Source of the DNA: a virus
Length of the DNA: 64,000 bases
Virus record (IMG/VR): IMGVR_UViG_3300016665_000619
Coordinates: 27,088 to 91,087 of that record
Reading direction: 5' to 3' (one strand)
Made by a program: the position numbers and the translations under genes. Positions 1 through 64,000 of the stretch are shown here, in pieces; within the stretch, counting starts at the first letter, position 1; each line of letters begins with the position of its first letter. The notes under the pieces are model-generated. The model made no database searches. It had not been told where the DNA came from and saw only the letters and a program-made list of their open reading frames with translations.

Positions 1-1713
1 GTGCAGGGTGGCAAAGATGGTGCGGTTCCAGGAGTAGCCGTATTTGGCGGCGATGTTGTAATATCAGGCACACTTCACGGTGGCTCACCTCTTAAGGTCG
101 GTTCTCCGGCACAGTTCTTTGATGATGTTACCGCTTATTTGAAATTCCAGCAAGGTAATGACGTTTCGGCAACAGGAGATTATTCTCATGCACAAGGACA
201 ATATTCTTCGGCAGAGGGACTTGGTTCACATGCTGAAGGCGGCACTACTACGGCAAGTGGAATGTTTGCTCACGCCGAGGGAAGTCAGAATACAGCATCA
301 GGAGAAGCCTCACATGCAGAAGGCATGAGCACAACATCTTCTGCCAGCGGCTCTCATGCAGAAGGTCAAACAACTGTTGCATCCGGAGACTACTCTCACG
401 CAGAAGGAATGTTCACTTTTGCACTTGGAGAAGGATCGCACTCAGAAGGCATAGGAACAATTGCTTCTGGTTCAAATCAGCACGTTCAAGGAAAATACAA
501 TAAGAGAGATAATGATTTCTCCTTATTTGTGATTGGTGATGGAACTGGAGATGATGATTCTGACAGAGGAGATATCGTAAGAGTTAATTCTGGTTCTTCA
601 ATTGGAACAGGAAGAGTTGAAGTAACTGGTTCTCTTGTTGCTACTCTTGGATTAAGTGGATCACTTACAAAACTAAGCGACGGAACATCTTATCTAATTG
701 CTGGAAGCGGAACCAACATTGTCACCGGCTCTAATGGCTCTGTTACCATAAGTGCAACTGTTCAAGCAGCACCAACCTTACAACAAGCATATGACGCTGG
801 AATTGCAACAATTGCTGTTAATAATTTAACTGGATCACTTGTTTTAAGTGGTGGTTTGACACCTATTGGTTTGAATTTCCCTCCTCTTATAAGATTGGAG
901 CCTGGTAAAAATGGACCATACGCAACTAATTTTAGCGCAATTGACATATACGGTTATTCTGGTGGTTCAAGTGCTTCATTAGTTAATATAGGAACAGCAA
1001 ACTCCGTTGCTGGAGGTGCCCAACTTACATTAAGATCAACTGGCGGTTCCGTAAGCAAAATATCTTGGTTCTCTGGCGCAGGCGAACTTTATAACAGCAC
1101 AGGAAAATCTGAAATATATTATCAACCAGATCAAAGTTCATTAAAATTTTATGTTCAAGGCTCTGGAGAAAAAAATGTATTTGTAGATGGCAGTGGCGCT
1201 TCAGGAACTGCAAATGTAGCAGAATTTATAAACGCTACAGGAACTGGTGGCGGCACAGTTAGATTCTTCACAGGAGCCAATACTTTAAATGCAATAGTAT
1301 TGAACTCTGGCTCATTTGAACAATCTGGTTCATCCGTATTTAAAAATAAAGTTGAAGTAACTGGCTCATTATCTGTAAGTGGTTCCGGAGGAAGTAATGG
1401 AACTCTCACTCAATATAATGGACTTCGTTATTACCCGAAAATAGTAACATCTCTTCCATATACAGCATCTCTTAATGATTATATTATTGCTATAAGTGCA
1501 TCTGCTGGACCTGGCATAGAACTTCCAGCTTCAGAATTTGGCAGAACATTTATAGTTAAAGACGTATCTGGTTCTGCCGCCTTTGATTCAATTGTAGTAA
1601 CCGCTGCTGGAGGAGAACAAATAGACGGTTCTCCAAGCGCAACAATAGCTATTGATTATGGTTCTGCTAAATTTGTATATTTTGGTTCTGGAATAGGATG
1701 GGGTATAGTCTGA
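1..1713 (+). CDS. Tail fibre/adhesin-like virion protein with YadA/Hep-Hag-like repeats (probably 5'-truncated)
   Basis: About eight 14-aa repeats of SHAEGxxTxASG; Gly/Ser-rich; C-terminal GRTFIVKDVSG...QIDG...GWGIV fibre-type module. The ORF is open from base 1. Confidence 0.7.
   Translation: MQGGKDGAVPGVAVFGGDVVISGTLHGGSPLKVGSPAQFFDDVTAYLKFQQGNDVSATGDYSHAQGQYSSAEGLGSHAEGGTTTASGMFAHAEGSQNTASGEASHAEGMSTTSSASGSHAEGQTTVASGDYSHAEGMFTFALGEGSHSEGIGTIASGSNQHVQGKYNKRDNDFSLFVIGDGTGDDDSDRGDIVRVNSGSSIGTGRVEVTGSLVATLGLSGSLTKLSDGTSYLIAGSGTNIVTGSNGSVTISATVQAAPTLQQAYDAGIATIAVNNLTGSLVLSGGLTPIGLNFPPLIRLEPGKNGPYATNFSAIDIYGYSGGSSASLVNIGTANSVAGGAQLTLRSTGGSVSKISWFSGAGELYNSTGKSEIYYQPDQSSLKFYVQGSGEKNVFVDGSGASGTANVAEFINATGTGGGTVRFFTGANTLNAIVLNSGSFEQSGSSVFKNKVEVTGSLSVSGSGGSNGTLTQYNGLRYYPKIVTSLPYTASLNDYIIAISASAGPGIELPASEFGRTFIVKDVSGSAAFDSIVVTAAGGEQIDGSPSATIAIDYGSAKFVYFGSGIGWGIV
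175..492 (+). repeat. 42-bp (14-aa) degenerate coding repeat, (S/A)HA(E/Q)G-x2-T-x-ASG
   Basis: SHAQG, SSAEG, SHAEG, AHAEG, SHAEG, SHAEG, SHAEG, SHSEG recur at 14-residue spacing. Confidence 0.85.
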
Positions 1714-2714
1714 TGCAAATATTTTCTTATTTATCAAAGATTGCATCAAGTGGTTCTATCCTTGCTTGGGATGGAACCAAGATTGTTGCCTCCAAGGGTA
1801 TTGTTCATAACTCAGAAAAGGATGAGACGACCATTGGTGGCTCTTTATCCGTAGGCAATATTGTAAAAGCTTCTGGAGGCTTCCAAGGCTCATTAACAAA
1901 ATTAACTGACGGTTCTCCTTATATAGTAGCAGGAGACAATGTAACAGTTACTACAAGTTCAGCAGGTAGTTTGCATATATCTGCCGAAACCTCAAGCCCT
2001 GTTATTTGGAAATGGAACGAAAAAGACACGTCCCAATTTAATATAAGTTGCGATACAATCGGAACCGGCTCTATTGGAGTCGTCAATTCTTCTTGGGGCA
2101 AAATCTTAAGAGTTGATTTTAAACAAAAAACAAATTCTGGAGTTTTTATAATCAATATCAATGATATTGGCATTCCATTGGATGATCAAAACAGATTCAG
2201 ATATTTGTTAAGATTTAGACTTTGCAACTTCTCTGGAATAGCAAGAGAATGGAACGGCATAGGAGCTTCATTCCTTTCTAATGACGAATCCGATGAAGAC
2301 TATTATGGATTGGGAAATGTTTGTTTCTTTGGAAATCAAAACGTAAAGGCAATCAAGGTTGAGGCTGGTCAAGTAAAATATGGTAGTAATAATCCTCCAG
2401 GTCCAAAAGTTCCTCTTATTTCTCAATACGGAAGACCAATAACAAATTTTGAATTTGAAGTTTGTTCTTTGTTAACACGCAAATCAATTGGTTTCCAAAA
2501 CTCTTGGACCGTAAGAAATTCTCTAAATACAAATGCTGGTTCTTGTGGAGTTGATGATACGTATTATACTTCAGAATTTGGTCCATTTAGAGGAGAGTGG
2601 GCACAGCAAGATTTAGGTTCATGTGGTATTGTTATCTTCGCTGGAGAAGGAACAAGTCAAGCACATTTTGATATTGATAATATTGAAGTTATTAAGCATC
2701 CGATGGATTGGTGA
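1713..2714 (+). CDS. Hypothetical virion/fibre-associated protein
   Basis: TGATG overlap with the upstream stop supports a start at 1713; shares the GSLTKLxDGxxYxxAG module with ORF 1..1713. Confidence 0.6.
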   Translation: MQIFSYLSKIASSGSILAWDGTKIVASKGIVHNSEKDETTIGGSLSVGNIVKASGGFQGSLTKLTDGSPYIVAGDNVTVTTSSAGSLHISAETSSPVIWKWNEKDTSQFNISCDTIGTGSIGVVNSSWGKILRVDFKQKTNSGVFIININDIGIPLDDQNRFRYLLRFRLCNFSGIAREWNGIGASFLSNDESDEDYYGLGNVCFFGNQNVKAIKVEAGQVKYGSNNPPGPKVPLISQYGRPITNFEFEVCSLLTRKSIGFQNSWTVRNSLNTNAGSCGVDDTYYTSEFGPFRGEWAQQDLGSCGIVIFAGEGTSQAHFDIDNIEVIKHPMDW

Positions 2715-2718
2715 TTAA

Positions 2719-3717
2719 ATGTCTTTCGTTGGTAAACCACATATTAGCGGCGCCGTCTTTGTTTGGGACGGCGATAAGCTTTTAGCCGATAGAAAGGTTA
2801 TTAACCTACAAAATGCCTATGACAATGAGAGATTTGTTCAGTTGGCTGACACCATTTGCTTCATTGGCGACCCTCTCATTTCAGAGCCTAAACTTGATTT
2901 AGTTCATACTTCTCCATTTGAAGATGACGAAGGTTTAAGATTAACAACAAGTGAAACGGCTGGTGCAACTTGCTGGAAGCCAATCGTTGCTTACGATAAA
3001 AATGGCAACAAAGTTTTTGAAGTTGAAACCGATACAAATTCTTCAATTGTTGCAGTTAAATCAACAGATGTTGATGGTTATAGCGGTTATCAGTTCTTAA
3101 ATGAAATAGGAACATTTTTAGCGTTAGATACCACTTCATCGCCTACCAGTTTAAGAATACAGAAAGCTGGTGAAGGCTATATAGATTTTGGTGGAAGTGC
3201 ATATTCATCTCCAATATTGAGAATAGATACAAATAATACAGAACCGGCAGTCAACATAGGCAATTCAAATTCCAACAATATGTTAATTGTAAATGGCATT
3301 GATATAACGCCATACAGTTCAAAAATCATTATACCTATTGCTTCTGTTCAAAATCATGCTCTTTTTGATATTGCATCATTTCTTGACAATGATCAATATG
3401 CAACAGTTAATATTGACGTTCTTGCAAGCACAAATGATTTACAGCAGAATGACAAAAGAGCATTTAGTGCATGGAAGTTTTTCATTTCTTTATTTAAACA
3501 ATCTGATGCCATAACAGTTGTTAGTATTACTGAGTTAGACCAAAAAACTTTCTCTGGAGAAACTGCTACTGATGATCCTACTTCTTGGGACGTTAATATA
3601 ACTTCTGACGGTATTTTGTTTGCATATGGCAATGGTTCACAGCATAAAATTGCGTTTGCTGCCACAATTATAAAGATTTCTGTCATTGATATTCTTACCG
3701 GAAATATTATCAAATAA
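2719..3717 (+). CDS. Hypothetical virion protein
   Basis: 332-aa ORF; N-terminal VFVWDG and LQNAYD motifs resemble those in the two upstream proteins. Confidence 0.55.
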   Translation: MSFVGKPHISGAVFVWDGDKLLADRKVINLQNAYDNERFVQLADTICFIGDPLISEPKLDLVHTSPFEDDEGLRLTTSETAGATCWKPIVAYDKNGNKVFEVETDTNSSIVAVKSTDVDGYSGYQFLNEIGTFLALDTTSSPTSLRIQKAGEGYIDFGGSAYSSPILRIDTNNTEPAVNIGNSNSNNMLIVNGIDITPYSSKIIIPIASVQNHALFDIASFLDNDQYATVNIDVLASTNDLQQNDKRAFSAWKFFISLFKQSDAITVVSITELDQKTFSGETATDDPTSWDVNITSDGILFAYGNGSQHKIAFAATIIKISVIDILTGNIIK

Positions 3718-3754
3718 TATACATAGAATATCTGGATATTCCTGTTTAGGAAAT

Positions 3755-3833
3755 ATAATTATAATCGGGGTTCTCCTTACTTGGACTGAGATGGTTTCTT
3801 TCCAGTAAGGCACAGAACTATCCAAAACAGGAG
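3755..3833 (+). promoter_or_regulatory. Candidate late promoter (ATAATTA), 5' leader hairpin and Shine-Dalgarno
   Basis: ATAATTA at 3755-3761; hairpin GTTCT/AGAAC, CCTTAC/GTAAGG, TGGA/TCCA at 3770-3818; AGGAG at 3829-3833. Confidence 0.45.
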
Positions 3834-3844
3834 AATAATAATAT

Positions 3845-6800
3845 ATGTCAGTAATTAACACATCCGATATTTGGGGCTTTACGTCTCTAAATTACGGCTC
3901 AAACGGCTACAATGCAACTACACCTAACTCTGCAACTAATGCAGGTTACGTAAATCAAACACAATTAGTTGTTGTTTTGAATAGTGGCGTAACTGCGGCT
4001 GGAGTTGGTGTCGCTATCGGCGATTCTTTAGATATCGTCAGCGGCGCAAATAACCTAGTAGCGCAAATTATCGATATCGGTGTAACCGGTAGCGGTCTTG
4101 TTGTTCTTTGGTTAGAATTAACACCTGCTGATGCTTCATCATTAAACGTTCCTTTGAGCACAAATAATACTTTCAACATTGTCCCAGCAGGACAAGGCGG
4201 CGGAGCCTCCGTTGTAACCAAGAAGTTCGTTCAACAAAATGACGGAAATCTCGGCGGCAGCTTAACAGACCTCGTTGCAGATTCTATTCTTGTCAATGCT
4301 TCTGGCAGCATTGACATGGGTGGAAATCAAATCCACAACGTTGCAGAAGGTGTTGCACCTTCCGACGTAGTAGTCGTTTCTCAATTGGAAGCTTACGTTG
4401 CTGCTGAAATTTCGGCCGCAGACTCCGTAAACGACGCTGAAGTATCTGCTCTCGGAAGCAGAATGGATGACGCCGAAGCTGCTATTGACAATGAAGCATC
4501 TATTCGTCTTGCCGCTGATCAATCTCTTGAATCTGCTCTCTCTACAGAAGTAGCAGCTCGTGAAGCAGCAGTCTCCTCCGAGGCTTCCCTTCGTGAAGTA
4601 GCAGTCGCTTCTGTTGTAACAGTAATGGATGCAGCAGACGCTTCTCTCGCTGCTCTCATTTCTACAGAGGTTGTTGATCGTGCAGCAGCAGTTTCCACAG
4701 AAGCTTCCCTCCGTGTATCAGCAGTTGAATCTCTTGCATCAGTAGTTTCTACAGCAGATGCTTCCCTTGCTTCCGATCTCTCAACAGAGGTTGCAGCACG
4801 TGAAGCAGCAGTTTCTACAGAAGCTTCTCTTCGTGTAGCAGGCGATGCATCCGTTCTCGCAGCAGCAGAAGGATACACCGACCAAAAAATTGCTGACCTT
4901 GTTGATCAAGCCCCAGAACTCCTTGATACTCTCAATGAACTTGCTGCGGCTCTTGGCGACGATCCAAACTTCGCCACAACAGTTCTAAATGCAATCGCTT
5001 CCGAAGCCTCTCTTCGTGAAGCTGGCGATGCTTCTGTTATCGCTGTAATGGAAGCGGCAGACTCTGCTGAAGCTTCTCTCCGTGCGGCTGGTGATGCTTC
5101 CCTTGCATCAGCATACTCTACAGCAGACGCATCTCTTGCAGCACTTATTTCTACAGAAGTAGCAGCTCGTGAAACCGCAGTTTCCAATGAAGCGTCACTT
5201 CGTGCCGCAGCAGATGCTTCTATCGTAACTGTAATGGAGGCAGCAGACTCTGCCGAAGCTTCTCTTCGTGCAGCAGCAGACGAGTCCCTTACATCAGTTA
5301 TTTCCTCTGAAGCTTCCAGAGCACTTGCTGCTGAAACCTCTCTTAACTCTGCACTTACTTCCGAAATCTCCAGAGCACAATCTGCTGAAATTTCTTACTA
5401 TAATGCTGCTACTGATTATGCAGCATTGCTTTTCTCTGGAGAAGCTTCCTCTCGTGTAGCTGGTGATGAATCTCTTACAACACGTCTTGAAACAGAAGAA
5501 TCAAATCGTCTTGCAAATGATCAATCTCTTGCAGCACTTATCTCTGCTGAAGTTTCTAATCGTGCAGCAGACGTAGACGCAGAACAATCAAGAGCAGAAT
5601 CTGCTGAACTTTCTCTTACAACAAGACTCGCAGCAGAAGAATCTGCTCGTGCATCAGCAGTAACCGCTGAAGAATCAGCTCGTGTTGCAGGCGACTCCAC
5701 TCTTCAAGTAGCTATCGATGGAGAAGCTTCAACCCGTCTTGCAGCAGATCAATCCCTTGCTTCTGACCTTTCCTCTGAGACTTCTGCACGTGTTGCAGCA
5801 GTAGCAGCAGAAGAATCAGCTCGCATTGCAGGAGACGATTCTCTTACAACAAGACTTTCAACAGAAGAATCTGTTCGTGGTTCTGCAATCACAGCAGAAG
5901 CTTCTACACGTCTTGCTGCTGATCAATCTCTCAATACAGCACTTGAAGCTGAAATATCAGCACGTGCTTCAGAAATACTCGCTCTTGGCGACGTATATGT
6001 CAACGTTTCCGGCGATACAATGACCGGACAACTTACCCTTGACATCGTAGATGATCCAGACCTTGGTAAGACATACATCAACGCAGGCTACATCCGTATT
6101 GAAGATCCAAACGGTGGCGCAGCAATGCCAACAGCTCTTGCACACGTTGCAACAAAGGCATATGTTGATCAAGAAGTAGCATCAGAAGCTTCTCTTCGTC
6201 TTGTCGGCGACGAGTCTCTTGAAACTGAGCTTTCTACACAAATGTCTACAGAAGTATCTAACCGTATTGCCGGTGATGAATCTGTAGCTTCTGATCTCTC
6301 TGCATACATGACTTCTGAAACTTCAGAACGTATTGCAGGTGATTCTTCTCTTACAGTAGCACTTGCAGGCGTATACTCAATGCAAGTTGTCGCAGACAAC
6401 TCTCTTGCTTCCTCCATTGCAGCCGAACAATCTTCTCGTGAAGTTGCAGTTGATTCACTCTGGTCCGGACTTAGCACCGAAACCGGAGCACGTGAAACCG
6501 CTGACGCTTCTCTTGCAGCAGTAATCAGCTTCATCACATCAAACGTAGATCCAGCATCTATTGACTCTCTTACAGAGATCGTTGCTGCATTTGAAGCTGC
6601 CGATAGCACCATCAATGGCGCTATTACAGCTCTTGCATCATCAAATGCTGCTGCAATCTCCTCTGAAGCATCCCGTGCAACCGCAGCGGAAGAGTCTCTT
6701 AATACAGCTCTCTCTGCTGAAATCGTTGCTCGTGCTTCTGATGTAGATGCAGAAGAGTCCCGTGCTACAGCAGCCGAAGGTTCTCTTGCAACACTTATCT

Positions 6801-8224
6801 CTTCTGAAGAATCAGCACGCATTGCTGGAGACTCTTCTCTAACAGTTCGTCTTGCAGCAGAAGAATCTACCCGCCTTGCTGGTGACAACTCTCTTGCAGC
6901 AGAACTTTCTACACAAATGTCTTCCGAGACATCTTCACGTGTAGCTGGTGATGCATCCGTAGCTGCTGCACTTTCTGCTGAAGTTTCCAGAGCAGAAGCT
7001 GCTGAAGATTATCTTGATGGTCTAATCGCTGCTGAAACACAAAATCGCATTGACGGAGACAACTCTCTCGAGACAGCAATCTCTACAGAGCAAAACCGTG
7101 CAGAAACAGCAGAAATGTCTCTTGCAACAGCAATCTCCGCAGAAGCATCCGCACGCATTGTTGATGTAGACGCAGAAGAATCTCGTGCAATGGCAGCAGA
7201 AGCTTCTATCGCAGCAAATCTCTCCACAGAGATTGTTGATCGTGTAGCAGCAGTATCTGGCGAAGCATCCCTTCGCACAGCCGCTGACGCTTCCCTTGCA
7301 GCTCTTATCTCTACCGAAACATCTGCACGTATTGCAGACGTTGACGCAGAAGAATCCAGAGCAATGGTTGCAGAGGCTTCTCTTGGAACAGCAATCTCTG
7401 CTGAAGCTTCCACACGCCTTGCAGCAGATGATTCTCTTGCAGTTCGTGCAACCGATCTTGAAAACAACAAGTATGACAAGACCGGCGGTCTAATCTCCGG
7501 AAACGTTTGGGTTTCTAATGACGTAAACGTCTCTGGTTCTGTTAACGTTGCAGGTGGACTTGGTGTAGCTGATTACACAGCACTTCCAGGTGCTACATTT
7601 GATCCAGCAGGCGATATCGTCTTCTCACCAGTCAACGAATCAATGACAATCAACGTTGCACAAGGCGGATTGACAGTCAATGGTCCAATGAGTGCTGGAG
7701 ATGTTAGCTTTGGTAACATTATTGGCAGTGGCGATGTTACTGTTGTCGGAACCGGTTCATTCGGTCAAGGCGTATTCTCAAATGCTTCTATTGGCGATAA
7801 TCTTGATGTTGGAGCAAGCCTCAAGGTTGGTCCAAATCAACTTGAACTAGTTCCAGTAGCTACAGTTGTTGAAACTGCTGGTGCTAATGACAGCTTTGAT
7901 TTTGATGGAATGTTCGGTGATCTCTCTGGCTTCACCGGCATGGTCATGGCTAACTTCCAAGTTGTTGCAATGGACAGCGAAGATGTTGGTGCAGGTATGA
8001 CTGGTGAATACCGTGTATCAGCATTCTGCAATGGCGGTCTTATGACTGTCCTCTCCGTAGTAGAACTTGCACAAGACCTACTCGGTGGCGCAGACCTCGA
8101 TGTTAACTTCCTTACTGACGGTAAGGTAAGAGTAGCAAATGGCGCAAACGAAGCTGGCACATACAAGTGGCACCTTCAACGTGTCAAGATGGTCGCTGTC
8201 AACGCCCAAGGCGCTGTTAAGTGA
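3845..8224 (+). CDS. Long acidic coiled-coil fibre (tail/head fibre or whisker-like) protein
   Basis: About 1000 aa of ExxxR-x2-(A/G)D-x-SL repeats; tail-fibre motif APELLDTLNELAAALGDDPNFATT; YVNVSGDTMTG and KYDKTGG neck motifs; strong codon bias, SD and its own terminator. Confidence 0.75.
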   Translation: MSVINTSDIWGFTSLNYGSNGYNATTPNSATNAGYVNQTQLVVVLNSGVTAAGVGVAIGDSLDIVSGANNLVAQIIDIGVTGSGLVVLWLELTPADASSLNVPLSTNNTFNIVPAGQGGGASVVTKKFVQQNDGNLGGSLTDLVADSILVNASGSIDMGGNQIHNVAEGVAPSDVVVVSQLEAYVAAEISAADSVNDAEVSALGSRMDDAEAAIDNEASIRLAADQSLESALSTEVAAREAAVSSEASLREVAVASVVTVMDAADASLAALISTEVVDRAAAVSTEASLRVSAVESLASVVSTADASLASDLSTEVAAREAAVSTEASLRVAGDASVLAAAEGYTDQKIADLVDQAPELLDTLNELAAALGDDPNFATTVLNAIASEASLREAGDASVIAVMEAADSAEASLRAAGDASLASAYSTADASLAALISTEVAARETAVSNEASLRAAADASIVTVMEAADSAEASLRAAADESLTSVISSEASRALAAETSLNSALTSEISRAQSAEISYYNAATDYAALLFSGEASSRVAGDESLTTRLETEESNRLANDQSLAALISAEVSNRAADVDAEQSRAESAELSLTTRLAAEESARASAVTAEESARVAGDSTLQVAIDGEASTRLAADQSLASDLSSETSARVAAVAAEESARIAGDDSLTTRLSTEESVRGSAITAEASTRLAADQSLNTALEAEISARASEILALGDVYVNVSGDTMTGQLTLDIVDDPDLGKTYINAGYIRIEDPNGGAAMPTALAHVATKAYVDQEVASEASLRLVGDESLETELSTQMSTEVSNRIAGDESVASDLSAYMTSETSERIAGDSSLTVALAGVYSMQVVADNSLASSIAAEQSSREVAVDSLWSGLSTETGARETADASLAAVISFITSNVDPASIDSLTEIVAAFEAADSTINGAITALASSNAAAISSEASRATAAEESLNTALSAEIVARASDVDAEESRATAAEGSLATLISSEESARIAGDSSLTVRLAAEESTRLAGDNSLAAELSTQMSSETSSRVAGDASVAAALSAEVSRAEAAEDYLDGLIAAETQNRIDGDNSLETAISTEQNRAETAEMSLATAISAEASARIVDVDAEESRAMAAEASIAANLSTEIVDRVAAVSGEASLRTAADASLAALISTETSARIADVDAEESRAMVAEASLGTAISAEASTRLAADDSLAVRATDLENNKYDKTGGLISGNVWVSNDVNVSGSVNVAGGLGVADYTALPGATFDPAGDIVFSPVNESMTINVAQGGLTVNGPMSAGDVSFGNIIGSGDVTVVGTGSFGQGVFSNASIGDNLDVGASLKVGPNQLELVPVATVVETAGANDSFDFDGMFGDLSGFTGMVMANFQVVAMDSEDVGAGMTGEYRVSAFCNGGLMTVLSVVELAQDLLGGADLDVNFLTDGKVRVANGANEAGTYKWHLQRVKMVAVNAQGAVK
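4480..7470 (+). repeat. Degenerate coding repeat with 11/18/29-residue periodicity
   Basis: EASLR/EVAAR/EESAR units spaced 11, 18 or 29 aa apart; near-identical DNA blocks, e.g. TCTACAGAAGTAGCAGCTCGTGAA at 4541 and 5150. Confidence 0.85.
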
Positions 8225-8268
8225 TAATCCCGGCTATTAAGGTTAATCCTTAATAACTGAATAATCAG

Positions 8269-8303
8269 TATCGGGGGGTAGAAATACCCCCCGATATTTT
8301 TTT
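8269..8303 (+). terminator. Rho-independent terminator
   Basis: Perfect 12-bp stem TATCGGGGGGTA/TACCCCCCGATA, GAAA tetraloop, followed by T7. Confidence 0.95.
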
Positions 8304-8416
8304 GCTTACAATATATTGTGTATAATGTTATAAAGTTAATCTATATGTGGTGGTGTGGAACCCTACCAATTAGAAGAGGGTATATAACCTAACTCCTATC
8401 CCGTATACCATATGTC

Positions 8417-9595
8417 ATGGACAGACAAACGGTTAAAAACTTTATCCTCTCTAATGAGTTATTCCTTCTACCCCTACAATCCGTAAAGGACGGTCGTTGC
8501 ACATGTAATAATCCCGCATGTAGTTCTCCAGGCAAGCATCCACTCTTAAAGTATTCATGGAAGCACGTAGCCACTAATGACCCACAAAAGATTGAAAAGT
8601 GGTTAGGTATGGAGAATATAAACTATGGTGTAGCTACTGGAAGAAAGACCAGTAATGGGAACCGATTGTTTGTTATTGATATAGACGCCGAAGATCATCC
8701 CCTATTACGTTTAATGCCTTTAGAAACCTTCCATTATCGGACGGGTAGTGGTGGGTGGCATTTCTGGTTTCAGACGCCTTACAGCGTATCTAATAGCGCC
8801 AGTAAAGTAGCTCCACAGGTAGACGTGAGAGGATATGGAGGATATGTTGTTATCCCTCCCAGTCGTCATATCTCTGGCGGCGTATATACTGCTGACTTCG
8901 CAAATAACATACAGATTGCAAGCAAATATATTTTGGACTTGGTATTTTCTAAAGAGAAACGCACCAAGGAAGATAAAAAAATAAGGGAAGTTCAAAATTT
9001 AAATTTGGGCAACCTTATTTCTTCCGAAGAAAATAAAAATCTACAAGAATGGACCAAGGGATCCATTACTCAGATACGTAAGTGGTTAGTTGAAGGTAAA
9101 TATATTCCTAATGGCGCTCGTAACATAGTATTACACAGATTATTGTCATCAGATAGAGCCAAAGGTTTTAATCTTACAGAACTTAAAAAATCTGCTGCAA
9201 TATATCGTTCTCAATGTGTTAATGCAGATAACATTTCAGATAGAGAATTGACGGTATTAATTGGTCAAGTTATCAAATATCCAACTTATAACACTTCACA
9301 TGAGAAAGTTAATGAAGCTTTCTTTGATGCAATGAAGAGAGCAAAAAAACCTGTATCAGAAGACAAACAAGAACTTATAAAAGATTTGGATAGAAAGTTC
9401 TTTGATAGTCTTAAGAGAACCGACGAAGGAATGTCATTAACTTTGCTTATGGGAGAAAGAGACAAGCTGTTATCTACAAATCTGGATAAGTTCAGCAAAT
9501 ATCCAGCGCATTTGTTTGCAGCCAAGTTAAAGTCTCTTGGGTTTGAAAGATATAGAACAGCAAAAGGAAACTTTTGGAACTGTGTTATAATCTGA
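8417..9595 (+). CDS. Bifunctional DNA primase/polymerase (Prim-Pol, AEP superfamily) with PriCT-like C-terminus
   Basis: CTC-x3-C-x2-PGKHP, NYGVATG, VIDID, RTGSGGWH, VDVRGYGGYVVIPPSRH; GARN motif in the C-terminal region. Confidence 0.9.
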   Translation: MDRQTVKNFILSNELFLLPLQSVKDGRCTCNNPACSSPGKHPLLKYSWKHVATNDPQKIEKWLGMENINYGVATGRKTSNGNRLFVIDIDAEDHPLLRLMPLETFHYRTGSGGWHFWFQTPYSVSNSASKVAPQVDVRGYGGYVVIPPSRHISGGVYTADFANNIQIASKYILDLVFSKEKRTKEDKKIREVQNLNLGNLISSEENKNLQEWTKGSITQIRKWLVEGKYIPNGARNIVLHRLLSSDRAKGFNLTELKKSAAIYRSQCVNADNISDRELTVLIGQVIKYPTYNTSHEKVNEAFFDAMKRAKKPVSEDKQELIKDLDRKFFDSLKRTDEGMSLTLLMGERDKLLSTNLDKFSKYPAHLFAAKLKSLGFERYRTAKGNFWNCVII

Positions 9596-9612
9596 ACCAT
9601 ATTTAAAAGGGT

Positions 9613-10404
9613 ATGTTTCATATTGACAAATACAGAAACTTTGTTTCCATGTTTAGTAGAAATTCTACTGGATTTTGGTTAGAGCCTGTTAATCCTGGTA
9701 TAGTTGATGCAGGTTTAATATTGCATTATGATATTTCTGTATCTGCGTCATATGGCGGCTCTGGAGTTAATCTATTTGATCTTGAAGGTAGTAGCAATGC
9801 AACTCTTGTTAATGCTCCAACGTATAGCGCCGACAATGGCGGTATATTAACTCTTAATGGTGTAGATGAAGGTATATATACAAACGCCTCATTAAACTCA
9901 AAGTTTCCAGGGGTTTCTCCTACTAAATCTGAAGCACAATCTACGTTTGTTTGGGTTAATCCAGTAACACAAGGAAATATAATTGTAGAGCGTGGTAATT
10001 CTGGTTTGAATGATGTTGCATGGTTTAACAGCGATATTGACGTTGTTAATGTTGGAGGCGCCGCAGAATTTCGTTTATCTGCTTGGCAAGGTAATCTTGT
10101 TACAAGAGTTACTTCTTCACAAACTTTTAATAACTGGTATTATGTTGGATGGACTTATGATGGTTCGACATTAGTTGGATATGTTAATGGAGTTTCAGTT
10201 GGATCGGTTGCTATTAATAGAATTGCGCCATACAACGTTGGTGAAAATTTATTTTTCTCAATAGGCTCTTCAACTGCAACAAATATGGGAGTTGGTTCAT
10301 ATTGTAATATGAAGTTTGGCGCTTTCCATGTTTATAGCGTAGCTTTATCTGGGTCGCAGGTATTACAAAATTATAATGCAGCCCGCACACGTTTTGGTTT
10401 ATAA
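9613..10404 (+). CDS. LamG/concanavalin A-like domain virion protein
   Basis: GLILHYD..SY, NNWYYVGWTYDG..YVNG, YSVALS..QVLQNYNA..RFG pattern. Confidence 0.8.
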   Translation: MFHIDKYRNFVSMFSRNSTGFWLEPVNPGIVDAGLILHYDISVSASYGGSGVNLFDLEGSSNATLVNAPTYSADNGGILTLNGVDEGIYTNASLNSKFPGVSPTKSEAQSTFVWVNPVTQGNIIVERGNSGLNDVAWFNSDIDVVNVGGAAEFRLSAWQGNLVTRVTSSQTFNNWYYVGWTYDGSTLVGYVNGVSVGSVAINRIAPYNVGENLFFSIGSSTATNMGVGSYCNMKFGAFHVYSVALSGSQVLQNYNAARTRFGL

Positions 10405-10421
10405 ATCAACAAAATAAATAG

Positions 10422-10450
10422 TTTAAAATGGGTTAATAACTTGATATAGT
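10422..10450 (+). promoter_or_regulatory. Candidate sigma70-type promoter
   Basis: TTTAAA-N17-TATAGT with extended -10 TG; same architecture as 12237-12265. Confidence 0.5.
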
Positions 10451-10475
10451 AGTTGTAAAGGAAAAGGTATCAGTT

Positions 10476-11099
10476 ATGACGATGAAGATGGACCGTGAGA
10501 TTACTATCAAGCGTAGAAAGCATCCTTCTGCCCCACGTTATCCCGGTCGTGCAAATCAGGAACTTGGTTCTGCTATAACAAAGCTTCTATCTCTACTTGA
10601 TATGGTAGAGCGAGAGCAGTTTGCAGATCGTTGCCTTGTTCTTGATGAAGAGGGCACCGCAGCAGATTTTGATGCAGTCTTGGAGGGCGATACTATTGGT
10701 ATTGCTTTGGAGTTTGAAGATGGATATCTTTCTACCCAGCTAAAGGTAGACAGGGTTCTTGATGATGTTATCTACGGTAAGGATATCTTTACCGAGGATG
10801 ATCTTGAAGTAAGTTTTGAAGAAGCTTCTGCTGCCCGTGCAATGGGTTATTTTGAGATTCTTTATCGTCCTGATGCAGAGGGTAAGGATGAACCTTATGG
10901 AGTTGAAACGGAAATGAAGGTAAAGATTATGGTTGAGGAACAGGATCCTGGCGACGAACACAAGGAAGAGGTGTCTACAACGCCCGAGGGCTTGCCGGAT
11001 AATATTGAGTCGGTCATTGGTGCATCTACAGATCCGGAGGCTCTAAAGGCGCTTCTGGAGGCACAGAACAACGAATCAGACAATGATGATGGAGCATAA
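10476..11099 (+). CDS. Hypothetical acidic protein
   Basis: 207-aa ORF with AAGG SD and phage-like codon usage; no recognised motif. Confidence 0.7.
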   Translation: MTMKMDREITIKRRKHPSAPRYPGRANQELGSAITKLLSLLDMVEREQFADRCLVLDEEGTAADFDAVLEGDTIGIALEFEDGYLSTQLKVDRVLDDVIYGKDIFTEDDLEVSFEEASAARAMGYFEILYRPDAEGKDEPYGVETEMKVKIMVEEQDPGDEHKEEVSTTPEGLPDNIESVIGASTDPEALKALLEAQNNESDNDDGA

Positions 11100-11121
11100 T
11101 TAATCTCTTTACGAGGTTAAT

Positions 11122-11316
11122 ATGACACCAATAGAAAGATTCAGAGAGTCCGCAAAAAAATTTATTCGTTCTAACAAAGATAAAGAAGCAATCTATCAAT
11201 ATTCGGTTGCTGTTTGGACCGCTACTATTCCCGGTAGTGGTCTTTCTTTTATGGACATTTTTGATGTTTTAGACGAAGAATTTGATAAGCATCTTAAAGA
11301 AGGAAAAGAAAGTTGA
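11122..11316 (+). CDS. Small hypothetical protein
   Basis: 64 aa; GAGG SD; stop overlaps the next start (TTGA). Confidence 0.65.
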   Translation: MTPIERFRESAKKFIRSNKDKEAIYQYSVAVWTATIPGSGLSFMDIFDVLDEEFDKHLKEGKES

Positions 11317-12236
11317 CATTAAACGGCATACCAAAAGAATATTTCATCCCACCGGCTACAGAAGTTATATTTGTAGCTGATTTCTTTGCAGAAGAATTGA
11401 TTGGCGGAGCAGAGCTTACAAGCGAAGCAATTATCAAGGCTTCACCTTATAAGCTTTTCAAGCTTCATAGCCATTCTCTTACTGAACAAATGCTCAAACA
11501 GCATCGTGATAAGTTGTGGGTTTTTGGAAACTATACAATGGTTCCTCCACATATCCTTAATCAAGTAATGCAGCTTGGTGTTAAATACTATTTCTTTGAA
11601 TATGACTTTAAACCTTGCGTATTGCGCTCAACATTAAAGCACGAAATGCAATCTGGGAAACCATGCGATTGTCATACTCAAATGTATGGTAAGTTTCATG
11701 CAACTTTTATGACCGGAGCAAAAGTCCTTTATTGGTGTTCTGATAAGCAACGAGATAAGTTTTATTCGTTATATCCAGAGTTAAAAGGTCGCACAAAAGA
11801 TTTTACACAGGGCAGCACCTATTATCCAGAAACTATTCTTAACATTCGTAAGATTAGACAGCGTAAAGAAGCTGGTGAGTTAGTTCCAGAAAATCGCTGG
11901 GCTATTCTTGGCAGCGATAGCTGGATCAAAGGAACCGAAGACGCTATCAAATATTGTAAAGAAAACAATATGCCTTATGTGATTCTAAAAGGGCTTAGTA
12001 ATGAAAAGTTCCTCGAGGAATTGGCAAAGAGTAAGGGATTAGTTTTCTTTCCAAGAGATATTGATGTAGGATCACGCATTACTACAGAATGTAAATTGCT
12101 TGGTGGCGAACCTCTTGTTAATCATTTTGTATTGCACGTATCAGAGGAATGGTTTAATAAGAGTATTCCCGAGATTGAAGAATATTTGATTGACGGTCCT
12201 GCGAGATTTTGGCGTGTTTTACAGGAAAATAAATGA
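11313..12236 (+). CDS. Putative GT-B glycosyltransferase-like protein
   Basis: N-terminal GGAE motif, WIKG, and a C-terminal D-x-G-SRITTECKLLG resembling the GT4 EX7E region. Confidence 0.6.
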   Translation: MTLNGIPKEYFIPPATEVIFVADFFAEELIGGAELTSEAIIKASPYKLFKLHSHSLTEQMLKQHRDKLWVFGNYTMVPPHILNQVMQLGVKYYFFEYDFKPCVLRSTLKHEMQSGKPCDCHTQMYGKFHATFMTGAKVLYWCSDKQRDKFYSLYPELKGRTKDFTQGSTYYPETILNIRKIRQRKEAGELVPENRWAILGSDSWIKGTEDAIKYCKENNMPYVILKGLSNEKFLEELAKSKGLVFFPRDIDVGSRITTECKLLGGEPLVNHFVLHVSEEWFNKSIPEIEEYLIDGPARFWRVLQENK

Positions 12237-12265
12237 TTTAAATCCATTAATGGATATGATATTCT
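12237..12265 (+). promoter_or_regulatory. Candidate sigma70-type promoter
   Basis: TTTAAA-N17-TATTCT with extended -10 TG. Confidence 0.5.
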
Positions 12266-12284
12266 AATAAATGGAGTTGAAGTA

Positions 12285-12425
12285 ATGACTATTGAACCAA
12301 AGCACAGAACAGAATTTACACCTGACACAGACGAAGTTTTCTTTATTCCCGAACGAGAGCCAAATGATCGGGAACATTATGAGCAGGATACAGAGTGGCC
12401 AGACGAGGATGAATACCGTGAGTGA
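12285..12425 (+). CDS. Unannotated 46-aa highly acidic protein
   Basis: MTIEPKHRTEFTPDTDEVFFIPEREPNDREHYEQDTEWPDEDEYRE; GGAG SD at 12273; stop overlaps the GTG of the next gene (GTGAGTGA). Confidence 0.65.
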   Translation: MTIEPKHRTEFTPDTDEVFFIPEREPNDREHYEQDTEWPDEDEYRE

Positions 12426-13431
12426 TCATTTTTACAAGCCATACGTTGATATTGGTTCCTTGGATTACAAGGACGTTTTCCTCGTTCCTCAATACAGCGA
12501 AGTAACCTCACGTTCGCAGGTGTCTACTTCTGTCCATATTGGAGATATGACAATTAACGTTCCTGTTATTTCTGCGAACATGGATACCGTCACCGCTGGT
12601 GAAATGGCTCAGGCTATGTCTGTTGGTGGTGGGATTGGTGCTATCCATCGTTTCATGGATGTAAATCAGAACGTTCGTGAGTTTGAGATCGCTCATGGCA
12701 ACCTTCATCCCTGTTTTGTTTCTATCGGTGTTAACGAAGAGAGCAGGGATCGAGCCGTAGCACTTTATAATGCTGGTGCTCGTAACTTTGTTATTGATAT
12801 TGCTCACGGTCATTCCCGCATGATGCGAGATATGACTACTTGGCTTCGTGGCAAGTATTCAGACGTTTATATTATGGCTGGAAATGTGGCTACTGGTCAG
12901 GCTGTTAGGGATCTTGTTTCTTGGGGCGCTAATGCTGTTAAAGTTGGTATTGGTCCCGGCAACGTTTGCACCACAAAGAATGTTACTGGTGTTACCGTTC
13001 CACAGTTTAGTGCTGTTAAGGAATGTGCTAGTGTTGTTCGTGGTATGCATAACAAGCCTCTAATTGTTGCTGATGGTGGTATTACCGAGATTGGTGATAT
13101 TGCTAAGGCTCTTGGTGCTGGTGCCGATCTTGTCATGTGTGGCAGATTGTTTGCAAGTTGCCGTGAGGCTCCCGGTGAGCGTGTAGGTGGTAAGAAGGTT
13201 TATCGTGGTATGGCAAGCCGTGATGCTATGTCAACAATTCGTAATCCTAACTCTCTTCCTACAGCAGAAGGCATTTCAACCCTTATTGATGCAAGCGAGC
13301 ATAGCGTCATTGATGTAGTTAATCAGATTAAGGGAGGTTTGCAGAGCGCCTTTTCTTATTCTAATGCTCGTAATCTCAGCGAATTCCATATGAATGCAAA
13401 CTTTGGAATTCGCCATACACAAATGAAGTGA
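12418..13431 (+). CDS. IMP dehydrogenase / GMP reductase family protein (no CBS domains)
   Basis: SANMDTVT, GGIGAIHRF, IDIAHGHS, AGNVAT, catalytic loop KVGIGPGNVCTT, ADGGI, YRGMAS. Likely start is GTG 12418 (GAGGA SD), not TTG 12292. Confidence 0.93.
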   Translation: MSDHFYKPYVDIGSLDYKDVFLVPQYSEVTSRSQVSTSVHIGDMTINVPVISANMDTVTAGEMAQAMSVGGGIGAIHRFMDVNQNVREFEIAHGNLHPCFVSIGVNEESRDRAVALYNAGARNFVIDIAHGHSRMMRDMTTWLRGKYSDVYIMAGNVATGQAVRDLVSWGANAVKVGIGPGNVCTTKNVTGVTVPQFSAVKECASVVRGMHNKPLIVADGGITEIGDIAKALGAGADLVMCGRLFASCREAPGERVGGKKVYRGMASRDAMSTIRNPNSLPTAEGISTLIDASEHSVIDVVNQIKGGLQSAFSYSNARNLSEFHMNANFGIRHTQMK

Positions 13432-13434
13432 AAT

Positions 13435-14400
13435 ATGACAAAGTTCCAGCTACCTCTATTTGAAGATCCTACAACCCTTCCAACCGGAAAGCATCACGTT
13501 TCTTATTCGGAAATCTCTGATTGGATGGATTGTTCTTATCGTCACCGTCTTAAGCACGTTGAAAAGATTATTCTTGGAAAGCCAAGCATCCATACAGAAT
13601 ATGGTCAGGTAATCCACGATGTTCTTGAGAATTATATTCTTGGTAAGCATGAGCTTAATGACGAAACGATTACTGCTGCAACAAAGCAGTTTCGTGAACA
13701 TTGCGATAAGCTAAAGGAGGAGCATGGCGTTGAAGTGTCTGATAAGGACTTTAATGATTTTGCAGCTTCAATTCCTCAGATTGTAAATGCAGTTCCAACC
13801 TTTATGGATGAAACGTTTCCAGGCTGGACAGGATTTGCAGCAGAGCACGCTCTATATGAGAGTGTAGCTGGACAAACAAACAAGTGGTTCAAGGGCTATA
13901 TTGATACCATCATTCGTATGCCCAAGAATGCCCGCAAGAAGCGTGGAAGTTCCTTGCCAGATAAGGACACCGATAAGCCAGTTGTAATGCGCCTATCGGA
14001 GCTTGTAGGGCAAGTAGAGGGTGGAGAGAAGCCAGAGTTTGGTGATGGATATGAGTTCTGGATTCTGGATTGGAAGACTACTTCATGGGGCTGGGATGCT
14101 ATGAAGAAGAGGGATTTCCAGAAGCAGTTGCAGCTTGTATTCTACAAGCATTATTTCTGTCGCCTATTCAATCTACGTCTTGATCAGGTTAAGTGTGGAT
14201 TTGTCTTGCTTAAGAGAACCCCACGTAAGACGGATAATAGCCGTTGTGAGCTTGTTCCAGTAAGTGTTGGACCAAAGACCGAGGCAAAGGCTCTTGAGGT
14301 TCTAAACAATATGATTAATCAGGTGGCAAGTGGTCGTGCAATCAAGAACAGGGCTTCTTGTAGGTTCTGCGATTATAATGGCACAGAGCATTGCACCTGA
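13435..14400 (+). CDS. PD-(D/E)XK nuclease, Cas4/AddB/RecB-like, with 4-Cys Fe-S staple
   Basis: SYS..W..C at the N-terminus, G..IH, E..L, GYID, ILDWKT, QL..Y, C-terminal CRFCDY....C. Confidence 0.88.
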   Translation: MTKFQLPLFEDPTTLPTGKHHVSYSEISDWMDCSYRHRLKHVEKIILGKPSIHTEYGQVIHDVLENYILGKHELNDETITAATKQFREHCDKLKEEHGVEVSDKDFNDFAASIPQIVNAVPTFMDETFPGWTGFAAEHALYESVAGQTNKWFKGYIDTIIRMPKNARKKRGSSLPDKDTDKPVVMRLSELVGQVEGGEKPEFGDGYEFWILDWKTTSWGWDAMKKRDFQKQLQLVFYKHYFCRLFNLRLDQVKCGFVLLKRTPRKTDNSRCELVPVSVGPKTEAKALEVLNNMINQVASGRAIKNRASCRFCDYNGTEHCT

Positions 14401-14429
14401 TAACCAAAAAAACCGGCGTGAGATAAACT

Positions 14430-14461
14430 ATCCTGTGAGCTGTAAAGCCACAGGATTTTTT
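14430..14461 (+). terminator. Rho-independent terminator
   Basis: ATCCTGTG(A)GCT-GTAA-AGCCACAGGAT hairpin with a GNRA loop, followed by a T-run. Confidence 0.8.
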
Positions 14462-14551
14462 ATGTTTATGATTTGGATGAATGCTGCCGTATTAGGAATA
14501 GCAGTTTTAATTTTTATTGGAACAATAAGTTTAGGTAAGGGTAAAAAATGA
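14462..14551 (+). CDS. Possible 29-aa single-pass membrane peptide
   Basis: MFMIWMNAAVLGIAVLIFIGTISLGKGKK; stop overlaps the next start (ATGA). Confidence 0.4.
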   Translation: MFMIWMNAAVLGIAVLIFIGTISLGKGKK

Positions 14552-15063
14552 ATATAACATTTCGCACTATGTTAAAAGAATTGGGGCGTCCAGTTGCCGG
14601 GATTATTCATGTTGGAACAAATCTCGGAGAACAGGGCAGAGTATACTCAGACAACCATGTTCATCATGTTCTCTGGTTAGATCGTAATCGTGAAAATTTG
14701 TCTGGTTTATATAATAAAACAAAACAGTATCCTCTTATCCAGCAATATATTACTGAAGTGTTTTTAGATCGTGATATTCATAACGTTTCAAAAACATTTG
14801 ATAGTTTTCAAAGAGAAAATGTTGCAAAGCTTCCTATTGAAAAATATGATACTGTCATAGTAGACGTAGATGATGGTAGTGAGATGAAAGTGCTTCAAGG
14901 ATTTGAAAAGAATCTGAGCCGCTCCCCATCTTTTATTAGAAATATTCATACCAAGGTAAGAGGGGTTGGAGATATGGATCAGTATCTTTCCCAGTTTGGT
15001 TTTAAACAAGTTTGCAAAAGCTTAAATGAAATAGGATGGGGCGACGTGCTCTATACAAGGTGA
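14548..15063 (+). CDS. FkbM-like methyltransferase (degenerate)
   Basis: GIIHVGTNLGEQ, VDVDDGSEMKVLQG (cf. IDVQGAEL.VLKG), WGDVLY. Confidence 0.6.
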   Translation: MNITFRTMLKELGRPVAGIIHVGTNLGEQGRVYSDNHVHHVLWLDRNRENLSGLYNKTKQYPLIQQYITEVFLDRDIHNVSKTFDSFQRENVAKLPIEKYDTVIVDVDDGSEMKVLQGFEKNLSRSPSFIRNIHTKVRGVGDMDQYLSQFGFKQVCKSLNEIGWGDVLYTR

Positions 15064-15067
15064 CAAG

Positions 15068-16072
15068 ATGAAGATAAGTGCATATTGTACTGTAAGAAAT
15101 GCATTAGAAATGGAATATCCATATTTGGAGTCTATTCGTAGTCATTTGGCATTTGCTGATGAAGTAGTTGTTTTTGATACAAGTAATGGCAAGGATAAAA
15201 CATTAGAAACTTTAAATGCATTAGCTACAACAGAACCAAAACTTAAAGTTGTTCACAGCGATAAGGTTCCATGGGATGCTCCAAATCACGGAATGTATGA
15301 TGGTTATACCAAAACTCTATCAAGAAAACAATGCACAGGAGATATTCTTTGGCAGTTTGATATCGATGAAGTTGTTCATGAAAAGCACATTCCACTAATC
15401 AAGCCGCTTGCTGAAACATTCATGAAACAAAATATATATCATTTATTAGCACTTCCTGTGGTTGATTATTGGGGACGTGATGGTAAAGCAAGATTAGATG
15501 TAACTGTATGGAAATGGCGTTTATCTAAAAATCATTCAGATATATTGCACGGCATTCCATTGCATTTACGAAAGTATGAAAACGGTTTGTTGTATGCACA
15601 ACATGGAACAGATGGTTGCGACTACATATCCGCTGATAGTGGTCATATTATTCCATGTGCTGGATATTTGCCACCAGGATTTGAACATATAAAACAATCA
15701 GCAATTCGTGATGAAAGATTGGTTCCAAAAGTAGAAAAGTTTCTTAACGATACTTTAAAAGAACTACCAGGCGTTCATCATTATTCTTGGTTTAACATTG
15801 AGCGGAAGATTAGAAACTTCAGAACATTCTGGAATGCTTCATGGAAGAGTCTCTATAACGAAGACAGAGACGAAAAAACAAATCCATTCTTTCCTGGTCT
15901 TACTTGGGCAGAGATAACGGATGATATGATTAAGCAAAAATCTTTAGAGCTCGAACAAGGAACTGGTGGGCATGTATTCCATCGTCCTTGGGATGGAAGT
16001 AAAAATAATTCATATAGAGTTGAAATGGGTCATCCAGATATAGTAAAAGATTGGATTGAGAGAAACAAATGA
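15068..16072 (+). CDS. Glycosyltransferase family 2 (GT-A)
   Basis: KISAY..VRN, YPYLESIRS, DEVVV.D, CTGD.LWQFDIDE (DxD). Confidence 0.85.
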   Translation: MKISAYCTVRNALEMEYPYLESIRSHLAFADEVVVFDTSNGKDKTLETLNALATTEPKLKVVHSDKVPWDAPNHGMYDGYTKTLSRKQCTGDILWQFDIDEVVHEKHIPLIKPLAETFMKQNIYHLLALPVVDYWGRDGKARLDVTVWKWRLSKNHSDILHGIPLHLRKYENGLLYAQHGTDGCDYISADSGHIIPCAGYLPPGFEHIKQSAIRDERLVPKVEKFLNDTLKELPGVHHYSWFNIERKIRNFRTFWNASWKSLYNEDRDEKTNPFFPGLTWAEITDDMIKQKSLELEQGTGGHVFHRPWDGSKNNSYRVEMGHPDIVKDWIERNK

Positions 16073-16908
16073 AAATATCTGTTATAGGTAATGGTTTTGT
16101 TGGAGGCGCAGTTGCAAATGGATTTAAGCACAGAAATCCTTTAGTGTATGATGTAGTGCCTTCTCGTTCTAATTGTTCACTAAACGAAGCTTTAAAAGCC
16201 GAATATATATTCGTTTGCCTTCCTACTCCAATGACTCATGTAGAAGGAGGCAGAGCAAATCTTTCAATATTGTATAGTTTTTTTGAGAGCATAAAAGAAC
16301 TGCCATTGAAAGGAACATTCATTATTAAATCGACTGTTCCAGTAGGCACAACAAGAGCTTTATCCGAAAAATACTCACAGTTTAGATTTGTTCACAATCC
16401 AGAGTTTTTAACTGCTGCTAATGCGAATCATGATTTCATTAATGCTGATAGAACTGTATTAGGTGGCTCAGTTCAAGATGTTGATAAAGTGGCAACATTA
16501 TATGAAACAGATTTTCCAAACATTCCTATTGTTCGTATGGATTCAAACGAATCTGAATTGGTAAAATATGCCGCAAATTGTTTCTTGGCTTTAAAGGTTA
16601 TGTTTTTTAACGAAATAAAGCTTCTTACTGAAGATATCAATGTAAATTATCAAAAAGTCATTGATGGTGTTTCTGCCGATGTAAGAATAGGTCGATCCCA
16701 TACTAGAGTTCCTGGTCCAGATGGAGATTATGGCTTCGGCGGCACGTGTTTTCCCAAAGATATTAATGCTTTTATAAATGTTATAAAAGATTTAAATGGC
16801 AATGCAAAATCTGATATCTTCGAAGCTGTTTGGAAAAGAAATAAAGAAATTAGAAAAGATTGGGACTGGGCTAACAGTAAATCTGCTGTTTTAAAGGAAG
16901 AAAAATGA
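16069..16908 (+). CDS. ugd: UDP-glucose/GDP-mannose 6-dehydrogenase family (lacks C-terminal domain)
   Basis: IGNGFVG, VCLPTP, IKSTVPVG, HNPEFL, SELVKY..N, GFGGTCFPKD. Confidence 0.88.
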   Translation: MKISVIGNGFVGGAVANGFKHRNPLVYDVVPSRSNCSLNEALKAEYIFVCLPTPMTHVEGGRANLSILYSFFESIKELPLKGTFIIKSTVPVGTTRALSEKYSQFRFVHNPEFLTAANANHDFINADRTVLGGSVQDVDKVATLYETDFPNIPIVRMDSNESELVKYAANCFLALKVMFFNEIKLLTEDINVNYQKVIDGVSADVRIGRSHTRVPGPDGDYGFGGTCFPKDINAFINVIKDLNGNAKSDIFEAVWKRNKEIRKDWDWANSKSAVLKEEK

Positions 16909-17771
16909 AAATAGTTACCAATGATTATGGCTGCGGAACATCGAGTTCTATATTAGATTACAATACAGATAATGTGATTATAGTTTCTGAACAAAATCAC
17001 AAGCATCTTTTTGATGTTCGTGGTGAAGACTTATTGTTTATTGGTCATGACTTTTTAATGTATCTTTGGGATAGTCCAATATATCGATCACATTGGAAAA
17101 ACTATAAAGGTAATAAGCACATTTATTGTTTTGAAAAGATCGATTGCATAGTTCCTCAATGGCAGCAAAAAAGTCATTATAGTCTTTCTCTCTGTCAGCA
17201 ATTTACAAATAGCTTCTATGCTAGTGATGAACAAGATTGCCGTAAGTATGGAATCAATTGGTTGCCTCAATGGGCTTCTAGAAGATTCTATGATCAGCGT
17301 TCTCAGGCACCACAAGAAAATCGTATAACCTTTAGTGGACAAGCTGGGACTATCGGATATGAAAAAAGAGATCAGCTTATGGCGCTTATAGCTAATGATT
17401 CAGATATTAAGGATAAGTTCTACGTAAGCAACAAAGGTAGAACAAAGTCTTGGGATGATTACATATCAAACTTTCTTAATCATAAAATCATATTGGCACC
17501 TTTTGGAAATTTTAAAGGTTTTAATACAAGAACATATGAAGCATTGACCTCTGGAAGAATTTTACTTCAACAAGTTGATAGTGAATATAAATGGCATATT
17601 GATTCTATATCGAAGTTTAAAAACGTGATATTTTTCGAAACGTTTGAAGAACTAAAAAATATTTTATTAAATGCTTCGGCTGATGAAATGCAGAACCGAT
17701 TTGATCAAGAGCCGCTTAATCAATATGAAGAAAACAATTTAATTAGTCGATTAAAACTGGTTGAAAAATGA
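16905..17771 (+). CDS. Putative glycosyltransferase (CgeB/GT-B C-terminal type)
   Basis: ITFSG..R, NTRTYEAL.SG..LLQ motif. Confidence 0.65.
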   Translation: MKIVTNDYGCGTSSSILDYNTDNVIIVSEQNHKHLFDVRGEDLLFIGHDFLMYLWDSPIYRSHWKNYKGNKHIYCFEKIDCIVPQWQQKSHYSLSLCQQFTNSFYASDEQDCRKYGINWLPQWASRRFYDQRSQAPQENRITFSGQAGTIGYEKRDQLMALIANDSDIKDKFYVSNKGRTKSWDDYISNFLNHKIILAPFGNFKGFNTRTYEALTSGRILLQQVDSEYKWHIDSISKFKNVIFFETFEELKNILLNASADEMQNRFDQEPLNQYEENNLISRLKLVEK

Positions 17772-17790
17772 TTAGTATAAAGGATTTAAA

Positions 17791-18495
17791 ATGAGAGAAA
17801 ATATTAATATCGAAGAAGTTACTGTGGAAAGATGGATGGAAGCTCAAAAGGCAGAATTAGCGTGTTGGGTTAATGAGCCTAATGATAATGAAGATTGGAA
17901 TTCATGGTGGGCTTCCAAATTCATGAATTATGAATTTCTTAAAAGAGAAAAAAAGATTGAATCGATATATGAAGTCGGCTGCGGTCCTTATGCTAAAAAC
18001 ATTGAGCTAGTATGTCATTCATTAGGATATACTCCAAAACGTATCCTATTAGAAGATCCATTGTTAGAACAATATATTTCTTTAAACAAGTCTGTTAAAC
18101 GTTTTTCTGGATATTCAAACATAAAAATGTTTAGTAAGCCAATGGAACAGTTTTCATTAGCAGAACATAATGTCGAACCAGTTGATGTATTGATCTGCAA
18201 CAATGTTTTAGATCACGTTCAATCTGTTGAAGCTTGTTTTCAGCATATGTTCTCATCACTAAAAGATGATGGTATATTAATTTTTGGTCAAGATTTAACT
18301 TCCAATGAGGACATTTTAAAACATGGTGACTTAAATGATCCTTGTCATCCTATAAGACTTGATGAATCAGTTATAAGAAAACATGTTGAATCGTATACGA
18401 CAATATATGAAAATATATTGCCAAGAGAAGAAGGCAGAAACCCAGAGTATCATTACGCAACATTTATATTTGCAGGTCGAAAGAAAAAGATATGA
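17791..18495 (+). CDS. Class I SAM-dependent methyltransferase
   Basis: YEVGCGP, DPL, D.LICNNVLDHV, LKDDG. Confidence 0.85.
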   Translation: MRENINIEEVTVERWMEAQKAELACWVNEPNDNEDWNSWWASKFMNYEFLKREKKIESIYEVGCGPYAKNIELVCHSLGYTPKRILLEDPLLEQYISLNKSVKRFSGYSNIKMFSKPMEQFSLAEHNVEPVDVLICNNVLDHVQSVEACFQHMFSSLKDDGILIFGQDLTSNEDILKHGDLNDPCHPIRLDESVIRKHVESYTTIYENILPREEGRNPEYHYATFIFAGRKKKI

Positions 18496-19139
18496 AAAAA
18501 GTTATTTCATTTTCTCTCTGGGGAGATAATCCGAAATATACTATTGGTGCATTGTATAATGCAGAATTAGTTTCAGATGTATATCCTGGTTGGATTGCAA
18601 GATTTTATATTGGCTCAAGCACTCCATCTAATGTTTCTAGAAAACTTGAAAAACTTGGTTCAGAGATTGTATTGATGAATGAACCTGGAGATTGGAAAGG
18701 AATGTTTTGGAGATTCTATCCTGCTGGAGAGTCTGATGTGGAAGTAATGTTATCTCGAGATGCTGATAGTCGCTTATCATTAAGAGAAAAAGCAGCAGTT
18801 GATCAATGGTTAGCATCTGATAAAGACTTTCATATTATGAGAGATCATCCCGCTCATAGCGTTCCTATAATGGGAGGAATGTGGGGAGCCCGTGGTGCTT
18901 TTCTAAAAGATATTAAGAAAATGATTGACGAATATCAAAAGGGTGACTTTTGGCAAGTTGATCAAAACTTCTTACGTGAGAAAGTGTATCCTTTAGTAAA
19001 AGATAAGTCATTCGTTCATGATGAATTCTTTGAAAAGAAACCATTTCCAACAGCCAGAAAGAATTATGAATTTGTTGGAGATGTGTTTGACGAAAATAAC
19101 GTACGTCACCCAGAGCATTGGAAGGCTTTAGCAAAATGA
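18492..19139 (+). CDS. Conserved glycosyltransferase-like protein
   Basis: KKVISFSLWG.NPKY, GMFWRF, SRDADSR (DxD), HIMRDHP.H, MGGMWG, DQ.FL; a family typical of glycan loci. Confidence 0.65.
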   Translation: MKKVISFSLWGDNPKYTIGALYNAELVSDVYPGWIARFYIGSSTPSNVSRKLEKLGSEIVLMNEPGDWKGMFWRFYPAGESDVEVMLSRDADSRLSLREKAAVDQWLASDKDFHIMRDHPAHSVPIMGGMWGARGAFLKDIKKMIDEYQKGDFWQVDQNFLREKVYPLVKDKSFVHDEFFEKKPFPTARKNYEFVGDVFDENNVRHPEHWKALAK

Positions 19140-20017
19140 ATCCAAGTATATTGATAATACAAGAACGTGGTCGTCACGAAAAAAACAGAGAATTTAGAGA
19201 GTGTGAAAACTTTCGAAGAGCTTTCAATAAACTTGGAATTAAATGTGATGTATGGGGACTTGGATATGACAATTTCAATACTCCATTTTCAGAAATAGCC
19301 AAAAATTATGATGTTCTTTTTGTTTTGGAAAACTATGATGAAACTGGTTGGGTTCCAGACTTATCAACATATAAACAACTTAAATTACACTGGACAATTG
19401 ATTGTCATTGCGGAGGTATCCCAAGATATCTTGCCTTTTCAAAAAGGTCTAAAATTAATATTCACCTAAATTCTTCGCAGCAGTATATTCAATACTTTGC
19501 TGGTGCCTGCGACAAAGCATATTGGTTTCCAAATGCATATCCAGATGACTTAATCGATTTTAAACCCGAAATACAAAAATCAAATGATATCGGATTTTGT
19601 GGTTCGATGATTGCAGATCGTCCATATTGGACAGAACTACTGGAAAAACGCTATGGAAAACGTTTTAAGAAAGATATTTTTGTAATTGGCAACGATATGG
19701 TTGATGCAATTAATTCATATAAAATTGCAGTTAACAAATCTATAGCAGATGATTTAAATTATCGTGTATTTGAAACATTAGGAACAAAAACATTTTTGCT
19801 TACAAATAATGTTCCTAACATTAACCATATCATTAAGAATAATGAACATTGTGTTATATACGATTCATTTGAAGATATGATTAATAAAATTGATTACTAC
19901 ATTGAGCACCCTGACGAGGCAAGTAATATTGCCCTCAAAGGATATCAGCACATTCAAAAAAATCATACGTATTTCAAAAGAGCACAGTTATTACTTGATA
20001 TAATCAAGCTCAAATGA
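19136..20017 (+). CDS. Glycosyltransferase (CgeB / Glyco_trans_1_2 type)
   Basis: DIGFCGS, INSYKIAVN, NYRVFETLG, IA..G...HTY..R; ATGA overlap at 19136. Confidence 0.8.
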   Translation: MNPSILIIQERGRHEKNREFRECENFRRAFNKLGIKCDVWGLGYDNFNTPFSEIAKNYDVLFVLENYDETGWVPDLSTYKQLKLHWTIDCHCGGIPRYLAFSKRSKINIHLNSSQQYIQYFAGACDKAYWFPNAYPDDLIDFKPEIQKSNDIGFCGSMIADRPYWTELLEKRYGKRFKKDIFVIGNDMVDAINSYKIAVNKSIADDLNYRVFETLGTKTFLLTNNVPNINHIIKNNEHCVIYDSFEDMINKIDYYIEHPDEASNIALKGYQHIQKNHTYFKRAQLLLDIIKLK

Positions 20018-20032
20018 TAAGCAGGCTATAAT

Positions 20033-20764
20033 ATGATTCATTATCGATATAATAAAGAAATTTTGTTTAACAAAAATATTTTAATCCATCATCATTTAGG
20101 AATGGGTGATCATATATCTTTGTGTGGCATGGTAAACTATATATCTGAAAATCAAGAACCAAACAAGCTGATATATGTTTTAGCCAAAGAACAGTATTAT
20201 AAAAATGTTAAGCCCTTATATGAACATAACGAAAGAATTATTGTTCACAATATTGGCAAAGAAAACGAATACATCGCCGCCGAAAAACTTGCTTATGAAA
20301 AAGGATTAGAGTATCTTAAAATAGGGCACGACCATTATAATTCTAGTTATGAAGTTCGAAACAACTGGAACTGTAATCAGGTTTTTTATCACCTTGCTAA
20401 TATACCATATGAAAACCGGTTTACAAAATTTACAGTAAATTATGACAAGGAAAAAGCAAAAAACGTTTTGCATGAATTGAATCCCGAGGGTAAGCCATTT
20501 ATATTTTTACATGACGATCCTAGCCGGGGGTTTAACATAAACTACAACAAAAACACTTATCACGTTATTAAAAATGATATCAGATATTCCCTGTATGATT
20601 TTATTGAAGTTTTAAATAAAGCCGAAGAAATACACTTGATGCCCAGCTCTTTTTATTGCTTAGTAGAATCATTACCAAATATTACTTCGAAGTTGTATTA
20701 CTACAACATTAGAGGTGCCCGTTATGGCTGCGGTCAAAAATATAATTGGAATATTATAGAATGA
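20033..20764 (+). CDS. Putative glycosyltransferase-like protein (GT9-like start motif)
   Basis: HHLGMGDHI motif; AEEIHLMPSSF. Confidence 0.5.
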   Translation: MIHYRYNKEILFNKNILIHHHLGMGDHISLCGMVNYISENQEPNKLIYVLAKEQYYKNVKPLYEHNERIIVHNIGKENEYIAAEKLAYEKGLEYLKIGHDHYNSSYEVRNNWNCNQVFYHLANIPYENRFTKFTVNYDKEKAKNVLHELNPEGKPFIFLHDDPSRGFNINYNKNTYHVIKNDIRYSLYDFIEVLNKAEEIHLMPSSFYCLVESLPNITSKLYYYNIRGARYGCGQKYNWNIIE

Positions 20765-21357
20765 AGAAGAAAGCCATAATTGGTAATGGGAATCATGCAA
20801 AAGAATTATATGCAATATTTGATTTTGAATATGACATATTTGATTTTGATATAGATGTGTTAGATACATCATCAAATGCAAACGTATTCCCAATATCTAA
20901 ATTCTCTCCAGAGACATATGACGCTTTAATATGTGTTGGTTCATCTGATGTAAGAGAGAAAATAGTTAATATTCTTCCTAAAGAAACAACGTATTTTACA
21001 TACATACACCCTACTGCTTTAATTTTTGACAAAAATATTGAAATAGGTTGCGGCTCCTATGTTGGTCCTTATTCTATTATTACAAAAAATGTAAATATTG
21101 GAAAACATGCTTTGATTAATAGAGGCAATCAGATTGGACACGACTGTAAAATTGGAGATTTTTTCAGTATGATGCCAGGTTCTATCGTCTCCGGTACATG
21201 TTCTATTGGAGATAAAGTTTATCTTGGAACAAATAGTTCAATTAAAGAAAAAACAAATATTTGTAATAACGTTATCATAGGTTTAAATTCGGGAGTTGTC
21301 AAGAATATAACAATTCCTGGGGTATATGCCGGAGTTCCGGTTAGAAAAATTAAATAG
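20761..21357 (+). CDS. Sugar N/O-acetyltransferase (NeuD/PglD/PerB-like hexapeptide repeat)
   Basis: IIGNGNHAK, IHPTA, IGHDC, hexapeptide repeats, GVYAGVP. Confidence 0.9.
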   Translation: MKKKAIIGNGNHAKELYAIFDFEYDIFDFDIDVLDTSSNANVFPISKFSPETYDALICVGSSDVREKIVNILPKETTYFTYIHPTALIFDKNIEIGCGSYVGPYSIITKNVNIGKHALINRGNQIGHDCKIGDFFSMMPGSIVSGTCSIGDKVYLGTNSSIKEKTNICNNVIIGLNSGVVKNITIPGVYAGVPVRKIK

Positions 21358-21366
21358 GAGTTGTGT

Positions 21367-21675
21367 ATGGCAGACACGCTAGGTTCTATAATTGATAAGT
21401 TAATAACTGTTGATATGAAAATGTGGAATAATCAAGAAATTTTATATGACATTCGAAGAATGACATTTGAAGAATACAAACAAAAATATTTTCACGATGA
21501 AAATGGTGCCGATCTTTTGTGGCAAACATTAAAAAAAGCTTGTGATTTAAATGTGCAAAGAAATCAATTGATCAATGAGGTTGATGCAAAAATAATTGAA
21601 ATGATCAAAACCGCAGTTAACAATGAAGATTTAGACAACGGAAAATATTTGCAAAGAGCTCACAAAACTTACTAA
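21367..21675 (+). CDS. Helical hypothetical protein (DUF4254-like)
   Basis: TLGSIIDKL...N.QRN.LI.EVD; AGGAG SD. Confidence 0.6.
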   Translation: MADTLGSIIDKLITVDMKMWNNQEILYDIRRMTFEEYKQKYFHDENGADLLWQTLKKACDLNVQRNQLINEVDAKIIEMIKTAVNNEDLDNGKYLQRAHKTY

Positions 21676-21683
21676 TATACTTT

Positions 21684-22433
21684 ATGATAATTGAACAAAT
21701 TAATGCTGCTAATCATGGACGTTTCTTTAAAGAAGGTTTAAAGAAAAGATGGGGATTTAAAGATTATACTGATCCTAATAAACCTTGTTTTTTTTGGGGA
21801 ATTATAGGAGAAGAACATGTTATCAATTCTCACAAAGGATTAAAGATAGTTGCGCCAATAACCAGCTTAGACTGCGAACACGCATCCAATTTAACACCAT
21901 CAGAAAATCTTTTTCTTTGGGATGATATATATCTTAAAGTTGGCTCTGAATATAAACGAAAGGCTGTAAGACCAGAAATAAAAGACTATTCATTGTTTCA
22001 GCCAAACGTATTGGGCGATAAAATTTATGCGTATATGAGAGATCCGCATGAGTTTAAACTTTCGACCATAAAAAGAATTCAAAAAAATATCAATTTCGAA
22101 ATAGTAACTACAAACCTTGTAAGTTATGAAATTGAAAATTATCTTCCTATTGAAACGTTGAAAGAGAAGTATTATGATAAATGCTTCTTGAGCATTAATC
22201 TATCTGGCAGAGTTGGTTTTACAACAATAACAGAACTGGCGTGGATGGGAAGAAAGACAATATGTAATGCCGAATATCCTCATTTCATTTCTACCATAAA
22301 ATATAAAGACGAAGATGATATTATAAGAATTATCAATGAAGAAGCGAAAAAAATAGGCACAGTTCAGCCTTCTATCAGTTGTCATACAACTGGTGAAGAG
22401 TGGATTGAAGTTGATTTTTGGTTAAATAAATGA
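21684..22433 (+). CDS. Hypothetical protein, possibly GT-B-like
   Basis: C-terminal YDKCFLSINLS..G.TTI.EL..MGRK resembles the GT-B donor-binding region. Confidence 0.5.
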   Translation: MIIEQINAANHGRFFKEGLKKRWGFKDYTDPNKPCFFWGIIGEEHVINSHKGLKIVAPITSLDCEHASNLTPSENLFLWDDIYLKVGSEYKRKAVRPEIKDYSLFQPNVLGDKIYAYMRDPHEFKLSTIKRIQKNINFEIVTTNLVSYEIENYLPIETLKEKYYDKCFLSINLSGRVGFTTITELAWMGRKTICNAEYPHFISTIKYKDEDDIIRIINEEAKKIGTVQPSISCHTTGEEWIEVDFWLNK

Positions 22434-23182
22434 ACTATTACAGTAAAAAAGAATTTGATGACAAAGGCTATGTTGTAATAAACGACGTTTTGTCAAAAGA
22501 GGAAATTTCTTTATATAAGAAAAAATTAGCATCGATTTTAGATACTCAGATAGCGGAATTTGGATCTGAAAAACTCAGTTTGATTAATGAAGAGTCTTCT
22601 GTTCGTTGTCCACTCTTATATGACAATGAATTTTTATCATTGTTTTATAACACAACTATAGATAATATCGTAAATGACATATTAGGCAAGTATTATATAA
22701 TGAGCTTGCAGAATGCCATTATAATACCTCCAAAAAAATCACATCATCAGTCATTTTATCACAGAGATATTATTCATCAAGACTTTACTTCCTCAAAACC
22801 TTTGGCGGTTAATATATATTTTTGTTTAGACGAGTATTCTGAAGAGACAGGTGGTACCACCTTTATACCAGGTTCTCACAATATGGATGTTTTTCCTTCT
22901 GTATACAAAGAAGAAACTCCAGTAGTTGATTCTGGTTCTGTTATACTTTTCAACTCAATGATATATCACAAAGCAGGATCGAATAATGCAAACACGTATC
23001 GTTTCGGCATTAATCATATGTTTACTTTACCATTTATAAAACAGCAAATTAATTTGCCATTGGCTTTAAAAGGAAAGTATAAAGATGTGCCGAATCTCAA
23101 TAGAATATTAGGATATATGACACGTGAATATGATGATGTATTAGACTTCAGAAATGAAAGATTGAGAAAGTTGGCAAAGTGA
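22430..23182 (+). CDS. PhyH-family Fe(II)/2-oxoglutarate dioxygenase
   Basis: F...GYVVI.DVLS, HRD (HxD), GGT.FIPGSH, GSVILFNS.IYH.AG.N. Confidence 0.88.
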   Translation: MNYYSKKEFDDKGYVVINDVLSKEEISLYKKKLASILDTQIAEFGSEKLSLINEESSVRCPLLYDNEFLSLFYNTTIDNIVNDILGKYYIMSLQNAIIIPPKKSHHQSFYHRDIIHQDFTSSKPLAVNIYFCLDEYSEETGGTTFIPGSHNMDVFPSVYKEETPVVDSGSVILFNSMIYHKAGSNNANTYRFGINHMFTLPFIKQQINLPLALKGKYKDVPNLNRILGYMTREYDDVLDFRNERLRKLAK

Positions 23183-23868
23183 GTAAGGTAATAATAACTC
23201 AATCAAATTATATTCCATGGAAAGGTTATTTTTCATACATGAGGAAAGCTACTCATTTTGTCGTGTATGATGACATGCAATATACAAAAAGAGATTGGAG
23301 AAATCGTAATAAGTTGATTACTCCACAAGGTATAAAATGGCTTAGTATTCCAATCGACGTTAAAGGGAAATTTAATCAAAAAATTAACGAGGCAAAGGTT
23401 GCTGATATCAATTGGGGAAGTGACCATTGGAATTTTATAGAAACAAATTATCGTAATGCTCCTTACTTTGAAAAGTATGTTGAAACATTCAAGCCTTTAT
23501 ATTTGAATCCTCCATCTGAATATCTGTCAGATATCAATTTGGCATTTATAAAAGAAATATTGAAGCTTCTATCTATTGACATAAAAATCATTAAATCTTC
23601 CGAATTCAGATTGGTTGGCGACAAGACAGAAAAACTTGTTAACATATGTAAAGAACTTGGCGCTGTTGAATATTACACAGGTCCAGCCGCAAAAGAATAT
23701 ATGGATGAAGCTAAATTTATAGAAAACAATATTAAAGTTGAATATTATTCCTTAGAAGGGTATCCTATATACAAACAAACATATGGAGAATTTGATCACT
23801 ACGTGAGCATATTAGATATGTTTTTTAATTTAGGCGATGAAACAAACAAGTATTTTAACAAGATATGA
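23179..23868 (+). CDS. WbqC-like family protein
   Basis: QSNYIPWKGYF, YDDMQYTKRDWRNRN, WLSIP, Y.TGP.A..Y, SILD.LFN.G-type end. Confidence 0.92.
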   Translation: MSKVIITQSNYIPWKGYFSYMRKATHFVVYDDMQYTKRDWRNRNKLITPQGIKWLSIPIDVKGKFNQKINEAKVADINWGSDHWNFIETNYRNAPYFEKYVETFKPLYLNPPSEYLSDINLAFIKEILKLLSIDIKIIKSSEFRLVGDKTEKLVNICKELGAVEYYTGPAAKEYMDEAKFIENNIKVEYYSLEGYPIYKQTYGEFDHYVSILDMFFNLGDETNKYFNKI

Positions 23869-24488
23869 ACAACATTCACAAAAAAGTGTCAGATTATTAT
23901 ACTGACAAAATTAATAAACATGGTTCTGTGCCTTCTGGTGTTGATTGGAATGGAGTAGAGTCACAGCATCTAAGATTTAAGATGCTCTCGAACATTATAG
24001 ATTATTCTGTAGATTTTTCCATATTGGACTTTGGCTGTGGATACGGAGCATACCTGGACTATCTTAATAAAAATGCAAAAGCCCAGTTTCAATACTATGG
24101 TCTAGATATATCAGATGATATGTTGATACAAGCCAAAAAAAACTATGAAGGTTTGCAGTCAAATGCAACATGGATAAAAGAAATACCACTAGATTTTGCT
24201 GTAGATTATACCATATCTTCTGGAATATTCAACGTCAAGTTGGATGAACCGATTGAAACTTGGGAAGCTTATTGCTTGGAAACCTTGAATAAAATTAATG
24301 CGGTCAGCAAAAAGGGTTTTTCATTCAATATGTTAACTTCTTATTCAGATGCAGAATATATGAAAAAGTATTTGTATTATGCAATACCTGAAAAAATATT
24401 TGGACATTGCATGAATACGTATTCTAAAAAAGTATGTTTGGATCACAGTTATCCATTGTATGAATTCAGCATTATGGTCAAAAAATGA
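23865..24488 (+). CDS. Class I SAM-dependent methyltransferase
   Basis: GVDWN...Q..RF, ILDFGCGYG, Y.GLDIS, SGIFN, GFSFN.LT. Confidence 0.9.
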   Translation: MNNIHKKVSDYYTDKINKHGSVPSGVDWNGVESQHLRFKMLSNIIDYSVDFSILDFGCGYGAYLDYLNKNAKAQFQYYGLDISDDMLIQAKKNYEGLQSNATWIKEIPLDFAVDYTISSGIFNVKLDEPIETWEAYCLETLNKINAVSKKGFSFNMLTSYSDAEYMKKYLYYAIPEKIFGHCMNTYSKKVCLDHSYPLYEFSIMVKK

Positions 24489-25147
24489 AAAAGCTATTGA
24501 TATTTGGAAAAGGTCTTTTTGCCGAGATAGTTCATCAATATTTTACAGATGCAGGAGAATATGATATTGCTGCATATGTGTTAGATGATGAGTTTGTGGG
24601 AAATGAAAATACGTATTTGGACCGTCCTTTAATTAAGTTTTCAGACGTTACAACTTTATATCCTCCAAATCAATACAACATGTTTATAGCTATCAGCTAT
24701 ACAAATATGAACAAATTAAGAGAGAGAATATATACGGCTGCAAAAGCTAAAGGATACAAGTTAATATCATACATTAGTCCAGAAGCTACAATTAAAACAA
24801 AGATTCCAATTGGAGACAATTGTTTTATTTTTGAAGACAACACTATACAACCATTTGTATCAATCGGAAATAACGTGATATTGTGGAGTGGAAACCATAT
24901 TGGTCATCATTCAACTATAAAAGATCATAATTTTATTAGCTCGCACGTGGTAGTTTCTGGTCAATGCACCATAGAATCAAATTGTTTTTTAGGAGTTAAT
25001 TCAACTTTAGCGCATGGAGTTAAAGTCGCAAAAGAAACTTTAATAGGCGCTGGATGCTCAATAACAAAAGATACAGATGAACGAGGAGTATACGTTCCTG
25101 CCAAAAGTGTTAAAATAGAAAAAACTAGCGACCAAATAAAACTATGA
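24485..25147 (+). CDS. Sugar acyltransferase (hexapeptide repeat, NeuD-like)
   Basis: IGDNCFIFEDNTIQPFV.IGNNVILWSGNHIGHH. Confidence 0.9.
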   Translation: MKKLLIFGKGLFAEIVHQYFTDAGEYDIAAYVLDDEFVGNENTYLDRPLIKFSDVTTLYPPNQYNMFIAISYTNMNKLRERIYTAAKAKGYKLISYISPEATIKTKIPIGDNCFIFEDNTIQPFVSIGNNVILWSGNHIGHHSTIKDHNFISSHVVVSGQCTIESNCFLGVNSTLAHGVKVAKETLIGAGCSITKDTDERGVYVPAKSVKIEKTSDQIKL

Positions 25148-26025
25148 AGTGGATAAAGTTGGGTCGTTTATATCAAGTTGAAAATGATAATCCACATCTG
25201 GTTACTCATGCAGCTAATCCATTGCCTAAACACTTACATGACGATACATATAGAGTCTATTACAATGGTAGAGACGTTAACAACAGATCATCTGTGTCTT
25301 ATGTTGATATCGATATCGTAAAACGTACGCTTGTATTGGACTATAAAAAACCTATACTAATACCAAAACCAAATAGTTTTTATTCGCATGGCATAAGCAT
25401 TGGAAACATTTGGAATATTAAACAATGCACCTACATGAATTTTATGGGGTGGAATTGTCCGGACAATAAGCATTGGTATGGTGAAATTGGATATTGTCAG
25501 TTACATTCTGAACACGTAAAATATCCTAAACTTTTATTAGGATTAAATACGGAAGATAGTATTAGTTTGTCATATCCACATATCATGTTCGATGATGGTA
25601 TATATAAAATGTGGTATGGTTCAACGATTAGTTGGACATCTGAAAACAATGAAATGATTCACGTTATCAAATATGCATCATCTGTTGATGGAATTAATTG
25701 GATATCTCATGGCGTTTCAATACCATATGAACTAGGTAAAGCGCAGGCTTTTTCTAGACCAACAGTTATAAAAATCGATGGCATATATCATATGTGGTAT
25801 TCGTATCGCAAAGGGGATGGTTCTTTATATGATATAGGCTATTCTAAGAGCACGGATGGTATTACATGGTCTTTCCCAGAAAGCAATATTGAATATTCGT
25901 CAGATGACTGGGATTCAGAGATGATGTGTTATCCTCATGTTTTTAAACATGAGGATAAAATCTATATGTTATACAATGGAAATGGTTTTGGAAAGACTGG
26001 ATTTGGAATAGCCATTTTAAGGTGA
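25144..26025 (+). CDS. Five-bladed beta-propeller glycoside hydrolase-like protein (GH32/43/130-like)
   Basis: Repeated YxMWY...YA.S.DGI.W blades; WDSEM.CYP, YMLYNGN.FG.TGFG.A. Confidence 0.8.
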   Translation: MKWIKLGRLYQVENDNPHLVTHAANPLPKHLHDDTYRVYYNGRDVNNRSSVSYVDIDIVKRTLVLDYKKPILIPKPNSFYSHGISIGNIWNIKQCTYMNFMGWNCPDNKHWYGEIGYCQLHSEHVKYPKLLLGLNTEDSISLSYPHIMFDDGIYKMWYGSTISWTSENNEMIHVIKYASSVDGINWISHGVSIPYELGKAQAFSRPTVIKIDGIYHMWYSYRKGDGSLYDIGYSKSTDGITWSFPESNIEYSSDDWDSEMMCYPHVFKHEDKIYMLYNGNGFGKTGFGIAILR

Positions 26026-26723
26026 ACATGCATAGAAAAGATATTATTGGGGACATTATTAAAAAGTATAACTACCAATCTTACTTGGAATTGGGGCTAC
26101 TTGATCCTTCATATGTTTTTAACCATATACCTTGCAAGTTGAAACATTCAGTTGATATTAATGTTCAATTTGCAACTTTCAATATGTCCACTGACAAATT
26201 TTTCTATGATTTGAAATCTGGCACACTAAGTTTGCCTAAAGATAATAAGTGGGATGCAATCTTCATCGATGCAAATCATTTAGCAAATTTTGTAAAAAGA
26301 GATTTGTTAAACGCTTTAGAATGTTTGTCGGATCATGGCACTATATTTCTTCACGACACATTACCGCCAGATTACAATTCTCAACTTGAAGATAGAATAT
26401 GTCAAACTGCTTGGAAGATAATACCATATGCTTTAAAGCATTTGCCACAAATTCATGTATGTTCTGTTTCTGAAGATGGTGGTGGACTAGGAATCGTTAG
26501 GAAGAATAAAGAAAATGACAGAAACGTTTTGCCACATTCCTATAACGAATTTTATGAATATTATCTTATGAACAGCAATAGACAGATATCTCAAAACTTC
26601 ATAGAACATTCGCAATTAAATTCATGGTTAGAAAATCCATTTTATAACTTTGAAAAACTAAATTGTCAAACTGATTTTGATATTTTTAACGATCCTTCAA
26701 AAGTCCAATTTGTTTGGAAGTGA
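26022..26723 (+). CDS. Class I methyltransferase (Methyltransf_24-like)
   Basis: SYLELG, SVD, D.IFIDANH, G.IFLHD..P. Confidence 0.8.
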   Translation: MNMHRKDIIGDIIKKYNYQSYLELGLLDPSYVFNHIPCKLKHSVDINVQFATFNMSTDKFFYDLKSGTLSLPKDNKWDAIFIDANHLANFVKRDLLNALECLSDHGTIFLHDTLPPDYNSQLEDRICQTAWKIIPYALKHLPQIHVCSVSEDGGGLGIVRKNKENDRNVLPHSYNEFYEYYLMNSNRQISQNFIEHSQLNSWLENPFYNFEKLNCQTDFDIFNDPSKVQFVWK

Positions 26724-26726
26724 CAT

Positions 26727-27362
26727 ATGCCTATAAAAAAACATAATCCATATAAAATTGTTCAAATGTTTGAGGAAGAGATAGCAGAGTATACAGGAGC
26801 TCCATATGCAGTTTCTGTAGACAGTTGCACAAATGCACTATTTCTTTGTTGCACCTATCTTAAGGTTAAAGAAGTTACCATTCCTTCAAAAACGTATTTA
26901 TCTGTTCCAATGAGCATTATTCATTCTGGCGCCCAGGTTATTTTTGATAAAAGAACAGAAACTAACAATTGGTGTGGAACATATCAGCTTAAGCCTTATC
27001 CAATATATGATGCCGCAAAAAGACTAACAACAAACATGTATATTCCAAATAGCTATATGTGTCTTTCTTTTCATATTAAGAAACATTTAGGCATTGGAAA
27101 AGGAGGCATGATTTTGACCGACAACAAAGAAGCTGTAGAATGGTTTAAGAAAGCCAGATATGAAGGTCGAAGCGAAAAGTATTATCGTGAAGACAATATA
27201 TCTTCACTAGGCTGGAACATGTACATGACGCCACAAGAAGCAGCTCAAGGTCTATGTTTATTACAAAACTATCCTTTGCATAACAAAGATTTGGATGAAA
27301 CAAATGGCTATAGAGATTTGACAGAATTTGAGATTTTTAAAACTAATAAAATTATAGAATGA
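26727..27362 (+). CDS. DegT/DnrJ/EryC1/StrS aminotransferase, short form
   Basis: FEEEIAEY.G..YAV.VDSCT.AL, YDAA, SFHIKKHL..GKGGMI (PLP Lys); only 211 aa. Confidence 0.85.
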   Translation: MPIKKHNPYKIVQMFEEEIAEYTGAPYAVSVDSCTNALFLCCTYLKVKEVTIPSKTYLSVPMSIIHSGAQVIFDKRTETNNWCGTYQLKPYPIYDAAKRLTTNMYIPNSYMCLSFHIKKHLGIGKGGMILTDNKEAVEWFKKARYEGRSEKYYREDNISSLGWNMYMTPQEAAQGLCLLQNYPLHNKDLDETNGYRDLTEFEIFKTNKIIE

Positions 27363-28471
27363 ATATGATACCGGTATATAAACCTTATGTGGCGCCAAAT
27401 ACAAAGTCGTATTTGTCATCTGTTGTTGATGCCAATTGGTATTCTTCTGGCGGATACTATTATGAAGCAGCAAAAAATAAATTGCAGGAACTGCTAAATG
27501 TTAAACATATACTTTTGACAAACAATGGAACTTCCGCCACTCATTTACTAGCAAAAATTTTAACATATAAAAAGCCTATAAAAAAAATAATATGTCAAAA
27601 TGGGGCATATGTAGCAGCTTGGAATTCTTTCTTGTTTGACAACAAGTATTCTTTAGAAGTATGTGATTTAAATTTAGAAACCTGGAATTACGACCGTGAA
27701 GAATTGAATAAAGTTCTTGCGAATGAAAATCCTGAAAATGTTGCATTGCTAGTTGTTCACAATATTGGAAATCCTTTTGAGTATAATGATAAAAGATTTT
27801 TAGTTGTTGAGGATAACTGTGAAGGGTTTTTAGGAACATATAATGTAAACAAAAAAACCGGCACTAATTGTTTGGCATCTTCAGTTTCTTTTTTTGCAAA
27901 CAAAAACATAACTTGTGGCGAGGGCGGAGCAGTAGTAACAAATGATGATGACTCCTACGAGTTTATAAACACAGTTCATGGACAAGGACAATCGGCGAAA
28001 CGTTTCATTCATTCCCATCTTGGATACAACTATCGTATGACAAATGTTGCTGCTGCAATTTTGTTAAGTCAACTAGAAGTAGTTGATGAAATATTGGATA
28101 AAAAGCAACAACTATTTAATTTCTACAGAAAAGAACTGAACGATATCGAAAGTGTTTCTGTTCAACGTGTTGAAAATACATGTGAACATTCAAATTGGAT
28201 GTTTGGAATAAGAATTCAAAACTCTGAATATGATAAAGCACAACATTATTTTAATCAAAATGGAATTGAGATAAGACCAATGTTTTATCCTATGTCTGAT
28301 CAGCCATATATTAAATCTTTTATTGAATCAAATGTTGTAAACATTCGTAGTGAAAAAAATGCAAAGCTTCTTAACAAAGAAGCAATTGTAATACCTAGTT
28401 TCCCAGACATAACAACGTCTGAACGTAATCACGTTATTAATGTTATTAAAAACTATGTGAGTTTATTATGA
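27359..28471 (+). CDS. DegT-family sugar aminotransferase (GDP-perosamine synthase-like)
   Basis: NNGTSA.HL, VVEDNCEG, SFFANKNITCGEGG, GYNYRMTNV.AAI, RPMFYP. Confidence 0.88.
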   Translation: MNMIPVYKPYVAPNTKSYLSSVVDANWYSSGGYYYEAAKNKLQELLNVKHILLTNNGTSATHLLAKILTYKKPIKKIICQNGAYVAAWNSFLFDNKYSLEVCDLNLETWNYDREELNKVLANENPENVALLVVHNIGNPFEYNDKRFLVVEDNCEGFLGTYNVNKKTGTNCLASSVSFFANKNITCGEGGAVVTNDDDSYEFINTVHGQGQSAKRFIHSHLGYNYRMTNVAAAILLSQLEVVDEILDKKQQLFNFYRKELNDIESVSVQRVENTCEHSNWMFGIRIQNSEYDKAQHYFNQNGIEIRPMFYPMSDQPYIKSFIESNVVNIRSEKNAKLLNKEAIVIPSFPDITTSERNHVINVIKNYVSLL

Positions 28472-29442
28472 CTTATCTTGTTACAGGAGCACACGGTCTA
28501 TTAGGAAAAGCTCTAACAGAACAAATCCATTTGGCAAACAAGAAATGTGTAGCGCCAAAAATAGACGAACTAAATTTATTTAATCAACGAGAAGTTGAAA
28601 ACTATATAAGCAAATTTGAATGCGCAGATGGTCAAGGATTATATAGCAAGATATCTTGTGCTTTTCATCTTGCTGCAAAAGTAGGGGGAGTTAAATCAAA
28701 TTCTAGTTATCTTGGTGCGTTTTATCATGATAACATTATAATAAACACAAATTTCCTAGAGCAATGTGTGAAGTATAGTATACCCAAAGTAGTCTCTGTT
28801 CTTTCTACTTGCGTATATCCTGATGCCCCATATGTTCATTATCCTCTTACTGAAGAACAATTGCACATGGGACCACCACATGATAGCAACTTTGGATATG
28901 CATATGCCAAAAGAATGTTAGACGTTCAAACACGTGCATATCGTAAACAATATGGCGTCAATTACATAACAGTTATTCCTAATAATTTATTTGGAGAACA
29001 TGATAACTTTCATTTAGAAGATAGTCACGTAATTCCAGCTCTTATGAGAAAAATATGGGAAGCAAAACTTAGTAATAGTCCCACAGTTGAAATATGGGGC
29101 GACGGCAGTCCACTAAGAGAGTTTACTTACTCTGGTGACATTGCTCGCATATTGCTAAAAGTATCTGAAGAATATAATGAAGAAATGCCACTCAATGTTG
29201 GTAATACAGAAGAACATTCCATATCTTCAGTAGCAAATAAGCTCGTTGAATATCTAGAATATGATGGTAAGTTAGTTTTCAATATCAATAAACCATCAGG
29301 GCAATTTAGAAAACCATCTTCAAACAAAAGATTGTTAGAAAAAACAAGTTGGAAGGTAGAAGACTATACTCCATTTGATGTTGCTTTGAAAAAAACCTGT
29401 GAATGGTTTAAAGTAACATATCCAAATGTAAGAGGAGTATAA
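28468..29442 (+). CDS. fcl: GDP-L-fucose synthase (GDP-4-keto-6-deoxymannose epimerase/reductase)
   Basis: [54 protein letters not shown]. Confidence 0.93.
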
Positions 29443-30425
29443 TGTCAAAACAAAAGACTGCGTTCATTACTGGCGTTACTGGTCAGGATGGTTCTTATTT
29501 AGCTAAATTTCTTTTAGATAAAGGTTATCGTGTTATAGGTATGAAGCGCAGGACTTCTCTTATAACCACAGATAGATTAGACGATATAGAAATCTTTAAT
29601 CATCCAAACTTCAAACTTGAATATGGGAATATGACGGATTCAAGTTCTGTCTATCATCTTCTTACAAAATATAAGCCCGACGAGATATATAATCTTGCAG
29701 CACAGAGCCATGTTAGGGTTTCTTTTGAGGTTCCAGAAGAAACCTTGGACGTAGTAGGTGGTGGCACTTTGAAGCTTTTAGAGGCTTATAGGCTAATCTG
29801 TCCTCATGCTCGTTTCTATCAAGCATCATCTTCAGAGATGTATGGAGATAATGTTAATGTGCCGCAGAACGAAGAGACACGTATGACGCCAGCTTCGCCG
29901 TATGCTGCTGCAAAGTTATATGCACATAATCTTTGCCGTAACTATCGTGAAGGTTATGGACTTCATATATCATCTGGTATATTGTTTAATCATGAAAGTC
30001 CAGTAAGAGGCGAAACGTTTGTTACACGTAAGATTACTCTTGCGGCAGCAAATATAAAACTTGGAAAACAGGATACTTTATATCTTGGTAATCTAGAAGC
30101 AAAGAGAGACTGGGGATTTGCCGGAGATTACGTAGAAGCTATGTGGATGATGCTTCAGCAACCAAAGGGCGATGATTATGTTATTGCAACTGGCGAGACT
30201 CATACCGTAGAAGAATTCTTACATGTTGTATTTGAGCACGCCGGATTAGATGTTAACAAACATGTGAAGATTGATTCAAGATTGTTTAGACCACATGAAG
30301 TTCCTATATTGCTTGGAGACAGTTCTAAAGCTCAAAGAGTTTTAGGCTGGAAACCAAAGACAACATTTCGTGGTTTAGCTGAAATGATGTATGAGGCAGA
30401 TTATCATAGAGCTCTTAATCTTTGA
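29442..30425 (+). CDS. gmd: GDP-mannose 4,6-dehydratase
   Basis: [74 protein letters not shown]. Confidence 0.97.
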
Positions 30426-30488
30426 TATTCTAGTTCTAAACATATCTCAACATATTAGCGAAAATATCAACATCACTAGGAGATAGTA

Positions 30489-31820
30489 ATGTCAGAAGAG
30501 AACACATTTCTCACAGCTTTTAATTTTAAAAAGAAGTATAAGGTAATCACGCTTTCAGATCATCCACTTGCACCATCAGGTGTTGGAGTTCAAGCACGCT
30601 TTCTTATTGATGGTCTAATCAAGACCGGACAATGGTCATTCCGCTGCTTAGGCGGCGCAATGAAGCACGCAAAGTATGATACGATAGCTGTTAACCCTGA
30701 CTTCATTGTAAAGCCTGTAGACGGCTTTGGAAGCAAGGAACTAATACGTCAACTTCTTATCGCAGAACAGCCAGATGCTATCTTCTTGTTTACAGATCCA
30801 CGTCAGTTTACCTGGCTTTGGGAAATGGAAGATGAGATTCATCAAGTATGTCCAATAGTCTATTGGCACGTTTGGGATAATGATCCATATCCAGCATTCA
30901 ACTTCCCATGGTATGAAAGCACTGATCTTATTAACTGTCTTTCGTATAAGACTTTTGAGTTGGTGAAGCCACATTTCCCAGAGAAGACAAATTATATTCC
31001 TCACACATTCCCAAAGCAGGTATACAACCAGCTTCCAGACGAACAAATAAAGCAGCTCAAACAACAAAACTTTGGTCCAAAGGCTGATTGGTTTAAAGCT
31101 CTTTGGGTTAATCGCAACGCTACACGTAAGATGCCAAACGATGTTCTCTTCTCTTGGAAGACATTCCTTGATGATCTTGAAAAGAAGGAAGGACACCGTA
31201 ATGCAGTTCTAATCATGCATACAGATCCAAATGACATGGAAGGACCAAACCTTCTTGCTGTATCTGATATGCTTGGATTAAATGAAAACGTTTGGTTCTC
31301 AAATGATCGTCTTCAGTTTGAGCAAATGAATGTCATGCATAATCTTGCTGATGTAACTGTGAATATTTCAAAGAACGAAGGATTTGGTCTTTCAACTCTT
31401 ATTTCATTACAAGTTGGTAAGCCAATCATCGCTCTTAAGACCGGCGGCGAAACACGTCAGGTAGAAGATTATCGTAATGGCTATCAGTATGGCGTAGCTA
31501 TTGAACCAGTAAAACGTTCTCTTGTCGGGTCACAAATGGTTCCATATATCTTTGAGGATTATTGCACAGAACGTCAGTTAGCAGATGCTTTCATGGAGAT
31601 TTACAGTTGGAGTCCAGAGAAGAAAGCAGAGTTCCGTGAAAAGGCAGCCGAATACCTTGAGCATGAATTCAAATATGAAAATATGATTCAACAATGGCAT
31701 GAAACCATGTTAAAGTGTGTAGAAGACTTCAAGGCAAAGAAAGAATCAGGACAGCTTAAGAGATGGAAGTTACAAGGTGTCAATCCTGCTCCTGCCAATA
31801 AGTTAATCAATATTAAGTGA
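30489..31820 (+). CDS. Glycosyltransferase family 4 (GT-B)
   Basis: SDHP..PSGVG.Q, NRN..RK, EGFGL, G.PII..TGG. Confidence 0.88.
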   Translation: MSEENTFLTAFNFKKKYKVITLSDHPLAPSGVGVQARFLIDGLIKTGQWSFRCLGGAMKHAKYDTIAVNPDFIVKPVDGFGSKELIRQLLIAEQPDAIFLFTDPRQFTWLWEMEDEIHQVCPIVYWHVWDNDPYPAFNFPWYESTDLINCLSYKTFELVKPHFPEKTNYIPHTFPKQVYNQLPDEQIKQLKQQNFGPKADWFKALWVNRNATRKMPNDVLFSWKTFLDDLEKKEGHRNAVLIMHTDPNDMEGPNLLAVSDMLGLNENVWFSNDRLQFEQMNVMHNLADVTVNISKNEGFGLSTLISLQVGKPIIALKTGGETRQVEDYRNGYQYGVAIEPVKRSLVGSQMVPYIFEDYCTERQLADAFMEIYSWSPEKKAEFREKAAEYLEHEFKYENMIQQWHETMLKCVEDFKAKKESGQLKRWKLQGVNPAPANKLINIK

Positions 31821-31834
31821 TAAGGGAAATAGTA

Positions 31835-33016
31835 ATGACAAAGAAAACAGTTATTCTTCGTGGTCCAGTATTAACCGAAAGTGGTTATGGTGTTCATGCT
31901 CGTCAAGTAGCTCGTTGGCTGTTTGATTTAGCGGATAGAACTGGTAATATTGATGTTGTAACAGAACCTCTTCCTTGGGGTGCTACTCCTTGGCTTGTTG
32001 ATGCATATGCTCATGATGGTCTTGTAGGTCGTCTTATTCAAGCTGCTGGCAAGAGAGATAAATACGATGTATCCCTCCAGCTTCAACTTCCAAACGAATG
32101 GAATCCATTTCTTGCAGATTTTAATATTGGTTTAACTGCTGGTGTTGAAAGCGATGTTTGTAATCCTGCATGGATATCTGCCATTAATCGAATGGACTTA
32201 TTAATTGTTCCTTCAGAATTTGTTAAAAACGTTTTTGCAAATACTGGCGAAATCAAGACAAAGATTGCCGTTATTCCAGAAGCATTTATTGACTCTGTTG
32301 CAAAGCCAGAACTTCCACAGCTTGATTTGGAAGAAATAAAAACAGATACAAATTTCTTGGTATTTGGACAGATTACCGGCAATAATCCAGAAAATGACCG
32401 TAAGAATATGTTTTATACGGTTAAGTGGTTGTGTGAACAGTTTGCAGATAACTCAAACGTTGGAGTCGTTATTAAAACAAATACCGGTCGCCAAACAGTT
32501 GTAGACCGTATCAGAACAACCAATTTATTATCTCAACTCACATTAGAAGTCAAGAAGGGTGCAGAGTTTCCGAAGATTTATCTTCTTCATGGAGATATGT
32601 CAGACGATGAAGTGGCTGCTCTATATCGCCACCCAAAGATCAAGGCTCTTGTTGCTCCAACTCGTGGTGAAGGATTTGGTCTTCCTATTCTTGAAGCAGC
32701 AGCTTCTGGTCTTCCAGTTATTGCTACTGGTTGGAGTGCTCATACTGAGTTCCTTGGCAAAGGAAAGTATGTTAAGCTTGATTATCGTCTTGAGCAAATT
32801 CATCCAACCCGTGTAGATAATCAGATTTGGATGCCAAATGCCAAGTGGGCAAACGTTAAGGAAGATGATTTCAAGCATCGTGTAAAGAAGTTTGTAGAAA
32901 GTCCACAGATGCCCCAACAATGGGCTAAGGAACTATCCGAAACTCTTAAGCGTGAATATTCTTTTGAAGCAGTAGCGGCTCAATATACTGAACTTCTTAA
33001 GGACGTGTTAGGATGA
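31835..33016 (+). CDS. Glycosyltransferase family 4 (GT-B)
   Basis: SGYG.HAR, IVPS, DRKN, TRGEGFGLPILEAAASGLPVIATGWS.H.EF. Confidence 0.92.
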   Translation: MTKKTVILRGPVLTESGYGVHARQVARWLFDLADRTGNIDVVTEPLPWGATPWLVDAYAHDGLVGRLIQAAGKRDKYDVSLQLQLPNEWNPFLADFNIGLTAGVESDVCNPAWISAINRMDLLIVPSEFVKNVFANTGEIKTKIAVIPEAFIDSVAKPELPQLDLEEIKTDTNFLVFGQITGNNPENDRKNMFYTVKWLCEQFADNSNVGVVIKTNTGRQTVVDRIRTTNLLSQLTLEVKKGAEFPKIYLLHGDMSDDEVAALYRHPKIKALVAPTRGEGFGLPILEAAASGLPVIATGWSAHTEFLGKGKYVKLDYRLEQIHPTRVDNQIWMPNAKWANVKEDDFKHRVKKFVESPQMPQQWAKELSETLKREYSFEAVAAQYTELLKDVLG

Positions 33017-33423
33017 TAATATTTTTAGGAATATTTAGTTTGGTGCTACTAATTTCATTAGCAGTATCAATATTTTATCTAATTCGTTTCGCACGTATTA
33101 TTATGATTATCGAGGATGATTTTTCTGATGCGATTGAAGCATTAGAAGACACTGAGAAAACATTAGAAAAAATACTTGGCATGAGATTGTTCTTTGATAG
33201 CAAAGAAGTTCAATTGGTCGTGCAAGAGGCAATGTCAGAAGTTAAGAAGAGTAAAATGTCTGTAAATCGTGTTGCTCTTAAGTTTGTTGATCGTAGTAAA
33301 CAAAAATACACAGTAGTGGTTGAAGAAGAACCAGATATACGTGAACTTCAAGAGAGAATCATGAGAGAGCGTCTACTCCGAGGAGATATGGTAGATGAAA
33401 TTACGCAAGAAAACTTCCGTTGA
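33013..33423 (+). CDS. Hypothetical membrane-anchored protein
   Basis: N-terminal hydrophobic helix followed by a coiled region. Confidence 0.65.
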   Translation: MIIFLGIFSLVLLISLAVSIFYLIRFARIIMIIEDDFSDAIEALEDTEKTLEKILGMRLFFDSKEVQLVVQEAMSEVKKSKMSVNRVALKFVDRSKQKYTVVVEEEPDIRELQERIMRERLLRGDMVDEITQENFR

Positions 33424-34237
33424 TATTTCAGCAGATATACAAGAGATAAGTGAATTATTAACGGTAGAAGTCCGATCTGATTCTATTCCTCCTGTAATAT
33501 ATCCTGAAAAGAAAAAAGGTAGAAAAAAGATTAAGCGCAAAGGTGATCAACCTACTTTAATCAATTATTTTACAGATAAAACTCAAGAACAAATCATAGT
33601 GTATCAGCAAGAAGCCGATACAGAAAAAAAGAAAAAGATTTACGTCAAGGAGATACTTCCTGCCTTTGATAGTCTTGTAGAAAATCTCATAAACGTTTAT
33701 GGGTTTTCAGTAATGTATGAGAGCAAGCAAGACCTCAAGCATGAATGCCTTCAGTTCTTGTATACCGCTGTTGATAAGTTCAATGCCGAGAAGGGCAGCA
33801 AAGCTTTCTCTTATTTCAACGTAGTAGCAAAGAACTGGCTTACTATTAAAAGTAAGCAAAATATGAAAAGGGCACAGAGTTATATTTCGATTGATGATCG
33901 TGAAAATCTTTCAAAAGAAGATTTAGAGCAAATTGAAACACATCAGTTTCATCCGGGATTTGAAGATATATATACAACCGTCAATACTCATGAATATTTG
34001 ACAAAACTAGTTGTTGCTATTGAAGATAAGACAAAGACCGAAAATGAAAAAATGGTAGTTAACGCTATTAAAGTTTTAATATCTAATCTTGAAGATGTTG
34101 ATCTTTTAAGTAAAAGAGCGATACTACTCTATGTAAGGGAACTCACAACTTTAAGTTCAAAACAGCTTTCAATTGTATTGAGTTCTCTTAAGAGACATTA
34201 TCGTGACGTAAAAAATGGTGATGACTTTAGTATTTGA
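33395..34237 (+). CDS. Phage late-transcription sigma factor (T4 gp55-like, sigma70 region 2)
   Basis: YFT...I..YQ, LVENLI, DL..EC..FL...DKFN.EKG.KAFSYF..VAKNWL region-2 pattern. Confidence 0.72.
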   Translation: MKLRKKTSVDISADIQEISELLTVEVRSDSIPPVIYPEKKKGRKKIKRKGDQPTLINYFTDKTQEQIIVYQQEADTEKKKKIYVKEILPAFDSLVENLINVYGFSVMYESKQDLKHECLQFLYTAVDKFNAEKGSKAFSYFNVVAKNWLTIKSKQNMKRAQSYISIDDRENLSKEDLEQIETHQFHPGFEDIYTTVNTHEYLTKLVVAIEDKTKTENEKMVVNAIKVLISNLEDVDLLSKRAILLYVRELTTLSSKQLSIVLSSLKRHYRDVKNGDDFSI

Positions 34238-34291
34238 TTAACATTATATTTGTTATACAAATAAGTTGAAAACATCGATATATTTAGGGGT

Positions 34292-34774
34292 ATGGCAAAG
34301 AAAAAAATCCCAGTATATCAACCAGCAGCACCTTCATTTCAAGCACAGACTCCTCCAGACGAACCAGATATAACAGGAATGGAAGTTGGTTTCCGTCGTC
34401 CAAATATAGATGATCTGGACGAGAAGATCAATAAACAGCTTCATGACTTTTCTGCGCTTTTAAACCAGATATCCTCTGTAGAAGATAAACAGAAGGCACT
34501 CTGGAAACAGATTTACGAGAATGCAGTTCAAGACCGTAAGAACGCTTATATCATGTGGATAGACCTTTATGGATATGTCCACGCTAATCCTAATGAGCAC
34601 GCCATACATGGTCAGAACTTGTCTCGCTACATGGAAAGAATGAGCAAGGCAAATGATCAAATTCTCAAGCTTACAGAACTAGTTTCTAAAGCCAGTGAAG
34701 AGGATTTGGACGAAATGATGAGTGAAGAAGATATTTATGATAAAATCCAACAAACAACCGGTTTGAAACAATGA
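34292..34774 (+). CDS. Hypothetical helical protein
   Basis: 160-aa ORF preceded by an ATATTTA element; ATGA-coupled to the next gene. Confidence 0.65.
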   Translation: MAKKKIPVYQPAAPSFQAQTPPDEPDITGMEVGFRRPNIDDLDEKINKQLHDFSALLNQISSVEDKQKALWKQIYENAVQDRKNAYIMWIDLYGYVHANPNEHAIHGQNLSRYMERMSKANDQILKLTELVSKASEEDLDEMMSEEDIYDKIQQTTGLKQ

Positions 34775-36063
34775 TTTTATCAAAACATCAACAAATCTTA
34801 GAAAAAATAAAAAAAGTAATTCGTCCATTGGTTTTAGAACAGATGGATGAAGGTGGTCTTGGTGGTCACATGGCACATTTGCATGAAGATCAAGATTTAA
34901 CTTTTGGCGAACTTAAAGCAATATTCGTCCAAGCCAGCAAAGGTAAACTGGAGAGTGTTACTGAAAAACTTGATGGACAAAATACTTTCTTCACTTTCAG
35001 CCCAACAGAAGGCTTAAGATTTGCTCGTAATACCGCTCACATAAAAACTGGTGGTATGGGCTCAGATGAAATAGAAACAAAATGGGCAGACAAACCTGCC
35101 GTTGCTGCCGCTTTTGGAAAAGCCTATAAAGTGTTATCTGCTGCTATAGCTGCCCTATCTCCAAAAGATAGACAAACCATATTTAATGATGGAAATATTT
35201 GGTATTCAGCAGAAATCGTTGGAACATTAAATCCAAACGTAATCAATTATGACCAAGATGCTGTCATATTCCATGAGAGTGGAACTGTATATGATGAAAA
35301 TGGTGAGCCACTAAACGTTGATACAAGTGCAAACTTTGCTAAACTTGTTTCTTCTGTTAATAGAATGCAGGCAGCAATAAAAGATAGTGGCTGGAAAGTT
35401 ATGGGACCGGTCATGGTTCCATTACAAAAGCTTTCTAATAATGAGCCATTAGAAATTGCTATAGCTTCTCTTGACCAAATAATGAATCGTCATGGTATGA
35501 CCAATGACAATAGTCTTGGTGATATGTTTGAAGAGTATGTTGCCTCAGACGTTCTTAAAGATATTGTAGCAGATGATGATACCAAACAATATATTGCTGA
35601 ACTAGTATCAGATTTTGATAACAATATTACAAGTAAAAAGCCAATATTGGCAGACTTAGTAAGTGAAGGTTTGATTCAAAAGGAAGATTTAAAAGCTATT
35701 AGTTTTGTTATTAAGGACGGTCCAAGACTTTATACTGCCCTTGTGGAACCGGTTAGAGAAATAGTTAGAGAGTTTGCTGTTGAAGTTCTAAAAGCCGTTC
35801 AAAGCTATCTTATCATAAATCCAAATAAGGAAATTCAACGACTACGTGGAGAAGTTGAAAAGGCTATTTCCGCAATAGAAAAAACCGGAACAGAACGTTC
35901 AAATGAAGTTTTGCAAAAAGAGCTTGGTCGTTTACGTAACATGGATAACATTACAAGCTCAATGGAAGGAGTAGCTTTCAAATATAATGGAAAGCTATAT
36001 AAACTTACAGGCGCTTTTGCTCCAGTTAATCAAATACTTGGAATAGCAAAGTATGGTAGATAA
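34771..36063 (+). CDS. Ligase-like nucleotidyltransferase-fold protein (KxDG)
   Basis: Motif I TEKLDGQN, motif III SAEIV, IIIa VIFH, IV EGVAF, V LYKLTG. Confidence 0.55.
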   Translation: MILSKHQQILEKIKKVIRPLVLEQMDEGGLGGHMAHLHEDQDLTFGELKAIFVQASKGKLESVTEKLDGQNTFFTFSPTEGLRFARNTAHIKTGGMGSDEIETKWADKPAVAAAFGKAYKVLSAAIAALSPKDRQTIFNDGNIWYSAEIVGTLNPNVINYDQDAVIFHESGTVYDENGEPLNVDTSANFAKLVSSVNRMQAAIKDSGWKVMGPVMVPLQKLSNNEPLEIAIASLDQIMNRHGMTNDNSLGDMFEEYVASDVLKDIVADDDTKQYIAELVSDFDNNITSKKPILADLVSEGLIQKEDLKAISFVIKDGPRLYTALVEPVREIVREFAVEVLKAVQSYLIINPNKEIQRLRGEVEKAISAIEKTGTERSNEVLQKELGRLRNMDNITSSMEGVAFKYNGKLYKLTGAFAPVNQILGIAKYGR

Positions 36064-36111
36064 TAAAGAAGCCATATATTAAAATTTGTTTTAGGTTATA
36101 TCTATTAGAGT

Positions 36112-37827
36112 ATGCCTAGAGCCGGAACAAACATAATACGTAGTTTAACTGGTGGTGTTGGTGCAAACACGTCTTTAATGACGCAAGTTTTTACAACAAC
36201 ACAAACTCCAACGTTGCAAAGAGCAGTTGTTGTTGATGTTATAACCGATCTTTCTTTGCTCACCGAAGAATATAAAGAAGCATTAACTCAAACAGTTAAT
36301 AATGCTGAACTTTTAGATGTTTTATCTGTCAACTGTGTTATTGCTAGAATAATATCCTCCAACGAAGGAAATGGTGCTAATTCTAATACCATTCTATTTC
36401 CTTTTTATTCTTCGCATTTCATGTTGCCTGTTATGCCTGGTGAACAGGTGTATGTAATATATGAAGATTTCGTTGGCACAGGAACAAAAGTTGGCTATTG
36501 GATGTCTAGAGTCGCCGGATATGGAACTTACGAAGATCCAAACTATACACATGACGATAGAAGATTTGATCCTACAATCAATCAAGGAACATATACCACT
36601 AGAGAAATAGCTGAAAGAAATGCTGGATTGGGTCCGGAAACATTTCAAAACGGTGGAAATACAGTAGAAACTTCAACGTTGGCAGTAAACGAAAGAAACG
36701 TTACTGAGAATCCTTACGATACAATATTCAATGAAGCTCGAGCGAGTGCTTACTTTACTCCGGAGCCAGTTCCAAGATGGAAGAAACGTCCACAAGAATT
36801 AATATTGCAAGGCGCCAATAACGCTTTGATAATGTTAGGCGAAGATAGAAATGGACCTATCGACGGTGCTATCAATGATAATCCGGTTGATATTATTAAG
36901 TTAGGAGGAGCACCAAGACAGGCTGGAGCAATCGATATTGTTGCAGGTAGAGGAAGATATCTACTACCTCCAGGAACTGATCCAAGAATATATGCAGTTA
37001 ATAATCCTGCTGGTCCTTCTTCCAATTCTCCATTAGTAATCGACAACATTCGTGGATATCAAGAAACAGATAAAAATCCATTTCGAAACTCTCGTGAAAA
37101 CATAGCAAATCCCAACGAAGGAAATCCAAATCCTATTTTTGATGCTGCTCGGGTTTATGTTGTTCAACAGAGTCGTGTAGATGAAAATTACGGCTTGGTT
37201 TTTAATGGTAATTTTGGAATAGTATATCCTTCTGAATGTTTAGCAAATGAACAACCTCCAGAAAATGGCACATTAGGTAGAAGCTATGTTGTTAATAAGG
37301 CAGATCACATAAGGATGATTGCTCGTCGGGAACCACAAACTGCTGCTAATGAAAATATTGCTGGAACTGTCTTGATTATTCGTGAAGGAAAGAATAATAC
37401 AAACAGTATTTCATCTGATCCAAACAATTTGCCTACACCTCCAGATGGAAACTTGGCTTACATATATCTCAATAAAGAGGGAAAAGTTCAAGTTGAAGCA
37501 AATGAGATATATCTTGGACGGGCAGGAGATTTGTCGCAGCCTTATGTTAGATACTCTGTTTATAAAAAAACTATAGAAACGTTACAGGACGAAATCAACT
37601 CATTAAGAGATCATATAAAGAATCTAGAAGAAACTTTAGAAACAGCTTTCCAAACGGCAATAGCTGTTCCATATTCGAATATTCCATCTCTATATGCTTT
37701 AGCAAATAATGCATTAAGAAATCAAGTTCAGTTTTCAAATTTAGATCAAACTATTACAGAAGCTGATGATAAAATAAAAAACACTTATAACAATACAGTT
37801 AAATCAACAAAAATCTATGGAGAGTGA
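36112..37827 (+). CDS. Putative baseplate hub/central spike protein (gp5 OB-fold-like)
   Basis: LPVMPGEQVYV OB-fold motif, LILQG.NN..I.LG, IDIVAGR; lies just upstream of the gp25-like gene. Confidence 0.55.
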   Translation: MPRAGTNIIRSLTGGVGANTSLMTQVFTTTQTPTLQRAVVVDVITDLSLLTEEYKEALTQTVNNAELLDVLSVNCVIARIISSNEGNGANSNTILFPFYSSHFMLPVMPGEQVYVIYEDFVGTGTKVGYWMSRVAGYGTYEDPNYTHDDRRFDPTINQGTYTTREIAERNAGLGPETFQNGGNTVETSTLAVNERNVTENPYDTIFNEARASAYFTPEPVPRWKKRPQELILQGANNALIMLGEDRNGPIDGAINDNPVDIIKLGGAPRQAGAIDIVAGRGRYLLPPGTDPRIYAVNNPAGPSSNSPLVIDNIRGYQETDKNPFRNSRENIANPNEGNPNPIFDAARVYVVQQSRVDENYGLVFNGNFGIVYPSECLANEQPPENGTLGRSYVVNKADHIRMIARREPQTAANENIAGTVLIIREGKNNTNSISSDPNNLPTPPDGNLAYIYLNKEGKVQVEANEIYLGRAGDLSQPYVRYSVYKKTIETLQDEINSLRDHIKNLEETLETAFQTAIAVPYSNIPSLYALANNALRNQVQFSNLDQTITEADDKIKNTYNNTVKSTKIYGE

Positions 37828-37829
37828 TT

Positions 37830-38093
37830 ATGTCAAAAGCAGCAATGAAGAATACAATTAAAGCAATATTGCAGTCTGAACTTGGAAAAGCTGAAGGCAA
37901 TGCTGGCGTGGCAAATGCACAAATTGAAACGATATCTACTGCTATTTCCGAGGCTGTTGCTGCATATGTTACTCAAGAATTAACAGTTTTAAAAACATTC
38001 TTAGTCACACCGGGAACTTTTACGGGCGCAGGAACTGGAGTAGTCGTGGTAACAGCTCCTGGAATAGCCCCATATACTCCTGGGATTCCATGA
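37830..38093 (+). CDS. Small baseplate-region protein
   Basis: GGAG SD; lies between the spike-like and gp25-like genes. Confidence 0.55.
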   Translation: MSKAAMKNTIKAILQSELGKAEGNAGVANAQIETISTAISEAVAAYVTQELTVLKTFLVTPGTFTGAGTGVVVVTAPGIAPYTPGIP

Positions 38094-38113
38094 AGAGATA
38101 TATTTAATCCAAT

Positions 38114-38581
38114 ATGGCAAGACTATCATTTAAAGACGTTGGCACACAGAATTCTGTAGCTAATAACATAGCTACAACTGCGGCGCCGATTCCATATGGA
38201 ATTAAAACTCCTTTGGAGTTAGATGAAGGAAATTCTGTATCGATATTCAAGATGCATTACAGTCTTCTTGATCAAATAAGTGATAATTTAAGAAACATTA
38301 TATTAACGAATCATGGCGAAAGATTAGCCATGTATGATTTTGGTGCCAACCTACGTCCTCTTTTGACAGATTTTAGCAACAAGGACAATTTCGATCAAGA
38401 AGCAATGCGTAGAATTAAATCAACAGTTGGAAAATATATGCCATTTGTTAATTTATTAGGATACGAATCCAAAGTCGAAAGAACACAAAACGTATATACT
38501 GGCATCATATATATAATAATTGCATACAAAGTTTCCACTTTTCCAGAACAATTACTAGAAGTAAGTTTATTTATAACGTGA
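38114..38581 (+). CDS. Baseplate wedge subunit, gp25/GPW-like
   Basis: QI.DNLRNIILTN.GER....DFGANL...I...V.KYMPFV. Confidence 0.88.
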   Translation: MARLSFKDVGTQNSVANNIATTAAPIPYGIKTPLELDEGNSVSIFKMHYSLLDQISDNLRNIILTNHGERLAMYDFGANLRPLLTDFSNKDNFDQEAMRRIKSTVGKYMPFVNLLGYESKVERTQNVYTGIIYIIIAYKVSTFPEQLLEVSLFIT

Positions 38582-38588
38582 TAATATT

Positions 38589-40430
38589 ATGGCTGACGAT
38601 AACAAAAAAAACGCTTTAAAACAAGTAAGACAACGCCGTTATCTTAATAAAGATTTTGATGCGTTACGTAATGATTTATTGGATTATGCCAGAAGTTATT
38701 TTCCAAATAATATAAGAGATTTTTCTGAGGCTAGTTTGGGCGGTTTGTTGCTGGATATGGCAGCATACGTAGGCGACGTTCAAAGCTACTATCTAGATCA
38801 TCAGTTTCATGAAAGCTTTCCGGAATCTTCCGTAGAGCCTAATAATATTGAAAGGCACTTGAGAAAAGCTGGCGTTCCGATAATAGGCGCTGCTCCAGCA
38901 GTTGTATCTGTTACCTTCTATATAAGAGTTCCAACAGATGGAACCAATACAGGAAATCCTGATGTTACTGCACTTCCAATTATAAAAGAAGGAACCGTTG
39001 TAAAATCAACTAGCGGTATAGAGTTTGAATTGACAGAAAATCTAGATTTCGCTGCACGTAGAAGTGACGGCTCATTGCAAGCGTCAGTTACTGTAGGAAC
39101 AGTTAATGCAAACAATATTCCCCAAAATTATATTTTAAGTCTTAATGGAGTTTGTATATCTGGTAAACGAGCAGTCGAGTCATTTAATGTTAGCACATTC
39201 ATTCCATATAGAAATATTACATTAACAAATCCTAATGTTACTGAAGTTATAAAAGTTGTAGATACTCTTGGAAATGAATATTATGAAGTAGAATCGCTAA
39301 CTCAAGATACAGTATATAAGCGAGTTACCAACATAAATTATGACAATAAAATGGTTCCAGAAAATATAGTTCCTATTCCGGCTCCATATCGTTTTATAAA
39401 AAATACTGCATTGCAAACTAGAACTACAACGTTGACATTTGGAGGCGGTTCAGCAAGCACAATTAATGACGACATAATTCCGGACCCAAGTGAATATTCA
39501 TTACCTTTATATGGCAAAAAAACGTTTAGCAGATTTACTATAAATCCAGGCAATTTATTGCAAACCACAACGTTTGGAGTTATTTCTGAAAACACAATTT
39601 TAAACATCACATATCGTTATGGCGGCGGATTAGAGCATAATATCGACCCAGAAACTATTAATGCAATTAGCTCATTAAACATATTCTTCCCACAAAATCC
39701 AAATCCAACAGTTGCTGCATTCGTAAGAAACTCAATTGATGTAACCAATCTAGAAGCAGCATCGGGCGGAGAAGACCCTCCAACTACAAATGAGTTAAAA
39801 AATAAAATACCAGCATTTCAAGGGATGCAGAACAGAATTGTTTCTAAACAAGATTTGCTAGCTAGAGTTTATACATTACCTTCAAATTTTGGACGTGTAT
39901 TCAGAGCAGCAATTGAACCAAACCCAAACAATCCCCTTTCTTCACAGCTTTTTATAATTTGCAGAAATCAAGATAATCAACTTGTAATTGCTCCGGATAC
40001 ACTTAAGAAAAATTTAGCAACGTATCTAAATCAATATCGTCTTATCTCTGATGCTATCGATATTTTAGATGCACGAATAATCAATATAACAGTAAAATTT
40101 ACTGCCGTTATTGACCCAACTCAAAACAGAGAACTCATTTTAAGAAACGTTCTTAATAAACTTAAAGATTACTTCAATATAAAGAATTTTGAAATCGATC
40201 AGCCAATTGTCATAAACGATATACAAAACATAATATTCAACACTGAAGGTGTTGCTTCTATTACCAATCTACAAATTGGGAATGCATATAATGTTATAGA
40301 TGGAAGAATATATTCTGATCAGCAGTTTGATGTTAACGCAAATACTAATCGTGGTATTATATTTGGACCTCCTGGATCCATGTTTGAACTAAAATATGCA
40401 GATTATGACATAATTGGCACAGCCGTTTGA
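38589..40430 (+). CDS. Baseplate wedge protein, T4 gp6/baseplate J-like
   Basis: YLNKDF..LR..L..YA..YFP...DFSEAS.GG..LDMAAYVGD..SYY.D.Q; YRYGGG; AASGGED; QNRIVSKQD. Confidence 0.88.
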   Translation: MADDNKKNALKQVRQRRYLNKDFDALRNDLLDYARSYFPNNIRDFSEASLGGLLLDMAAYVGDVQSYYLDHQFHESFPESSVEPNNIERHLRKAGVPIIGAAPAVVSVTFYIRVPTDGTNTGNPDVTALPIIKEGTVVKSTSGIEFELTENLDFAARRSDGSLQASVTVGTVNANNIPQNYILSLNGVCISGKRAVESFNVSTFIPYRNITLTNPNVTEVIKVVDTLGNEYYEVESLTQDTVYKRVTNINYDNKMVPENIVPIPAPYRFIKNTALQTRTTTLTFGGGSASTINDDIIPDPSEYSLPLYGKKTFSRFTINPGNLLQTTTFGVISENTILNITYRYGGGLEHNIDPETINAISSLNIFFPQNPNPTVAAFVRNSIDVTNLEAASGGEDPPTTNELKNKIPAFQGMQNRIVSKQDLLARVYTLPSNFGRVFRAAIEPNPNNPLSSQLFIICRNQDNQLVIAPDTLKKNLATYLNQYRLISDAIDILDARIINITVKFTAVIDPTQNRELILRNVLNKLKDYFNIKNFEIDQPIVINDIQNIIFNTEGVASITNLQIGNAYNVIDGRIYSDQQFDVNANTNRGIIFGPPGSMFELKYADYDIIGTAV

Positions 40431-40443
40431 TAGGTGATATATT

Positions 40444-42033
40444 ATGTATAGATTATTATCAGCAAGCAAAGACACCTACATAACCAACAAATATATTGCT
40501 GGTCAACGTTGCACTACCTCCAACGTAGGACAAGCTGCTACTTTAGACTTGTTCAAACTATATGATGAAACAACTGTATTAAGCGGCACAACTCCAGTTT
40601 CCGGAGTCATAGAGTTAACAAGATTACTGCTTCAGTTTGATTATGAACCATTACAGCAAATAACGTCTTCATTTTTGAACATTAATGATCCGAGCTTCAA
40701 GGCTTATCTATCTCTAAAAGACGTATACGGCGGTCAAACTACCCCTTCAAACTTTTCTATAAGGCTTATACCGCTTTCACAAAGCTGGGATGAAGGCAGG
40801 GGTTTTGACGTTGTTGCATTTCGTGATTTAGATACAGCAAATTTCCTTACCGCATCTGTTGTAACAGGCACTCCAAATGTTTGGTTCCTATCCGGAGCAG
40901 CAGAGTCTGGTTCTCTTGGGGCTGCTAATATTGATATCATAGTTTCTGGTAATCTTGGAACTGGAGCACAGGATTTAACGGTAACTCAACAGTTTGCTCG
41001 TGGTGATGAAAATCTAATGATGGACGTTACCACCCTTGTTAGTGCAGCGATAGCAGGTCAAATACCAAATTATGGCTGGAGATTGTCTTTTATAGATGCT
41101 CAAGAGCAGGACGACGTTACACGGTTTGTTAAGAGATTTGGTTCACGTCAAGCGAACAATGCAGACCTTCATCCACAACTTATTATCAAATATAATGATC
41201 AGTTAACTGATGACATGGGAGAAACTCTATTCAACGTATCTCAGAGTTTGTTTACGTTTAATCGTATTAATGGCGGCTATCAAAACTACTTCTCTGGAAG
41301 CGCAGAGATTACTGGAGCAAATAGTTTGCTTCTTAATCTATATGGAGCTAAGTATTTAACTTATTACACCTCCAGCTTCTCTCTATCTCATAGCGCAAGC
41401 ATTAATCATTTAACACGTAGCCTTTATTCTATAACCCAGAGTTTTCTTGGTAGTCAGTATCTAATTGGTAGCGTTCCACAAACCGGTATTTACTATGCAA
41501 ATGTTAACTTCAATACTGTTGAGAACACAACCTTGAAAGACTTCCTTACGGGCTCTACATCACAAGAGTTTACCTATGCATGGACCAGCCTTGATGGAAC
41601 TCTTACTTATGCCTCTGGCAAGACCCTCTACAAGCTCCCACAAGGCTCTATAAGCAACGTTGAAGAGAAGAACTGGGTAGTCAACATAACCAACCTTAAA
41701 CAAGAGTATAAAGCCTCTGAACAGGCAAGATTACGCATCTTTGCATTAGATTACAATACAGAGCAGAGCGCAAGTAGATTACCGCTTCAACCAAAGAGTG
41801 TCATATTGGAAAATCTGAAATGGAGATTGATCAACGCATATTCACGTAAGGTTATTGTTCCATTTGACAGTATAGCTACTCTTTGTTCATACGATGCAGA
41901 AGGCATGTATTTCGACCTTTGGATGCAAGACTTTGCAAAGGGAGAGGTCTATGAAATAGAGTTAATGATTACTTATGGTGGTAAGGATTACTTGATTAGT
42001 AATGCTGGATTCCGATTTAAGGTGATGCCATAA
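40444..42033 (+). CDS. Baseplate/tail-associated structural protein
   Basis: ASKDTYI, SQSWDEGRG, P.L.IKYND motifs; position within the baseplate module. Confidence 0.6.
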   Translation: MYRLLSASKDTYITNKYIAGQRCTTSNVGQAATLDLFKLYDETTVLSGTTPVSGVIELTRLLLQFDYEPLQQITSSFLNINDPSFKAYLSLKDVYGGQTTPSNFSIRLIPLSQSWDEGRGFDVVAFRDLDTANFLTASVVTGTPNVWFLSGAAESGSLGAANIDIIVSGNLGTGAQDLTVTQQFARGDENLMMDVTTLVSAAIAGQIPNYGWRLSFIDAQEQDDVTRFVKRFGSRQANNADLHPQLIIKYNDQLTDDMGETLFNVSQSLFTFNRINGGYQNYFSGSAEITGANSLLLNLYGAKYLTYYTSSFSLSHSASINHLTRSLYSITQSFLGSQYLIGSVPQTGIYYANVNFNTVENTTLKDFLTGSTSQEFTYAWTSLDGTLTYASGKTLYKLPQGSISNVEEKNWVVNITNLKQEYKASEQARLRIFALDYNTEQSASRLPLQPKSVILENLKWRLINAYSRKVIVPFDSIATLCSYDAEGMYFDLWMQDFAKGEVYEIELMITYGGKDYLISNAGFRFKVMP

Positions 42034-45000
42034 TGCCTATCAATAATACAAAAAATTTACAAAGAAATTCTCCGGCACTTTTTAAACCAATTATAGTTCG
42101 TGGCATTCAAGATCAAGGAGATGAAACTGTAAGTTTTAATTTATATCAAGCAAACGTTATCACAGATACTAGTATCGATAACACTTCTTCGTTTCGTTAT
42201 AATCCGCCAGAAACAGGTTTGCGTTCTTCACAACAATTAAACGTTGATTGGTCTGATTTATCAAATCATACTTTCTTTAACTCTGCACAGGTTAAGGTAA
42301 ATGTAGCTTTTGATAAAATTCAAAACAATTTCCCATTCGATGGAACTCAAAAAGAAACTGAAATTTATCTAGATAAACTAACCGGTTATGAAAAATACAT
42401 ATATGACAATTATCCAAAAAATAAAGGTTATTTGTATTTCTCAGGCACAGTAGCGCCATCTTCTGTAGCTTACGGAACATATGTAACTGTCGTCGATCAA
42501 GCGGGTGCCGCTTATACAAGCCTGTCTAAAAATACCGATGGTAGAAACATTATAAATCCAAAACTTAATCCAATGACCATAGAATATTGGTTATATGTTC
42601 CAAATCAGTCAAACAGCAATCAAGTTATATTGGACAAACATAGCGGTTCATTTGGATTTTTATCTGGGTTAAACTCGTCTATTTCAACAACAACTGCAAC
42701 TAACAGTTTTTATATATCTTCTGGTTCCGCATATGAACAACTTAGCATTTCATTTCCAAAGGGAGAATGGAATCACATTGCATGGGTATGGGACAGAACT
42801 CCAGGATACTATGGACTTTCTGCATATCTTAATGGCGAATATTATAGTTCCAGTTCTATGGCAGTAGAATTTGGGACAATTGATATTCCTAGTAATCTAT
42901 ACATTGGTTCTGGTAGTGCCTTATCGACCGTAGGATTCGTTCCAACAAATACGCTGTCCGGAGCTTTGGATGAATTGCGTATTTGGCATAGTGTTCGTTC
43001 TAAAGAAGAGATATATAACAATTATCAAAAATCAATATTTGCAGAACCGAAGCTTAAACTATATTATAAATTCAATGAACCATCCGGCAGCAATTCCACA
43101 ATTGTTATTGACGCTTCTTCTAACAGTTTGCATGGCAACTTAAGTGGAGATAGAAGTAGTTTTGTAAGACAAGTTGCAACTTCATCGATTGCTGGACCAG
43201 ATCCTGTCATATATGAACAGTTAGAACTTTGCCCTATATTGTTTGGAAATCAAGTTCAAGTATATAACTATAGAACTTCACTATACACAAGTGCTAGCAT
43301 ATATGACAATGAAAACCCAAATATAATAACCAAATTAGTTCCAAGACATTATTTCCTAGAAGGTCAGGTTGAGAATGCTTTGGAAACTGAAGAGGGAGAT
43401 ATAGTTGATAGCTTGACTTCCGGCACAGATCCACGTTCTACTGAATTAGGCGACACCCAAGTATTTCTATTATTTCTCTATACATGGGCAAAGTTTTTTG
43501 ATGAAATAAAGCTTTATACTCAGTCTTTTGTCGATAATCAATTTGTAGATTATAATAATATCGACACAGTTCCAGATCAGTTTCTACAGCAACTAGCAAG
43601 AAATCAAGGAATTGAACTTCCTCCAATGTTCACTGGAGCATCCGTCGCTCAATTTATAAATTCTCAAAACATACAAGATACGCCCGGCGTAAATCAATTT
43701 TCTCTACAATATATTCAAAACCAGATATGGAGAAGGATATTGATTAATTTGAGAGAAATTGTAACTTCAAAAGGCACAGTACATGCTGTAAAAACTTTCA
43801 TTAGGGCAACTGGAATAGACCCTGATCAAAATTTCCGTATACGAGAATATGGCGGTCCAACAAAACAAAATCTAGGTTTTGTAAGAGATAATCGTCATGA
43901 AATAGCAAGTGTTTTAAATTTTGTTTCTGGTGGTCGTATAACTAGTCCATATCTTTCTGGTTCTAGAACAGAGCCAGGATTTCCATATATTGCTGGAACC
44001 GCTTCTGATGGTCTTTACACTTCCGGATCATGGACTTATGAAGCCACATATAAATTTCCAAACAATACCACATATGATCGTAATCAAAGTTTGATAAGGT
44101 TTGTAACTACCGGTTCAAGTTTACCAAACAGTGGAGGATTAATAGCAAATCTAATAGCTTATTCTGGAAGCATTAGTTTTGCATCTACTACAACTAGCTC
44201 ATTAACTCTTTTCGTAAGATCAAATGACGACATATCGTCTCCGTATTTGACTTTGTATATGTCTGGAGTAAATCTATTTGATGGAGATAAATGGTATGTT
44301 TCATTTGGAAAACAGAGAAATGATGATGGGTTGAACTCCACCATTTCTAGCTCTTATTTCTTGAGAGTTGCTAAAAACGTTTATGGTGAAATATTTGAAA
44401 ATTATGTAACCAGTTCGTGGTTCAATGATTATCAAGGAGCCGGTAATAACGTATGGAACTCTTTGTCTTCTACAACAAATGCTAGCGGCTCTTATTTTAT
44501 AATAGGTTCAAGTTCTGTAGATTCAAGTATAAATAAATTTTTAAATCATTCTTCTGTAGTTCCTTCAATAGCCAGAGAAACTGGATTTAAAGGCACCGTA
44601 TCTCAAATAAGATTCTGGAGCAAAAATATATCTGAGGAAGAATATCCGGAACACGTTCGTAACTTTAAATCATTAGGCGTTCAAGATCCTCTTACAAACT
44701 TTAATTTCGTTACTTATAAAAGTAGTTCTTGGGAACGTTTACGTATTGATGCAAATACAGATCAAATTGTTACTCAATCGAACAATAGCGGTCAAATAAC
44801 AATATTTGACTTTTCTCAAAATAACTTACATTTGTCAGGCAATTTATTTCCAACTGGAAGTCAAATTATTAATCCTGAAAGATATTATTACAGCTTTATT
44901 TCTCCAAAATTTGATGAAGCTAGCACGACAAACAAAGTTCGCATACGTTCATTTGAACAATATGAAAACGTTCAAAATACACCTTGGGCACAAGTTGCTC

Positions 45001-45464
45001 CGGTATATGAAATACCAAGAAATGAGCAACCGACTGATAGCACGAAATTTACAATAGATTTCAGCGTTGTAGAAGCATTAAATCAAGATATAATTAATAT
45101 TTTTGCGACTTTGGACGAATTAGATAATGTATTAGGAGCTCCCGAACTAGTATTCTCTCCGGACTATCCTGGTCTTGAAAACTTGAGAAACGTTTATTTC
45201 AATAGATTAACTGACAAAATAAATCTCAAACAATTCTTCGAATTTTATAAATGGTTCGATACGAACATTGGAACGTTTGTATCTCAATTAATTCCTAAGA
45301 AGACAAAATATTTTGGAACAAATTTTGTAATTGAAAGCCATATGCTCGAACGTCCAAAGTTTGAATATTTGTTCAGCGAATTATATCTTGGAGACAGTAA
45401 TCGAACCGGGCTTAGAGATAGAATATTTCTGCAAATGTTTTTGGCAACTTTTGCCAAATATTAA
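42033..45464 (+). CDS. Large baseplate wedge-like protein with LamG domains
   Basis: WNHIAWV, GALDELRIW, LYYKFNE; QIWRRILINL..I..SKGT..AV (gp7/gpI-like wedge motif); IESHMLERPK. Confidence 0.7.
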   Translation: MPINNTKNLQRNSPALFKPIIVRGIQDQGDETVSFNLYQANVITDTSIDNTSSFRYNPPETGLRSSQQLNVDWSDLSNHTFFNSAQVKVNVAFDKIQNNFPFDGTQKETEIYLDKLTGYEKYIYDNYPKNKGYLYFSGTVAPSSVAYGTYVTVVDQAGAAYTSLSKNTDGRNIINPKLNPMTIEYWLYVPNQSNSNQVILDKHSGSFGFLSGLNSSISTTTATNSFYISSGSAYEQLSISFPKGEWNHIAWVWDRTPGYYGLSAYLNGEYYSSSSMAVEFGTIDIPSNLYIGSGSALSTVGFVPTNTLSGALDELRIWHSVRSKEEIYNNYQKSIFAEPKLKLYYKFNEPSGSNSTIVIDASSNSLHGNLSGDRSSFVRQVATSSIAGPDPVIYEQLELCPILFGNQVQVYNYRTSLYTSASIYDNENPNIITKLVPRHYFLEGQVENALETEEGDIVDSLTSGTDPRSTELGDTQVFLLFLYTWAKFFDEIKLYTQSFVDNQFVDYNNIDTVPDQFLQQLARNQGIELPPMFTGASVAQFINSQNIQDTPGVNQFSLQYIQNQIWRRILINLREIVTSKGTVHAVKTFIRATGIDPDQNFRIREYGGPTKQNLGFVRDNRHEIASVLNFVSGGRITSPYLSGSRTEPGFPYIAGTASDGLYTSGSWTYEATYKFPNNTTYDRNQSLIRFVTTGSSLPNSGGLIANLIAYSGSISFASTTTSSLTLFVRSNDDISSPYLTLYMSGVNLFDGDKWYVSFGKQRNDDGLNSTISSSYFLRVAKNVYGEIFENYVTSSWFNDYQGAGNNVWNSLSSTTNASGSYFIIGSSSVDSSINKFLNHSSVVPSIARETGFKGTVSQIRFWSKNISEEEYPEHVRNFKSLGVQDPLTNFNFVTYKSSSWERLRIDANTDQIVTQSNNSGQITIFDFSQNNLHLSGNLFPTGSQIINPERYYYSFISPKFDEASTTNKVRIRSFEQYENVQNTPWAQVAPVYEIPRNEQPTDSTKFTIDFSVVEALNQDIINIFATLDELDNVLGAPELVFSPDYPGLENLRNVYFNRLTDKINLKQFFEFYKWFDTNIGTFVSQLIPKKTKYFGTNFVIESHMLERPKFEYLFSELYLGDSNRTGLRDRIFLQMFLATFAKY

Positions 45465-45506
45465 AAAAACGTTTTGCAATATATCTATACTATAATCAGG
45501 TGACAT

Positions 45507-46451
45507 ATGTCTTTTAATGAAACGCAAGGATTAAGTGGTACTGAATTTTTTCCATATGATGATACCACAATAATTTCACCGGCTGAACTTCGAATAGGTT
45601 CAATGCCGGAAGATGTTATATCCATATATATGCAATCTGGTTCTGGCATGGACACATCTGCTTATGATAAGCTGAGACAAGGCGTAGAACTTAGAAGAGC
45701 AAATCATGTTTACGGAACAACTCAACCAAAACTGTGGGCTGGAAACTTATTACATCGTCCATTAGAATTTATTCCATATGGTGAAGCTAGAACTTGGACA
45801 GAATACGAAAACACAACCGAATATTACGATAACACAATTCCATTTGATCCTGTTTATTATATAAATTCTCAGCAAAATGGGATTATTACATATCCATTTC
45901 CAATCTACTTTAATGATGGACCTCAACAGGGTCAAGAAGCCATAATAGAGCCCCTTACAATTCCATTTAGAGCCAATACCTCATATATTGAAGGAGCATA
46001 TCCAGTTCATCGTCCAAAAGGAAATTTGGAAGATGGTAATCCTACCCAGGACATTCCTCAGTCAAACAATAGAGTGTTACAGTTTATAGAATACAATACT
46101 CCATTAACTCCAAATCCATTCCTTGATGCAGGTCAACAATATATTGGTGATGGTCCAATTCAAGATGATATTATAATTGAAGGTTATGTTGACTTCAATT
46201 TGAGACTTGGCGATCCTTTCGATGATACGGAAACATCGGAAATAGTGGATCAACTTTTGATTACTACATCTTCATTAAATGGTCTTGATTTCATACAACA
46301 ACTTAAGCTTCTTCACATCAATTTAGACGATGATATTAGAGAAACTTATACTCAAAAATCAGCAACAGCAGGTTATACTGTATACGGACCAGAACAAGGG
46401 CGTTATGGAACTGATAGCGTTACGTTTTCTGGATGGAGCAGAGGCTCATGA
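45507..46451 (+). CDS. Hypothetical structural protein
   Basis: 314 aa; AGGTG SD; C-terminal KSATAGY...GTDSV.F.G. Confidence 0.55.
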   Translation: MSFNETQGLSGTEFFPYDDTTIISPAELRIGSMPEDVISIYMQSGSGMDTSAYDKLRQGVELRRANHVYGTTQPKLWAGNLLHRPLEFIPYGEARTWTEYENTTEYYDNTIPFDPVYYINSQQNGIITYPFPIYFNDGPQQGQEAIIEPLTIPFRANTSYIEGAYPVHRPKGNLEDGNPTQDIPQSNNRVLQFIEYNTPLTPNPFLDAGQQYIGDGPIQDDIIIEGYVDFNLRLGDPFDDTETSEIVDQLLITTSSLNGLDFIQQLKLLHINLDDDIRETYTQKSATAGYTVYGPEQGRYGTDSVTFSGWSRGS

Positions 46452-49324
46452 GCAGACAAGAAAAAAAGACAAGAATAAGAGTAGTTCCGCCAAAGCTTCA
46501 GCTTCGTGGTCAAGACGCTCTTACAGGCTCTTATCCAACTAATGTAAGATTTTCTTTAGACGGTAGAACTGGAAATTATAAGATTGGTTACAATGACATT
46601 CAGACTGTAGTTTTCGGTTCACGTTCTAATGGAACATCATGGCAAGATAACATGATTGGATATTGGACCATGCAAAGATTAGGTCCGACTTCAAATGCAA
46701 CAGGAAGCGTTACATTTGAATCAGAAATATCTGCTCGTTCCGGAATTAATGTGTATCCATACATGGATTACAACTTTGTTCCAGATAGCAAATTTCTTTA
46801 TTTTGGCGTTTCCGAATCGTATGCACACGAAGGAAAAGCATATAATGTTAATTTAAACGAAGCAAATCCTACCAATGGCATAGAATATCCAACTATAATT
46901 CCAAATAAATCATATGATTTTAAGCCAAATTATAGTGCATATGGAGTTTTAGAAGGCGATCCTATGATTGCTATAAATTCCACATATCCATTGCTTGCTC
47001 AAAATTTAGATTCGAATAAAAATTTATTTGCATTTACAGGATCTTTTGGTTCCGTATATCCAAAATGCACGTATCAACCTTTTACAATTGCAGGGTGGTT
47101 CTATTACAACAATACCGCAAATAACGCATCAAATGCTAATATATTAGTAGCTGGTCCATGTAGAAAAGAGCCGTGGAATATAGAAAATGTAGATTATTAT
47201 GCTGCGGCAGTAGAAGATGGATCTGGCGGACTAAGCTTTCAAGTTGCTTTTATAAGCTCAAGCTATTCAACAAAATCTATGCAACTTGATACAAACTCAA
47301 TTTCTAACTTGGTTGGAAAATGGTTTCATTTTGCTTTTACATATGATGGTGCCACCTCCACTTCTGATGTTGTGGCCGACGACAACACGATTAAAGTATA
47401 TGTTGATGGAAATAGAGTAGCCCCACTAAATTTCTCAGATAATGGAACCGGCTTTTCTGGTTACAACACTAATGATCCAATATATTATGGAATATCAAGC
47501 ACGTATCTAGCTTGTTTAAATTCTGATGTAACAGGTTCTATTGCTGAAATGGCTTTATTTAACCGAGTCTTAACTCAGCAAGAAATTGTAGAACTATATG
47601 CTTGCCAAGTTCCATGGAACAAAAAGCGACGTATAATAGCAGGGACTTCTATAGACCTCGATAATGATCCATATCCGGTAGATGCTGAAGAATATATGAC
47701 CACATTCAATAGAGATGGCATGTTAGTTACCGGCTCTATTGTTAAAGGAGTTGGAGATAATCCACAATGGGTTCATTTCTCCCCAGGTCAAGAAATGCAG
47801 CCGTTCCACGATGAAAAACAATTTGCTGCTGATGCCAAAGGATTGACTATTGAAAATCCATTCTTTGCTACTGGCAGTGCAGAGACATTAGTTGGAGAAG
47901 GATTTAGTTCTCCACTTTGGAGTAAAAATAAAATAGTAATTCCATTACCAGTTGTTTCAGCTTCTTCAATAGGTCCAGTAAAGGGAAAGTTTAGTTCTTC
48001 TCCAAGTGCTTTTGAGAACACTTACAATTCTCCAATGGGCTATTACAATTTTGATAGGAAGGTCTGGGAGCCTATTGGAGTTGGTTTAAATTTTAACACC
48101 TCAACTTTAAGAAATGCAATAGAATATATTCCAATTGGATTTTTCAATGGGCTTCTTTTTATCGAAAATGCCGCACCTCTTGCAAATCTACATAATATGG
48201 GATATTGTGGTAGCGATTTTGGATTTCCATATCATCCAAAATATCATGCGACCGGTTCTCAGACGTTAGATATGTCTCAATATATAACAGAACCATTCTT
48301 GTTTGAAAAGGCTGTTATAACTTTAGGCGAAGTTTCATGGGAAATTGGTTCAATTAATTTATCAAATGTTACAAATAATATCACAGGCTCTATAAATACT
48401 TTCTTTATATTGAATCAAAGAAGAAATCAAAGTTTCTCATATTCAAAAGGAATCGTCGCAAAAGAATATGGAGAATCGTCTTTTAGCGAAAAAACATTAA
48501 ATACAACGTTGCCATGCTCAATACCTTTGTCAAAAGATCAATATGATTCCTCGGAAGTTACATATGTTGATACAATAAGAGATATTCTTGGATTTTCTCA
48601 AATTTATTCCTTTGCCAGTGGATCATTAAATAACTTATATTACCAAGATGAAGATCCATTATATGGACTAACCGAAAAAACAAGTTCATTAGCACAAATA
48701 ATTCCGGTTACTTCAAATGATATCGTCTTAGAAAGTCAGACCAGTAACGTTAGTGGTGCAAACTGGAACGTATCTAACATGAGTTTGTCCATGAGCTTAT
48801 GTGTGCCTTCTTTTGGAAGTTTGCCTCCTAAAAACATAACAGGACTAAATAGAATAACGACAAGATATAACGGAACATCTGCAACAACTGATGCCGCCTT
48901 TGTTGGGTTTGATGGCTCAAGAACCGGTTTAAACTTTACACAGTTGTCCTCTCAAGGACTTAATAATGATTTATTTGCTGGGACCAATGATGAACCAGCA
49001 TATACTGCTTATTCCAAAACTGTTGCTCCAAATGCGACGTTTAACTTTACAAACGAAAAGCATAAAATTAATCCATATATAATATATCCAACAGATCGTC
49101 TGATAATAGGTTGTCAAGCTCCTGTAAGCATTAATCCTGTTACTTATACAACGGCGTATGGATCGAGTCCGGTTGCAGAATCTGTTTTGACATTTAATCC
49201 AGACACAAATGAAAATCGTTATCAAATTACCATATATGGTAGCTATATAAAACAAAATAAAGAATATAACGATGGAACGAATCAGCTTTTATCATCAGAA
49301 ACCATCCACGAGGTCATAGAATAA
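46448..49324 (+). CDS. LamG-domain structural protein
   Basis: FTIAGW, KWFHFAFTYDG, VYVDG, IAEMALFNRVLT.QEI.LY; ATGA overlap at 46448. Confidence 0.7.
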   Translation: MSRQEKKTRIRVVPPKLQLRGQDALTGSYPTNVRFSLDGRTGNYKIGYNDIQTVVFGSRSNGTSWQDNMIGYWTMQRLGPTSNATGSVTFESEISARSGINVYPYMDYNFVPDSKFLYFGVSESYAHEGKAYNVNLNEANPTNGIEYPTIIPNKSYDFKPNYSAYGVLEGDPMIAINSTYPLLAQNLDSNKNLFAFTGSFGSVYPKCTYQPFTIAGWFYYNNTANNASNANILVAGPCRKEPWNIENVDYYAAAVEDGSGGLSFQVAFISSSYSTKSMQLDTNSISNLVGKWFHFAFTYDGATSTSDVVADDNTIKVYVDGNRVAPLNFSDNGTGFSGYNTNDPIYYGISSTYLACLNSDVTGSIAEMALFNRVLTQQEIVELYACQVPWNKKRRIIAGTSIDLDNDPYPVDAEEYMTTFNRDGMLVTGSIVKGVGDNPQWVHFSPGQEMQPFHDEKQFAADAKGLTIENPFFATGSAETLVGEGFSSPLWSKNKIVIPLPVVSASSIGPVKGKFSSSPSAFENTYNSPMGYYNFDRKVWEPIGVGLNFNTSTLRNAIEYIPIGFFNGLLFIENAAPLANLHNMGYCGSDFGFPYHPKYHATGSQTLDMSQYITEPFLFEKAVITLGEVSWEIGSINLSNVTNNITGSINTFFILNQRRNQSFSYSKGIVAKEYGESSFSEKTLNTTLPCSIPLSKDQYDSSEVTYVDTIRDILGFSQIYSFASGSLNNLYYQDEDPLYGLTEKTSSLAQIIPVTSNDIVLESQTSNVSGANWNVSNMSLSMSLCVPSFGSLPPKNITGLNRITTRYNGTSATTDAAFVGFDGSRTGLNFTQLSSQGLNNDLFAGTNDEPAYTAYSKTVAPNATFNFTNEKHKINPYIIYPTDRLIIGCQAPVSINPVTYTTAYGSSPVAESVLTFNPDTNENRYQITIYGSYIKQNKEYNDGTNQLLSSETIHEVIE

Positions 49325-49325
49325 T

Positions 49326-52106
49326 ATGCCTACCCTTGATCAATTTGAAACCGAACCATACGTCACCTACTCTGGGTCATATACAGATCAAGTTTATTAT
49401 GGTTCAGTCTTTAACGACAACTATTCCACAAATCGCAGTGTTGTAGCTCTTAAAACAACGGGCATTATATCATCATCTTTTTTTGCTAAAGATTTTGGTC
49501 GTTCAGAACAGTTTGGCTATGTTTCTGGTGCATACGTATCAAGTCGCACGCAAAATTTCGCAACTAATTACTATAGCACAGAGTTAATATATAATTCTTT
49601 AACTCCCTCTCCAATTGGTATTGTAAATGCCAACAATCAATTGTTGCCATATTTGGCAACAACTTCAAGTTGGAAACAAATATTTTCTTCAAGTTTAGAT
49701 GCTGCACCAAGTATATTTCGACCAAGGTTGACAGAAAATGCAGCCCATGTGTTTTTAACAGCTCAAGCAACGGATATTCCAAATCCAAGTGGACCAGGAA
49801 ATTTCCTAACTGTTCCAATTAAATCTTTTGCCAATACAAATTGGCTATATGAGTTTCCGTTCCAATCAAAATACAAAAAGCTTGAAAAATATTTTGGTAC
49901 TGCTCTAGATAACGTTGCAATTGACGTTGATCTATATTCTGGTAGTTTTATTTCGCCGCCACTTAAAACAAATCAACTTGGTTCTTTGTTTTATGCATAT
50001 GGCGATGGGACATTTAAAAGATATGTGCAGTATTCACAAATTTGGCACGCTTTTGGCACAAATGTCACAAATGTGCCTGAACATTATCACGTTCAAACAA
50101 AAACTTATAATAACTTACAGAAAATATACTATAGCAATTTTTCAGAAACTAACGTCAGTTCAGCGTATGTTGCATTTGGACAATATGGAACGATTATAAC
50201 AAGTTCTTCTGGATTATCGAATACTTGGAAAACCATATGTGCTGAACACGGAGATGATTCTTCCATTTCTCCAAGCCCATATGAAAATGCAATACAAATT
50301 GATTCGTGGCCAAGTGTCCCAACCGGCTCAATTAGAGACGCTTTGGCTGTTGGATATTATAATGGATCCACGACCGGAAACCACTTGCAATGGCTTTTGA
50401 TTGTAGAAGATGGAAATACGGGTTATGGAAAAGTTGTTTGCTCAAAAGTTGCAACACATGGAACAAACAAAATTCCAACTAAAAATCAATGGGAATATAT
50501 ACACATTGAAACTGGAATTAATCTATATCAATATGCTACAAAAAATCCTGGGGGCTTGCAAGTAAGCGAAATTACTCCAAGAGAAATATGTGTTGTTGGC
50601 GAATATGAGGATGAATTTGCAGTTAAAAGCGGATATATTGGATATGCCGTAGCATCAGTAAATTCAACAACGACAGGAACAATTTGGCGTAGAAACACAG
50701 GAGGTTCAGTAGCAAGCAAAACAGACGTTGTTTGGTATTCAGTAACTTCAGGCAATTCGTTCACGGGTGCTACTCCTACCCCAAATTATTTTTGGGTTTG
50801 TGGAGCTGACAATGGTGTAAGTCCTGCTGTTGGTATTATCGCTCGTGCATTGGCGGCTGCACCCGAGTATAATCAAAATTATTCAAATATGACACCAGCA
50901 TCCCCATCTCCACTTCCAATAACTCGAGCAATAACATATGACCAACATATTGGCGGCGCAAATGGAAAACTAATATGCGTGGGAGATAATGGTTTAATAT
51001 TAACAAGCACTAACTTGGGAACAACATGGACCCAGCAAACTCCTGCCGGTGGTTATTCTGGTAATTTTGTCGATGTTAAAGTCGTATATGATCAAGACGG
51101 GACCAACACTCAGTTGCAGTCTGGATATTATGTTATAGTTGGTGATGACGGCGAAATACAATACAGCACAGATGCTGGGGTAACTTGGACTAAAAGCGTA
51201 ACTCAATATCCAAATAGAATTTCCGGTTCTTCTGGCTTGGGTTCTTCTTTGAATTCTTTTGGAACAAAAAACATACAATACACTTCTACAAACAGAAATA
51301 ATTCAATTAAAAATTATTATGCTGGTTCGATAGAAAGAGTATATAATCCTTCATTAGACGAGCCGCCATTAACAATGGCTGTAGGAGGCGTCAGCACTCA
51401 CGATTTTAATGAAAAAAAATATAACAATGGAATATTTGACGCATATGACACAGTTTTGGTTTGTAAATTAGCAGATGCCTCTGGAAGTTGGGACAATCGG
51501 GCAGAAGATTTCTTGCCGCACTATTTGAATCCTCTTTATTCTCCTATGCAAAATGCAAAATATTGCAAGCCAACAAATTATGACTATAACAAATGTTTCT
51601 TTGGTTATGGGGATGGTTTTAGTTTAGATTTAACAAACTGGCAATATGGAGGAGTCCTTGATGTTGGTAAAAAAGGAAAGACACCAAGTTTCCTTGACTG
51701 GAGTCCTTATGATGTTTATGGGCACGTCGATGTGCCACAGTTTAATTTATATGGACCACAAATACGTGGCTGGAAATATGGACTATATAGCGGAGTTAAT
51801 GTTTCTACAAACGCAATATATAGACGTGGGAGATATGGACAGTTTAGAGACAGACTAGAACAAAGAATATTCACAAAATATATTACGATGAATGGTCCAA
51901 ATCCATACACTTATCCTATAAGTTTTGAAAAGATGACTTCTGATGGACCAATAAATGTTACGTTTGTTACGGGAACATTAATATATTCTCAATCAGTTGA
52001 TTATGTAACAGCAACAAATCCAAGTTATAATCCATATGATAGCGGTATTTATGATTACGAATATCGTAGTGGACAACCCTTCTTCGATAGAGGGAACGAG
52101 GATTGA
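49326..52106 (+). CDS. Structural protein with BNR/Asp-box-like beta-propeller repeats (candidate receptor-binding)
   Basis: VGDNGLILTSTNLGTTWT, VGDDGEIQYSTDAGVTWT, FGQYGTIITSSSG...TW. Confidence 0.65.
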   Translation: MPTLDQFETEPYVTYSGSYTDQVYYGSVFNDNYSTNRSVVALKTTGIISSSFFAKDFGRSEQFGYVSGAYVSSRTQNFATNYYSTELIYNSLTPSPIGIVNANNQLLPYLATTSSWKQIFSSSLDAAPSIFRPRLTENAAHVFLTAQATDIPNPSGPGNFLTVPIKSFANTNWLYEFPFQSKYKKLEKYFGTALDNVAIDVDLYSGSFISPPLKTNQLGSLFYAYGDGTFKRYVQYSQIWHAFGTNVTNVPEHYHVQTKTYNNLQKIYYSNFSETNVSSAYVAFGQYGTIITSSSGLSNTWKTICAEHGDDSSISPSPYENAIQIDSWPSVPTGSIRDALAVGYYNGSTTGNHLQWLLIVEDGNTGYGKVVCSKVATHGTNKIPTKNQWEYIHIETGINLYQYATKNPGGLQVSEITPREICVVGEYEDEFAVKSGYIGYAVASVNSTTTGTIWRRNTGGSVASKTDVVWYSVTSGNSFTGATPTPNYFWVCGADNGVSPAVGIIARALAAAPEYNQNYSNMTPASPSPLPITRAITYDQHIGGANGKLICVGDNGLILTSTNLGTTWTQQTPAGGYSGNFVDVKVVYDQDGTNTQLQSGYYVIVGDDGEIQYSTDAGVTWTKSVTQYPNRISGSSGLGSSLNSFGTKNIQYTSTNRNNSIKNYYAGSIERVYNPSLDEPPLTMAVGGVSTHDFNEKKYNNGIFDAYDTVLVCKLADASGSWDNRAEDFLPHYLNPLYSPMQNAKYCKPTNYDYNKCFFGYGDGFSLDLTNWQYGGVLDVGKKGKTPSFLDWSPYDVYGHVDVPQFNLYGPQIRGWKYGLYSGVNVSTNAIYRRGRYGQFRDRLEQRIFTKYITMNGPNPYTYPISFEKMTSDGPINVTFVTGTLIYSQSVDYVTATNPSYNPYDSGIYDYEYRSGQPFFDRGNED

Positions 52107-52107
52107 T

Positions 52108-53073
52108 ATGGCTGGATTATTAGACCCGAAGACCCGAGTATTAGATACCATTATTACAAACGAAGGCAGAAGACAAGCTGCTTCCGGAAAAATGAATATC
52201 GAATATGTTTCCTTTAGCGATGCAAGCGCCATATACGCTCTAGATACTCTTGTCTCTGGCGGACTAGACTTCACATCAAGAATAACTTTTGAAGCCGGTA
52301 ATTTACCCCAGGACAGCATTGTTTTTGAAACAGATGATAGCGGCAATCTATTGGCAAACTTTGTAGATGGAGACAGCGGATATCGAGTAAGAGCCGGTAA
52401 GATATTTCAAGATTTAACTGGTTCTACCAGGTTTCAAGCGCCATTTATAAGCGGCTCACAGTTTGCCTCATTAGCAACAACTCTATTAAGTTCATCCCTT
52501 CAAAATTTTCAAAAGCTTTCAATACTAGCTAGCCCAGATCCATTGGATATAAATTTTAACGAATTTATTATCGACAAAACACAACTAACTTATAAAATAA
52601 CAGATAACAATCCAATATCTTCTGCCGGAATTCAAGAGATTGATGTTGATAAAATAGAAAGCATATTTTTTGACAAAAGACTTTCTCATGTGCCAAATTT
52701 TCAATATTTGCCGCCAATAAACAAACCAAGAACAGGCAGAAATAATTCCATGGTTCTTGGAACATACAAGAACTTAAATCAAGCTCCATATGTTTCATAT
52801 GCGGATTTAGCTTCAGAGTTAAGTGCTTCTCAGAAAGCTGGATACAGTTATGATGTTGAGTTTATTGAAACTTCTCGTCAAAATAACTTATTATGCCAAT
52901 TTTTCGAAGTATACAATGATGGAATGAAAAAACTAGATGTTATTGATTTTGGTATATTTTCTCCGGATCAAAATGGCATTGCACATCATGTGTTTTTCGT
53001 TGGAAAAGTATTTATAGACAGCAATAACACTCCAACTTTTGTTAACATGTTTACATTGGTTTGGGAACTATAG
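52108..53073 (+). CDS. Conserved tail/baseplate-region protein
   Basis: Start ATG 52108 (GAGG SD); N-terminal LD.I.T.EGR motif shared with 61929..62642. Confidence 0.6.
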   Translation: MAGLLDPKTRVLDTIITNEGRRQAASGKMNIEYVSFSDASAIYALDTLVSGGLDFTSRITFEAGNLPQDSIVFETDDSGNLLANFVDGDSGYRVRAGKIFQDLTGSTRFQAPFISGSQFASLATTLLSSSLQNFQKLSILASPDPLDINFNEFIIDKTQLTYKITDNNPISSAGIQEIDVDKIESIFFDKRLSHVPNFQYLPPINKPRTGRNNSMVLGTYKNLNQAPYVSYADLASELSASQKAGYSYDVEFIETSRQNNLLCQFFEVYNDGMKKLDVIDFGIFSPDQNGIAHHVFFVGKVFIDSNNTPTFVNMFTLVWEL

Positions 53074-53080
53074 GAACAAT

Positions 53081-55537
53081 ATGGTATTACCTGTTTTAAA
53101 TAAACAAACTCCACAAACAAAAGTTATTAAGCAAGACACAGTAAACCCTGTGCTAACAAAAGTCATAAGTGGTCTAGCTGTATATCGACTAACTTATTCT
53201 TTTAATCCAAAACTTGCAGAAGCTTTAAAAGCAGTATCTCTAACCATTAGTGTATCTACCGAACTTGGCAACAACAGCAGAAAGCCGCAAATAATCAAAG
53301 GCTCAAACCCTGAGACTATCGTAGACAACATTCTGCAACAAGTTAATATATATCAAAATTTATCATATGGCAGAAACAACTATGCATTCTCGGTAAGAAG
53401 AGATATTCGCAAATATTATTCTGCAAATGATATCAAAAATACAGATTTATATACTCGAGTTTTTGTTAATGAAAAAGTAGGTGCATTAAATGCACTCAAT
53501 CAAAATGCAAACACAAACAACTTAAATATAAATTCGAATCTATTGTTAAATGTTGCTCCGAGCAAGTTTAATTTAAGAAAACAGCTTAATAACTTAAGGT
53601 ATTCTCAAAAAATTGATCCAGCGAGCTTGTATATTGGAGGAACAAATGCGATTGTTCCACTTACAAAAACGTTTAATGGAGTTAAACCTCTTCCAAACTT
53701 TACTCAAAGTGAATTGTTTAGAAATAATTCTAGAGTAAAAAACGTTATATCTGCTGCGTTATCTAAAACGACTATTGATACTCAAGGAAGTCTTCCAGAA
53801 GATACGTATATTACCACAATTAAAAAAGTGGCAACAGACACAATTAACGTTGCCGACAAATTGATTATACCAGTCAATATTCTTGGAAAATCTGATTTCA
53901 AATTAGTGTTCGAACTATTTGATATCAATGAAAAAAGAGTTCAAAAGTTTGAAACTTTTGTATCTCATAACACCAACCTTAATACTTTGTTTATAACAAT
54001 TCCTCCAAGAATATCTAAAAAAAATAACGGCGGCACATCTGGTAACACATTATTGATAGAGCAACTAGATCCTTTCGCAAAGGGAATTGAAGTCTACAGA
54101 AGAACTTTATTTTCTCAAGAGAATGAACCTATAGCAAATTATAAAAAAATAGCAGACATTCCTCTAACAGCAGGAATGGATCCGTATACTTTCAAAGATA
54201 ACGTTGTAACAAATAATGATATTATCTATCGTTTTATTCCATATAATGAAGACAAATCTTTGGCTTCTGTATTTAGCACAATATTGATACCAAATGAAAG
54301 TCGTTCTATTCCAAGAAAAGTAACAAAAAGAAGAAGTTTTTGTGTTTTAGATTATTCTACTGATGTTGATTCTTTAATTGTTAAAGCATCAGACGTTCCG
54401 GTTGAAGCCGTCGCTATTTGTTTCTACAGAAGAAATAAGACTATTAATGAGAAAAATTTTACTCGTATTTCAAACATAATTCGTGTTCAATCAAACAGCA
54501 TATTGCCTATGAGATTGGTTGATCAGAAAGTAAAAAAATACAATGTTTATGAATATAAGATTGGCATAATCTATCTGGACGGAATTGAGCAATTAGCTCC
54601 ACAACTGTTAACGGTAGAATATAGACCTATCGATAAAAACATAGCAACTGCAAACATTGTAAATCTTCAAAACTCTACGTATGGAAATGGTATACCAGAC
54701 GTTACGTTCAATGTAACTTATAGCGTTAACAATAATCAAGCAGAAGATTTGAAAAAACTATTAACTGCTCAAAATTTACTAGCAGAATATGGACAAGATA
54801 TAATAGATAACAAACAAAAATTACAAAATTTGTTTGCCTATAAAGTTTTAAGACTCAATCAAACGACAAGTGAAATAGAAGATTTTGGAGTTATAACTGA
54901 TACAGTTTTTTCTGATAGAAAACAAGGAATATCTAAAGGAATTAAACCTTTGGTACCTGGGGTTCAATACAAATATACGATATCGACATTGTTAAGAGAT
55001 CCGGAAACGTTATATCCTACAAGCCATAGAACTGTTGCTAAAACAGTTAAAGAAAGCAGAAAAAATCTTAATCTTGTAAAGACATATGAATTTTATCCAT
55101 ATGAATGGGTTCAGCCAGTAACTTTTAGAAATGGGACATTATATACTGATAGTTCTATAGTTAGAAGTTATCCTCAAACGTTACCTTCATTTGAATTTGG
55201 ACCGGTAGTTGATATAAAAGAGATTACAATATCAGTTGCCGAAGATTTACCAAAAATTACAAATGCTGTTGCAAATGCTATTAGAAATAGAGGATGTTTG
55301 CTCGAATGGAACGTAGTTGGAAACAATAAAAAAATCGATTATTTCATTATAACTCGTGATATGTCTGGTTTGAAAACTATAGTTGGTGCAGCTCACAGTA
55401 TAACTTCTACAGGAAATTACTTGTTTCTAGATCAGTTTAACAATAACGAAAAAGGTCCAGCTACATACTTTATAACTCCTGTATATTACAATGATATACA
55501 AGGCACTGCATCACAAACAAACAGAATTGTCATATAA
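53081..55537 (+). CDS. Hypothetical structural protein with Fn3-like repeats
   Basis: Repeated VYRR...F.D..V....Y.Y beta-sandwich patterns; AGGA SD before 53081. Confidence 0.55.
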   Translation: MVLPVLNKQTPQTKVIKQDTVNPVLTKVISGLAVYRLTYSFNPKLAEALKAVSLTISVSTELGNNSRKPQIIKGSNPETIVDNILQQVNIYQNLSYGRNNYAFSVRRDIRKYYSANDIKNTDLYTRVFVNEKVGALNALNQNANTNNLNINSNLLLNVAPSKFNLRKQLNNLRYSQKIDPASLYIGGTNAIVPLTKTFNGVKPLPNFTQSELFRNNSRVKNVISAALSKTTIDTQGSLPEDTYITTIKKVATDTINVADKLIIPVNILGKSDFKLVFELFDINEKRVQKFETFVSHNTNLNTLFITIPPRISKKNNGGTSGNTLLIEQLDPFAKGIEVYRRTLFSQENEPIANYKKIADIPLTAGMDPYTFKDNVVTNNDIIYRFIPYNEDKSLASVFSTILIPNESRSIPRKVTKRRSFCVLDYSTDVDSLIVKASDVPVEAVAICFYRRNKTINEKNFTRISNIIRVQSNSILPMRLVDQKVKKYNVYEYKIGIIYLDGIEQLAPQLLTVEYRPIDKNIATANIVNLQNSTYGNGIPDVTFNVTYSVNNNQAEDLKKLLTAQNLLAEYGQDIIDNKQKLQNLFAYKVLRLNQTTSEIEDFGVITDTVFSDRKQGISKGIKPLVPGVQYKYTISTLLRDPETLYPTSHRTVAKTVKESRKNLNLVKTYEFYPYEWVQPVTFRNGTLYTDSSIVRSYPQTLPSFEFGPVVDIKEITISVAEDLPKITNAVANAIRNRGCLLEWNVVGNNKKIDYFIITRDMSGLKTIVGAAHSITSTGNYLFLDQFNNNEKGPATYFITPVYYNDIQGTASQTNRIVI

Positions 55538-55555
55538 TACTATTTATAAAAGCCT

Positions 55556-58500
55556 ATGTCAATTAACATAAGAAAAACAACCGGAAATGATGCGGGTATT
55601 GTTACAGAACCAGCCAAAGAGACTATAGGCAATTCAGTTGCCTCTGGCGTTAATGAGACTCTAGATGTTACATTTGCCAGCTTGGTTAATCGCATACCAA
55701 ATACAAAAAACTTTAACTACGTTGCGCCGCCCAATGTCAGTTATAACGTCCGTAAAATCGATTCGAAGACGTTGTATGCTTTGTTGAATCAAAAGCCTTT
55801 AAAGGGCGGCAGGACCGTGCCGTCGCTTATTTCTTACACCCCTTCCCTAGAAGAAACCAGTGCAAAATTATCTCAGGATTCCTTAAACGTTTCAACTTTA
55901 ACATCTACCGATAATCAATTGCAATTTGTTAATAGCGCAGGAGTAGCAGGACAAGACTTGCGTCCAGAACTAATATCTGTTTTGGATCTGGCTCCGATGT
56001 GGAAAGCTTTTACAAACTCAGCAAACACAGATTCTATCTTACAAAGACAGTATACTGATTCTGGTTTGTTCTTAAAATTTCAATATCAAACGAAACAATT
56101 AAGACAAGATAACTTAATAAGCCTCATTAAAAATATAAAAGCTTCGAATAACCAATCAAACCCATTCGGTCCTGTTCGAAATGATTATCTTGCAGAAATA
56201 CAACTAGTTCAGAACAATCTCAACTACTACAAGAATGTTTTGGACAACATAAACACCATCAAAAAATCATTTGAAATCAGGCTAATTCCAGAAGAAAATT
56301 ACAAAGTTAATCAAACCGCCATATCTTCTCTAAAGAAATATTTCATTGAAAATATGAAATATACAGAACAACAATATTCTGTATTTTCTGAAACAAAATT
56401 GTTCTTGCAGCTTCTTTACGATTTTAAAATAAGATTGCAAAATTATTCTTTCTCACTTTTAGATCGATTGAATCTAGGAAGACTTAATGATATCAATCCT
56501 ATAAACATCGATTTAAGCCAAGAATCTGTTGGTTTTAGTTTTGATATATCAAACTTCCAATCACAAAATAATGCAATATTGAACGCTGCGGATCCTTCTG
56601 TTTTTAACAAATTTTTAAGTTTGCTACCGGCAGATACAGACGCTAGAATAAAACTTTTAACTTATTTATTAGCAAAAGAATATGTTGTTTCAAGCGGTCT
56701 TGGTAATTCAAAAAATCAAACACTTTTAAACAAATTTAATGCTCCAAACGTTGGCAATCCATTTAATGCAATACTTGGAGATATACCGGTAAACATATTG
56801 CAAGCGCCAAATAGTAGAACAGGAATCTCATCATTGACATATGTGCCAATATCTGGTCAGAGCAATGTTAATGTGCTACCATTCGAAACAAAATATATTA
56901 ACGATCCTAACAACTCAAATATAGTATGGATTCCAGGAGAATCATATTATTCGGAACAAATAATAAAGCCATCTGGAACTGAGTGGAATACAGAACCATA
57001 TACATCATACATCAGCAATTATAATGCAATTATTGAGAATGCGTCCGATCTATTAATTAATCTTTTCAACATTCAAGATTCGAATGTAAATTCCATAGAC
57101 AAGCTTTTGAATCCATCAGAGCTTAATAAAAAAATATTAGAAGCATTTTATGTAGCTTTTGATAAAGTTACTGAAACAGAAGAAGAAGTTGCAAGCAGGT
57201 TAGATCCGGCAAAATATCTTAAAAAGCTAGCTTTAGAACAAACAAAAAAAGAACTTACTGAACAGCTAGCTGAAGAACAGAAAAAGATCCCCGATGGTAA
57301 TATTACTTACGGCGGAGATGTGGCAGGAACAGCAACATCAACAACTGACGGCAATTTTCTTGGAGATCAGTCCAAGAACAGTGTCGGGAATATTTATCAA
57401 TCTAATGATGCATCTGTAAATAAAGCAATTGAAGATATAAAAAATCCACCTATCATTAAAGCTTTACAGAAAAGAATCGATGACATTACAAGGCAAATTA
57501 ACGAACTAAATGTTCCAGATCCGACTGTCTTAGAAGTTACTACAGAGCAAGCTCTAATAATGAACATTTTCAGTTCAGCAAACTCTAATCCAGAATTAAA
57601 GCTTTACCTTTTTTCATTCTGTATTCTTGCTGGTCTTATTAGAAATGTTCCGGAACAAAATAATAGCTTGTTTAACATAATAGCCAGAAACGAAATACAG
57701 ACAACTCTAAACTTACAGCCACCTGTTTTTCCAGCAACAGCTTTAGCAGCCGCCTTCGGAGTCACTAATGCCTTGAATGAATTGCAACAAGGTATACCGA
57801 CAACAGATGGCAAAAATCTCATTCTTGTTTTGAAAGCTTTGGCTGAAAGAATATCAAACATATATCGTTCTAGTTTAAAACCAGAGTCTGCTGATTCACC
57901 AAGTGTATCTGGTTTCAACAGTGGCAAAGAGATTAATGTTTTTATTAGCATAGATGATATAAGCGAAGTGCTTACAAAGGCAGCTCTTGGGCAAGGTCCA
58001 TTTGGAAATGTTAACTTAATATATCAATACATTAATTTGGCAAATTCTTTGTTTGAATCTGCGCAGGTCAATGGTTCGAATGTGCATTTGCTTAATGATA
58101 ACTCTGGAAGAACAAGATTGAGCTCATTAAGTTGTAGCACTCAATTGTTCATGTTATATGAAATATTTTGTCAATACTCTAAAAAATATTCTTTTATAAA
58201 GCCAAAAGGAACAAGCAGCCAAGACGTGTTTGGAAAAGTTCAATTGAGTGAAGGTGGCGACCTAATAGCAACGGTTGCTGCTGAAGCAGGAGGGGATGAA
58301 GCTACTAACGATGGAAGAGTTGATGTATTGTTGAAAGTAACAACATCTTCAGAGACAAAAACAGGAATTATTAACATCGTTAATTTGGCAATCGATTTAA
58401 CAAATACCGGCATGGTTCAAAAAGCAATTGGATTACTAGGCGGAGATGTTAAAGAAGAAGATGCTCAAAAAGAACGAAGCAATAATCCATATTTCGTATC

Positions 58501-59971
58501 TCTAGAGAATAACAAGAAAAAGATTCAACAAGAATACAACGATATATTAAATATATTGGGCATATACAAGACAATTGGTAATAACTTGAATCTTTCATTA
58601 AACCAAGTTAAACAATTCTTTACTCAGGACGGATTAAAAGCCTTCTTAAAAACAAGTCCAATAACAAACTTAAATTTAATTAAGAACGTTTCACAGTTGC
58701 GTATATCGGCACAAACATTTGAAGAAATAAAGCAAAAAACAAATGTTCCGCTAGAATTTGTTTCGAATCCTGGTGGTGGTAGCAATTCGACCACCGATAT
58801 AAAAGATATCGAAATGATTGTATCCGATGCAATAGTTCCGGAAGAGTATGCTGCATTAGAAAAGATGCTTGAAAACTATAAACCAACGACAAATTTTGGT
58901 GAAGCTGATATTAAAAGAAACTACAAGATATTGTCAGTAGGGTTGCCTACCGGTTTTACAAAATATCTTACGGATAGAATCAACATAAGAGATATAAATG
59001 ACAAAACTTTCCAAGAAAGACAAGGAGACTTAATTTATATAAATGCTTATGTTCGAAATGCAAAATATCCAAATCTTATTTTTAAGCCTACAAAGCTGAT
59101 ATTCGATTCAAGTCTTTTTGTTACAAAAAAGAATATAGTAGACACCAAACCACAGGTAGGAGAAAGATATTTGGATATTCTTGAACGTTTAACTGTTAGC
59201 GATTTTGAAAATCCATTTAATCCTTCAAATGTAACTTTGGATTCAATTAGAAAAGATCCAAAATATGGCTTCTTATCTGAAGAACAGAAAAAAGAACTTT
59301 TCGTTAATCATATGAATAGCTATCTATTTGGATTGTATATGAGTATGACTACTGGTGTAAAGCCAACAGAAGATACTTTTACGTATCCAGAAGCTCCAGG
59401 GCGAGTTCTTAATCCAAAAGCGAGAGCATTAGTAGACACTTATATTAAACAGTTGAACTTAACTGCTCCAAACAATTCAAATACAACAGCTCAAATATTA
59501 GCGAATCCTGACATTAACGATAGTGTAAAGGATTTGTATCGACTTTTTACCTACGGAAGCGTTGTGTTTAATCAAGGAGAAGTTATTAATCGTGTGCTGT
59601 ATCCAAAACTTTTTGATAGAATATTTTATATTCCAATTCAGATGTACGTATTAGAAATAGACATTGAAAAAACAAAACTTTTAAATCCGGATATTAGTTC
59701 TTTACTGACACCATTAGGAAACAAAGTCATATATCGAAAAGAAGGGCAAAATAACAAATATTATCTTGTAGACGGTAAAGCGGATGAATTCATACTTAGA
59801 GATGTCTTTGTTCAGATAGAAACTGCGGCAGATACCAGACAAGCTACTATAGTTCCAACAATTACTCAAATTTCTTCTGGAACAAATATGAAAAGAGTTG
59901 CCTCAACATTACGTAATGCGTTAATCACTCAAGGATTAAACAACAACATAACTAGAAAAAAACTTTTATAA
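55556..59971 (+). CDS. Large hypothetical (structural) protein
   Basis: 1471-aa ORF, N/L/I-rich, central coiled-coil segments; no recognised motif. Confidence 0.6.
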   Translation: MSINIRKTTGNDAGIVTEPAKETIGNSVASGVNETLDVTFASLVNRIPNTKNFNYVAPPNVSYNVRKIDSKTLYALLNQKPLKGGRTVPSLISYTPSLEETSAKLSQDSLNVSTLTSTDNQLQFVNSAGVAGQDLRPELISVLDLAPMWKAFTNSANTDSILQRQYTDSGLFLKFQYQTKQLRQDNLISLIKNIKASNNQSNPFGPVRNDYLAEIQLVQNNLNYYKNVLDNINTIKKSFEIRLIPEENYKVNQTAISSLKKYFIENMKYTEQQYSVFSETKLFLQLLYDFKIRLQNYSFSLLDRLNLGRLNDINPINIDLSQESVGFSFDISNFQSQNNAILNAADPSVFNKFLSLLPADTDARIKLLTYLLAKEYVVSSGLGNSKNQTLLNKFNAPNVGNPFNAILGDIPVNILQAPNSRTGISSLTYVPISGQSNVNVLPFETKYINDPNNSNIVWIPGESYYSEQIIKPSGTEWNTEPYTSYISNYNAIIENASDLLINLFNIQDSNVNSIDKLLNPSELNKKILEAFYVAFDKVTETEEEVASRLDPAKYLKKLALEQTKKELTEQLAEEQKKIPDGNITYGGDVAGTATSTTDGNFLGDQSKNSVGNIYQSNDASVNKAIEDIKNPPIIKALQKRIDDITRQINELNVPDPTVLEVTTEQALIMNIFSSANSNPELKLYLFSFCILAGLIRNVPEQNNSLFNIIARNEIQTTLNLQPPVFPATALAAAFGVTNALNELQQGIPTTDGKNLILVLKALAERISNIYRSSLKPESADSPSVSGFNSGKEINVFISIDDISEVLTKAALGQGPFGNVNLIYQYINLANSLFESAQVNGSNVHLLNDNSGRTRLSSLSCSTQLFMLYEIFCQYSKKYSFIKPKGTSSQDVFGKVQLSEGGDLIATVAAEAGGDEATNDGRVDVLLKVTTSSETKTGIINIVNLAIDLTNTGMVQKAIGLLGGDVKEEDAQKERSNNPYFVSLENNKKKIQQEYNDILNILGIYKTIGNNLNLSLNQVKQFFTQDGLKAFLKTSPITNLNLIKNVSQLRISAQTFEEIKQKTNVPLEFVSNPGGGSNSTTDIKDIEMIVSDAIVPEEYAALEKMLENYKPTTNFGEADIKRNYKILSVGLPTGFTKYLTDRINIRDINDKTFQERQGDLIYINAYVRNAKYPNLIFKPTKLIFDSSLFVTKKNIVDTKPQVGERYLDILERLTVSDFENPFNPSNVTLDSIRKDPKYGFLSEEQKKELFVNHMNSYLFGLYMSMTTGVKPTEDTFTYPEAPGRVLNPKARALVDTYIKQLNLTAPNNSNTTAQILANPDINDSVKDLYRLFTYGSVVFNQGEVINRVLYPKLFDRIFYIPIQMYVLEIDIEKTKLLNPDISSLLTPLGNKVIYRKEGQNNKYYLVDGKADEFILRDVFVQIETAADTRQATIVPTITQISSGTNMKRVASTLRNALITQGLNNNITRKKLL

Positions 59972-59981
59972 AGATTAGAAA

Positions 59982-61913
59982 ATGACAAAATCATATCCTT
60001 CAAATAAGTCTGTAATAATAGATGCTCCTGGAGAAATACAAAATCCAGATGCATCCTTTGTATATAATTTTTATTTGCCGGATGAATATATCAATGAATA
60101 TCCTTTGAATGCTGTTCCAAATAAGTTGCAAAATGATATACAAAATTATCAGAATTCATCTTTGAGACAACAACTTAAAAGAAAGATAGAAAGATTTGTT
60201 CCAAGATATGTAAATTTAAAATGGAATCCAATTACGCTGGGTAATCGACCTGATTGGATTGGTTCAGTATCTATAAAAAACAATCTAGATAAAATCTTAG
60301 ATGAAGAAACCCTGTCCTCTGATTTTTTTACCAGTCTCTTATTCAAAGACAATGGAGCTGATGGTAAAGTTCTTTACTCAATCAATAAAGCAATCGATTC
60401 TACAATCGTTCAACAATCTATAGATACCAGCAGTTTATCACAATTAGATATAGTAAAACTATTAAACTCTAGAACTTCCAATCAAGTAGAAGGAAGTTTT
60501 TTGGCAGAATCATTTATAGATTTAGAAAAGAACGGTATCAAATATATCAATAACGAAAACAAAAAAGCCATATCAGAAACAATTGTCAATCAAATGAGAA
60601 ATGTTAAACTGAAAGCTTTGTTCAACAATAAAAGAATTGCAACCCTTATAAAGTCTTCAGTCCAGCAACCGGACAATATATTCGGTGATGAAACATATGC
60701 TTCATTACCAAAAGCCAGAACAGTTCAGGAAAACGCAATAGTAGCTCGTTCTAATTCAGTAATCGATGCTGTCGATTATCAAATGAATATGCCAAACTAT
60801 ATCAGTTATAATACTGAGGTCCAGCCAGGCATATATAAGACCGATTTTCAAATAATTGGATACATAATAGAAAAAACAGAATATCCAACAACTGGACAAC
60901 CAATTGTAAAAACTCCAATTATAGTTGATTCACCAGCAGTTTCAGAATGTATTGACTATAATGTCAAGTATGGAACTCAATATGGATATACAGTAAAATC
61001 TATATTTCTACTTGAAATACCAACATATAATATTACTGATGACAGCATTGAATTTGGTATGACTACATATTTGGTGGCTTCACAAAGAAGTCCCGAAGTT
61101 TATTTAACGTGCAAAGAAAACGTTCCGCCTCCTCCTCCTGTAGATTTTGATATCACATGGGATTATCAAAGAAATCTTCCATTTTTAACATGGAATCTTC
61201 CCGTAAATCCACAACGTGATATAAAATATATACAAGTATTTAAAAGAAACGGAATTAATGAACCTTTTCAACTGTATAAGGTTTATGACTTTAACGATAG
61301 TCAAACTCCTCTATCACCTTTAGAAATGTCAGAAAATTTCATTGATCAAGTTTTGGTTGAAAATTTACGAACACCAAATGGCACAGCGTTGCCAATCAAA
61401 TATTACAGAGACGAAGAATTTACAAAGCAAGATACGGCAATATATGCAATTGCATGTATAGATGCTCATGGATATAGCTCAAACTATTCTGTTCAATTAC
61501 AAATATCTTTCGATATAAATCAAAATAAATTAATTAAGAGATCAATATCTAAACAGGGCGCTCCCAAGGCTTATCCAAACTTTTTCTTGCAAAAAGATGC
61601 TTTTGTTGATTCTATAAGAACTAGCGGTTCTAAAAAGTTGCAAATAATTTTCAATCCGGAATACTTAAAAGTTACAAGTCAAGGCAGTCCTCCAACGGAT
61701 TTGCAATTATTGAAGACAGATCAGAATTCTACTTATAAACTACAAATGATTAATATTGACCTTCAAAGTGAACAGACGGTTAATATTAATTTGAACGACA
61801 CAAGAGATCAAACTGATAAGCCCGGAACAAACAACATATCAAAAAATTCAACTACTTCAATAAATAATAACATAGGAAGCTTTACTACCGACAAGCTTAG
61901 TTTAATAAAATAA
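59982..61913 (+). CDS. Hypothetical structural protein with Fn3-like domains
   Basis: GYIIEK, DYNVKYG..Y.Y, PPPP.DF, LTW..P.NPQRDIK..QVFKR, IDAHG.SSNYS.Q. Confidence 0.6.
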   Translation: MTKSYPSNKSVIIDAPGEIQNPDASFVYNFYLPDEYINEYPLNAVPNKLQNDIQNYQNSSLRQQLKRKIERFVPRYVNLKWNPITLGNRPDWIGSVSIKNNLDKILDEETLSSDFFTSLLFKDNGADGKVLYSINKAIDSTIVQQSIDTSSLSQLDIVKLLNSRTSNQVEGSFLAESFIDLEKNGIKYINNENKKAISETIVNQMRNVKLKALFNNKRIATLIKSSVQQPDNIFGDETYASLPKARTVQENAIVARSNSVIDAVDYQMNMPNYISYNTEVQPGIYKTDFQIIGYIIEKTEYPTTGQPIVKTPIIVDSPAVSECIDYNVKYGTQYGYTVKSIFLLEIPTYNITDDSIEFGMTTYLVASQRSPEVYLTCKENVPPPPPVDFDITWDYQRNLPFLTWNLPVNPQRDIKYIQVFKRNGINEPFQLYKVYDFNDSQTPLSPLEMSENFIDQVLVENLRTPNGTALPIKYYRDEEFTKQDTAIYAIACIDAHGYSSNYSVQLQISFDINQNKLIKRSISKQGAPKAYPNFFLQKDAFVDSIRTSGSKKLQIIFNPEYLKVTSQGSPPTDLQLLKTDQNSTYKLQMINIDLQSEQTVNINLNDTRDQTDKPGTNNISKNSTTSINNNIGSFTTDKLSLIK

Positions 61914-61928
61914 GGTCTGGAGACATAT

Positions 61929-62642
61929 ATGGGATTTTTACAAGGCGATACAAATAATATTATTTTAGATGCCGTTCTTACCGACACCGGAAGAAAGTTT
62001 CTTTCACAAAACAATCAAAGCTTCAAAGTTAGTAAGTTTGCTCTTGGAGATGATGAAATTGATTACGGTATTATACAGAAGTATGGAAGAACTGTTGGCA
62101 AAGAAAAGATTGAGAAAAATACTCCAATCTTCGAAGCATTAACAAATGGTTCATTAGCGCAAAAATATCGTTGTGTATCTGTTTCTGACCCAAATCTAAT
62201 ATATTTGCCAAGCATTAGCCTTGTTGGAAATGGCACCAATATTCAAATAGGTGCTTCAAATGCTAAAACTTCAAACGTAACAATACAACAAGTTTTTGCT
62301 GATCCATTGAACGTTAATAGTGAGTTAGTTGATGCTACATATTTGGTTCAAATAAACTCTCAGTTCTTAGATATTGATAAAGAAACCCCTGAATATACAG
62401 AATCTCAAAATCAAACATCAACATATTTGATCCCATCTACTGCTGGCAGAGCTTCAGATACAAACGGTTCCGTTCTTAATTTCACTTTAAGAACTCGTTC
62501 TATTACTAGCTCACAGTTTCAAATATATGGCGCAGTAAATGGAACAAGCACTAAGACTACAATCAATACGTATATGAAAGTTACGGGTCTACAATCTGGT
62601 GCTACACTAGACATTTTGGTTCAAATTAACAAATTAACCTGA
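61929..62642 (+). CDS. Conserved tail/baseplate-region protein
   Basis: MGFL...IILDAVLTDTGR..L....F.VSKFALGDDEIDY, P.FEA; GGAG SD. Confidence 0.65.
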   Translation: MGFLQGDTNNIILDAVLTDTGRKFLSQNNQSFKVSKFALGDDEIDYGIIQKYGRTVGKEKIEKNTPIFEALTNGSLAQKYRCVSVSDPNLIYLPSISLVGNGTNIQIGASNAKTSNVTIQQVFADPLNVNSELVDATYLVQINSQFLDIDKETPEYTESQNQTSTYLIPSTAGRASDTNGSVLNFTLRTRSITSSQFQIYGAVNGTSTKTTINTYMKVTGLQSGATLDILVQINKLT

Positions 62643-62657
62643 TAAGGAAAAAGTATA

Positions 62658-63848
62658 ATGGCTACTTTTCAAGCGTTTGACAATCAAGACATAAAATCTA
62701 CAACTTCTTATTTAAACCAATTGGTTGATATCATTGGTTCCGATATTTCCGGTTCATCCACAAGAAAAGAATATCAAGTATTCGTAACTGGAGGTCTTGG
62801 TCCAGGAGTTACGTCTTCCTTGTTCCAAACTGTATTTGACCAAGATTTCACTTTACAAACTGCAAATCCAGTTTTCGATATAACTTATGGATATGCTACA
62901 GGTTCATCAATAGTATCTGCTTGGTCCCCTACCATAGATGCAAATGGCAAATATATCTTCCCTGTAAACTCTCTTATGATGAGAGAAAAGCTTGATATAT
63001 ATCGTCTGTTTGCTCGTGAATTACTTGGGGATGAAAATGCCGTATTTACTGCAACAGCACCTTCATCAAACAACACAATAGAAATAAAAGAAGCCATTTT
63101 CATTTGTTTCAAACGTTTGTTTGCACGTGACAAGGTTAAAAGAGAAACAACAGCAATTAGATTTTTTGTGTCCGCTTCCGGTGGCGGCGCTGCGATTCCA
63201 ACTCCAGCCGGTGTAAGCAACAATATTGTTAAAACTGGCGTTAGCGCATCAATTCTTACAGATATTAATTCAAGCACTAACAAATATTATACAGTTGGTG
63301 GCGAAGCTGCCGTTTTGGTTGATTCTGCCAACACAACAAATCCATATGGATTATTGTTCCTTGATCGTGGTATTATGATTCTTGATATGTCAAGAAGTTT
63401 TGATCAAAGAACTTATATTTCTGGGGCGATTGATTCTGTCGAATATAGCAGCGGCATAAATCCAAATATGTCTGCATCACTTTGCATGTTTGGCGCTTCT
63501 GCCTCTATTGATAACTTCCTTGATCACTTGTGTTCTACAAGATTTACAGCCTCAAATGAGACTGCAATGACTTTCCAGAACGTAACAAATATCAATAGCA
63601 CAATATTCTTCTGTCGTGCAAATCCAGATTCATTCAACTATTCTTCCAATCCAACATTCACAGATGATAATAATAGAATAGTTGTTATTGATGAAGGACA
63701 AGAATTAGAACAAGAAGCATTTACGTTTGTCTCTTCAATCGGATTGTATGATGACAATAACAATCTTCTTGGAGTAGCAAAGCTTTCACGCCCAGTTCTT
63801 AAAGATTCCGAAAGAGATATTACTTTCAAAGTAAGACTTGATTTCTGA
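62658..63848 (+). CDS. Conserved tail/baseplate structural protein
   Basis: C-terminal FCRA...FNYSSNPTF...FVSSIGLYD....LLGVAKLSRP..K......VRLDF. Confidence 0.7.
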   Translation: MATFQAFDNQDIKSTTSYLNQLVDIIGSDISGSSTRKEYQVFVTGGLGPGVTSSLFQTVFDQDFTLQTANPVFDITYGYATGSSIVSAWSPTIDANGKYIFPVNSLMMREKLDIYRLFARELLGDENAVFTATAPSSNNTIEIKEAIFICFKRLFARDKVKRETTAIRFFVSASGGGAAIPTPAGVSNNIVKTGVSASILTDINSSTNKYYTVGGEAAVLVDSANTTNPYGLLFLDRGIMILDMSRSFDQRTYISGAIDSVEYSSGINPNMSASLCMFGASASIDNFLDHLCSTRFTASNETAMTFQNVTNINSTIFFCRANPDSFNYSSNPTFTDDNNRIVVIDEGQELEQEAFTFVSSIGLYDDNNNLLGVAKLSRPVLKDSERDITFKVRLDF

Positions 63849-63870
63849 TACATCAGATTGAACATATGCT

Positions 63871-64000
63871 ATGTCAATACAACGAGTTACACCAGATGAT
63901 TTTGAGACGTTTACAATTGAAACCAATCCAAGAAGAACTTATATAAGCTCTTCGACAGATGGAGTAACCGGCTCGCTTTATCTTTTCGCTCGGAGATCGA
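63871..64000 (+). CDS. Start of next structural gene (3'-truncated by the window)
   Basis: ATG at 63871 is open to the end: MSIQRVTPDDFETFTIETNPRRTYISSSTDGVTGSLYLFARRS. Confidence 0.6.
   Translation, partial: MSIQRVTPDDFETFTIETNPRRTYISSSTDGVTGSLYLFARRS

Follow-up and report, generated by a model that had tools for sequence, protein, structure and literature searches.

Chlorovirus PBCV-1 encodes GMD/GMER and carries glycans on its capsid. In bacteria, flagellin and pilin glycosylation islands and the GtfA/GtfB and SdgA/SdgB systems use soluble, often tandem glycosyltransferases (GTs) of the GT-B type, which act in the cytoplasm and set the first sugar on Ser-rich motifs, while strain-variable accessory GTs and sugar-modifying genes of protein O-glycosylation islands elaborate the glycan. 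Among phages, O-glycosylation of the virion by phage-encoded GTs was chemically demonstrated for mycobacteriophages (Freeman et al. 2023, as cited in PMC12619734 and PMC12801897). Moraphages, large aquatic phages related to Rhodothermus phage RM378 and probably infecting Bacteroidota, carry four core GT orthogroups (PMC12619734). Phage glycan clusters of large size have been described before: P-SSM2 has 24 'LPS' genes and S-SCSM2R has 22 genes with 13 GTs, and the authors read these T4-like cyanophage clusters as modifiers of the host surface or of DNA (PMC1079782, PMC12801897). The description of the present locus in an earlier note as unusually complex for a phage was overstated, because these two phages carry as many such genes.

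Anatomy of the glycan island

The locus was analysed in a window of 64,000 nucleotides taken from a 91-kb contig, which represents ~24% of its genome (CheckV). It comes from an uncultured giant phage of fresh water, myovirus-like and about 300-380 kb in genome size. The glycan island occupies 18.5 kb (14548-33016, plus strand) and comprises 23 ORFs, all on the same strand and frequently overlapping by 4 nt (Table 1). The earlier note had drawn a cluster of about 22 genes at 11313-33016; the cluster is real and its left boundary had to be moved. The ORF at 11313-12236, which has no family match, the GuaB-like gene and the nuclease gene were rejected as glycan genes on their family content and on the terminator standing between them and the operon. 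This hairpin (dG -20.3 kcal/mol, z -6.56; equally stable shuffles 0/200) closes the nuclease transcription unit and delimits the glycan operon on its left. Within the island, sites resembling promoters or terminators were not above shuffle frequency, and no late-promoter motif candidate was found ahead of the operon. At its far end lies the conserved late-module gene 33395; the 'late sigma' identity once given to it (33395-34237) found no match in Pfam, PHROGs or PDB. The membrane-anchored protein directly after the GT pair is syntenic in 72/79 related loci and matched nothing in family searches.

Table 1. Features of the glycan island and its borders (window coordinates)
Feature	Position	Strand	Basis
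GuaB-like IMPDH/GMP reductase	12292-13431		family search
PD-(D/E)XK nuclease	13435-14400		family search
Intrinsic-terminator-like hairpin, then U6	14430-14462	+	fold
171-aa left-frame protein, possibly FkbM-like methyltransferase	14548-15063	+	weak PHROG methyltransferase match, E 5.6e-4
GT2-like left-frame protein	15068-16072	+	Pfam Glycos_transf_2 E 9.4e-4, below cut-off
Short NDP-sugar dehydrogenase-like protein (mini-UGDH), 279 aa	16069-16908	+	PF03721 + PF00984 only
Probable compact GT-B-like glycosyltransferase	16905-17771	+	Atlas feature score 0.96 to Glyco_trans_1_2 clusters
Variable 'serotype' cassette, 15 ORFs	17791-28471	+	Pfam, NCBIfam, PDB, Atlas
Methyltransferase	17791-18495	+	Pfam/NCBIfam/PDB
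ORF without named family	starts 18492	+	
Glyco_trans_1_2 GT	19118-20017	+	Pfam
ORF without named family	starts 20033	+	
NeuD/PglB/VioB-family acetyltransferase, PglD/PerB-like	20746-21357	+	Pfam/NCBIfam/PDB
Small ORF	starts 21361	+	
Compact GT-B-like protein	21684-22433	+	Atlas
PhyH	22430-23182	+	1.8e-21
WbqC	23179-23868	+	9e-73
Methyltransferase	23865-24488	+	Pfam/NCBIfam/PDB
NeuD/PglB/VioB-family acetyltransferase, PglD/PerB-like	24485-25147	+	Pfam/NCBIfam/PDB
GH130-like	25144-26025	+	weak GH130/GINT1_N match, below cut-off
TylF-type methyltransferase	26022-26723	+	Pfam/NCBIfam/PDB
Short DegT-like protein	26727-27362	+	
Perosamine-synthase-like DegT	27359-28471	+	best solved relative perosamine synthetase 3bn1, 4e-39
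GDP-L-fucose synthase (fcl/GMER)	28468-29442	+	PDB 4e5y 1.4e-72; NF047922 8.4e-65
GDP-mannose 4,6-dehydratase (GMD)	29442-30425	+	TIGR01472 3.7e-135, 450.5 bits, cut-off 415
Core GT4 glycosyltransferase A	30489-31820	+	Pfam GT1; E-x7-I instead of EX7E
Core GT4 glycosyltransferase B	31817-33016	+	Pfam GT1 + GT4-conflict; canonical EX7E (EGFGLPILE)
136-aa protein, single N-terminal membrane anchor, coiled-coil tail	33013-33423	+	KD segment score 2.73

Conserved ends and an exchanged centre

The two ends of the island are conserved, whereas its centre is swapped as a whole among close relatives. The flanks are 74-96% identical in relatives; the cassette found almost no tblastn match in 19 related sequences having both flanks and is nearly without counterpart. 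Its G+C content is 31-34% against 38-42% in the flanks. The cassettes of relatives carry other genes (GT2, GT10, GT11, GT47, FkbM methyltransferases, DegT, FdtA and epimerases), and 603 upstream ORFs in 52 loci fell into 270 families with a median Jaccard index of 0.04.

In the left frame, the 171-aa protein is 73-86% identical across 8 relatives and has no Pfam match; the GT2-like protein is 79-87% identical in relatives and 36% in G007, a complete, colinear 305-kb genome of the clade; and the GT-B-like protein, also without a Pfam match, is 83-84% identical in 4 relatives. The gene formerly called ugd retains the dehydrogenase motifs, GxGxxG and the catalytic Cys motif GGTCFPKD, and is missing the C-terminal UDP-binding domain: against TIGR03026 it scores 169.6 bits (cut-off 189.8) over profile positions 74-296 of 413. 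Its homologues occur in 24/79 loci. In the right frame, fcl is 74-81% and GMD 88-96% identical in relatives, the latter being present in 47/79 loci.

Pfam, NCBIfam and PDB-sequence searches confirmed the GDP-sugar genes recognised earlier (gmd, fcl and the perosamine-synthase-like DegT), and family and PDB-sequence searches agreed on the two acyltransferases, WbqC and PhyH. Three of the four methyltransferase-like genes were borne out, the fourth (14548-15063) having its weak PHROG match only, and the presumed GH propeller gives a weak match to GH130/GINT1_N, below cut-off. The short DegT-like protein is not a fragment, since the cultured Flavobacterium phage immuto_2-6A (hereafter immuto) has a 44% identical counterpart.

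The core glycosyltransferase pair

Both core GTs are predicted to fold as retaining-type GT4 enzymes. AF2 models of A and B (pLDDT 86.9 and 90.8) have NY-2A chlorovirus B736L (PDB 3oy2) as best solved fold match (E 2.7e-17 and 8.8e-17), which is also the best PDB sequence match for A; SdgB is among the fold matches of a core GT. Judged by homology searches, the pair is phage-specific, essentially without close bacterial homologues: A, which is very conserved, has 5058 homologues, the best 120 all being at least 61% identical, and just 6 matches among 185,579 species genomes, every one a MAG contig. Weak relatives of B with 26-27% identity occur in Streptomyces phages. The two genes stand in tandem in 75-77 of the 79 loci and in phages immuto and Mel-JY01, while in RM378 the position of B is taken by a 425-aa ORF without established identity. 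The pair lies directly ahead of the baseplate module in about 75/79 related loci, and about 63-77 of them preserve the order GT pair, membrane protein, 33395, baseplate genes. Phages of Bacteroidota, Cyanobacteria and Rhodothermus carry the pair (hosts Flavobacterium, Microcystis and Rhodothermus). As to the number of GTs, the earlier figure of up to nine is an upper bound because Pfam supports four (15068-16072 as a weak GT2, 19118-20017 and the core pair) and Atlas adds two, so that four to six are supported.

Export machinery and the host envelope

The absence of polytopic membrane proteins reported earlier was upheld by a Kyte-Doolittle scan, which found none in the cluster or the 91-kb contig; polytopic proteins numbered 0/90 among neighbouring ORFs and 1/1552 across 79 loci. 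The search for flippases was extended beyond the window to 8 related records, including 4 complete genomes (immuto, Mel-JY01, RM378 and a 484-kb phage). PF01943, PF04932, PF01061, PF02397 and PF00953 (Wzx, Wzy_C, ABC-2, Bac_transf, WecA-type) were absent from all 8 records, as from the island, and positive controls matched. In G007 there was no match to Wzx and none of the ORFs is flippase-like, the single strongly polytopic one being 1596 aa long.

The step from missing membrane proteins to a cytoplasmic virion acceptor is weak alone, because soluble GTs could borrow host priming and export enzymes. O-antigen GTs are normally soluble or peripheral, and such enzymes are equally normal in O-antigen and capsule pathways using host WecA, Und-P and exporters, which counts against the virion as acceptor. 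The island could assemble a novel glycan of the O-antigen, capsule or S-layer type on a host lipid carrier and alter the surface of the infected cell, the host supplying the priming transferase, the flippase or ABC exporter and the ligase; possible gains are superinfection exclusion, grazer avoidance and no re-adsorption of progeny to lysing cells. Genes as in O-antigen and capsule loci (GMD, Fcl, Per-like, PerB-like, WbqC, GT2, GT4, GT11), a hypervariable cassette that looks like serotype loci, an operon that appears pre-late and a single-pass membrane protein after the GT pair all fit such remodelling, which is the standing hypothesis for the P-SSM2 and S-SCSM2R genes (PMC1079782, PMC12801897). 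Against it stand the searches above, the near absence of polytopic neighbours and a core pair with essentially no close bacterial homologues, retained although Flavobacterium, Microcystis and Rhodothermus have very different envelopes. The lineage also looks strictly lytic, a weak point on the same side. A host exporter, moreover, generally accepts only the repeat unit of its own pathway. On balance we consider envelope remodelling unlikely, yet deserving of serious attention.

DNA and soluble glycans as alternative products

The transferases might instead glycosylate a hydroxylated base of phage DNA to evade restriction, on the model of T4, RB69/DLP3 and 5mYOX-associated clusters. To our knowledge, no DNA bears amino-deoxy sugars with acyl and methyl groups. 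Glycans with two or three sugars, heptose and Kdo included, have been described on DNA (bioRxiv 10.1101/2023.12.21.572611; PMC13326640). Across distant relatives the GT pair adjoins a PD-(D/E)XK nuclease and nucleotide-metabolism genes; Mel-JY01 has a C5-cytosine methyltransferase and SAM synthetase just upstream, and the 484-kb phage LR756508 has a ThyA homologue about 2 kb upstream. Nucleoside LC-MS, the check proposed in the earlier note, is available in published form for immuto, a carrier of both the GT pair and a sugar cassette: LC-UV-MS/MS gave canonical dA, dC and dT together with fdPreQ1 and showed no nucleoside bearing a sugar (PMC10516641). DNA is an unlikely acceptor because of these nucleosides, because RM378 and Mel-JY01 have no ThyA-family gene and because G007 ThyA keeps the canonical dUMP-type Asn (PFNIAS). 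Further, no C5-methyltransferase was found in the phage's own contig, G007-type contigs, immuto or LR756508, and by fold the core GTs match GT4 enzymes best rather than T4 beta-GT. The Tet_JBP search was run without a working positive control, with 24% of the own genome sampled. We regard DNA glycosylation as very improbable.

Somewhat less remote, though still improbable, is a free oligo- or polysaccharide with methyl or acyl groups, in the manner of the polymethylated polysaccharides of mycobacteria, or a glycosylated metabolite or host cytoplasmic protein serving host takeover. All encoded steps are cytoplasmic, methyltransferases make up 13/148 cluster representatives, a GH130-like protein is present, and the fold neighbours of the GT pair include GT4 enzymes that act on small molecules or soluble glycans, namely MshA, BshA, GlgM, sucrose-phosphate synthase and 7qsg, a mannosyltransferase for methylmannose polysaccharide. 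GT4 fold neighbours, however, say little about the acceptor, and such a product gives no obvious reason for wholesale cassette turnover between near-identical phages or for fixed synteny with the baseplate module.

The virion as proposed acceptor

The best reading, held tentatively and at a little under even chances, is that the phage's own virion is the most likely target of the island's glycans. GMD and GDP-fucose synthase convert host GDP-mannose to GDP-4-keto-6-deoxymannose and GDP-L-fucose, and the cassette contributes several small GTs, WbqC, PhyH, enzymes of the O-methyltransferase type, an aminotransferase resembling perosamine synthase and N-acetyltransferases like PerB and PglD. The GT4 pair may put the first sugars on a phage-intrinsic cytoplasmic acceptor, for which its phage specificity and its sharing by phages of three host phyla argue. 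The likeliest acceptors would be those baseplate and fibre proteins that face outward, modified while the virion is being assembled; the variable cassette would then set the rest of the glycan's form, and a strain-specific virion sugar coat under diversifying selection could result. Since the operon lacks a late-promoter motif and ends with a late-module gene, the sugar-nucleotide pools and transferases would probably be made before, or as, structural proteins appear.

The cytoplasmic, virion-protein acceptor proposed earlier agrees with the missing export genes of relatives, the phage-specific GT pair and the immuto DNA, while the membrane-protein argument and the sequon test lend it little. 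In every examined pair-carrying genome the motif [ST]GS is present at 2.4-2.7x expectation, with its sites concentrated in ORFs for fibre and baseplate (T4 ratio: 0.7). G002, a 202-kb sister-clade contig about 70% complete, has no GT1 or GT2 family match, yet its baseplate homologues keep the excess (9 vs 1.4) and have three motif columns in common. [ST]GS may thus have a structural role and not be a sequon, and the one covariation test of sequon against GT pair, which included this partial contig, did not support a link. Also counting against the virion are the missing late-promoter motif, the roughly 24% sampling of the phage's own genome, and the location of the GT pair in immuto, Mel-JY01 and RM378, inside the replication/nucleotide-metabolism region and away from structural genes.

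Comparison with known systems

The island shares with chloroviruses and giant viruses a virus-encoded GMD, GDP-fucose synthase and soluble cytoplasmic GTs. Those are viruses of eukaryotic hosts, with sequence identity of 14-16%, and no acceptor is established for B736L either; we know of no hypervariable cassette in them. With bacterial O-glycosylation islands, whose substrates are exported bacterial proteins, there is an analogy of logic only and no specific sequence relationship. Wzx/Wzy or ABC-transporter O-antigen and capsule loci are similar in GMD, Fcl, Per, PerB-like, WbqC, GT2 and GT4 genes and in a variable centre between conserved flanks, but the island is without priming phosphoglycosyltransferase, flippase or ABC permease, polymerase or ligase.

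In mycobacteriophages, as far as the citing papers relate, cytoplasmic phage GTs act on structural proteins without export, the glycan shielding the virion surface, and we propose the same function here. By the same accounts that system has few GT genes, no sugar-nucleotide synthesis or decoration cassette and actinobacterial hosts, and it modifies capsid and tail-tube subunits at their C-termini. Moraphages are alike by description, being large, aquatic, RM378-related and equipped with core GTs whose function was left open, in a paper without island anatomy or acceptor analysis (PMC12619734). Similar by described gene content are P-SSM2, S-SCSM1 and S-SCSM2R, lytic aquatic myoviruses with large clusters of NDP-sugar epimerases/dehydratases and many GT2, GT4, GT10 and GT11 genes; their descriptions have no swappable-cassette frame, fixed pre-baseplate GT4 pair or genome-wide export-gene test (PMC1079782, PMC12801897). 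New here is an island with conserved ends, a replaced centre and a phage-specific GT4 pair before the baseplate module.

The phage and the limits of the operon

The source viral contig is 91,087 bp long, of which bases 27088-91087 form the window; no terminal repeat was found on it and its completeness was estimated by CheckV as ~24%. The genome of a complete relative, G007, measures 305,036 bp, is bounded by direct terminal repeats and runs colinear with the window between primase and baseplate. The window phage is accordingly a giant aquatic phage with a genome of about 300-380 kb. Phage-like genes flank the locus, among them those for a 1459-aa protein resembling a tail fibre, a primase, a subunit of the baseplate wedge and large structural proteins. 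Neither megablast with the whole cluster nor tblastn with a 571-aa neighbour gave a match among 50,697 phage records.

Every ORF between 11313 and 36063 lies on the plus strand. The glycan cluster of the earlier note is real, but its limits of 11313-33016 were too wide, as the first three ORFs are not glycan genes and a hairpin precedes 14548 (see table; ORFs are named by their start in the window). The hairpin is bulged, was overlooked by a simple terminator scan and was confirmed by folding. Promoter-like and terminator-like sites within the operon do not exceed their frequency in shuffled sequence. The GuaB-like protein, which might supply GTP for GDP-sugars or serve purine salvage, has homologues in G007, in the sister-clade contig G002 and in Microcystis phage Mel-JY01, where it lies beside the homologues of the two tandem GT4-type glycosyltransferases 30489 and 31817 (the GT pair). 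Two gaps in otherwise tightly packed surroundings, 11100-11312 (213 nt) and 37828-38113 (286 nt), hold no ORF of at least 80 aa.

Features of the locus, with positions in the window
Feature	Position	Strand	Basis or remark
No family match	11313-12236	+	Pfam, NCBIfam
GuaB-like IMPDH/GMP reductase, 379 aa	12292-13431	+	IMPDH and GMP reductase equivalogs both matched below cut-off
PD-(D/E)XK nuclease	13435-14400	+	Family search
Stable hairpin, then U6	14430-14462	+	dG -20.3 kcal/mol, z -6.6; ends nuclease unit
Glycan operon	14548-33016	+	23 tightly packed ORFs, 4-nt overlaps frequent
Mini UDP-sugar dehydrogenase, 279 aa	16069-16908	+	
Variable centre (cassette)	17791-28471	+	
Short DegT-like ORF, 211 aa	26727-27362	+	
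Glycosyltransferase 30489	30489-31820	+	GT4 type
Glycosyltransferase 31817	31817-33016	+	GT4 type
Membrane-anchored protein, 136 aa	33013-33423	+	Overlaps start of 33395
ORF 33395	33395-34237	+	

A conserved frame around a swappable cassette

Relatives were gathered from IMG/VR by searching with two flanking proteins. Among them the left side (nuclease, 14548 and 15068) is kept at 73-96% identity, and the right side (Fcl, GMD, both GT4 genes and all that follows) at 74-96%. The centre has almost no counterpart in these relatives, and the distance from flank to flank ranges from 12 to 21 kb. It is also the most AT-rich part, with a G+C content of 31-34% vs 38-42% in the flanks. The relatives' own centres encode other sugar enzymes, namely GT2, GT10, GT11 and GT47 enzymes, FkbM methyltransferases, DegT, FdtA, UDP-GlcNAc 2-epimerase and GHMP kinase.

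A profile sweep with 30489 yielded 308 viral loci; 80 of them were retained, and synteny was counted on 79. Gene order is fixed in about 63-77 of the 79: 30489, 31817, the 136-aa membrane-anchored protein, 33395, 34292, 36112, 38114 and the baseplate wedge. The 8-10 kb upstream of the GT pair are hypervariable, 603 ORFs in 52 loci falling into 270 families (172 singletons) with a median pairwise Jaccard index of gene content of 0.04. These families are mostly NDP-sugar enzymes, GT2, GT11 and many methyltransferases.

Enzymes of the operon

GMD scores above its equivalog cut-off. The GDP-L-fucose synthase (Fcl; best solved relative PDB 4e5y, 1.4e-72), the DegT aminotransferase (best solved relative perosamine synthetase 3bn1, 4e-39; relatives are labelled 'perosamine synthetase' in JGI records) and the PerB assignment of the two acetyltransferases, which belong to the NeuD/PglB/VioB family and resemble PglD and PerB, all depend on the closest solved relatives and score under the NCBIfam equivalog cut-offs. 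A GDP-6-deoxyhexose pathway (GDP-L-fucose, GDP-perosamine) is represented by GMD and Fcl together with a GDP-4-keto-6-deoxymannose 4-aminotransferase and an N-acetyltransferase; the operon showed no gene for a GDP-mannose pyrophosphorylase. WbqC, PhyH and three class-I methyltransferases complete the list of firm identities, to which all the preceding enzymes belong.

Up to nine glycosyltransferases had been counted earlier, which is a maximum: four are backed by Pfam, one of them weakly, and two compact GT-B-like proteins are suggested by the Atlas. The gene previously called ugd keeps the NAD motif and the catalytic cysteine and is devoid of the C-terminal UDP-binding domain; the same short form occurs in 24 of the 79 related loci. 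The half-size DegT-like ORF is 44% identical to the protein of Flavobacterium phage immuto at MW353176 56691-57335, and adjoins a hexapeptide acetyltransferase in both phages. It probably represents a distinct short family rather than a pseudogene. Permissive Pfam and PHROGs searches gave nothing for 11313, 14548, 18492, 20033, 21361, 33013, 33395 and 34292.

The glycosyltransferase pair

Glycosyltransferase 30489 has 5058 homologues in a metagenomic protein collection; each of the best 120 of the 5058 has full-length identity of 61% or more, and many of these 120 lie on contigs of 200-470 kb. Among 185,579 species genomes only six matching loci were obtained, each on a MAG contig, and one of these contigs (108,871 bp) is equal in size to an IMG/VR viral contig from the locus sweep. 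More distant tandem homologues of the pair are found in immuto and Mel-JY01, where further sugar genes come after it. In Rhodothermus phage RM378 the 30489 homologue is followed by an unannotated 425-aa ORF without a BLAST match to 31817, and a 30489 homologue is also present in an uncultured 484-kb phage.

Pfam PF00534 and PF13692 match the pair, which has the GT-B fold of two Rossmann domains with a C-terminal Glycos_transf_1 domain. The EX7E motif is canonical in 31817 (EGFGLPILE) and varied in 30489 (E-x7-I, the second glutamate being replaced). The AlphaFold models are confident (pLDDT 86.9 for 30489 and 90.8 for 31817). For both, chlorovirus NY-2A B736L (3oy2) is the nearest structure and ordinary retaining GT4 enzymes come next; the top PDB matches are without exception GT4, and T4 beta-glucosyltransferase does not appear in the leading structure matches of either model.

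Export machinery and the host envelope

The reading that we favour, while giving it slightly under an even chance, is cytoplasmic glycosylation directed at the virion, in which a conserved pair would prime the glycan and a swappable cassette would elaborate it. Its main competitor, remodelling of the host envelope through host exporters, is rather unlikely in our estimate. No polytopic ORF was detected by KD scan in the operon, in agreement with the earlier note, or in the whole 91-kb contig. WbaP/Bac_transf (PF02397), WecA/Glycos_transf_4 (PF00953), Wzx (PF01943), Wzy_C (PF04932) and ABC-2 (PF01061) are absent from the window contig and from seven related records, which include the complete immuto, Mel-JY01 and RM378 genomes and the 484-kb phage; positive controls for these searches matched in 10-14 reference genomes. 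The absence of these five export and priming families argues against a lipid-linked pathway with membrane steps of the phage's own; the enzymes may still draw on host machinery. In the complete genome of G007 there is no Wzx match and no flippase-like ORF by KD scan, the sole strongly polytopic ORF being a 1596-aa protein. Only one of 1552 neighbouring ORFs across the 79 loci is polytopic: L148:24-3605, directly upstream of the GT pair in that one locus, encodes 1193 aa with ~10 hydrophobic segments and has no Pfam family. Membrane O-antigen genes elsewhere in the genome, named earlier as possible partners of the cluster, were not found as far as the relatives and the ~24% of the genome sampled show.

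Proteins of ~300-380 aa with a similar pattern of four hydrophobic segments were observed in immuto (46506-47651, shortly before the nuclease and the GT pair), Mel-JY01 (156200-157333) and RM378 (39213-40106); those of immuto and Mel-JY01 have no Pfam family.

DNA as a possible acceptor

Glycosylation of DNA is highly improbable. The DNA of immuto_2-6A, which carries the GT pair, was analysed by LC-UV-MS/MS and contains dA, dC, dT and fdPreQ1, while glycosylated nucleosides were not found (PMC10516641); the evidence against sugar-modified virion DNA comes in this respect from the literature on this one cultured carrier. No ThyA-family gene (PF00303) was found in the window contig, RM378 or Mel-JY01, and G007 has a ThyA of dUMP type with the canonical Asn; these results also speak against DNA as the acceptor. 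No hydroxylated-base enzyme, either a ThyA-like hydroxymethylase/hydroxylase or a C5-methyltransferase with TET/JBP, was detected, the Tet_JBP part being uninformative as this profile matched nowhere, controls included. The lack of TGT matches is likewise uninformative, as the published DpdA3 of immuto escaped that model; QueC was found in immuto only.

A C5-methyltransferase was detected in Mel-JY01 only, among the records searched. There a SAM synthetase, this unannotated C5-cytosine methyltransferase (match 1.4e-38), a PD-(D/E)XK nuclease, GuaB and the GT pair stand in one row (PP395634 78787-86302, locus L026). This row of genes is the strongest hint left of a role related to DNA.

Downstream genes and timing

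The 136-aa protein carries a single membrane anchor at its N terminus and a charged tail of coiled-coil type; it stands in synteny with the GT pair in 72 of 79 loci and gave no family match. It was considered as common to immuto and rejected, since the immuto ORF at that place is an unrelated zinc-ribbon protein. ORF 33395, a putative late sigma factor in the earlier note, is kept in 77 of 79 loci, with 27-35% identity in immuto and Mel-JY01; no similarity to Pfam, PHROG or PDB entries could be detected for it. The operon contains no copy of the candidate late motif ATATTTA/ATATCTA, which appears first at 34280, then at 36098 and 38100. Because of this first position, the operon and 33395 are probably expressed before the late genes. 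Such timing fits every acceptor reading, including a soluble cytoplasmic glycan or some other acceptor, to which we give a small chance.

Virion proteins and the [ST]GS motif

In the window contig [ST]GS occurs 65 times vs 26 expected, concentrated in three fibre/baseplate ORFs (21 vs 4.7, 10 vs 1.5 and 9 vs 1.4 expected). Five ORFs (window 40444-52106, -1088..1713) hold 48 copies vs 13, 7 and 6 of the permutations G[ST]S, [ST]SG and S[ST]G. The excess is 1.9-2.7-fold in immuto, RM378, Mel-JY01 and G007; the T4 ratio is 0.7. The contig G002 (L064-L074; 202 kb, about 70% complete) has no GT1/GT2 match, yet an equal excess. Its baseplate proteins (e.g. 3083-6589) are as rich in the motif as those of GT-bearing phages, and three motif columns are common to homologues that are 36-38% identical. 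That [ST]GS tracks the GT pair is not supported by this single contrast, in which about 70% of the genome was sampled. Our limited literature search found no paper with a chemically shown glycan on capsid or tail proteins of this lineage.

Meaning and comparison with known systems

Virion-directed glycosylation can be drawn out into a more specific proposal, which we hold tentatively: huge aquatic phages may be coated with sugars that differ from strain to strain. The phage-private GT4 pair, at its constant place where the baseplate module begins, would start the glycan on outer baseplate and fibre proteins, perhaps at [ST]-G-S, and the adjacent island, exchanged at the pace of a bacterial O-antigen locus, would set the remaining glycan. 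If so, virion 'serotypes' would be a new layer of the arms race of phage with host and environment in hundreds of uncultured phages. Such serotype-like particle diversity would affect adsorption, decay, grazing, adhesion and the reading of structural-protein diversity in viromes; were the host envelope the acceptor, the locus would be a widespread module for exclusion or for manipulation of the host.

Published work already describes big sugar clusters of aquatic phages, and glycosyltransferases among the core genes of large aquatic phages (PMC1079782, PMC12801897, PMC12619734); the purpose of such clusters in lytic aquatic phages has been a question since P-SSM2 in 2005. The present analysis newly adds the anatomy of frame and cassette, a phage-specific pair with a constant place ahead of the baseplate module, a lack of export genes across the lineage, and a connection to a cultured phage with unglycosylated DNA. 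The locus makes the question testable, as the pair or a 30489 homologue is present in three cultured phages, immuto, Mel-JY01 and RM378, one of them with sugar-free DNA.

O-antigen and capsule loci of the Wzx/Wzy or ABC type differ from this locus by their priming phosphoglycosyltransferase, flippase or ABC-2 permease and Wzy, none of which was seen here with ~24% of the window genome sampled. NDP-sugar synthesis genes and several glycosyltransferases are common to both, and the phage-encoded soluble glycosyltransferases of this locus are a feature of the mycobacteriophage type of virion glycosylation system.

Follow-up and report, generated by a model that had tools for sequence, protein, structure and literature searches.

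Genetic organization of the locus

The window analyzed here is a 64,000-nucleotide stretch of a viral record (IMG/VR IMGVR_UViG_3300016665_000619) from a giant, uncultured phage of aquatic origin, and all the features described below lie on its plus strand. A gp6-like inner baseplate wedge protein (positions 38589 to 40430), which served as an internal control, is directly followed 3′ by baseplate protein E (40444 to 42033; 529 aa). Then come baseplate proteins B (42033 to 45464; 1143 aa, with a LamG_3 domain at residues 178 to 327) and C (46433 to 49324; 963 aa, LamG_3 at residues 215 to 385), baseplate or fiber protein D (49326 to 52106; 926 aa), protein F (52036 to 53073; 345 aa), and two large proteins of unknown fold (832 and 1471 aa; 53039 to 59971). 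The ORF at 1 to 1713 encodes the C-terminal 570 aa of a 933-aa fiber-like protein with SHAEG-type repeats.

A sugar-nucleotide/decoration cassette (14548 to 28471) encodes UDP-glucose dehydrogenase-like, methyltransferase, hexapeptide acyltransferase, PhyH, WbqC, and DegT proteins, together with a weak GT2-like protein that scores under Pfam's cutoff; the middle of the cassette (about 17.8 to 28.5 kb) is specific to this phage. Beyond it are an NAD-dependent epimerase/reductase and a GDP-mannose 4,6-dehydratase (28468 to 30425), which in most relatives are likewise conserved beside a pair of glycosyltransferase genes, GT4-1 (30489 to 31820) and GT4-2 (31817 to 33016). Both members of the pair are predicted GT4-type enzymes according to their Pfam Glycos_transf_1 scores (32.9 and 36.7 bits, respectively; gathering cutoff, 26.4). 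Pfam gives only matches of this type for either protein, with no heptosyltransferase family and no GtfB-type domain. The E-x7-E signature of GT4-2 (E285 and E293) is invariant in six homologues, down to 32% identity. GT4-1 is core to the clade, throughout which the pair lies 6 to 7 kb upstream of gp6-E-B. No membrane segments were found in the proteins of the sugar region, cassette included, which argues against a flippase, a polymerase, or an enzyme that primes a lipid carrier being encoded there.

An ordered tripeptide is enriched in a subset of virion proteins

On the basis of hand counts, a preliminary description had reported that [ST]-G-S tripeptides are strongly enriched in some of the virion proteins, and comparison of each ORF with its own shuffled sequences bore this out. 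There were 10 [ST]GS in protein B versus 1.5 expected (residues 204, 230, 293, 351, 642, 664, 693, 711, 818, and 941), 9 in protein C versus 1.4 (8 TGS and 1 SGS), and 12 in ORF 1..1713 versus 2.9, counts that none of 2,000 shuffles reached; the full 933-aa ORF of the fiber-like protein has 21 versus 4.7. Smaller excesses were seen in D (5 versus 1.5; P = 0.02), E (3 versus 0.65; P = 0.025), and F (2 versus 0.3; P = 0.04). Pooled, the five adjacent baseplate proteins (40444 to 53073) contain 29 sites where 5.4 would be expected, an approximately 5-fold excess, and 29 versus 14.6 under a dipeptide-preserving (first-order Markov) null (P = 6e-4). The top overrepresented tripeptide was SGS in B (Poisson P = 5e-6) and TGS in C (2e-7). 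No sites occur in the gp6-like protein or in the two large proteins at 53039 and 55556 (1.2 expected), one occurs in ORF 59982, and the exposed coiled-coil fiber at 3845 also shows no excess. The earlier tallies (8 TGS in the protein then placed at 46448, i.e., C; about 10 in B; about 12 in ORF 1..1713; one in ORF 59982; none in the ORFs placed at 55556 and 53081) were thus reproduced. Its description of the sites as scattered and nonperiodic requires correction for ORF 1..1713, where part of them fall within an internal VEVTGSL repeat in an S/G-rich region.

Proteins E, B, C, D, and F share no significant BLASTP similarity with one another, which rules out paralogy and agrees with the earlier view that the motif occurs in unrelated proteins. 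The serine codons differ between sites and include both TCN and AGY, showing that the excess is not a DNA repeat. Although the enriched proteins are somewhat S- and G-rich and ORF 1..1713 is internally repeated, an artifact of composition, low complexity, or multiple testing has next to no likelihood given the per-protein shuffles, the same-composition permutations, the Markov null, the codon inspection, and the replication of the excess in the same syntenic proteins of >100 independent related contigs.

The enrichment depends on both residue identity and order. Permutations of the same composition ([ST]SG, G[ST]S, GS[ST], and S[ST]G) are present at 0.6 to 1.5 times expectation, versus 5.2 to 5.4 times for [ST]GS. 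Position 1 favors S (5.8-fold) and T (4.4-fold), with no enrichment of N, D, A, or G (0.9-fold or below; NGS, DGS, and [ST]GD, ≤1.3-fold); position 2 prefers G (5.2-fold) over A (2.7-fold) and S (2.4-fold); and at position 3 the enrichment is 5.2-fold for S, 1.7-fold for T, 0.9-fold for N, and 0.4-fold for D. The motif is therefore an order- and residue-specific [ST]-[G>A,S]-S. As had been noted previously, it is flanked by hydrophobic residues, namely, at positions −2, −1, and +3.

Conservation and turnover of the motif among relatives

In protein B, at least 73% of 15 homologues (48 to 89% identity) retain [ST][GAS]S at 8 of the 10 sites, often within variable surroundings, the motif residues being conserved at 0.82 to 0.85 and their flanks at about 0.6. 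G, A, and S interchange at fixed sites (e.g., SGS in 7/15 and SAS in 7/15 homologues), which argues against a strict requirement for a positive-phi glycine. At protein C sites 31, 480, and 607, 95 to 100% of 44 homologues have [ST][GAS]S, including homologues with only about 30% identity, and site 433 is kept in 68% of them. All three sites of E are conserved in close relatives, and E-like proteins across the clade have 4 to 9 sites versus about 1 expected; both sites of F are invariant in six relatives; and in D the positions turn over among relatives. The gp6-like protein has no sites in almost all relatives examined and one in a few, and relatives of the two large proteins have none, with single-site exceptions. 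In a diverged sister clade, the positions of the sites change as fast as the sequence overall, yet the B-like proteins still contain 7 to 17 sites versus about 2 expected.

The preliminary description had invoked convergent selection. Selection on the motif is borne out; convergence is not for the window clade, where inheritance has kept most sites at fixed positions, and turnover with maintained density appears only in the more diverged sister clades.

The excess is found again in the syntenic counterparts of these proteins on hundreds of related contigs and also in cultured relatives, namely, Microcystis phage Mel-JY01 and Flavobacterium phage immuto. The tail sheath of immuto has 7 [ST]GS versus 1.3 expected, and in the same phage the motif lies within the shaft repeats of the gp101 fiber; a search with this repeat region recovered immuto itself only. 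A tblastn search of GenBank phages with protein C and the protein encoded at 36112 gave no matches. T4 structural proteins have 2 [ST]GS where 8.5 would be expected, ruling out a general property of T4-type baseplates.

Structural setting of the sites

A serious rival to a recognition motif is a purely structural role, in which [ST]-G-S plus a hydrophobic residue would end a β-strand and make a tight turn or bulge in β-sandwich and fiber domains, with modification absent and any link to GT4-2 reflecting shared ancestry. The classical two-residue hairpin loop of type II′ has the sequence G-[STN], and [ST]-G-S is a strand-end motif of WD40 blades. In the AlphaFold2 (AF2) models, two-residue hairpin loops form at B204 and B230, where the G-S loops are flanked by strands 197-204/207-214 and 221-230/233-242, respectively (pLDDT, 76 to 86). 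In the confidently modeled parts of both proteins (B204, B230, C367, and C651), the S/T ends one strand, G-S forms the loop, and the hydrophobic residue begins the next, which places these sites at predicted strand-loop-strand junctions, as for a generic hairpin turn, and fits a serine in a short turn. Half of the sites lie at pLDDT <50, the model of B being poor (pLDDT, 43) apart from two β domains. With the model of C, Foldseek retrieved nothing beyond the generic LamG/jelly-roll fold and gave no match that would identify the C-terminal domain. Many sites are invariant across deep divergence, and some belong to obvious fiber shaft repeats (gp101 of immuto and ORF 1..1713). A structural role would account equally well for the hydrophobic flanks and for the strong conservation of position within the window clade, and to that extent these features count against a glycosylation sequon.

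We consider a purely structural role somewhat unlikely. A generic two-residue β-hairpin should have an obligatory Gly and accept N or D as readily as S or T, whereas here Gly is exchanged for Ala and Ser at fixed sites, the good turn formers N-G-S and D-G-S are unenriched, and position 3 does not admit T, N, or D. The local sequence and, where the models are confident, the strand-turn-strand setting are those of β-hairpins and WD40 blades, but the motif is periodic and fold specific there and crosses folds here. In the Mel-JY01 lysin, moreover, four TGS are packed into a 25-residue stretch of a linker that is Pro-rich and presumably disordered, to which a β-turn explanation does not apply. The persistence of motif density despite positional turnover, the depletion in T4, and the homologous but unenriched proteins of LR756508 (see below) speak against it as well. 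Were the motif purely structural, it would still represent an unusually sharp, lineage-specific sequence rule for β-turns.

Motif enrichment covaries with GT4-2

Homologues of GT4-2 were found in at least 595 IMG/VR contigs, as well as in Mel-JY01, immuto, and the complete genome G015. All five GT4-2-bearing genomes compared have 3 to 15 significantly enriched ORFs, versus 0 of 233 ORFs in LR756508, which lacks GT4-2. LR756508 carries homologous gp6, E-like, and B-like proteins, none of them enriched, and is nested within the gp6 tree (SH-aLRT, 93, in a quick tree with a long outgroup branch). Of 26 genes common to the motif-rich lineages, PhoH and GT4-2 are the only two truly missing from LR756508; it retains a GT4-1 homologue and a slight overall [ST]GS excess (1.4-fold). 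The comparison is a single contrast, one GT4-2-less genome corresponding to one loss event. Another genome, G014 (70% complete), is motif rich, with GT4-2 absent from the contig. No relatives lacking the GT pair were found in the window clade, where the contigs without it end too near the baseplate. The proposal that the motif is the acceptor site of the GT4 pair was thus partly upheld: the motif is order specific and confined to some of the virion proteins, GT4-2 tracks it over complete genomes with one coupled loss, and no clear case of the same enrichment emerged in a GT-less relative, as judged from that one genome.

The tag could instead be read by a factor other than the GT4 pair, such as another modifying enzyme, an assembly chaperone, or a partner subunit binding the strand-turn element. 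The residue specificity and the excess in nonhomologous proteins suggest a reader. C31, C433, and C480, among the most conserved sites, lie in conserved segments that AF2 fails to fold (pLDDT <50); taken as folding only in a complex, these segments may be intersubunit interfaces rather than exposed loops. Moreover, CheckV puts the available part of the genome at only about a quarter (24%), so many candidate readers would be unseen. Against this, among the 26 shared genes only PhoH and GT4-2 match the distribution of the motif, and this phyletic screen revealed no other enzyme with such a pattern. We deem a different reader improbable.

As to other targets of the glycosyltransferases, the GT cluster could act on host surface glycans instead. 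DNA as the substrate of the homologous GT pair is weakened by nucleoside analysis of immuto, in which the DNA digest yielded dA, dC, and dT plus fdPreQ1 replacing dG, with no sugar-modified nucleoside reported (PMC10516641).

Proposed role in virion glycosylation

Because the motif excess tracks GT4-2 across relatives, the motif may mark the points at which sugars are added to the virion by the phage itself, and the distribution of the motif together with the coupled loss in LR756508 lends partial support to a glycosylation sequon. Specifically, [ST]-[G>A,S]-S would be a recognition motif glycosylated by GT4-2 on outward-facing virion proteins, a tentative reading that in our judgment falls just short of an even chance. 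Counting against it are the exposed coiled-coil fiber at 3845 and the large proteins at 53039 and 55556, which show no excess, and the location of C31, C433, and C480 in segments that may be intersubunit interfaces. That any modification takes place, that it consists of a sugar, and that GT4-2 attaches it are inferences. In this model, the tripeptide between hydrophobic residues would serve as a tag on outward baseplate, fiber, and, in relatives, sheath proteins in a very large group of aquatic T4-like phages. Its likeliest reader would be the clade-conserved, soluble GT4-2 with its neighbor GT4-1, which would O-glycosylate one of the two hydroxyl residues of the motif in the host cytoplasm. 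The donors would be GDP-mannose-derived sugars supplied by the adjacent gmd/epimerase genes, and the strain-specific cassette would vary the sugars.

A more general version is possible but on the doubtful side: an aquatic T4-like radiation, with genomes from about 160 kb to jumbo size (>350 kb) and Bacteroidota and cyanobacterial hosts, would coat its baseplate, fibers, and sheath with phage-made glycans via an ancient dedicated GT4 and [ST]-[G/A/S]-S, a swappable sugar cassette diversifying them. The result might be a system of virion "serotypes" comparable to the O-antigens of bacteria, an analogy we draw with similar reserve.

Should the motif prove to be a glycosylation site, sugar-decorated virions would be common among abundant aquatic phages, beyond mycobacteriophages and giant viruses, and a readable sequon would make glycosylated proteins predictable from sequence. 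It would also provide a function for the large "LPS-like" sugar clusters long unexplained in aquatic phage genomes, and suggest that phages diversify the chemistry of their own surfaces, which bears on how they recognize hosts, aggregate, and withstand grazing or degradation. With motif and enzyme both present in two cultured phages, Mel-JY01 and immuto, the question is directly testable.

Mycobacteriophage GTs have been proposed to glycosylate the phages' own virion proteins (Freeman et al. 2023, as cited in PMC12619734), with the glycans located on the C-terminal ends of capsid and tail-tube subunits. The systems are alike in that soluble phage-encoded GTs are proposed to decorate structural proteins in the host cytoplasm and, by the single contrast above, in the co-occurrence of GT genes with the acceptor feature. 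They differ in that the candidate tripeptides here, known from sequence alone, are internal and scattered in baseplate, fiber, and (in immuto) sheath proteins rather than C-terminal, and in that hosts and phage lineages are unrelated.

A precedent for the proposed mechanism comes from TibC and Aah, which heptosylate, in the cytoplasm, serines that precede G-G or A-A in β-rich adhesins, the mapped sites of TibA/AIDA-I being N-S-G-G and T-S-A-A, with Ser and not Thr used (PMC4358343). There, a GT-B enzyme hyperglycosylates many serines, each followed by small residues, in a β-rich surface protein. TibC/Aah, however, is a dodecameric heptosyltransferase with an iron finger acting on β-helix repeats, whereas here the enzyme is a predicted GT4 (Pfam Glycos_transf_1), the candidate acceptors are jelly-roll or fiber proteins, and the donor is probably a GDP-sugar.

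GtfA/GtfB, an adjacent GT4-type pair, O-GlcNAcylates serine-rich repeat adhesins in the cytoplasm at Ser in S-A-S or S-x-S. The adjacency of two GT4-type proteins, the Ser contexts, and the cytoplasmic site of modification would be shared with the window's pair. The adhesin acceptors are long disordered repeat arrays, unlike the isolated sites found here mostly in folded β domains; no long Ser-rich dipeptide repeat array was found in the enriched proteins.

In chloroviruses and giant viruses, a viral GDP-mannose 4,6-dehydratase and cytoplasmic GTs build the glycans of virion proteins. The same combination of virus-encoded enzymes is predicted here from the genes, although those are eukaryotic viruses with Asn linkage at atypical sequons and another capsid architecture. 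Among PDB sequences, GT4-1 matches PBCV-1 B736L best, if weakly (E value, 2e-4).

Baseplate proteins downstream of gp6 are enriched in [ST]GS

Every long ORF of the window lies on the + strand, and the 91-kb record from which it was taken (bases 27088 to 91087 used) is only 24% complete according to CheckV, implying a jumbo genome. ORF 38589 encodes a gp6-type baseplate wedge protein (PHROG 219) and ORF 38114 a weakly gp25-like protein (match below Pfam's cut-off), which identifies the motif-bearing genes as baseplate genes just downstream of gp6. In order, also on the + strand, these are E (ORF 40444), B (42033, LamG_3), a gene for a 314-aa protein, C (46433, LamG_3), D (49326), and F (52036).

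The hand counts of [ST]GS in the preliminary description proved right on recount, and the observation is confirmed and extended here. The tripeptide occurs 10 times in B (1.5 expected), 9 times in C (1.4), and 12 times in the fiber-like ORF 1..1713 (2.9), counts reached in 0/2000 shuffles for each, and 5 times in D (1.5), 3 times in E (0.65), and twice in F (0.3). None was found in the gp6-like protein, ORF 53039, or ORF 55556 (0.27, 0.32, and 0.85 expected, respectively). By over-representation, SGS ranks first among the tripeptides of B and TGS among those of C. Pooled, E, B, C, D, and F carry 29 [ST]GS versus 5.4 expected (14.6 under a first-order Markov model, p 6e-4), compared with 0.6 to 1.5x for other orders of the same residues and 1.1x for [ST]GS in six other large window proteins (two of unknown fold, the other four structural or putatively so). 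Codons differ between sites, indicating selection at the peptide level. The 1459-aa tail-fiber protein at 3845-8224, whose coiled coil resembles a YadA stalk and in which the tripeptides EAS, STE, AGD, and SLR are strongly repeated, shows no [ST]GS excess (4 versus 2.5).

Residue preferences and structural context

A profile pooled from four divergent phages (104 sites versus 20 expected) shows enrichment of S (5.8x) and T (4.4x) at position 1, with N, D, A, and G at no more than 0.9x; of G (5.2x), A (2.7x), and S (2.4x) at position 2, the remaining residues being near 1x; and of S (5.2x) at position 3, where A (2.2x), T (1.7x), N (0.9x), and D (0.4x) are less favored. In the flanks, F/Y/A at -2, A at -1, and W/A/Y/F at +3 are favored; charged residues, G, and P are disfavored.

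AlphaFold2 models were usable in parts for C (mean pLDDT 64) and only in two beta domains for B (mean pLDDT 43). In confident regions, at B204 and B230, a strand closes with the S/T, a two-residue G-S loop follows, and a hydrophobic residue opens the next strand. When B is aligned to solved LamG domains, B293 falls in a loop after a conserved "IG" strand. The motif is at a strand start in C367 and C651 and between short helical turns in C607; C31, C433, and C480 belong to strongly conserved stretches left unfolded by the monomer model. In the cultured Microcystis phage Mel-JY01, a 25-residue stretch of a Pro-rich linker in a tail-associated lysin contains four TGS, and in the cultured Flavobacterium phage immuto the motif forms part of the fiber-shaft repeats of gp101. 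A purely structural strand-end motif is a serious, though less likely, alternative to glycosylation of the motif. In immuto (NC_055915.1), the annotated tail sheath (147026-149155; 7 [ST]GS versus 1.3) and a 373-aa hypothetical protein (135075-136196; 12 versus 1.3) are also enriched, so the motif is not baseplate restricted in that phage.

Most sites are inherited in one clade, and positions turn over in another

In B, 8 of the 10 sites each read [ST][GAS]S in 73% or more of 15 homologues (48 to 89% identity), and several of these sites have variable surroundings; mean conservation of the motif columns is 0.82 to 0.85 versus about 0.6 in the flanks, and fixed sites alternate between SGS, SAS, SSS, and TSS. 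In C, 95 to 100% of 44 homologues, some only about 30% identical, retain sites 31, 480, and 607. The convergence proposed in the preliminary description is therefore not borne out in the window's clade, where most sites are inherited. The proportion of site positions held in common tracks overall identity (0.2 at 30%, 0.67 at 60%) in a second clade that is more diverged, yet each B-like protein there has 7 to 17 sites versus about 2 expected, meaning that motif density is under selection.

The motif co-occurs with a glycosyltransferase gene

All relatives found via C show the excess in the same syntenic proteins; the second clade pooled has 828 [ST]GS versus 152 expected. T4 structural proteins have 2 versus 8.5 expected. 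Relatives of GT4-2 (ORF 31817-33016), which with GT4-1 (ORF 30489-31820) forms a pair of Glycos_transf_1 proteins, were found in at least 595 IMG/VR contigs, the best 80 of which show a recurring order of GT4-1, GT4-2, about 6 kb, gp6 (0 sites), E-like (4 to 9 sites), and B-like genes. In the second clade the pair was not found near the baseplate, GT4-2 lying about 90 kb away in its one complete genome (G015). The only GenBank phages with GT4-2 homologues were immuto and Mel-JY01; both are motif enriched and have homologues of the window's gp6, E, and B. The window's lineage and the "moraphages," a group with four core glycosyltransferase orthogroups (PMC12619734), may overlap.

Genes resembling gp6, E, and B are present in LR756508, a metagenomic phage with a complete genome of 484 kb. 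It retains a GT4-1 homologue, and GT4-2 was not found in it by protein or profile search. Among ORFs of at least 200 aa (threshold p<0.003), 0/233 were enriched in LR756508 versus 8/101 in Mel-JY01, 5/90 in immuto, 5/98 in G015, 15/142 in the compared genome G006, and 3/59 in the window's record. Of 26 Mel-JY01 genes common to immuto, G015, and the window's clade, 23 were present in LR756508 under a coverage filter; the portal is present, split in pieces, and only PhoH and GT4-2 are truly missing. In a quick gp6 tree with a long outgroup branch, LR756508 is sister to the window's clade (SH-aLRT 93), within the motif-rich radiation, so its state reads as a loss; this is one event and the sole informative contrast.

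Three gene structures were observed in passing. The T4-type portal gene of LR756508.1 (145772-149527) is matched as three pieces lying apart (residues 3-227, 239-422, and 362-501), as introns, inteins, or inserted genes would produce. In a close relative (record G002, L015-L017, 54503-57063, minus strand), the GT4-1 homologue matches as residues 27-443 plus two short copies of the N terminus, located about 0.3 and 1.2 kb upstream and each containing a TGA, which suggests an insertion or duplication at the gene's 5' end. In Mel-JY01 (PP395634.1, 83441-86300; L244:3441-6300), the GT4-1 equivalent is two ORFs directly before the GT4-2 homologue (the first of 190 aa without a Pfam match, the second of 302 aa with Glycos_transf_1), perhaps because the gene is split or because of a sequencing frameshift.

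Possible function of the motif and the GT4 pair

The motif has the properties of a short tag that some factor recognizes; among the candidates, only GT4-2 co-varies with it. O-glycosylation of the motif by the GT4 pair, the acceptor role originally proposed, is our tentative reading, held at slightly less than even confidence; reading by a factor other than the GT4 pair seems unlikely. DNA is weakened as a target of the homologous pair by the immuto digest, which yielded dA, dC, dT, and fdPreQ1 instead of dG, with no sugar-modified nucleoside reported (PMC10516641).

Upstream of the baseplate genes, at 14548-33016 (+ strand), lie genes for soluble enzymes of the sugar-nucleotide and transferase kinds: GDP-mannose 4,6-dehydratase, an epimerase/reductase, two DegT proteins, WbqC, a PglD-like acyltransferase, methyltransferases, PhyH, a UDP-glucose dehydrogenase-like protein, a weak GT2-like protein (match below Pfam's cut-off), and the GT4 pair. 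None of these enzymes has a hydrophobic segment sufficient for a membrane helix, and the region thus encodes no flippase, polymerase, or priming transferase. This is a better fit to a pathway in which sugars pass directly to an acceptor in the cytoplasm than to one that makes a surface polysaccharide on its own; the sugar genes might still serve a surface polysaccharide through host machinery. The closest mechanistic precedents for O-glycosylation by the pair are autotransporters hyper-glycosylated in the cytoplasm at Ser-Gly and Ser-Ala turns (PMC4358343) and mycobacteriophage virion glycosylation (as cited in PMC12619734). In both, the enzymes and the layout of acceptors differ from the GT4 pair and the scattered [ST]GS sites.

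The gmd, epimerase, and GT pair genes are common to relatives, and the cassette middle is unique to this phage. The segment at 17791-28471 has the lowest GC (0.31 to 0.33) and almost no counterpart in relatives that have the GT2-like, gmd, epimerase, and GT4 genes on either side of it, making it a swappable module. Directly after the GT pair, a 136-aa ORF (33013-33423), conserved in all relatives, contains a strongly hydrophobic segment (Kyte-Doolittle 19-residue maximum 2.87) and encodes the only membrane-type protein near the sugar genes. Between the fiber genes and the sugar cluster, 8417-9595 and 12292-14400 encode a Prim-Pol primase/polymerase, an IMPDH/GMP-reductase-family enzyme, and a PD-(D/E)XK nuclease; the order of nuclease then sugar cluster is also present in immuto.
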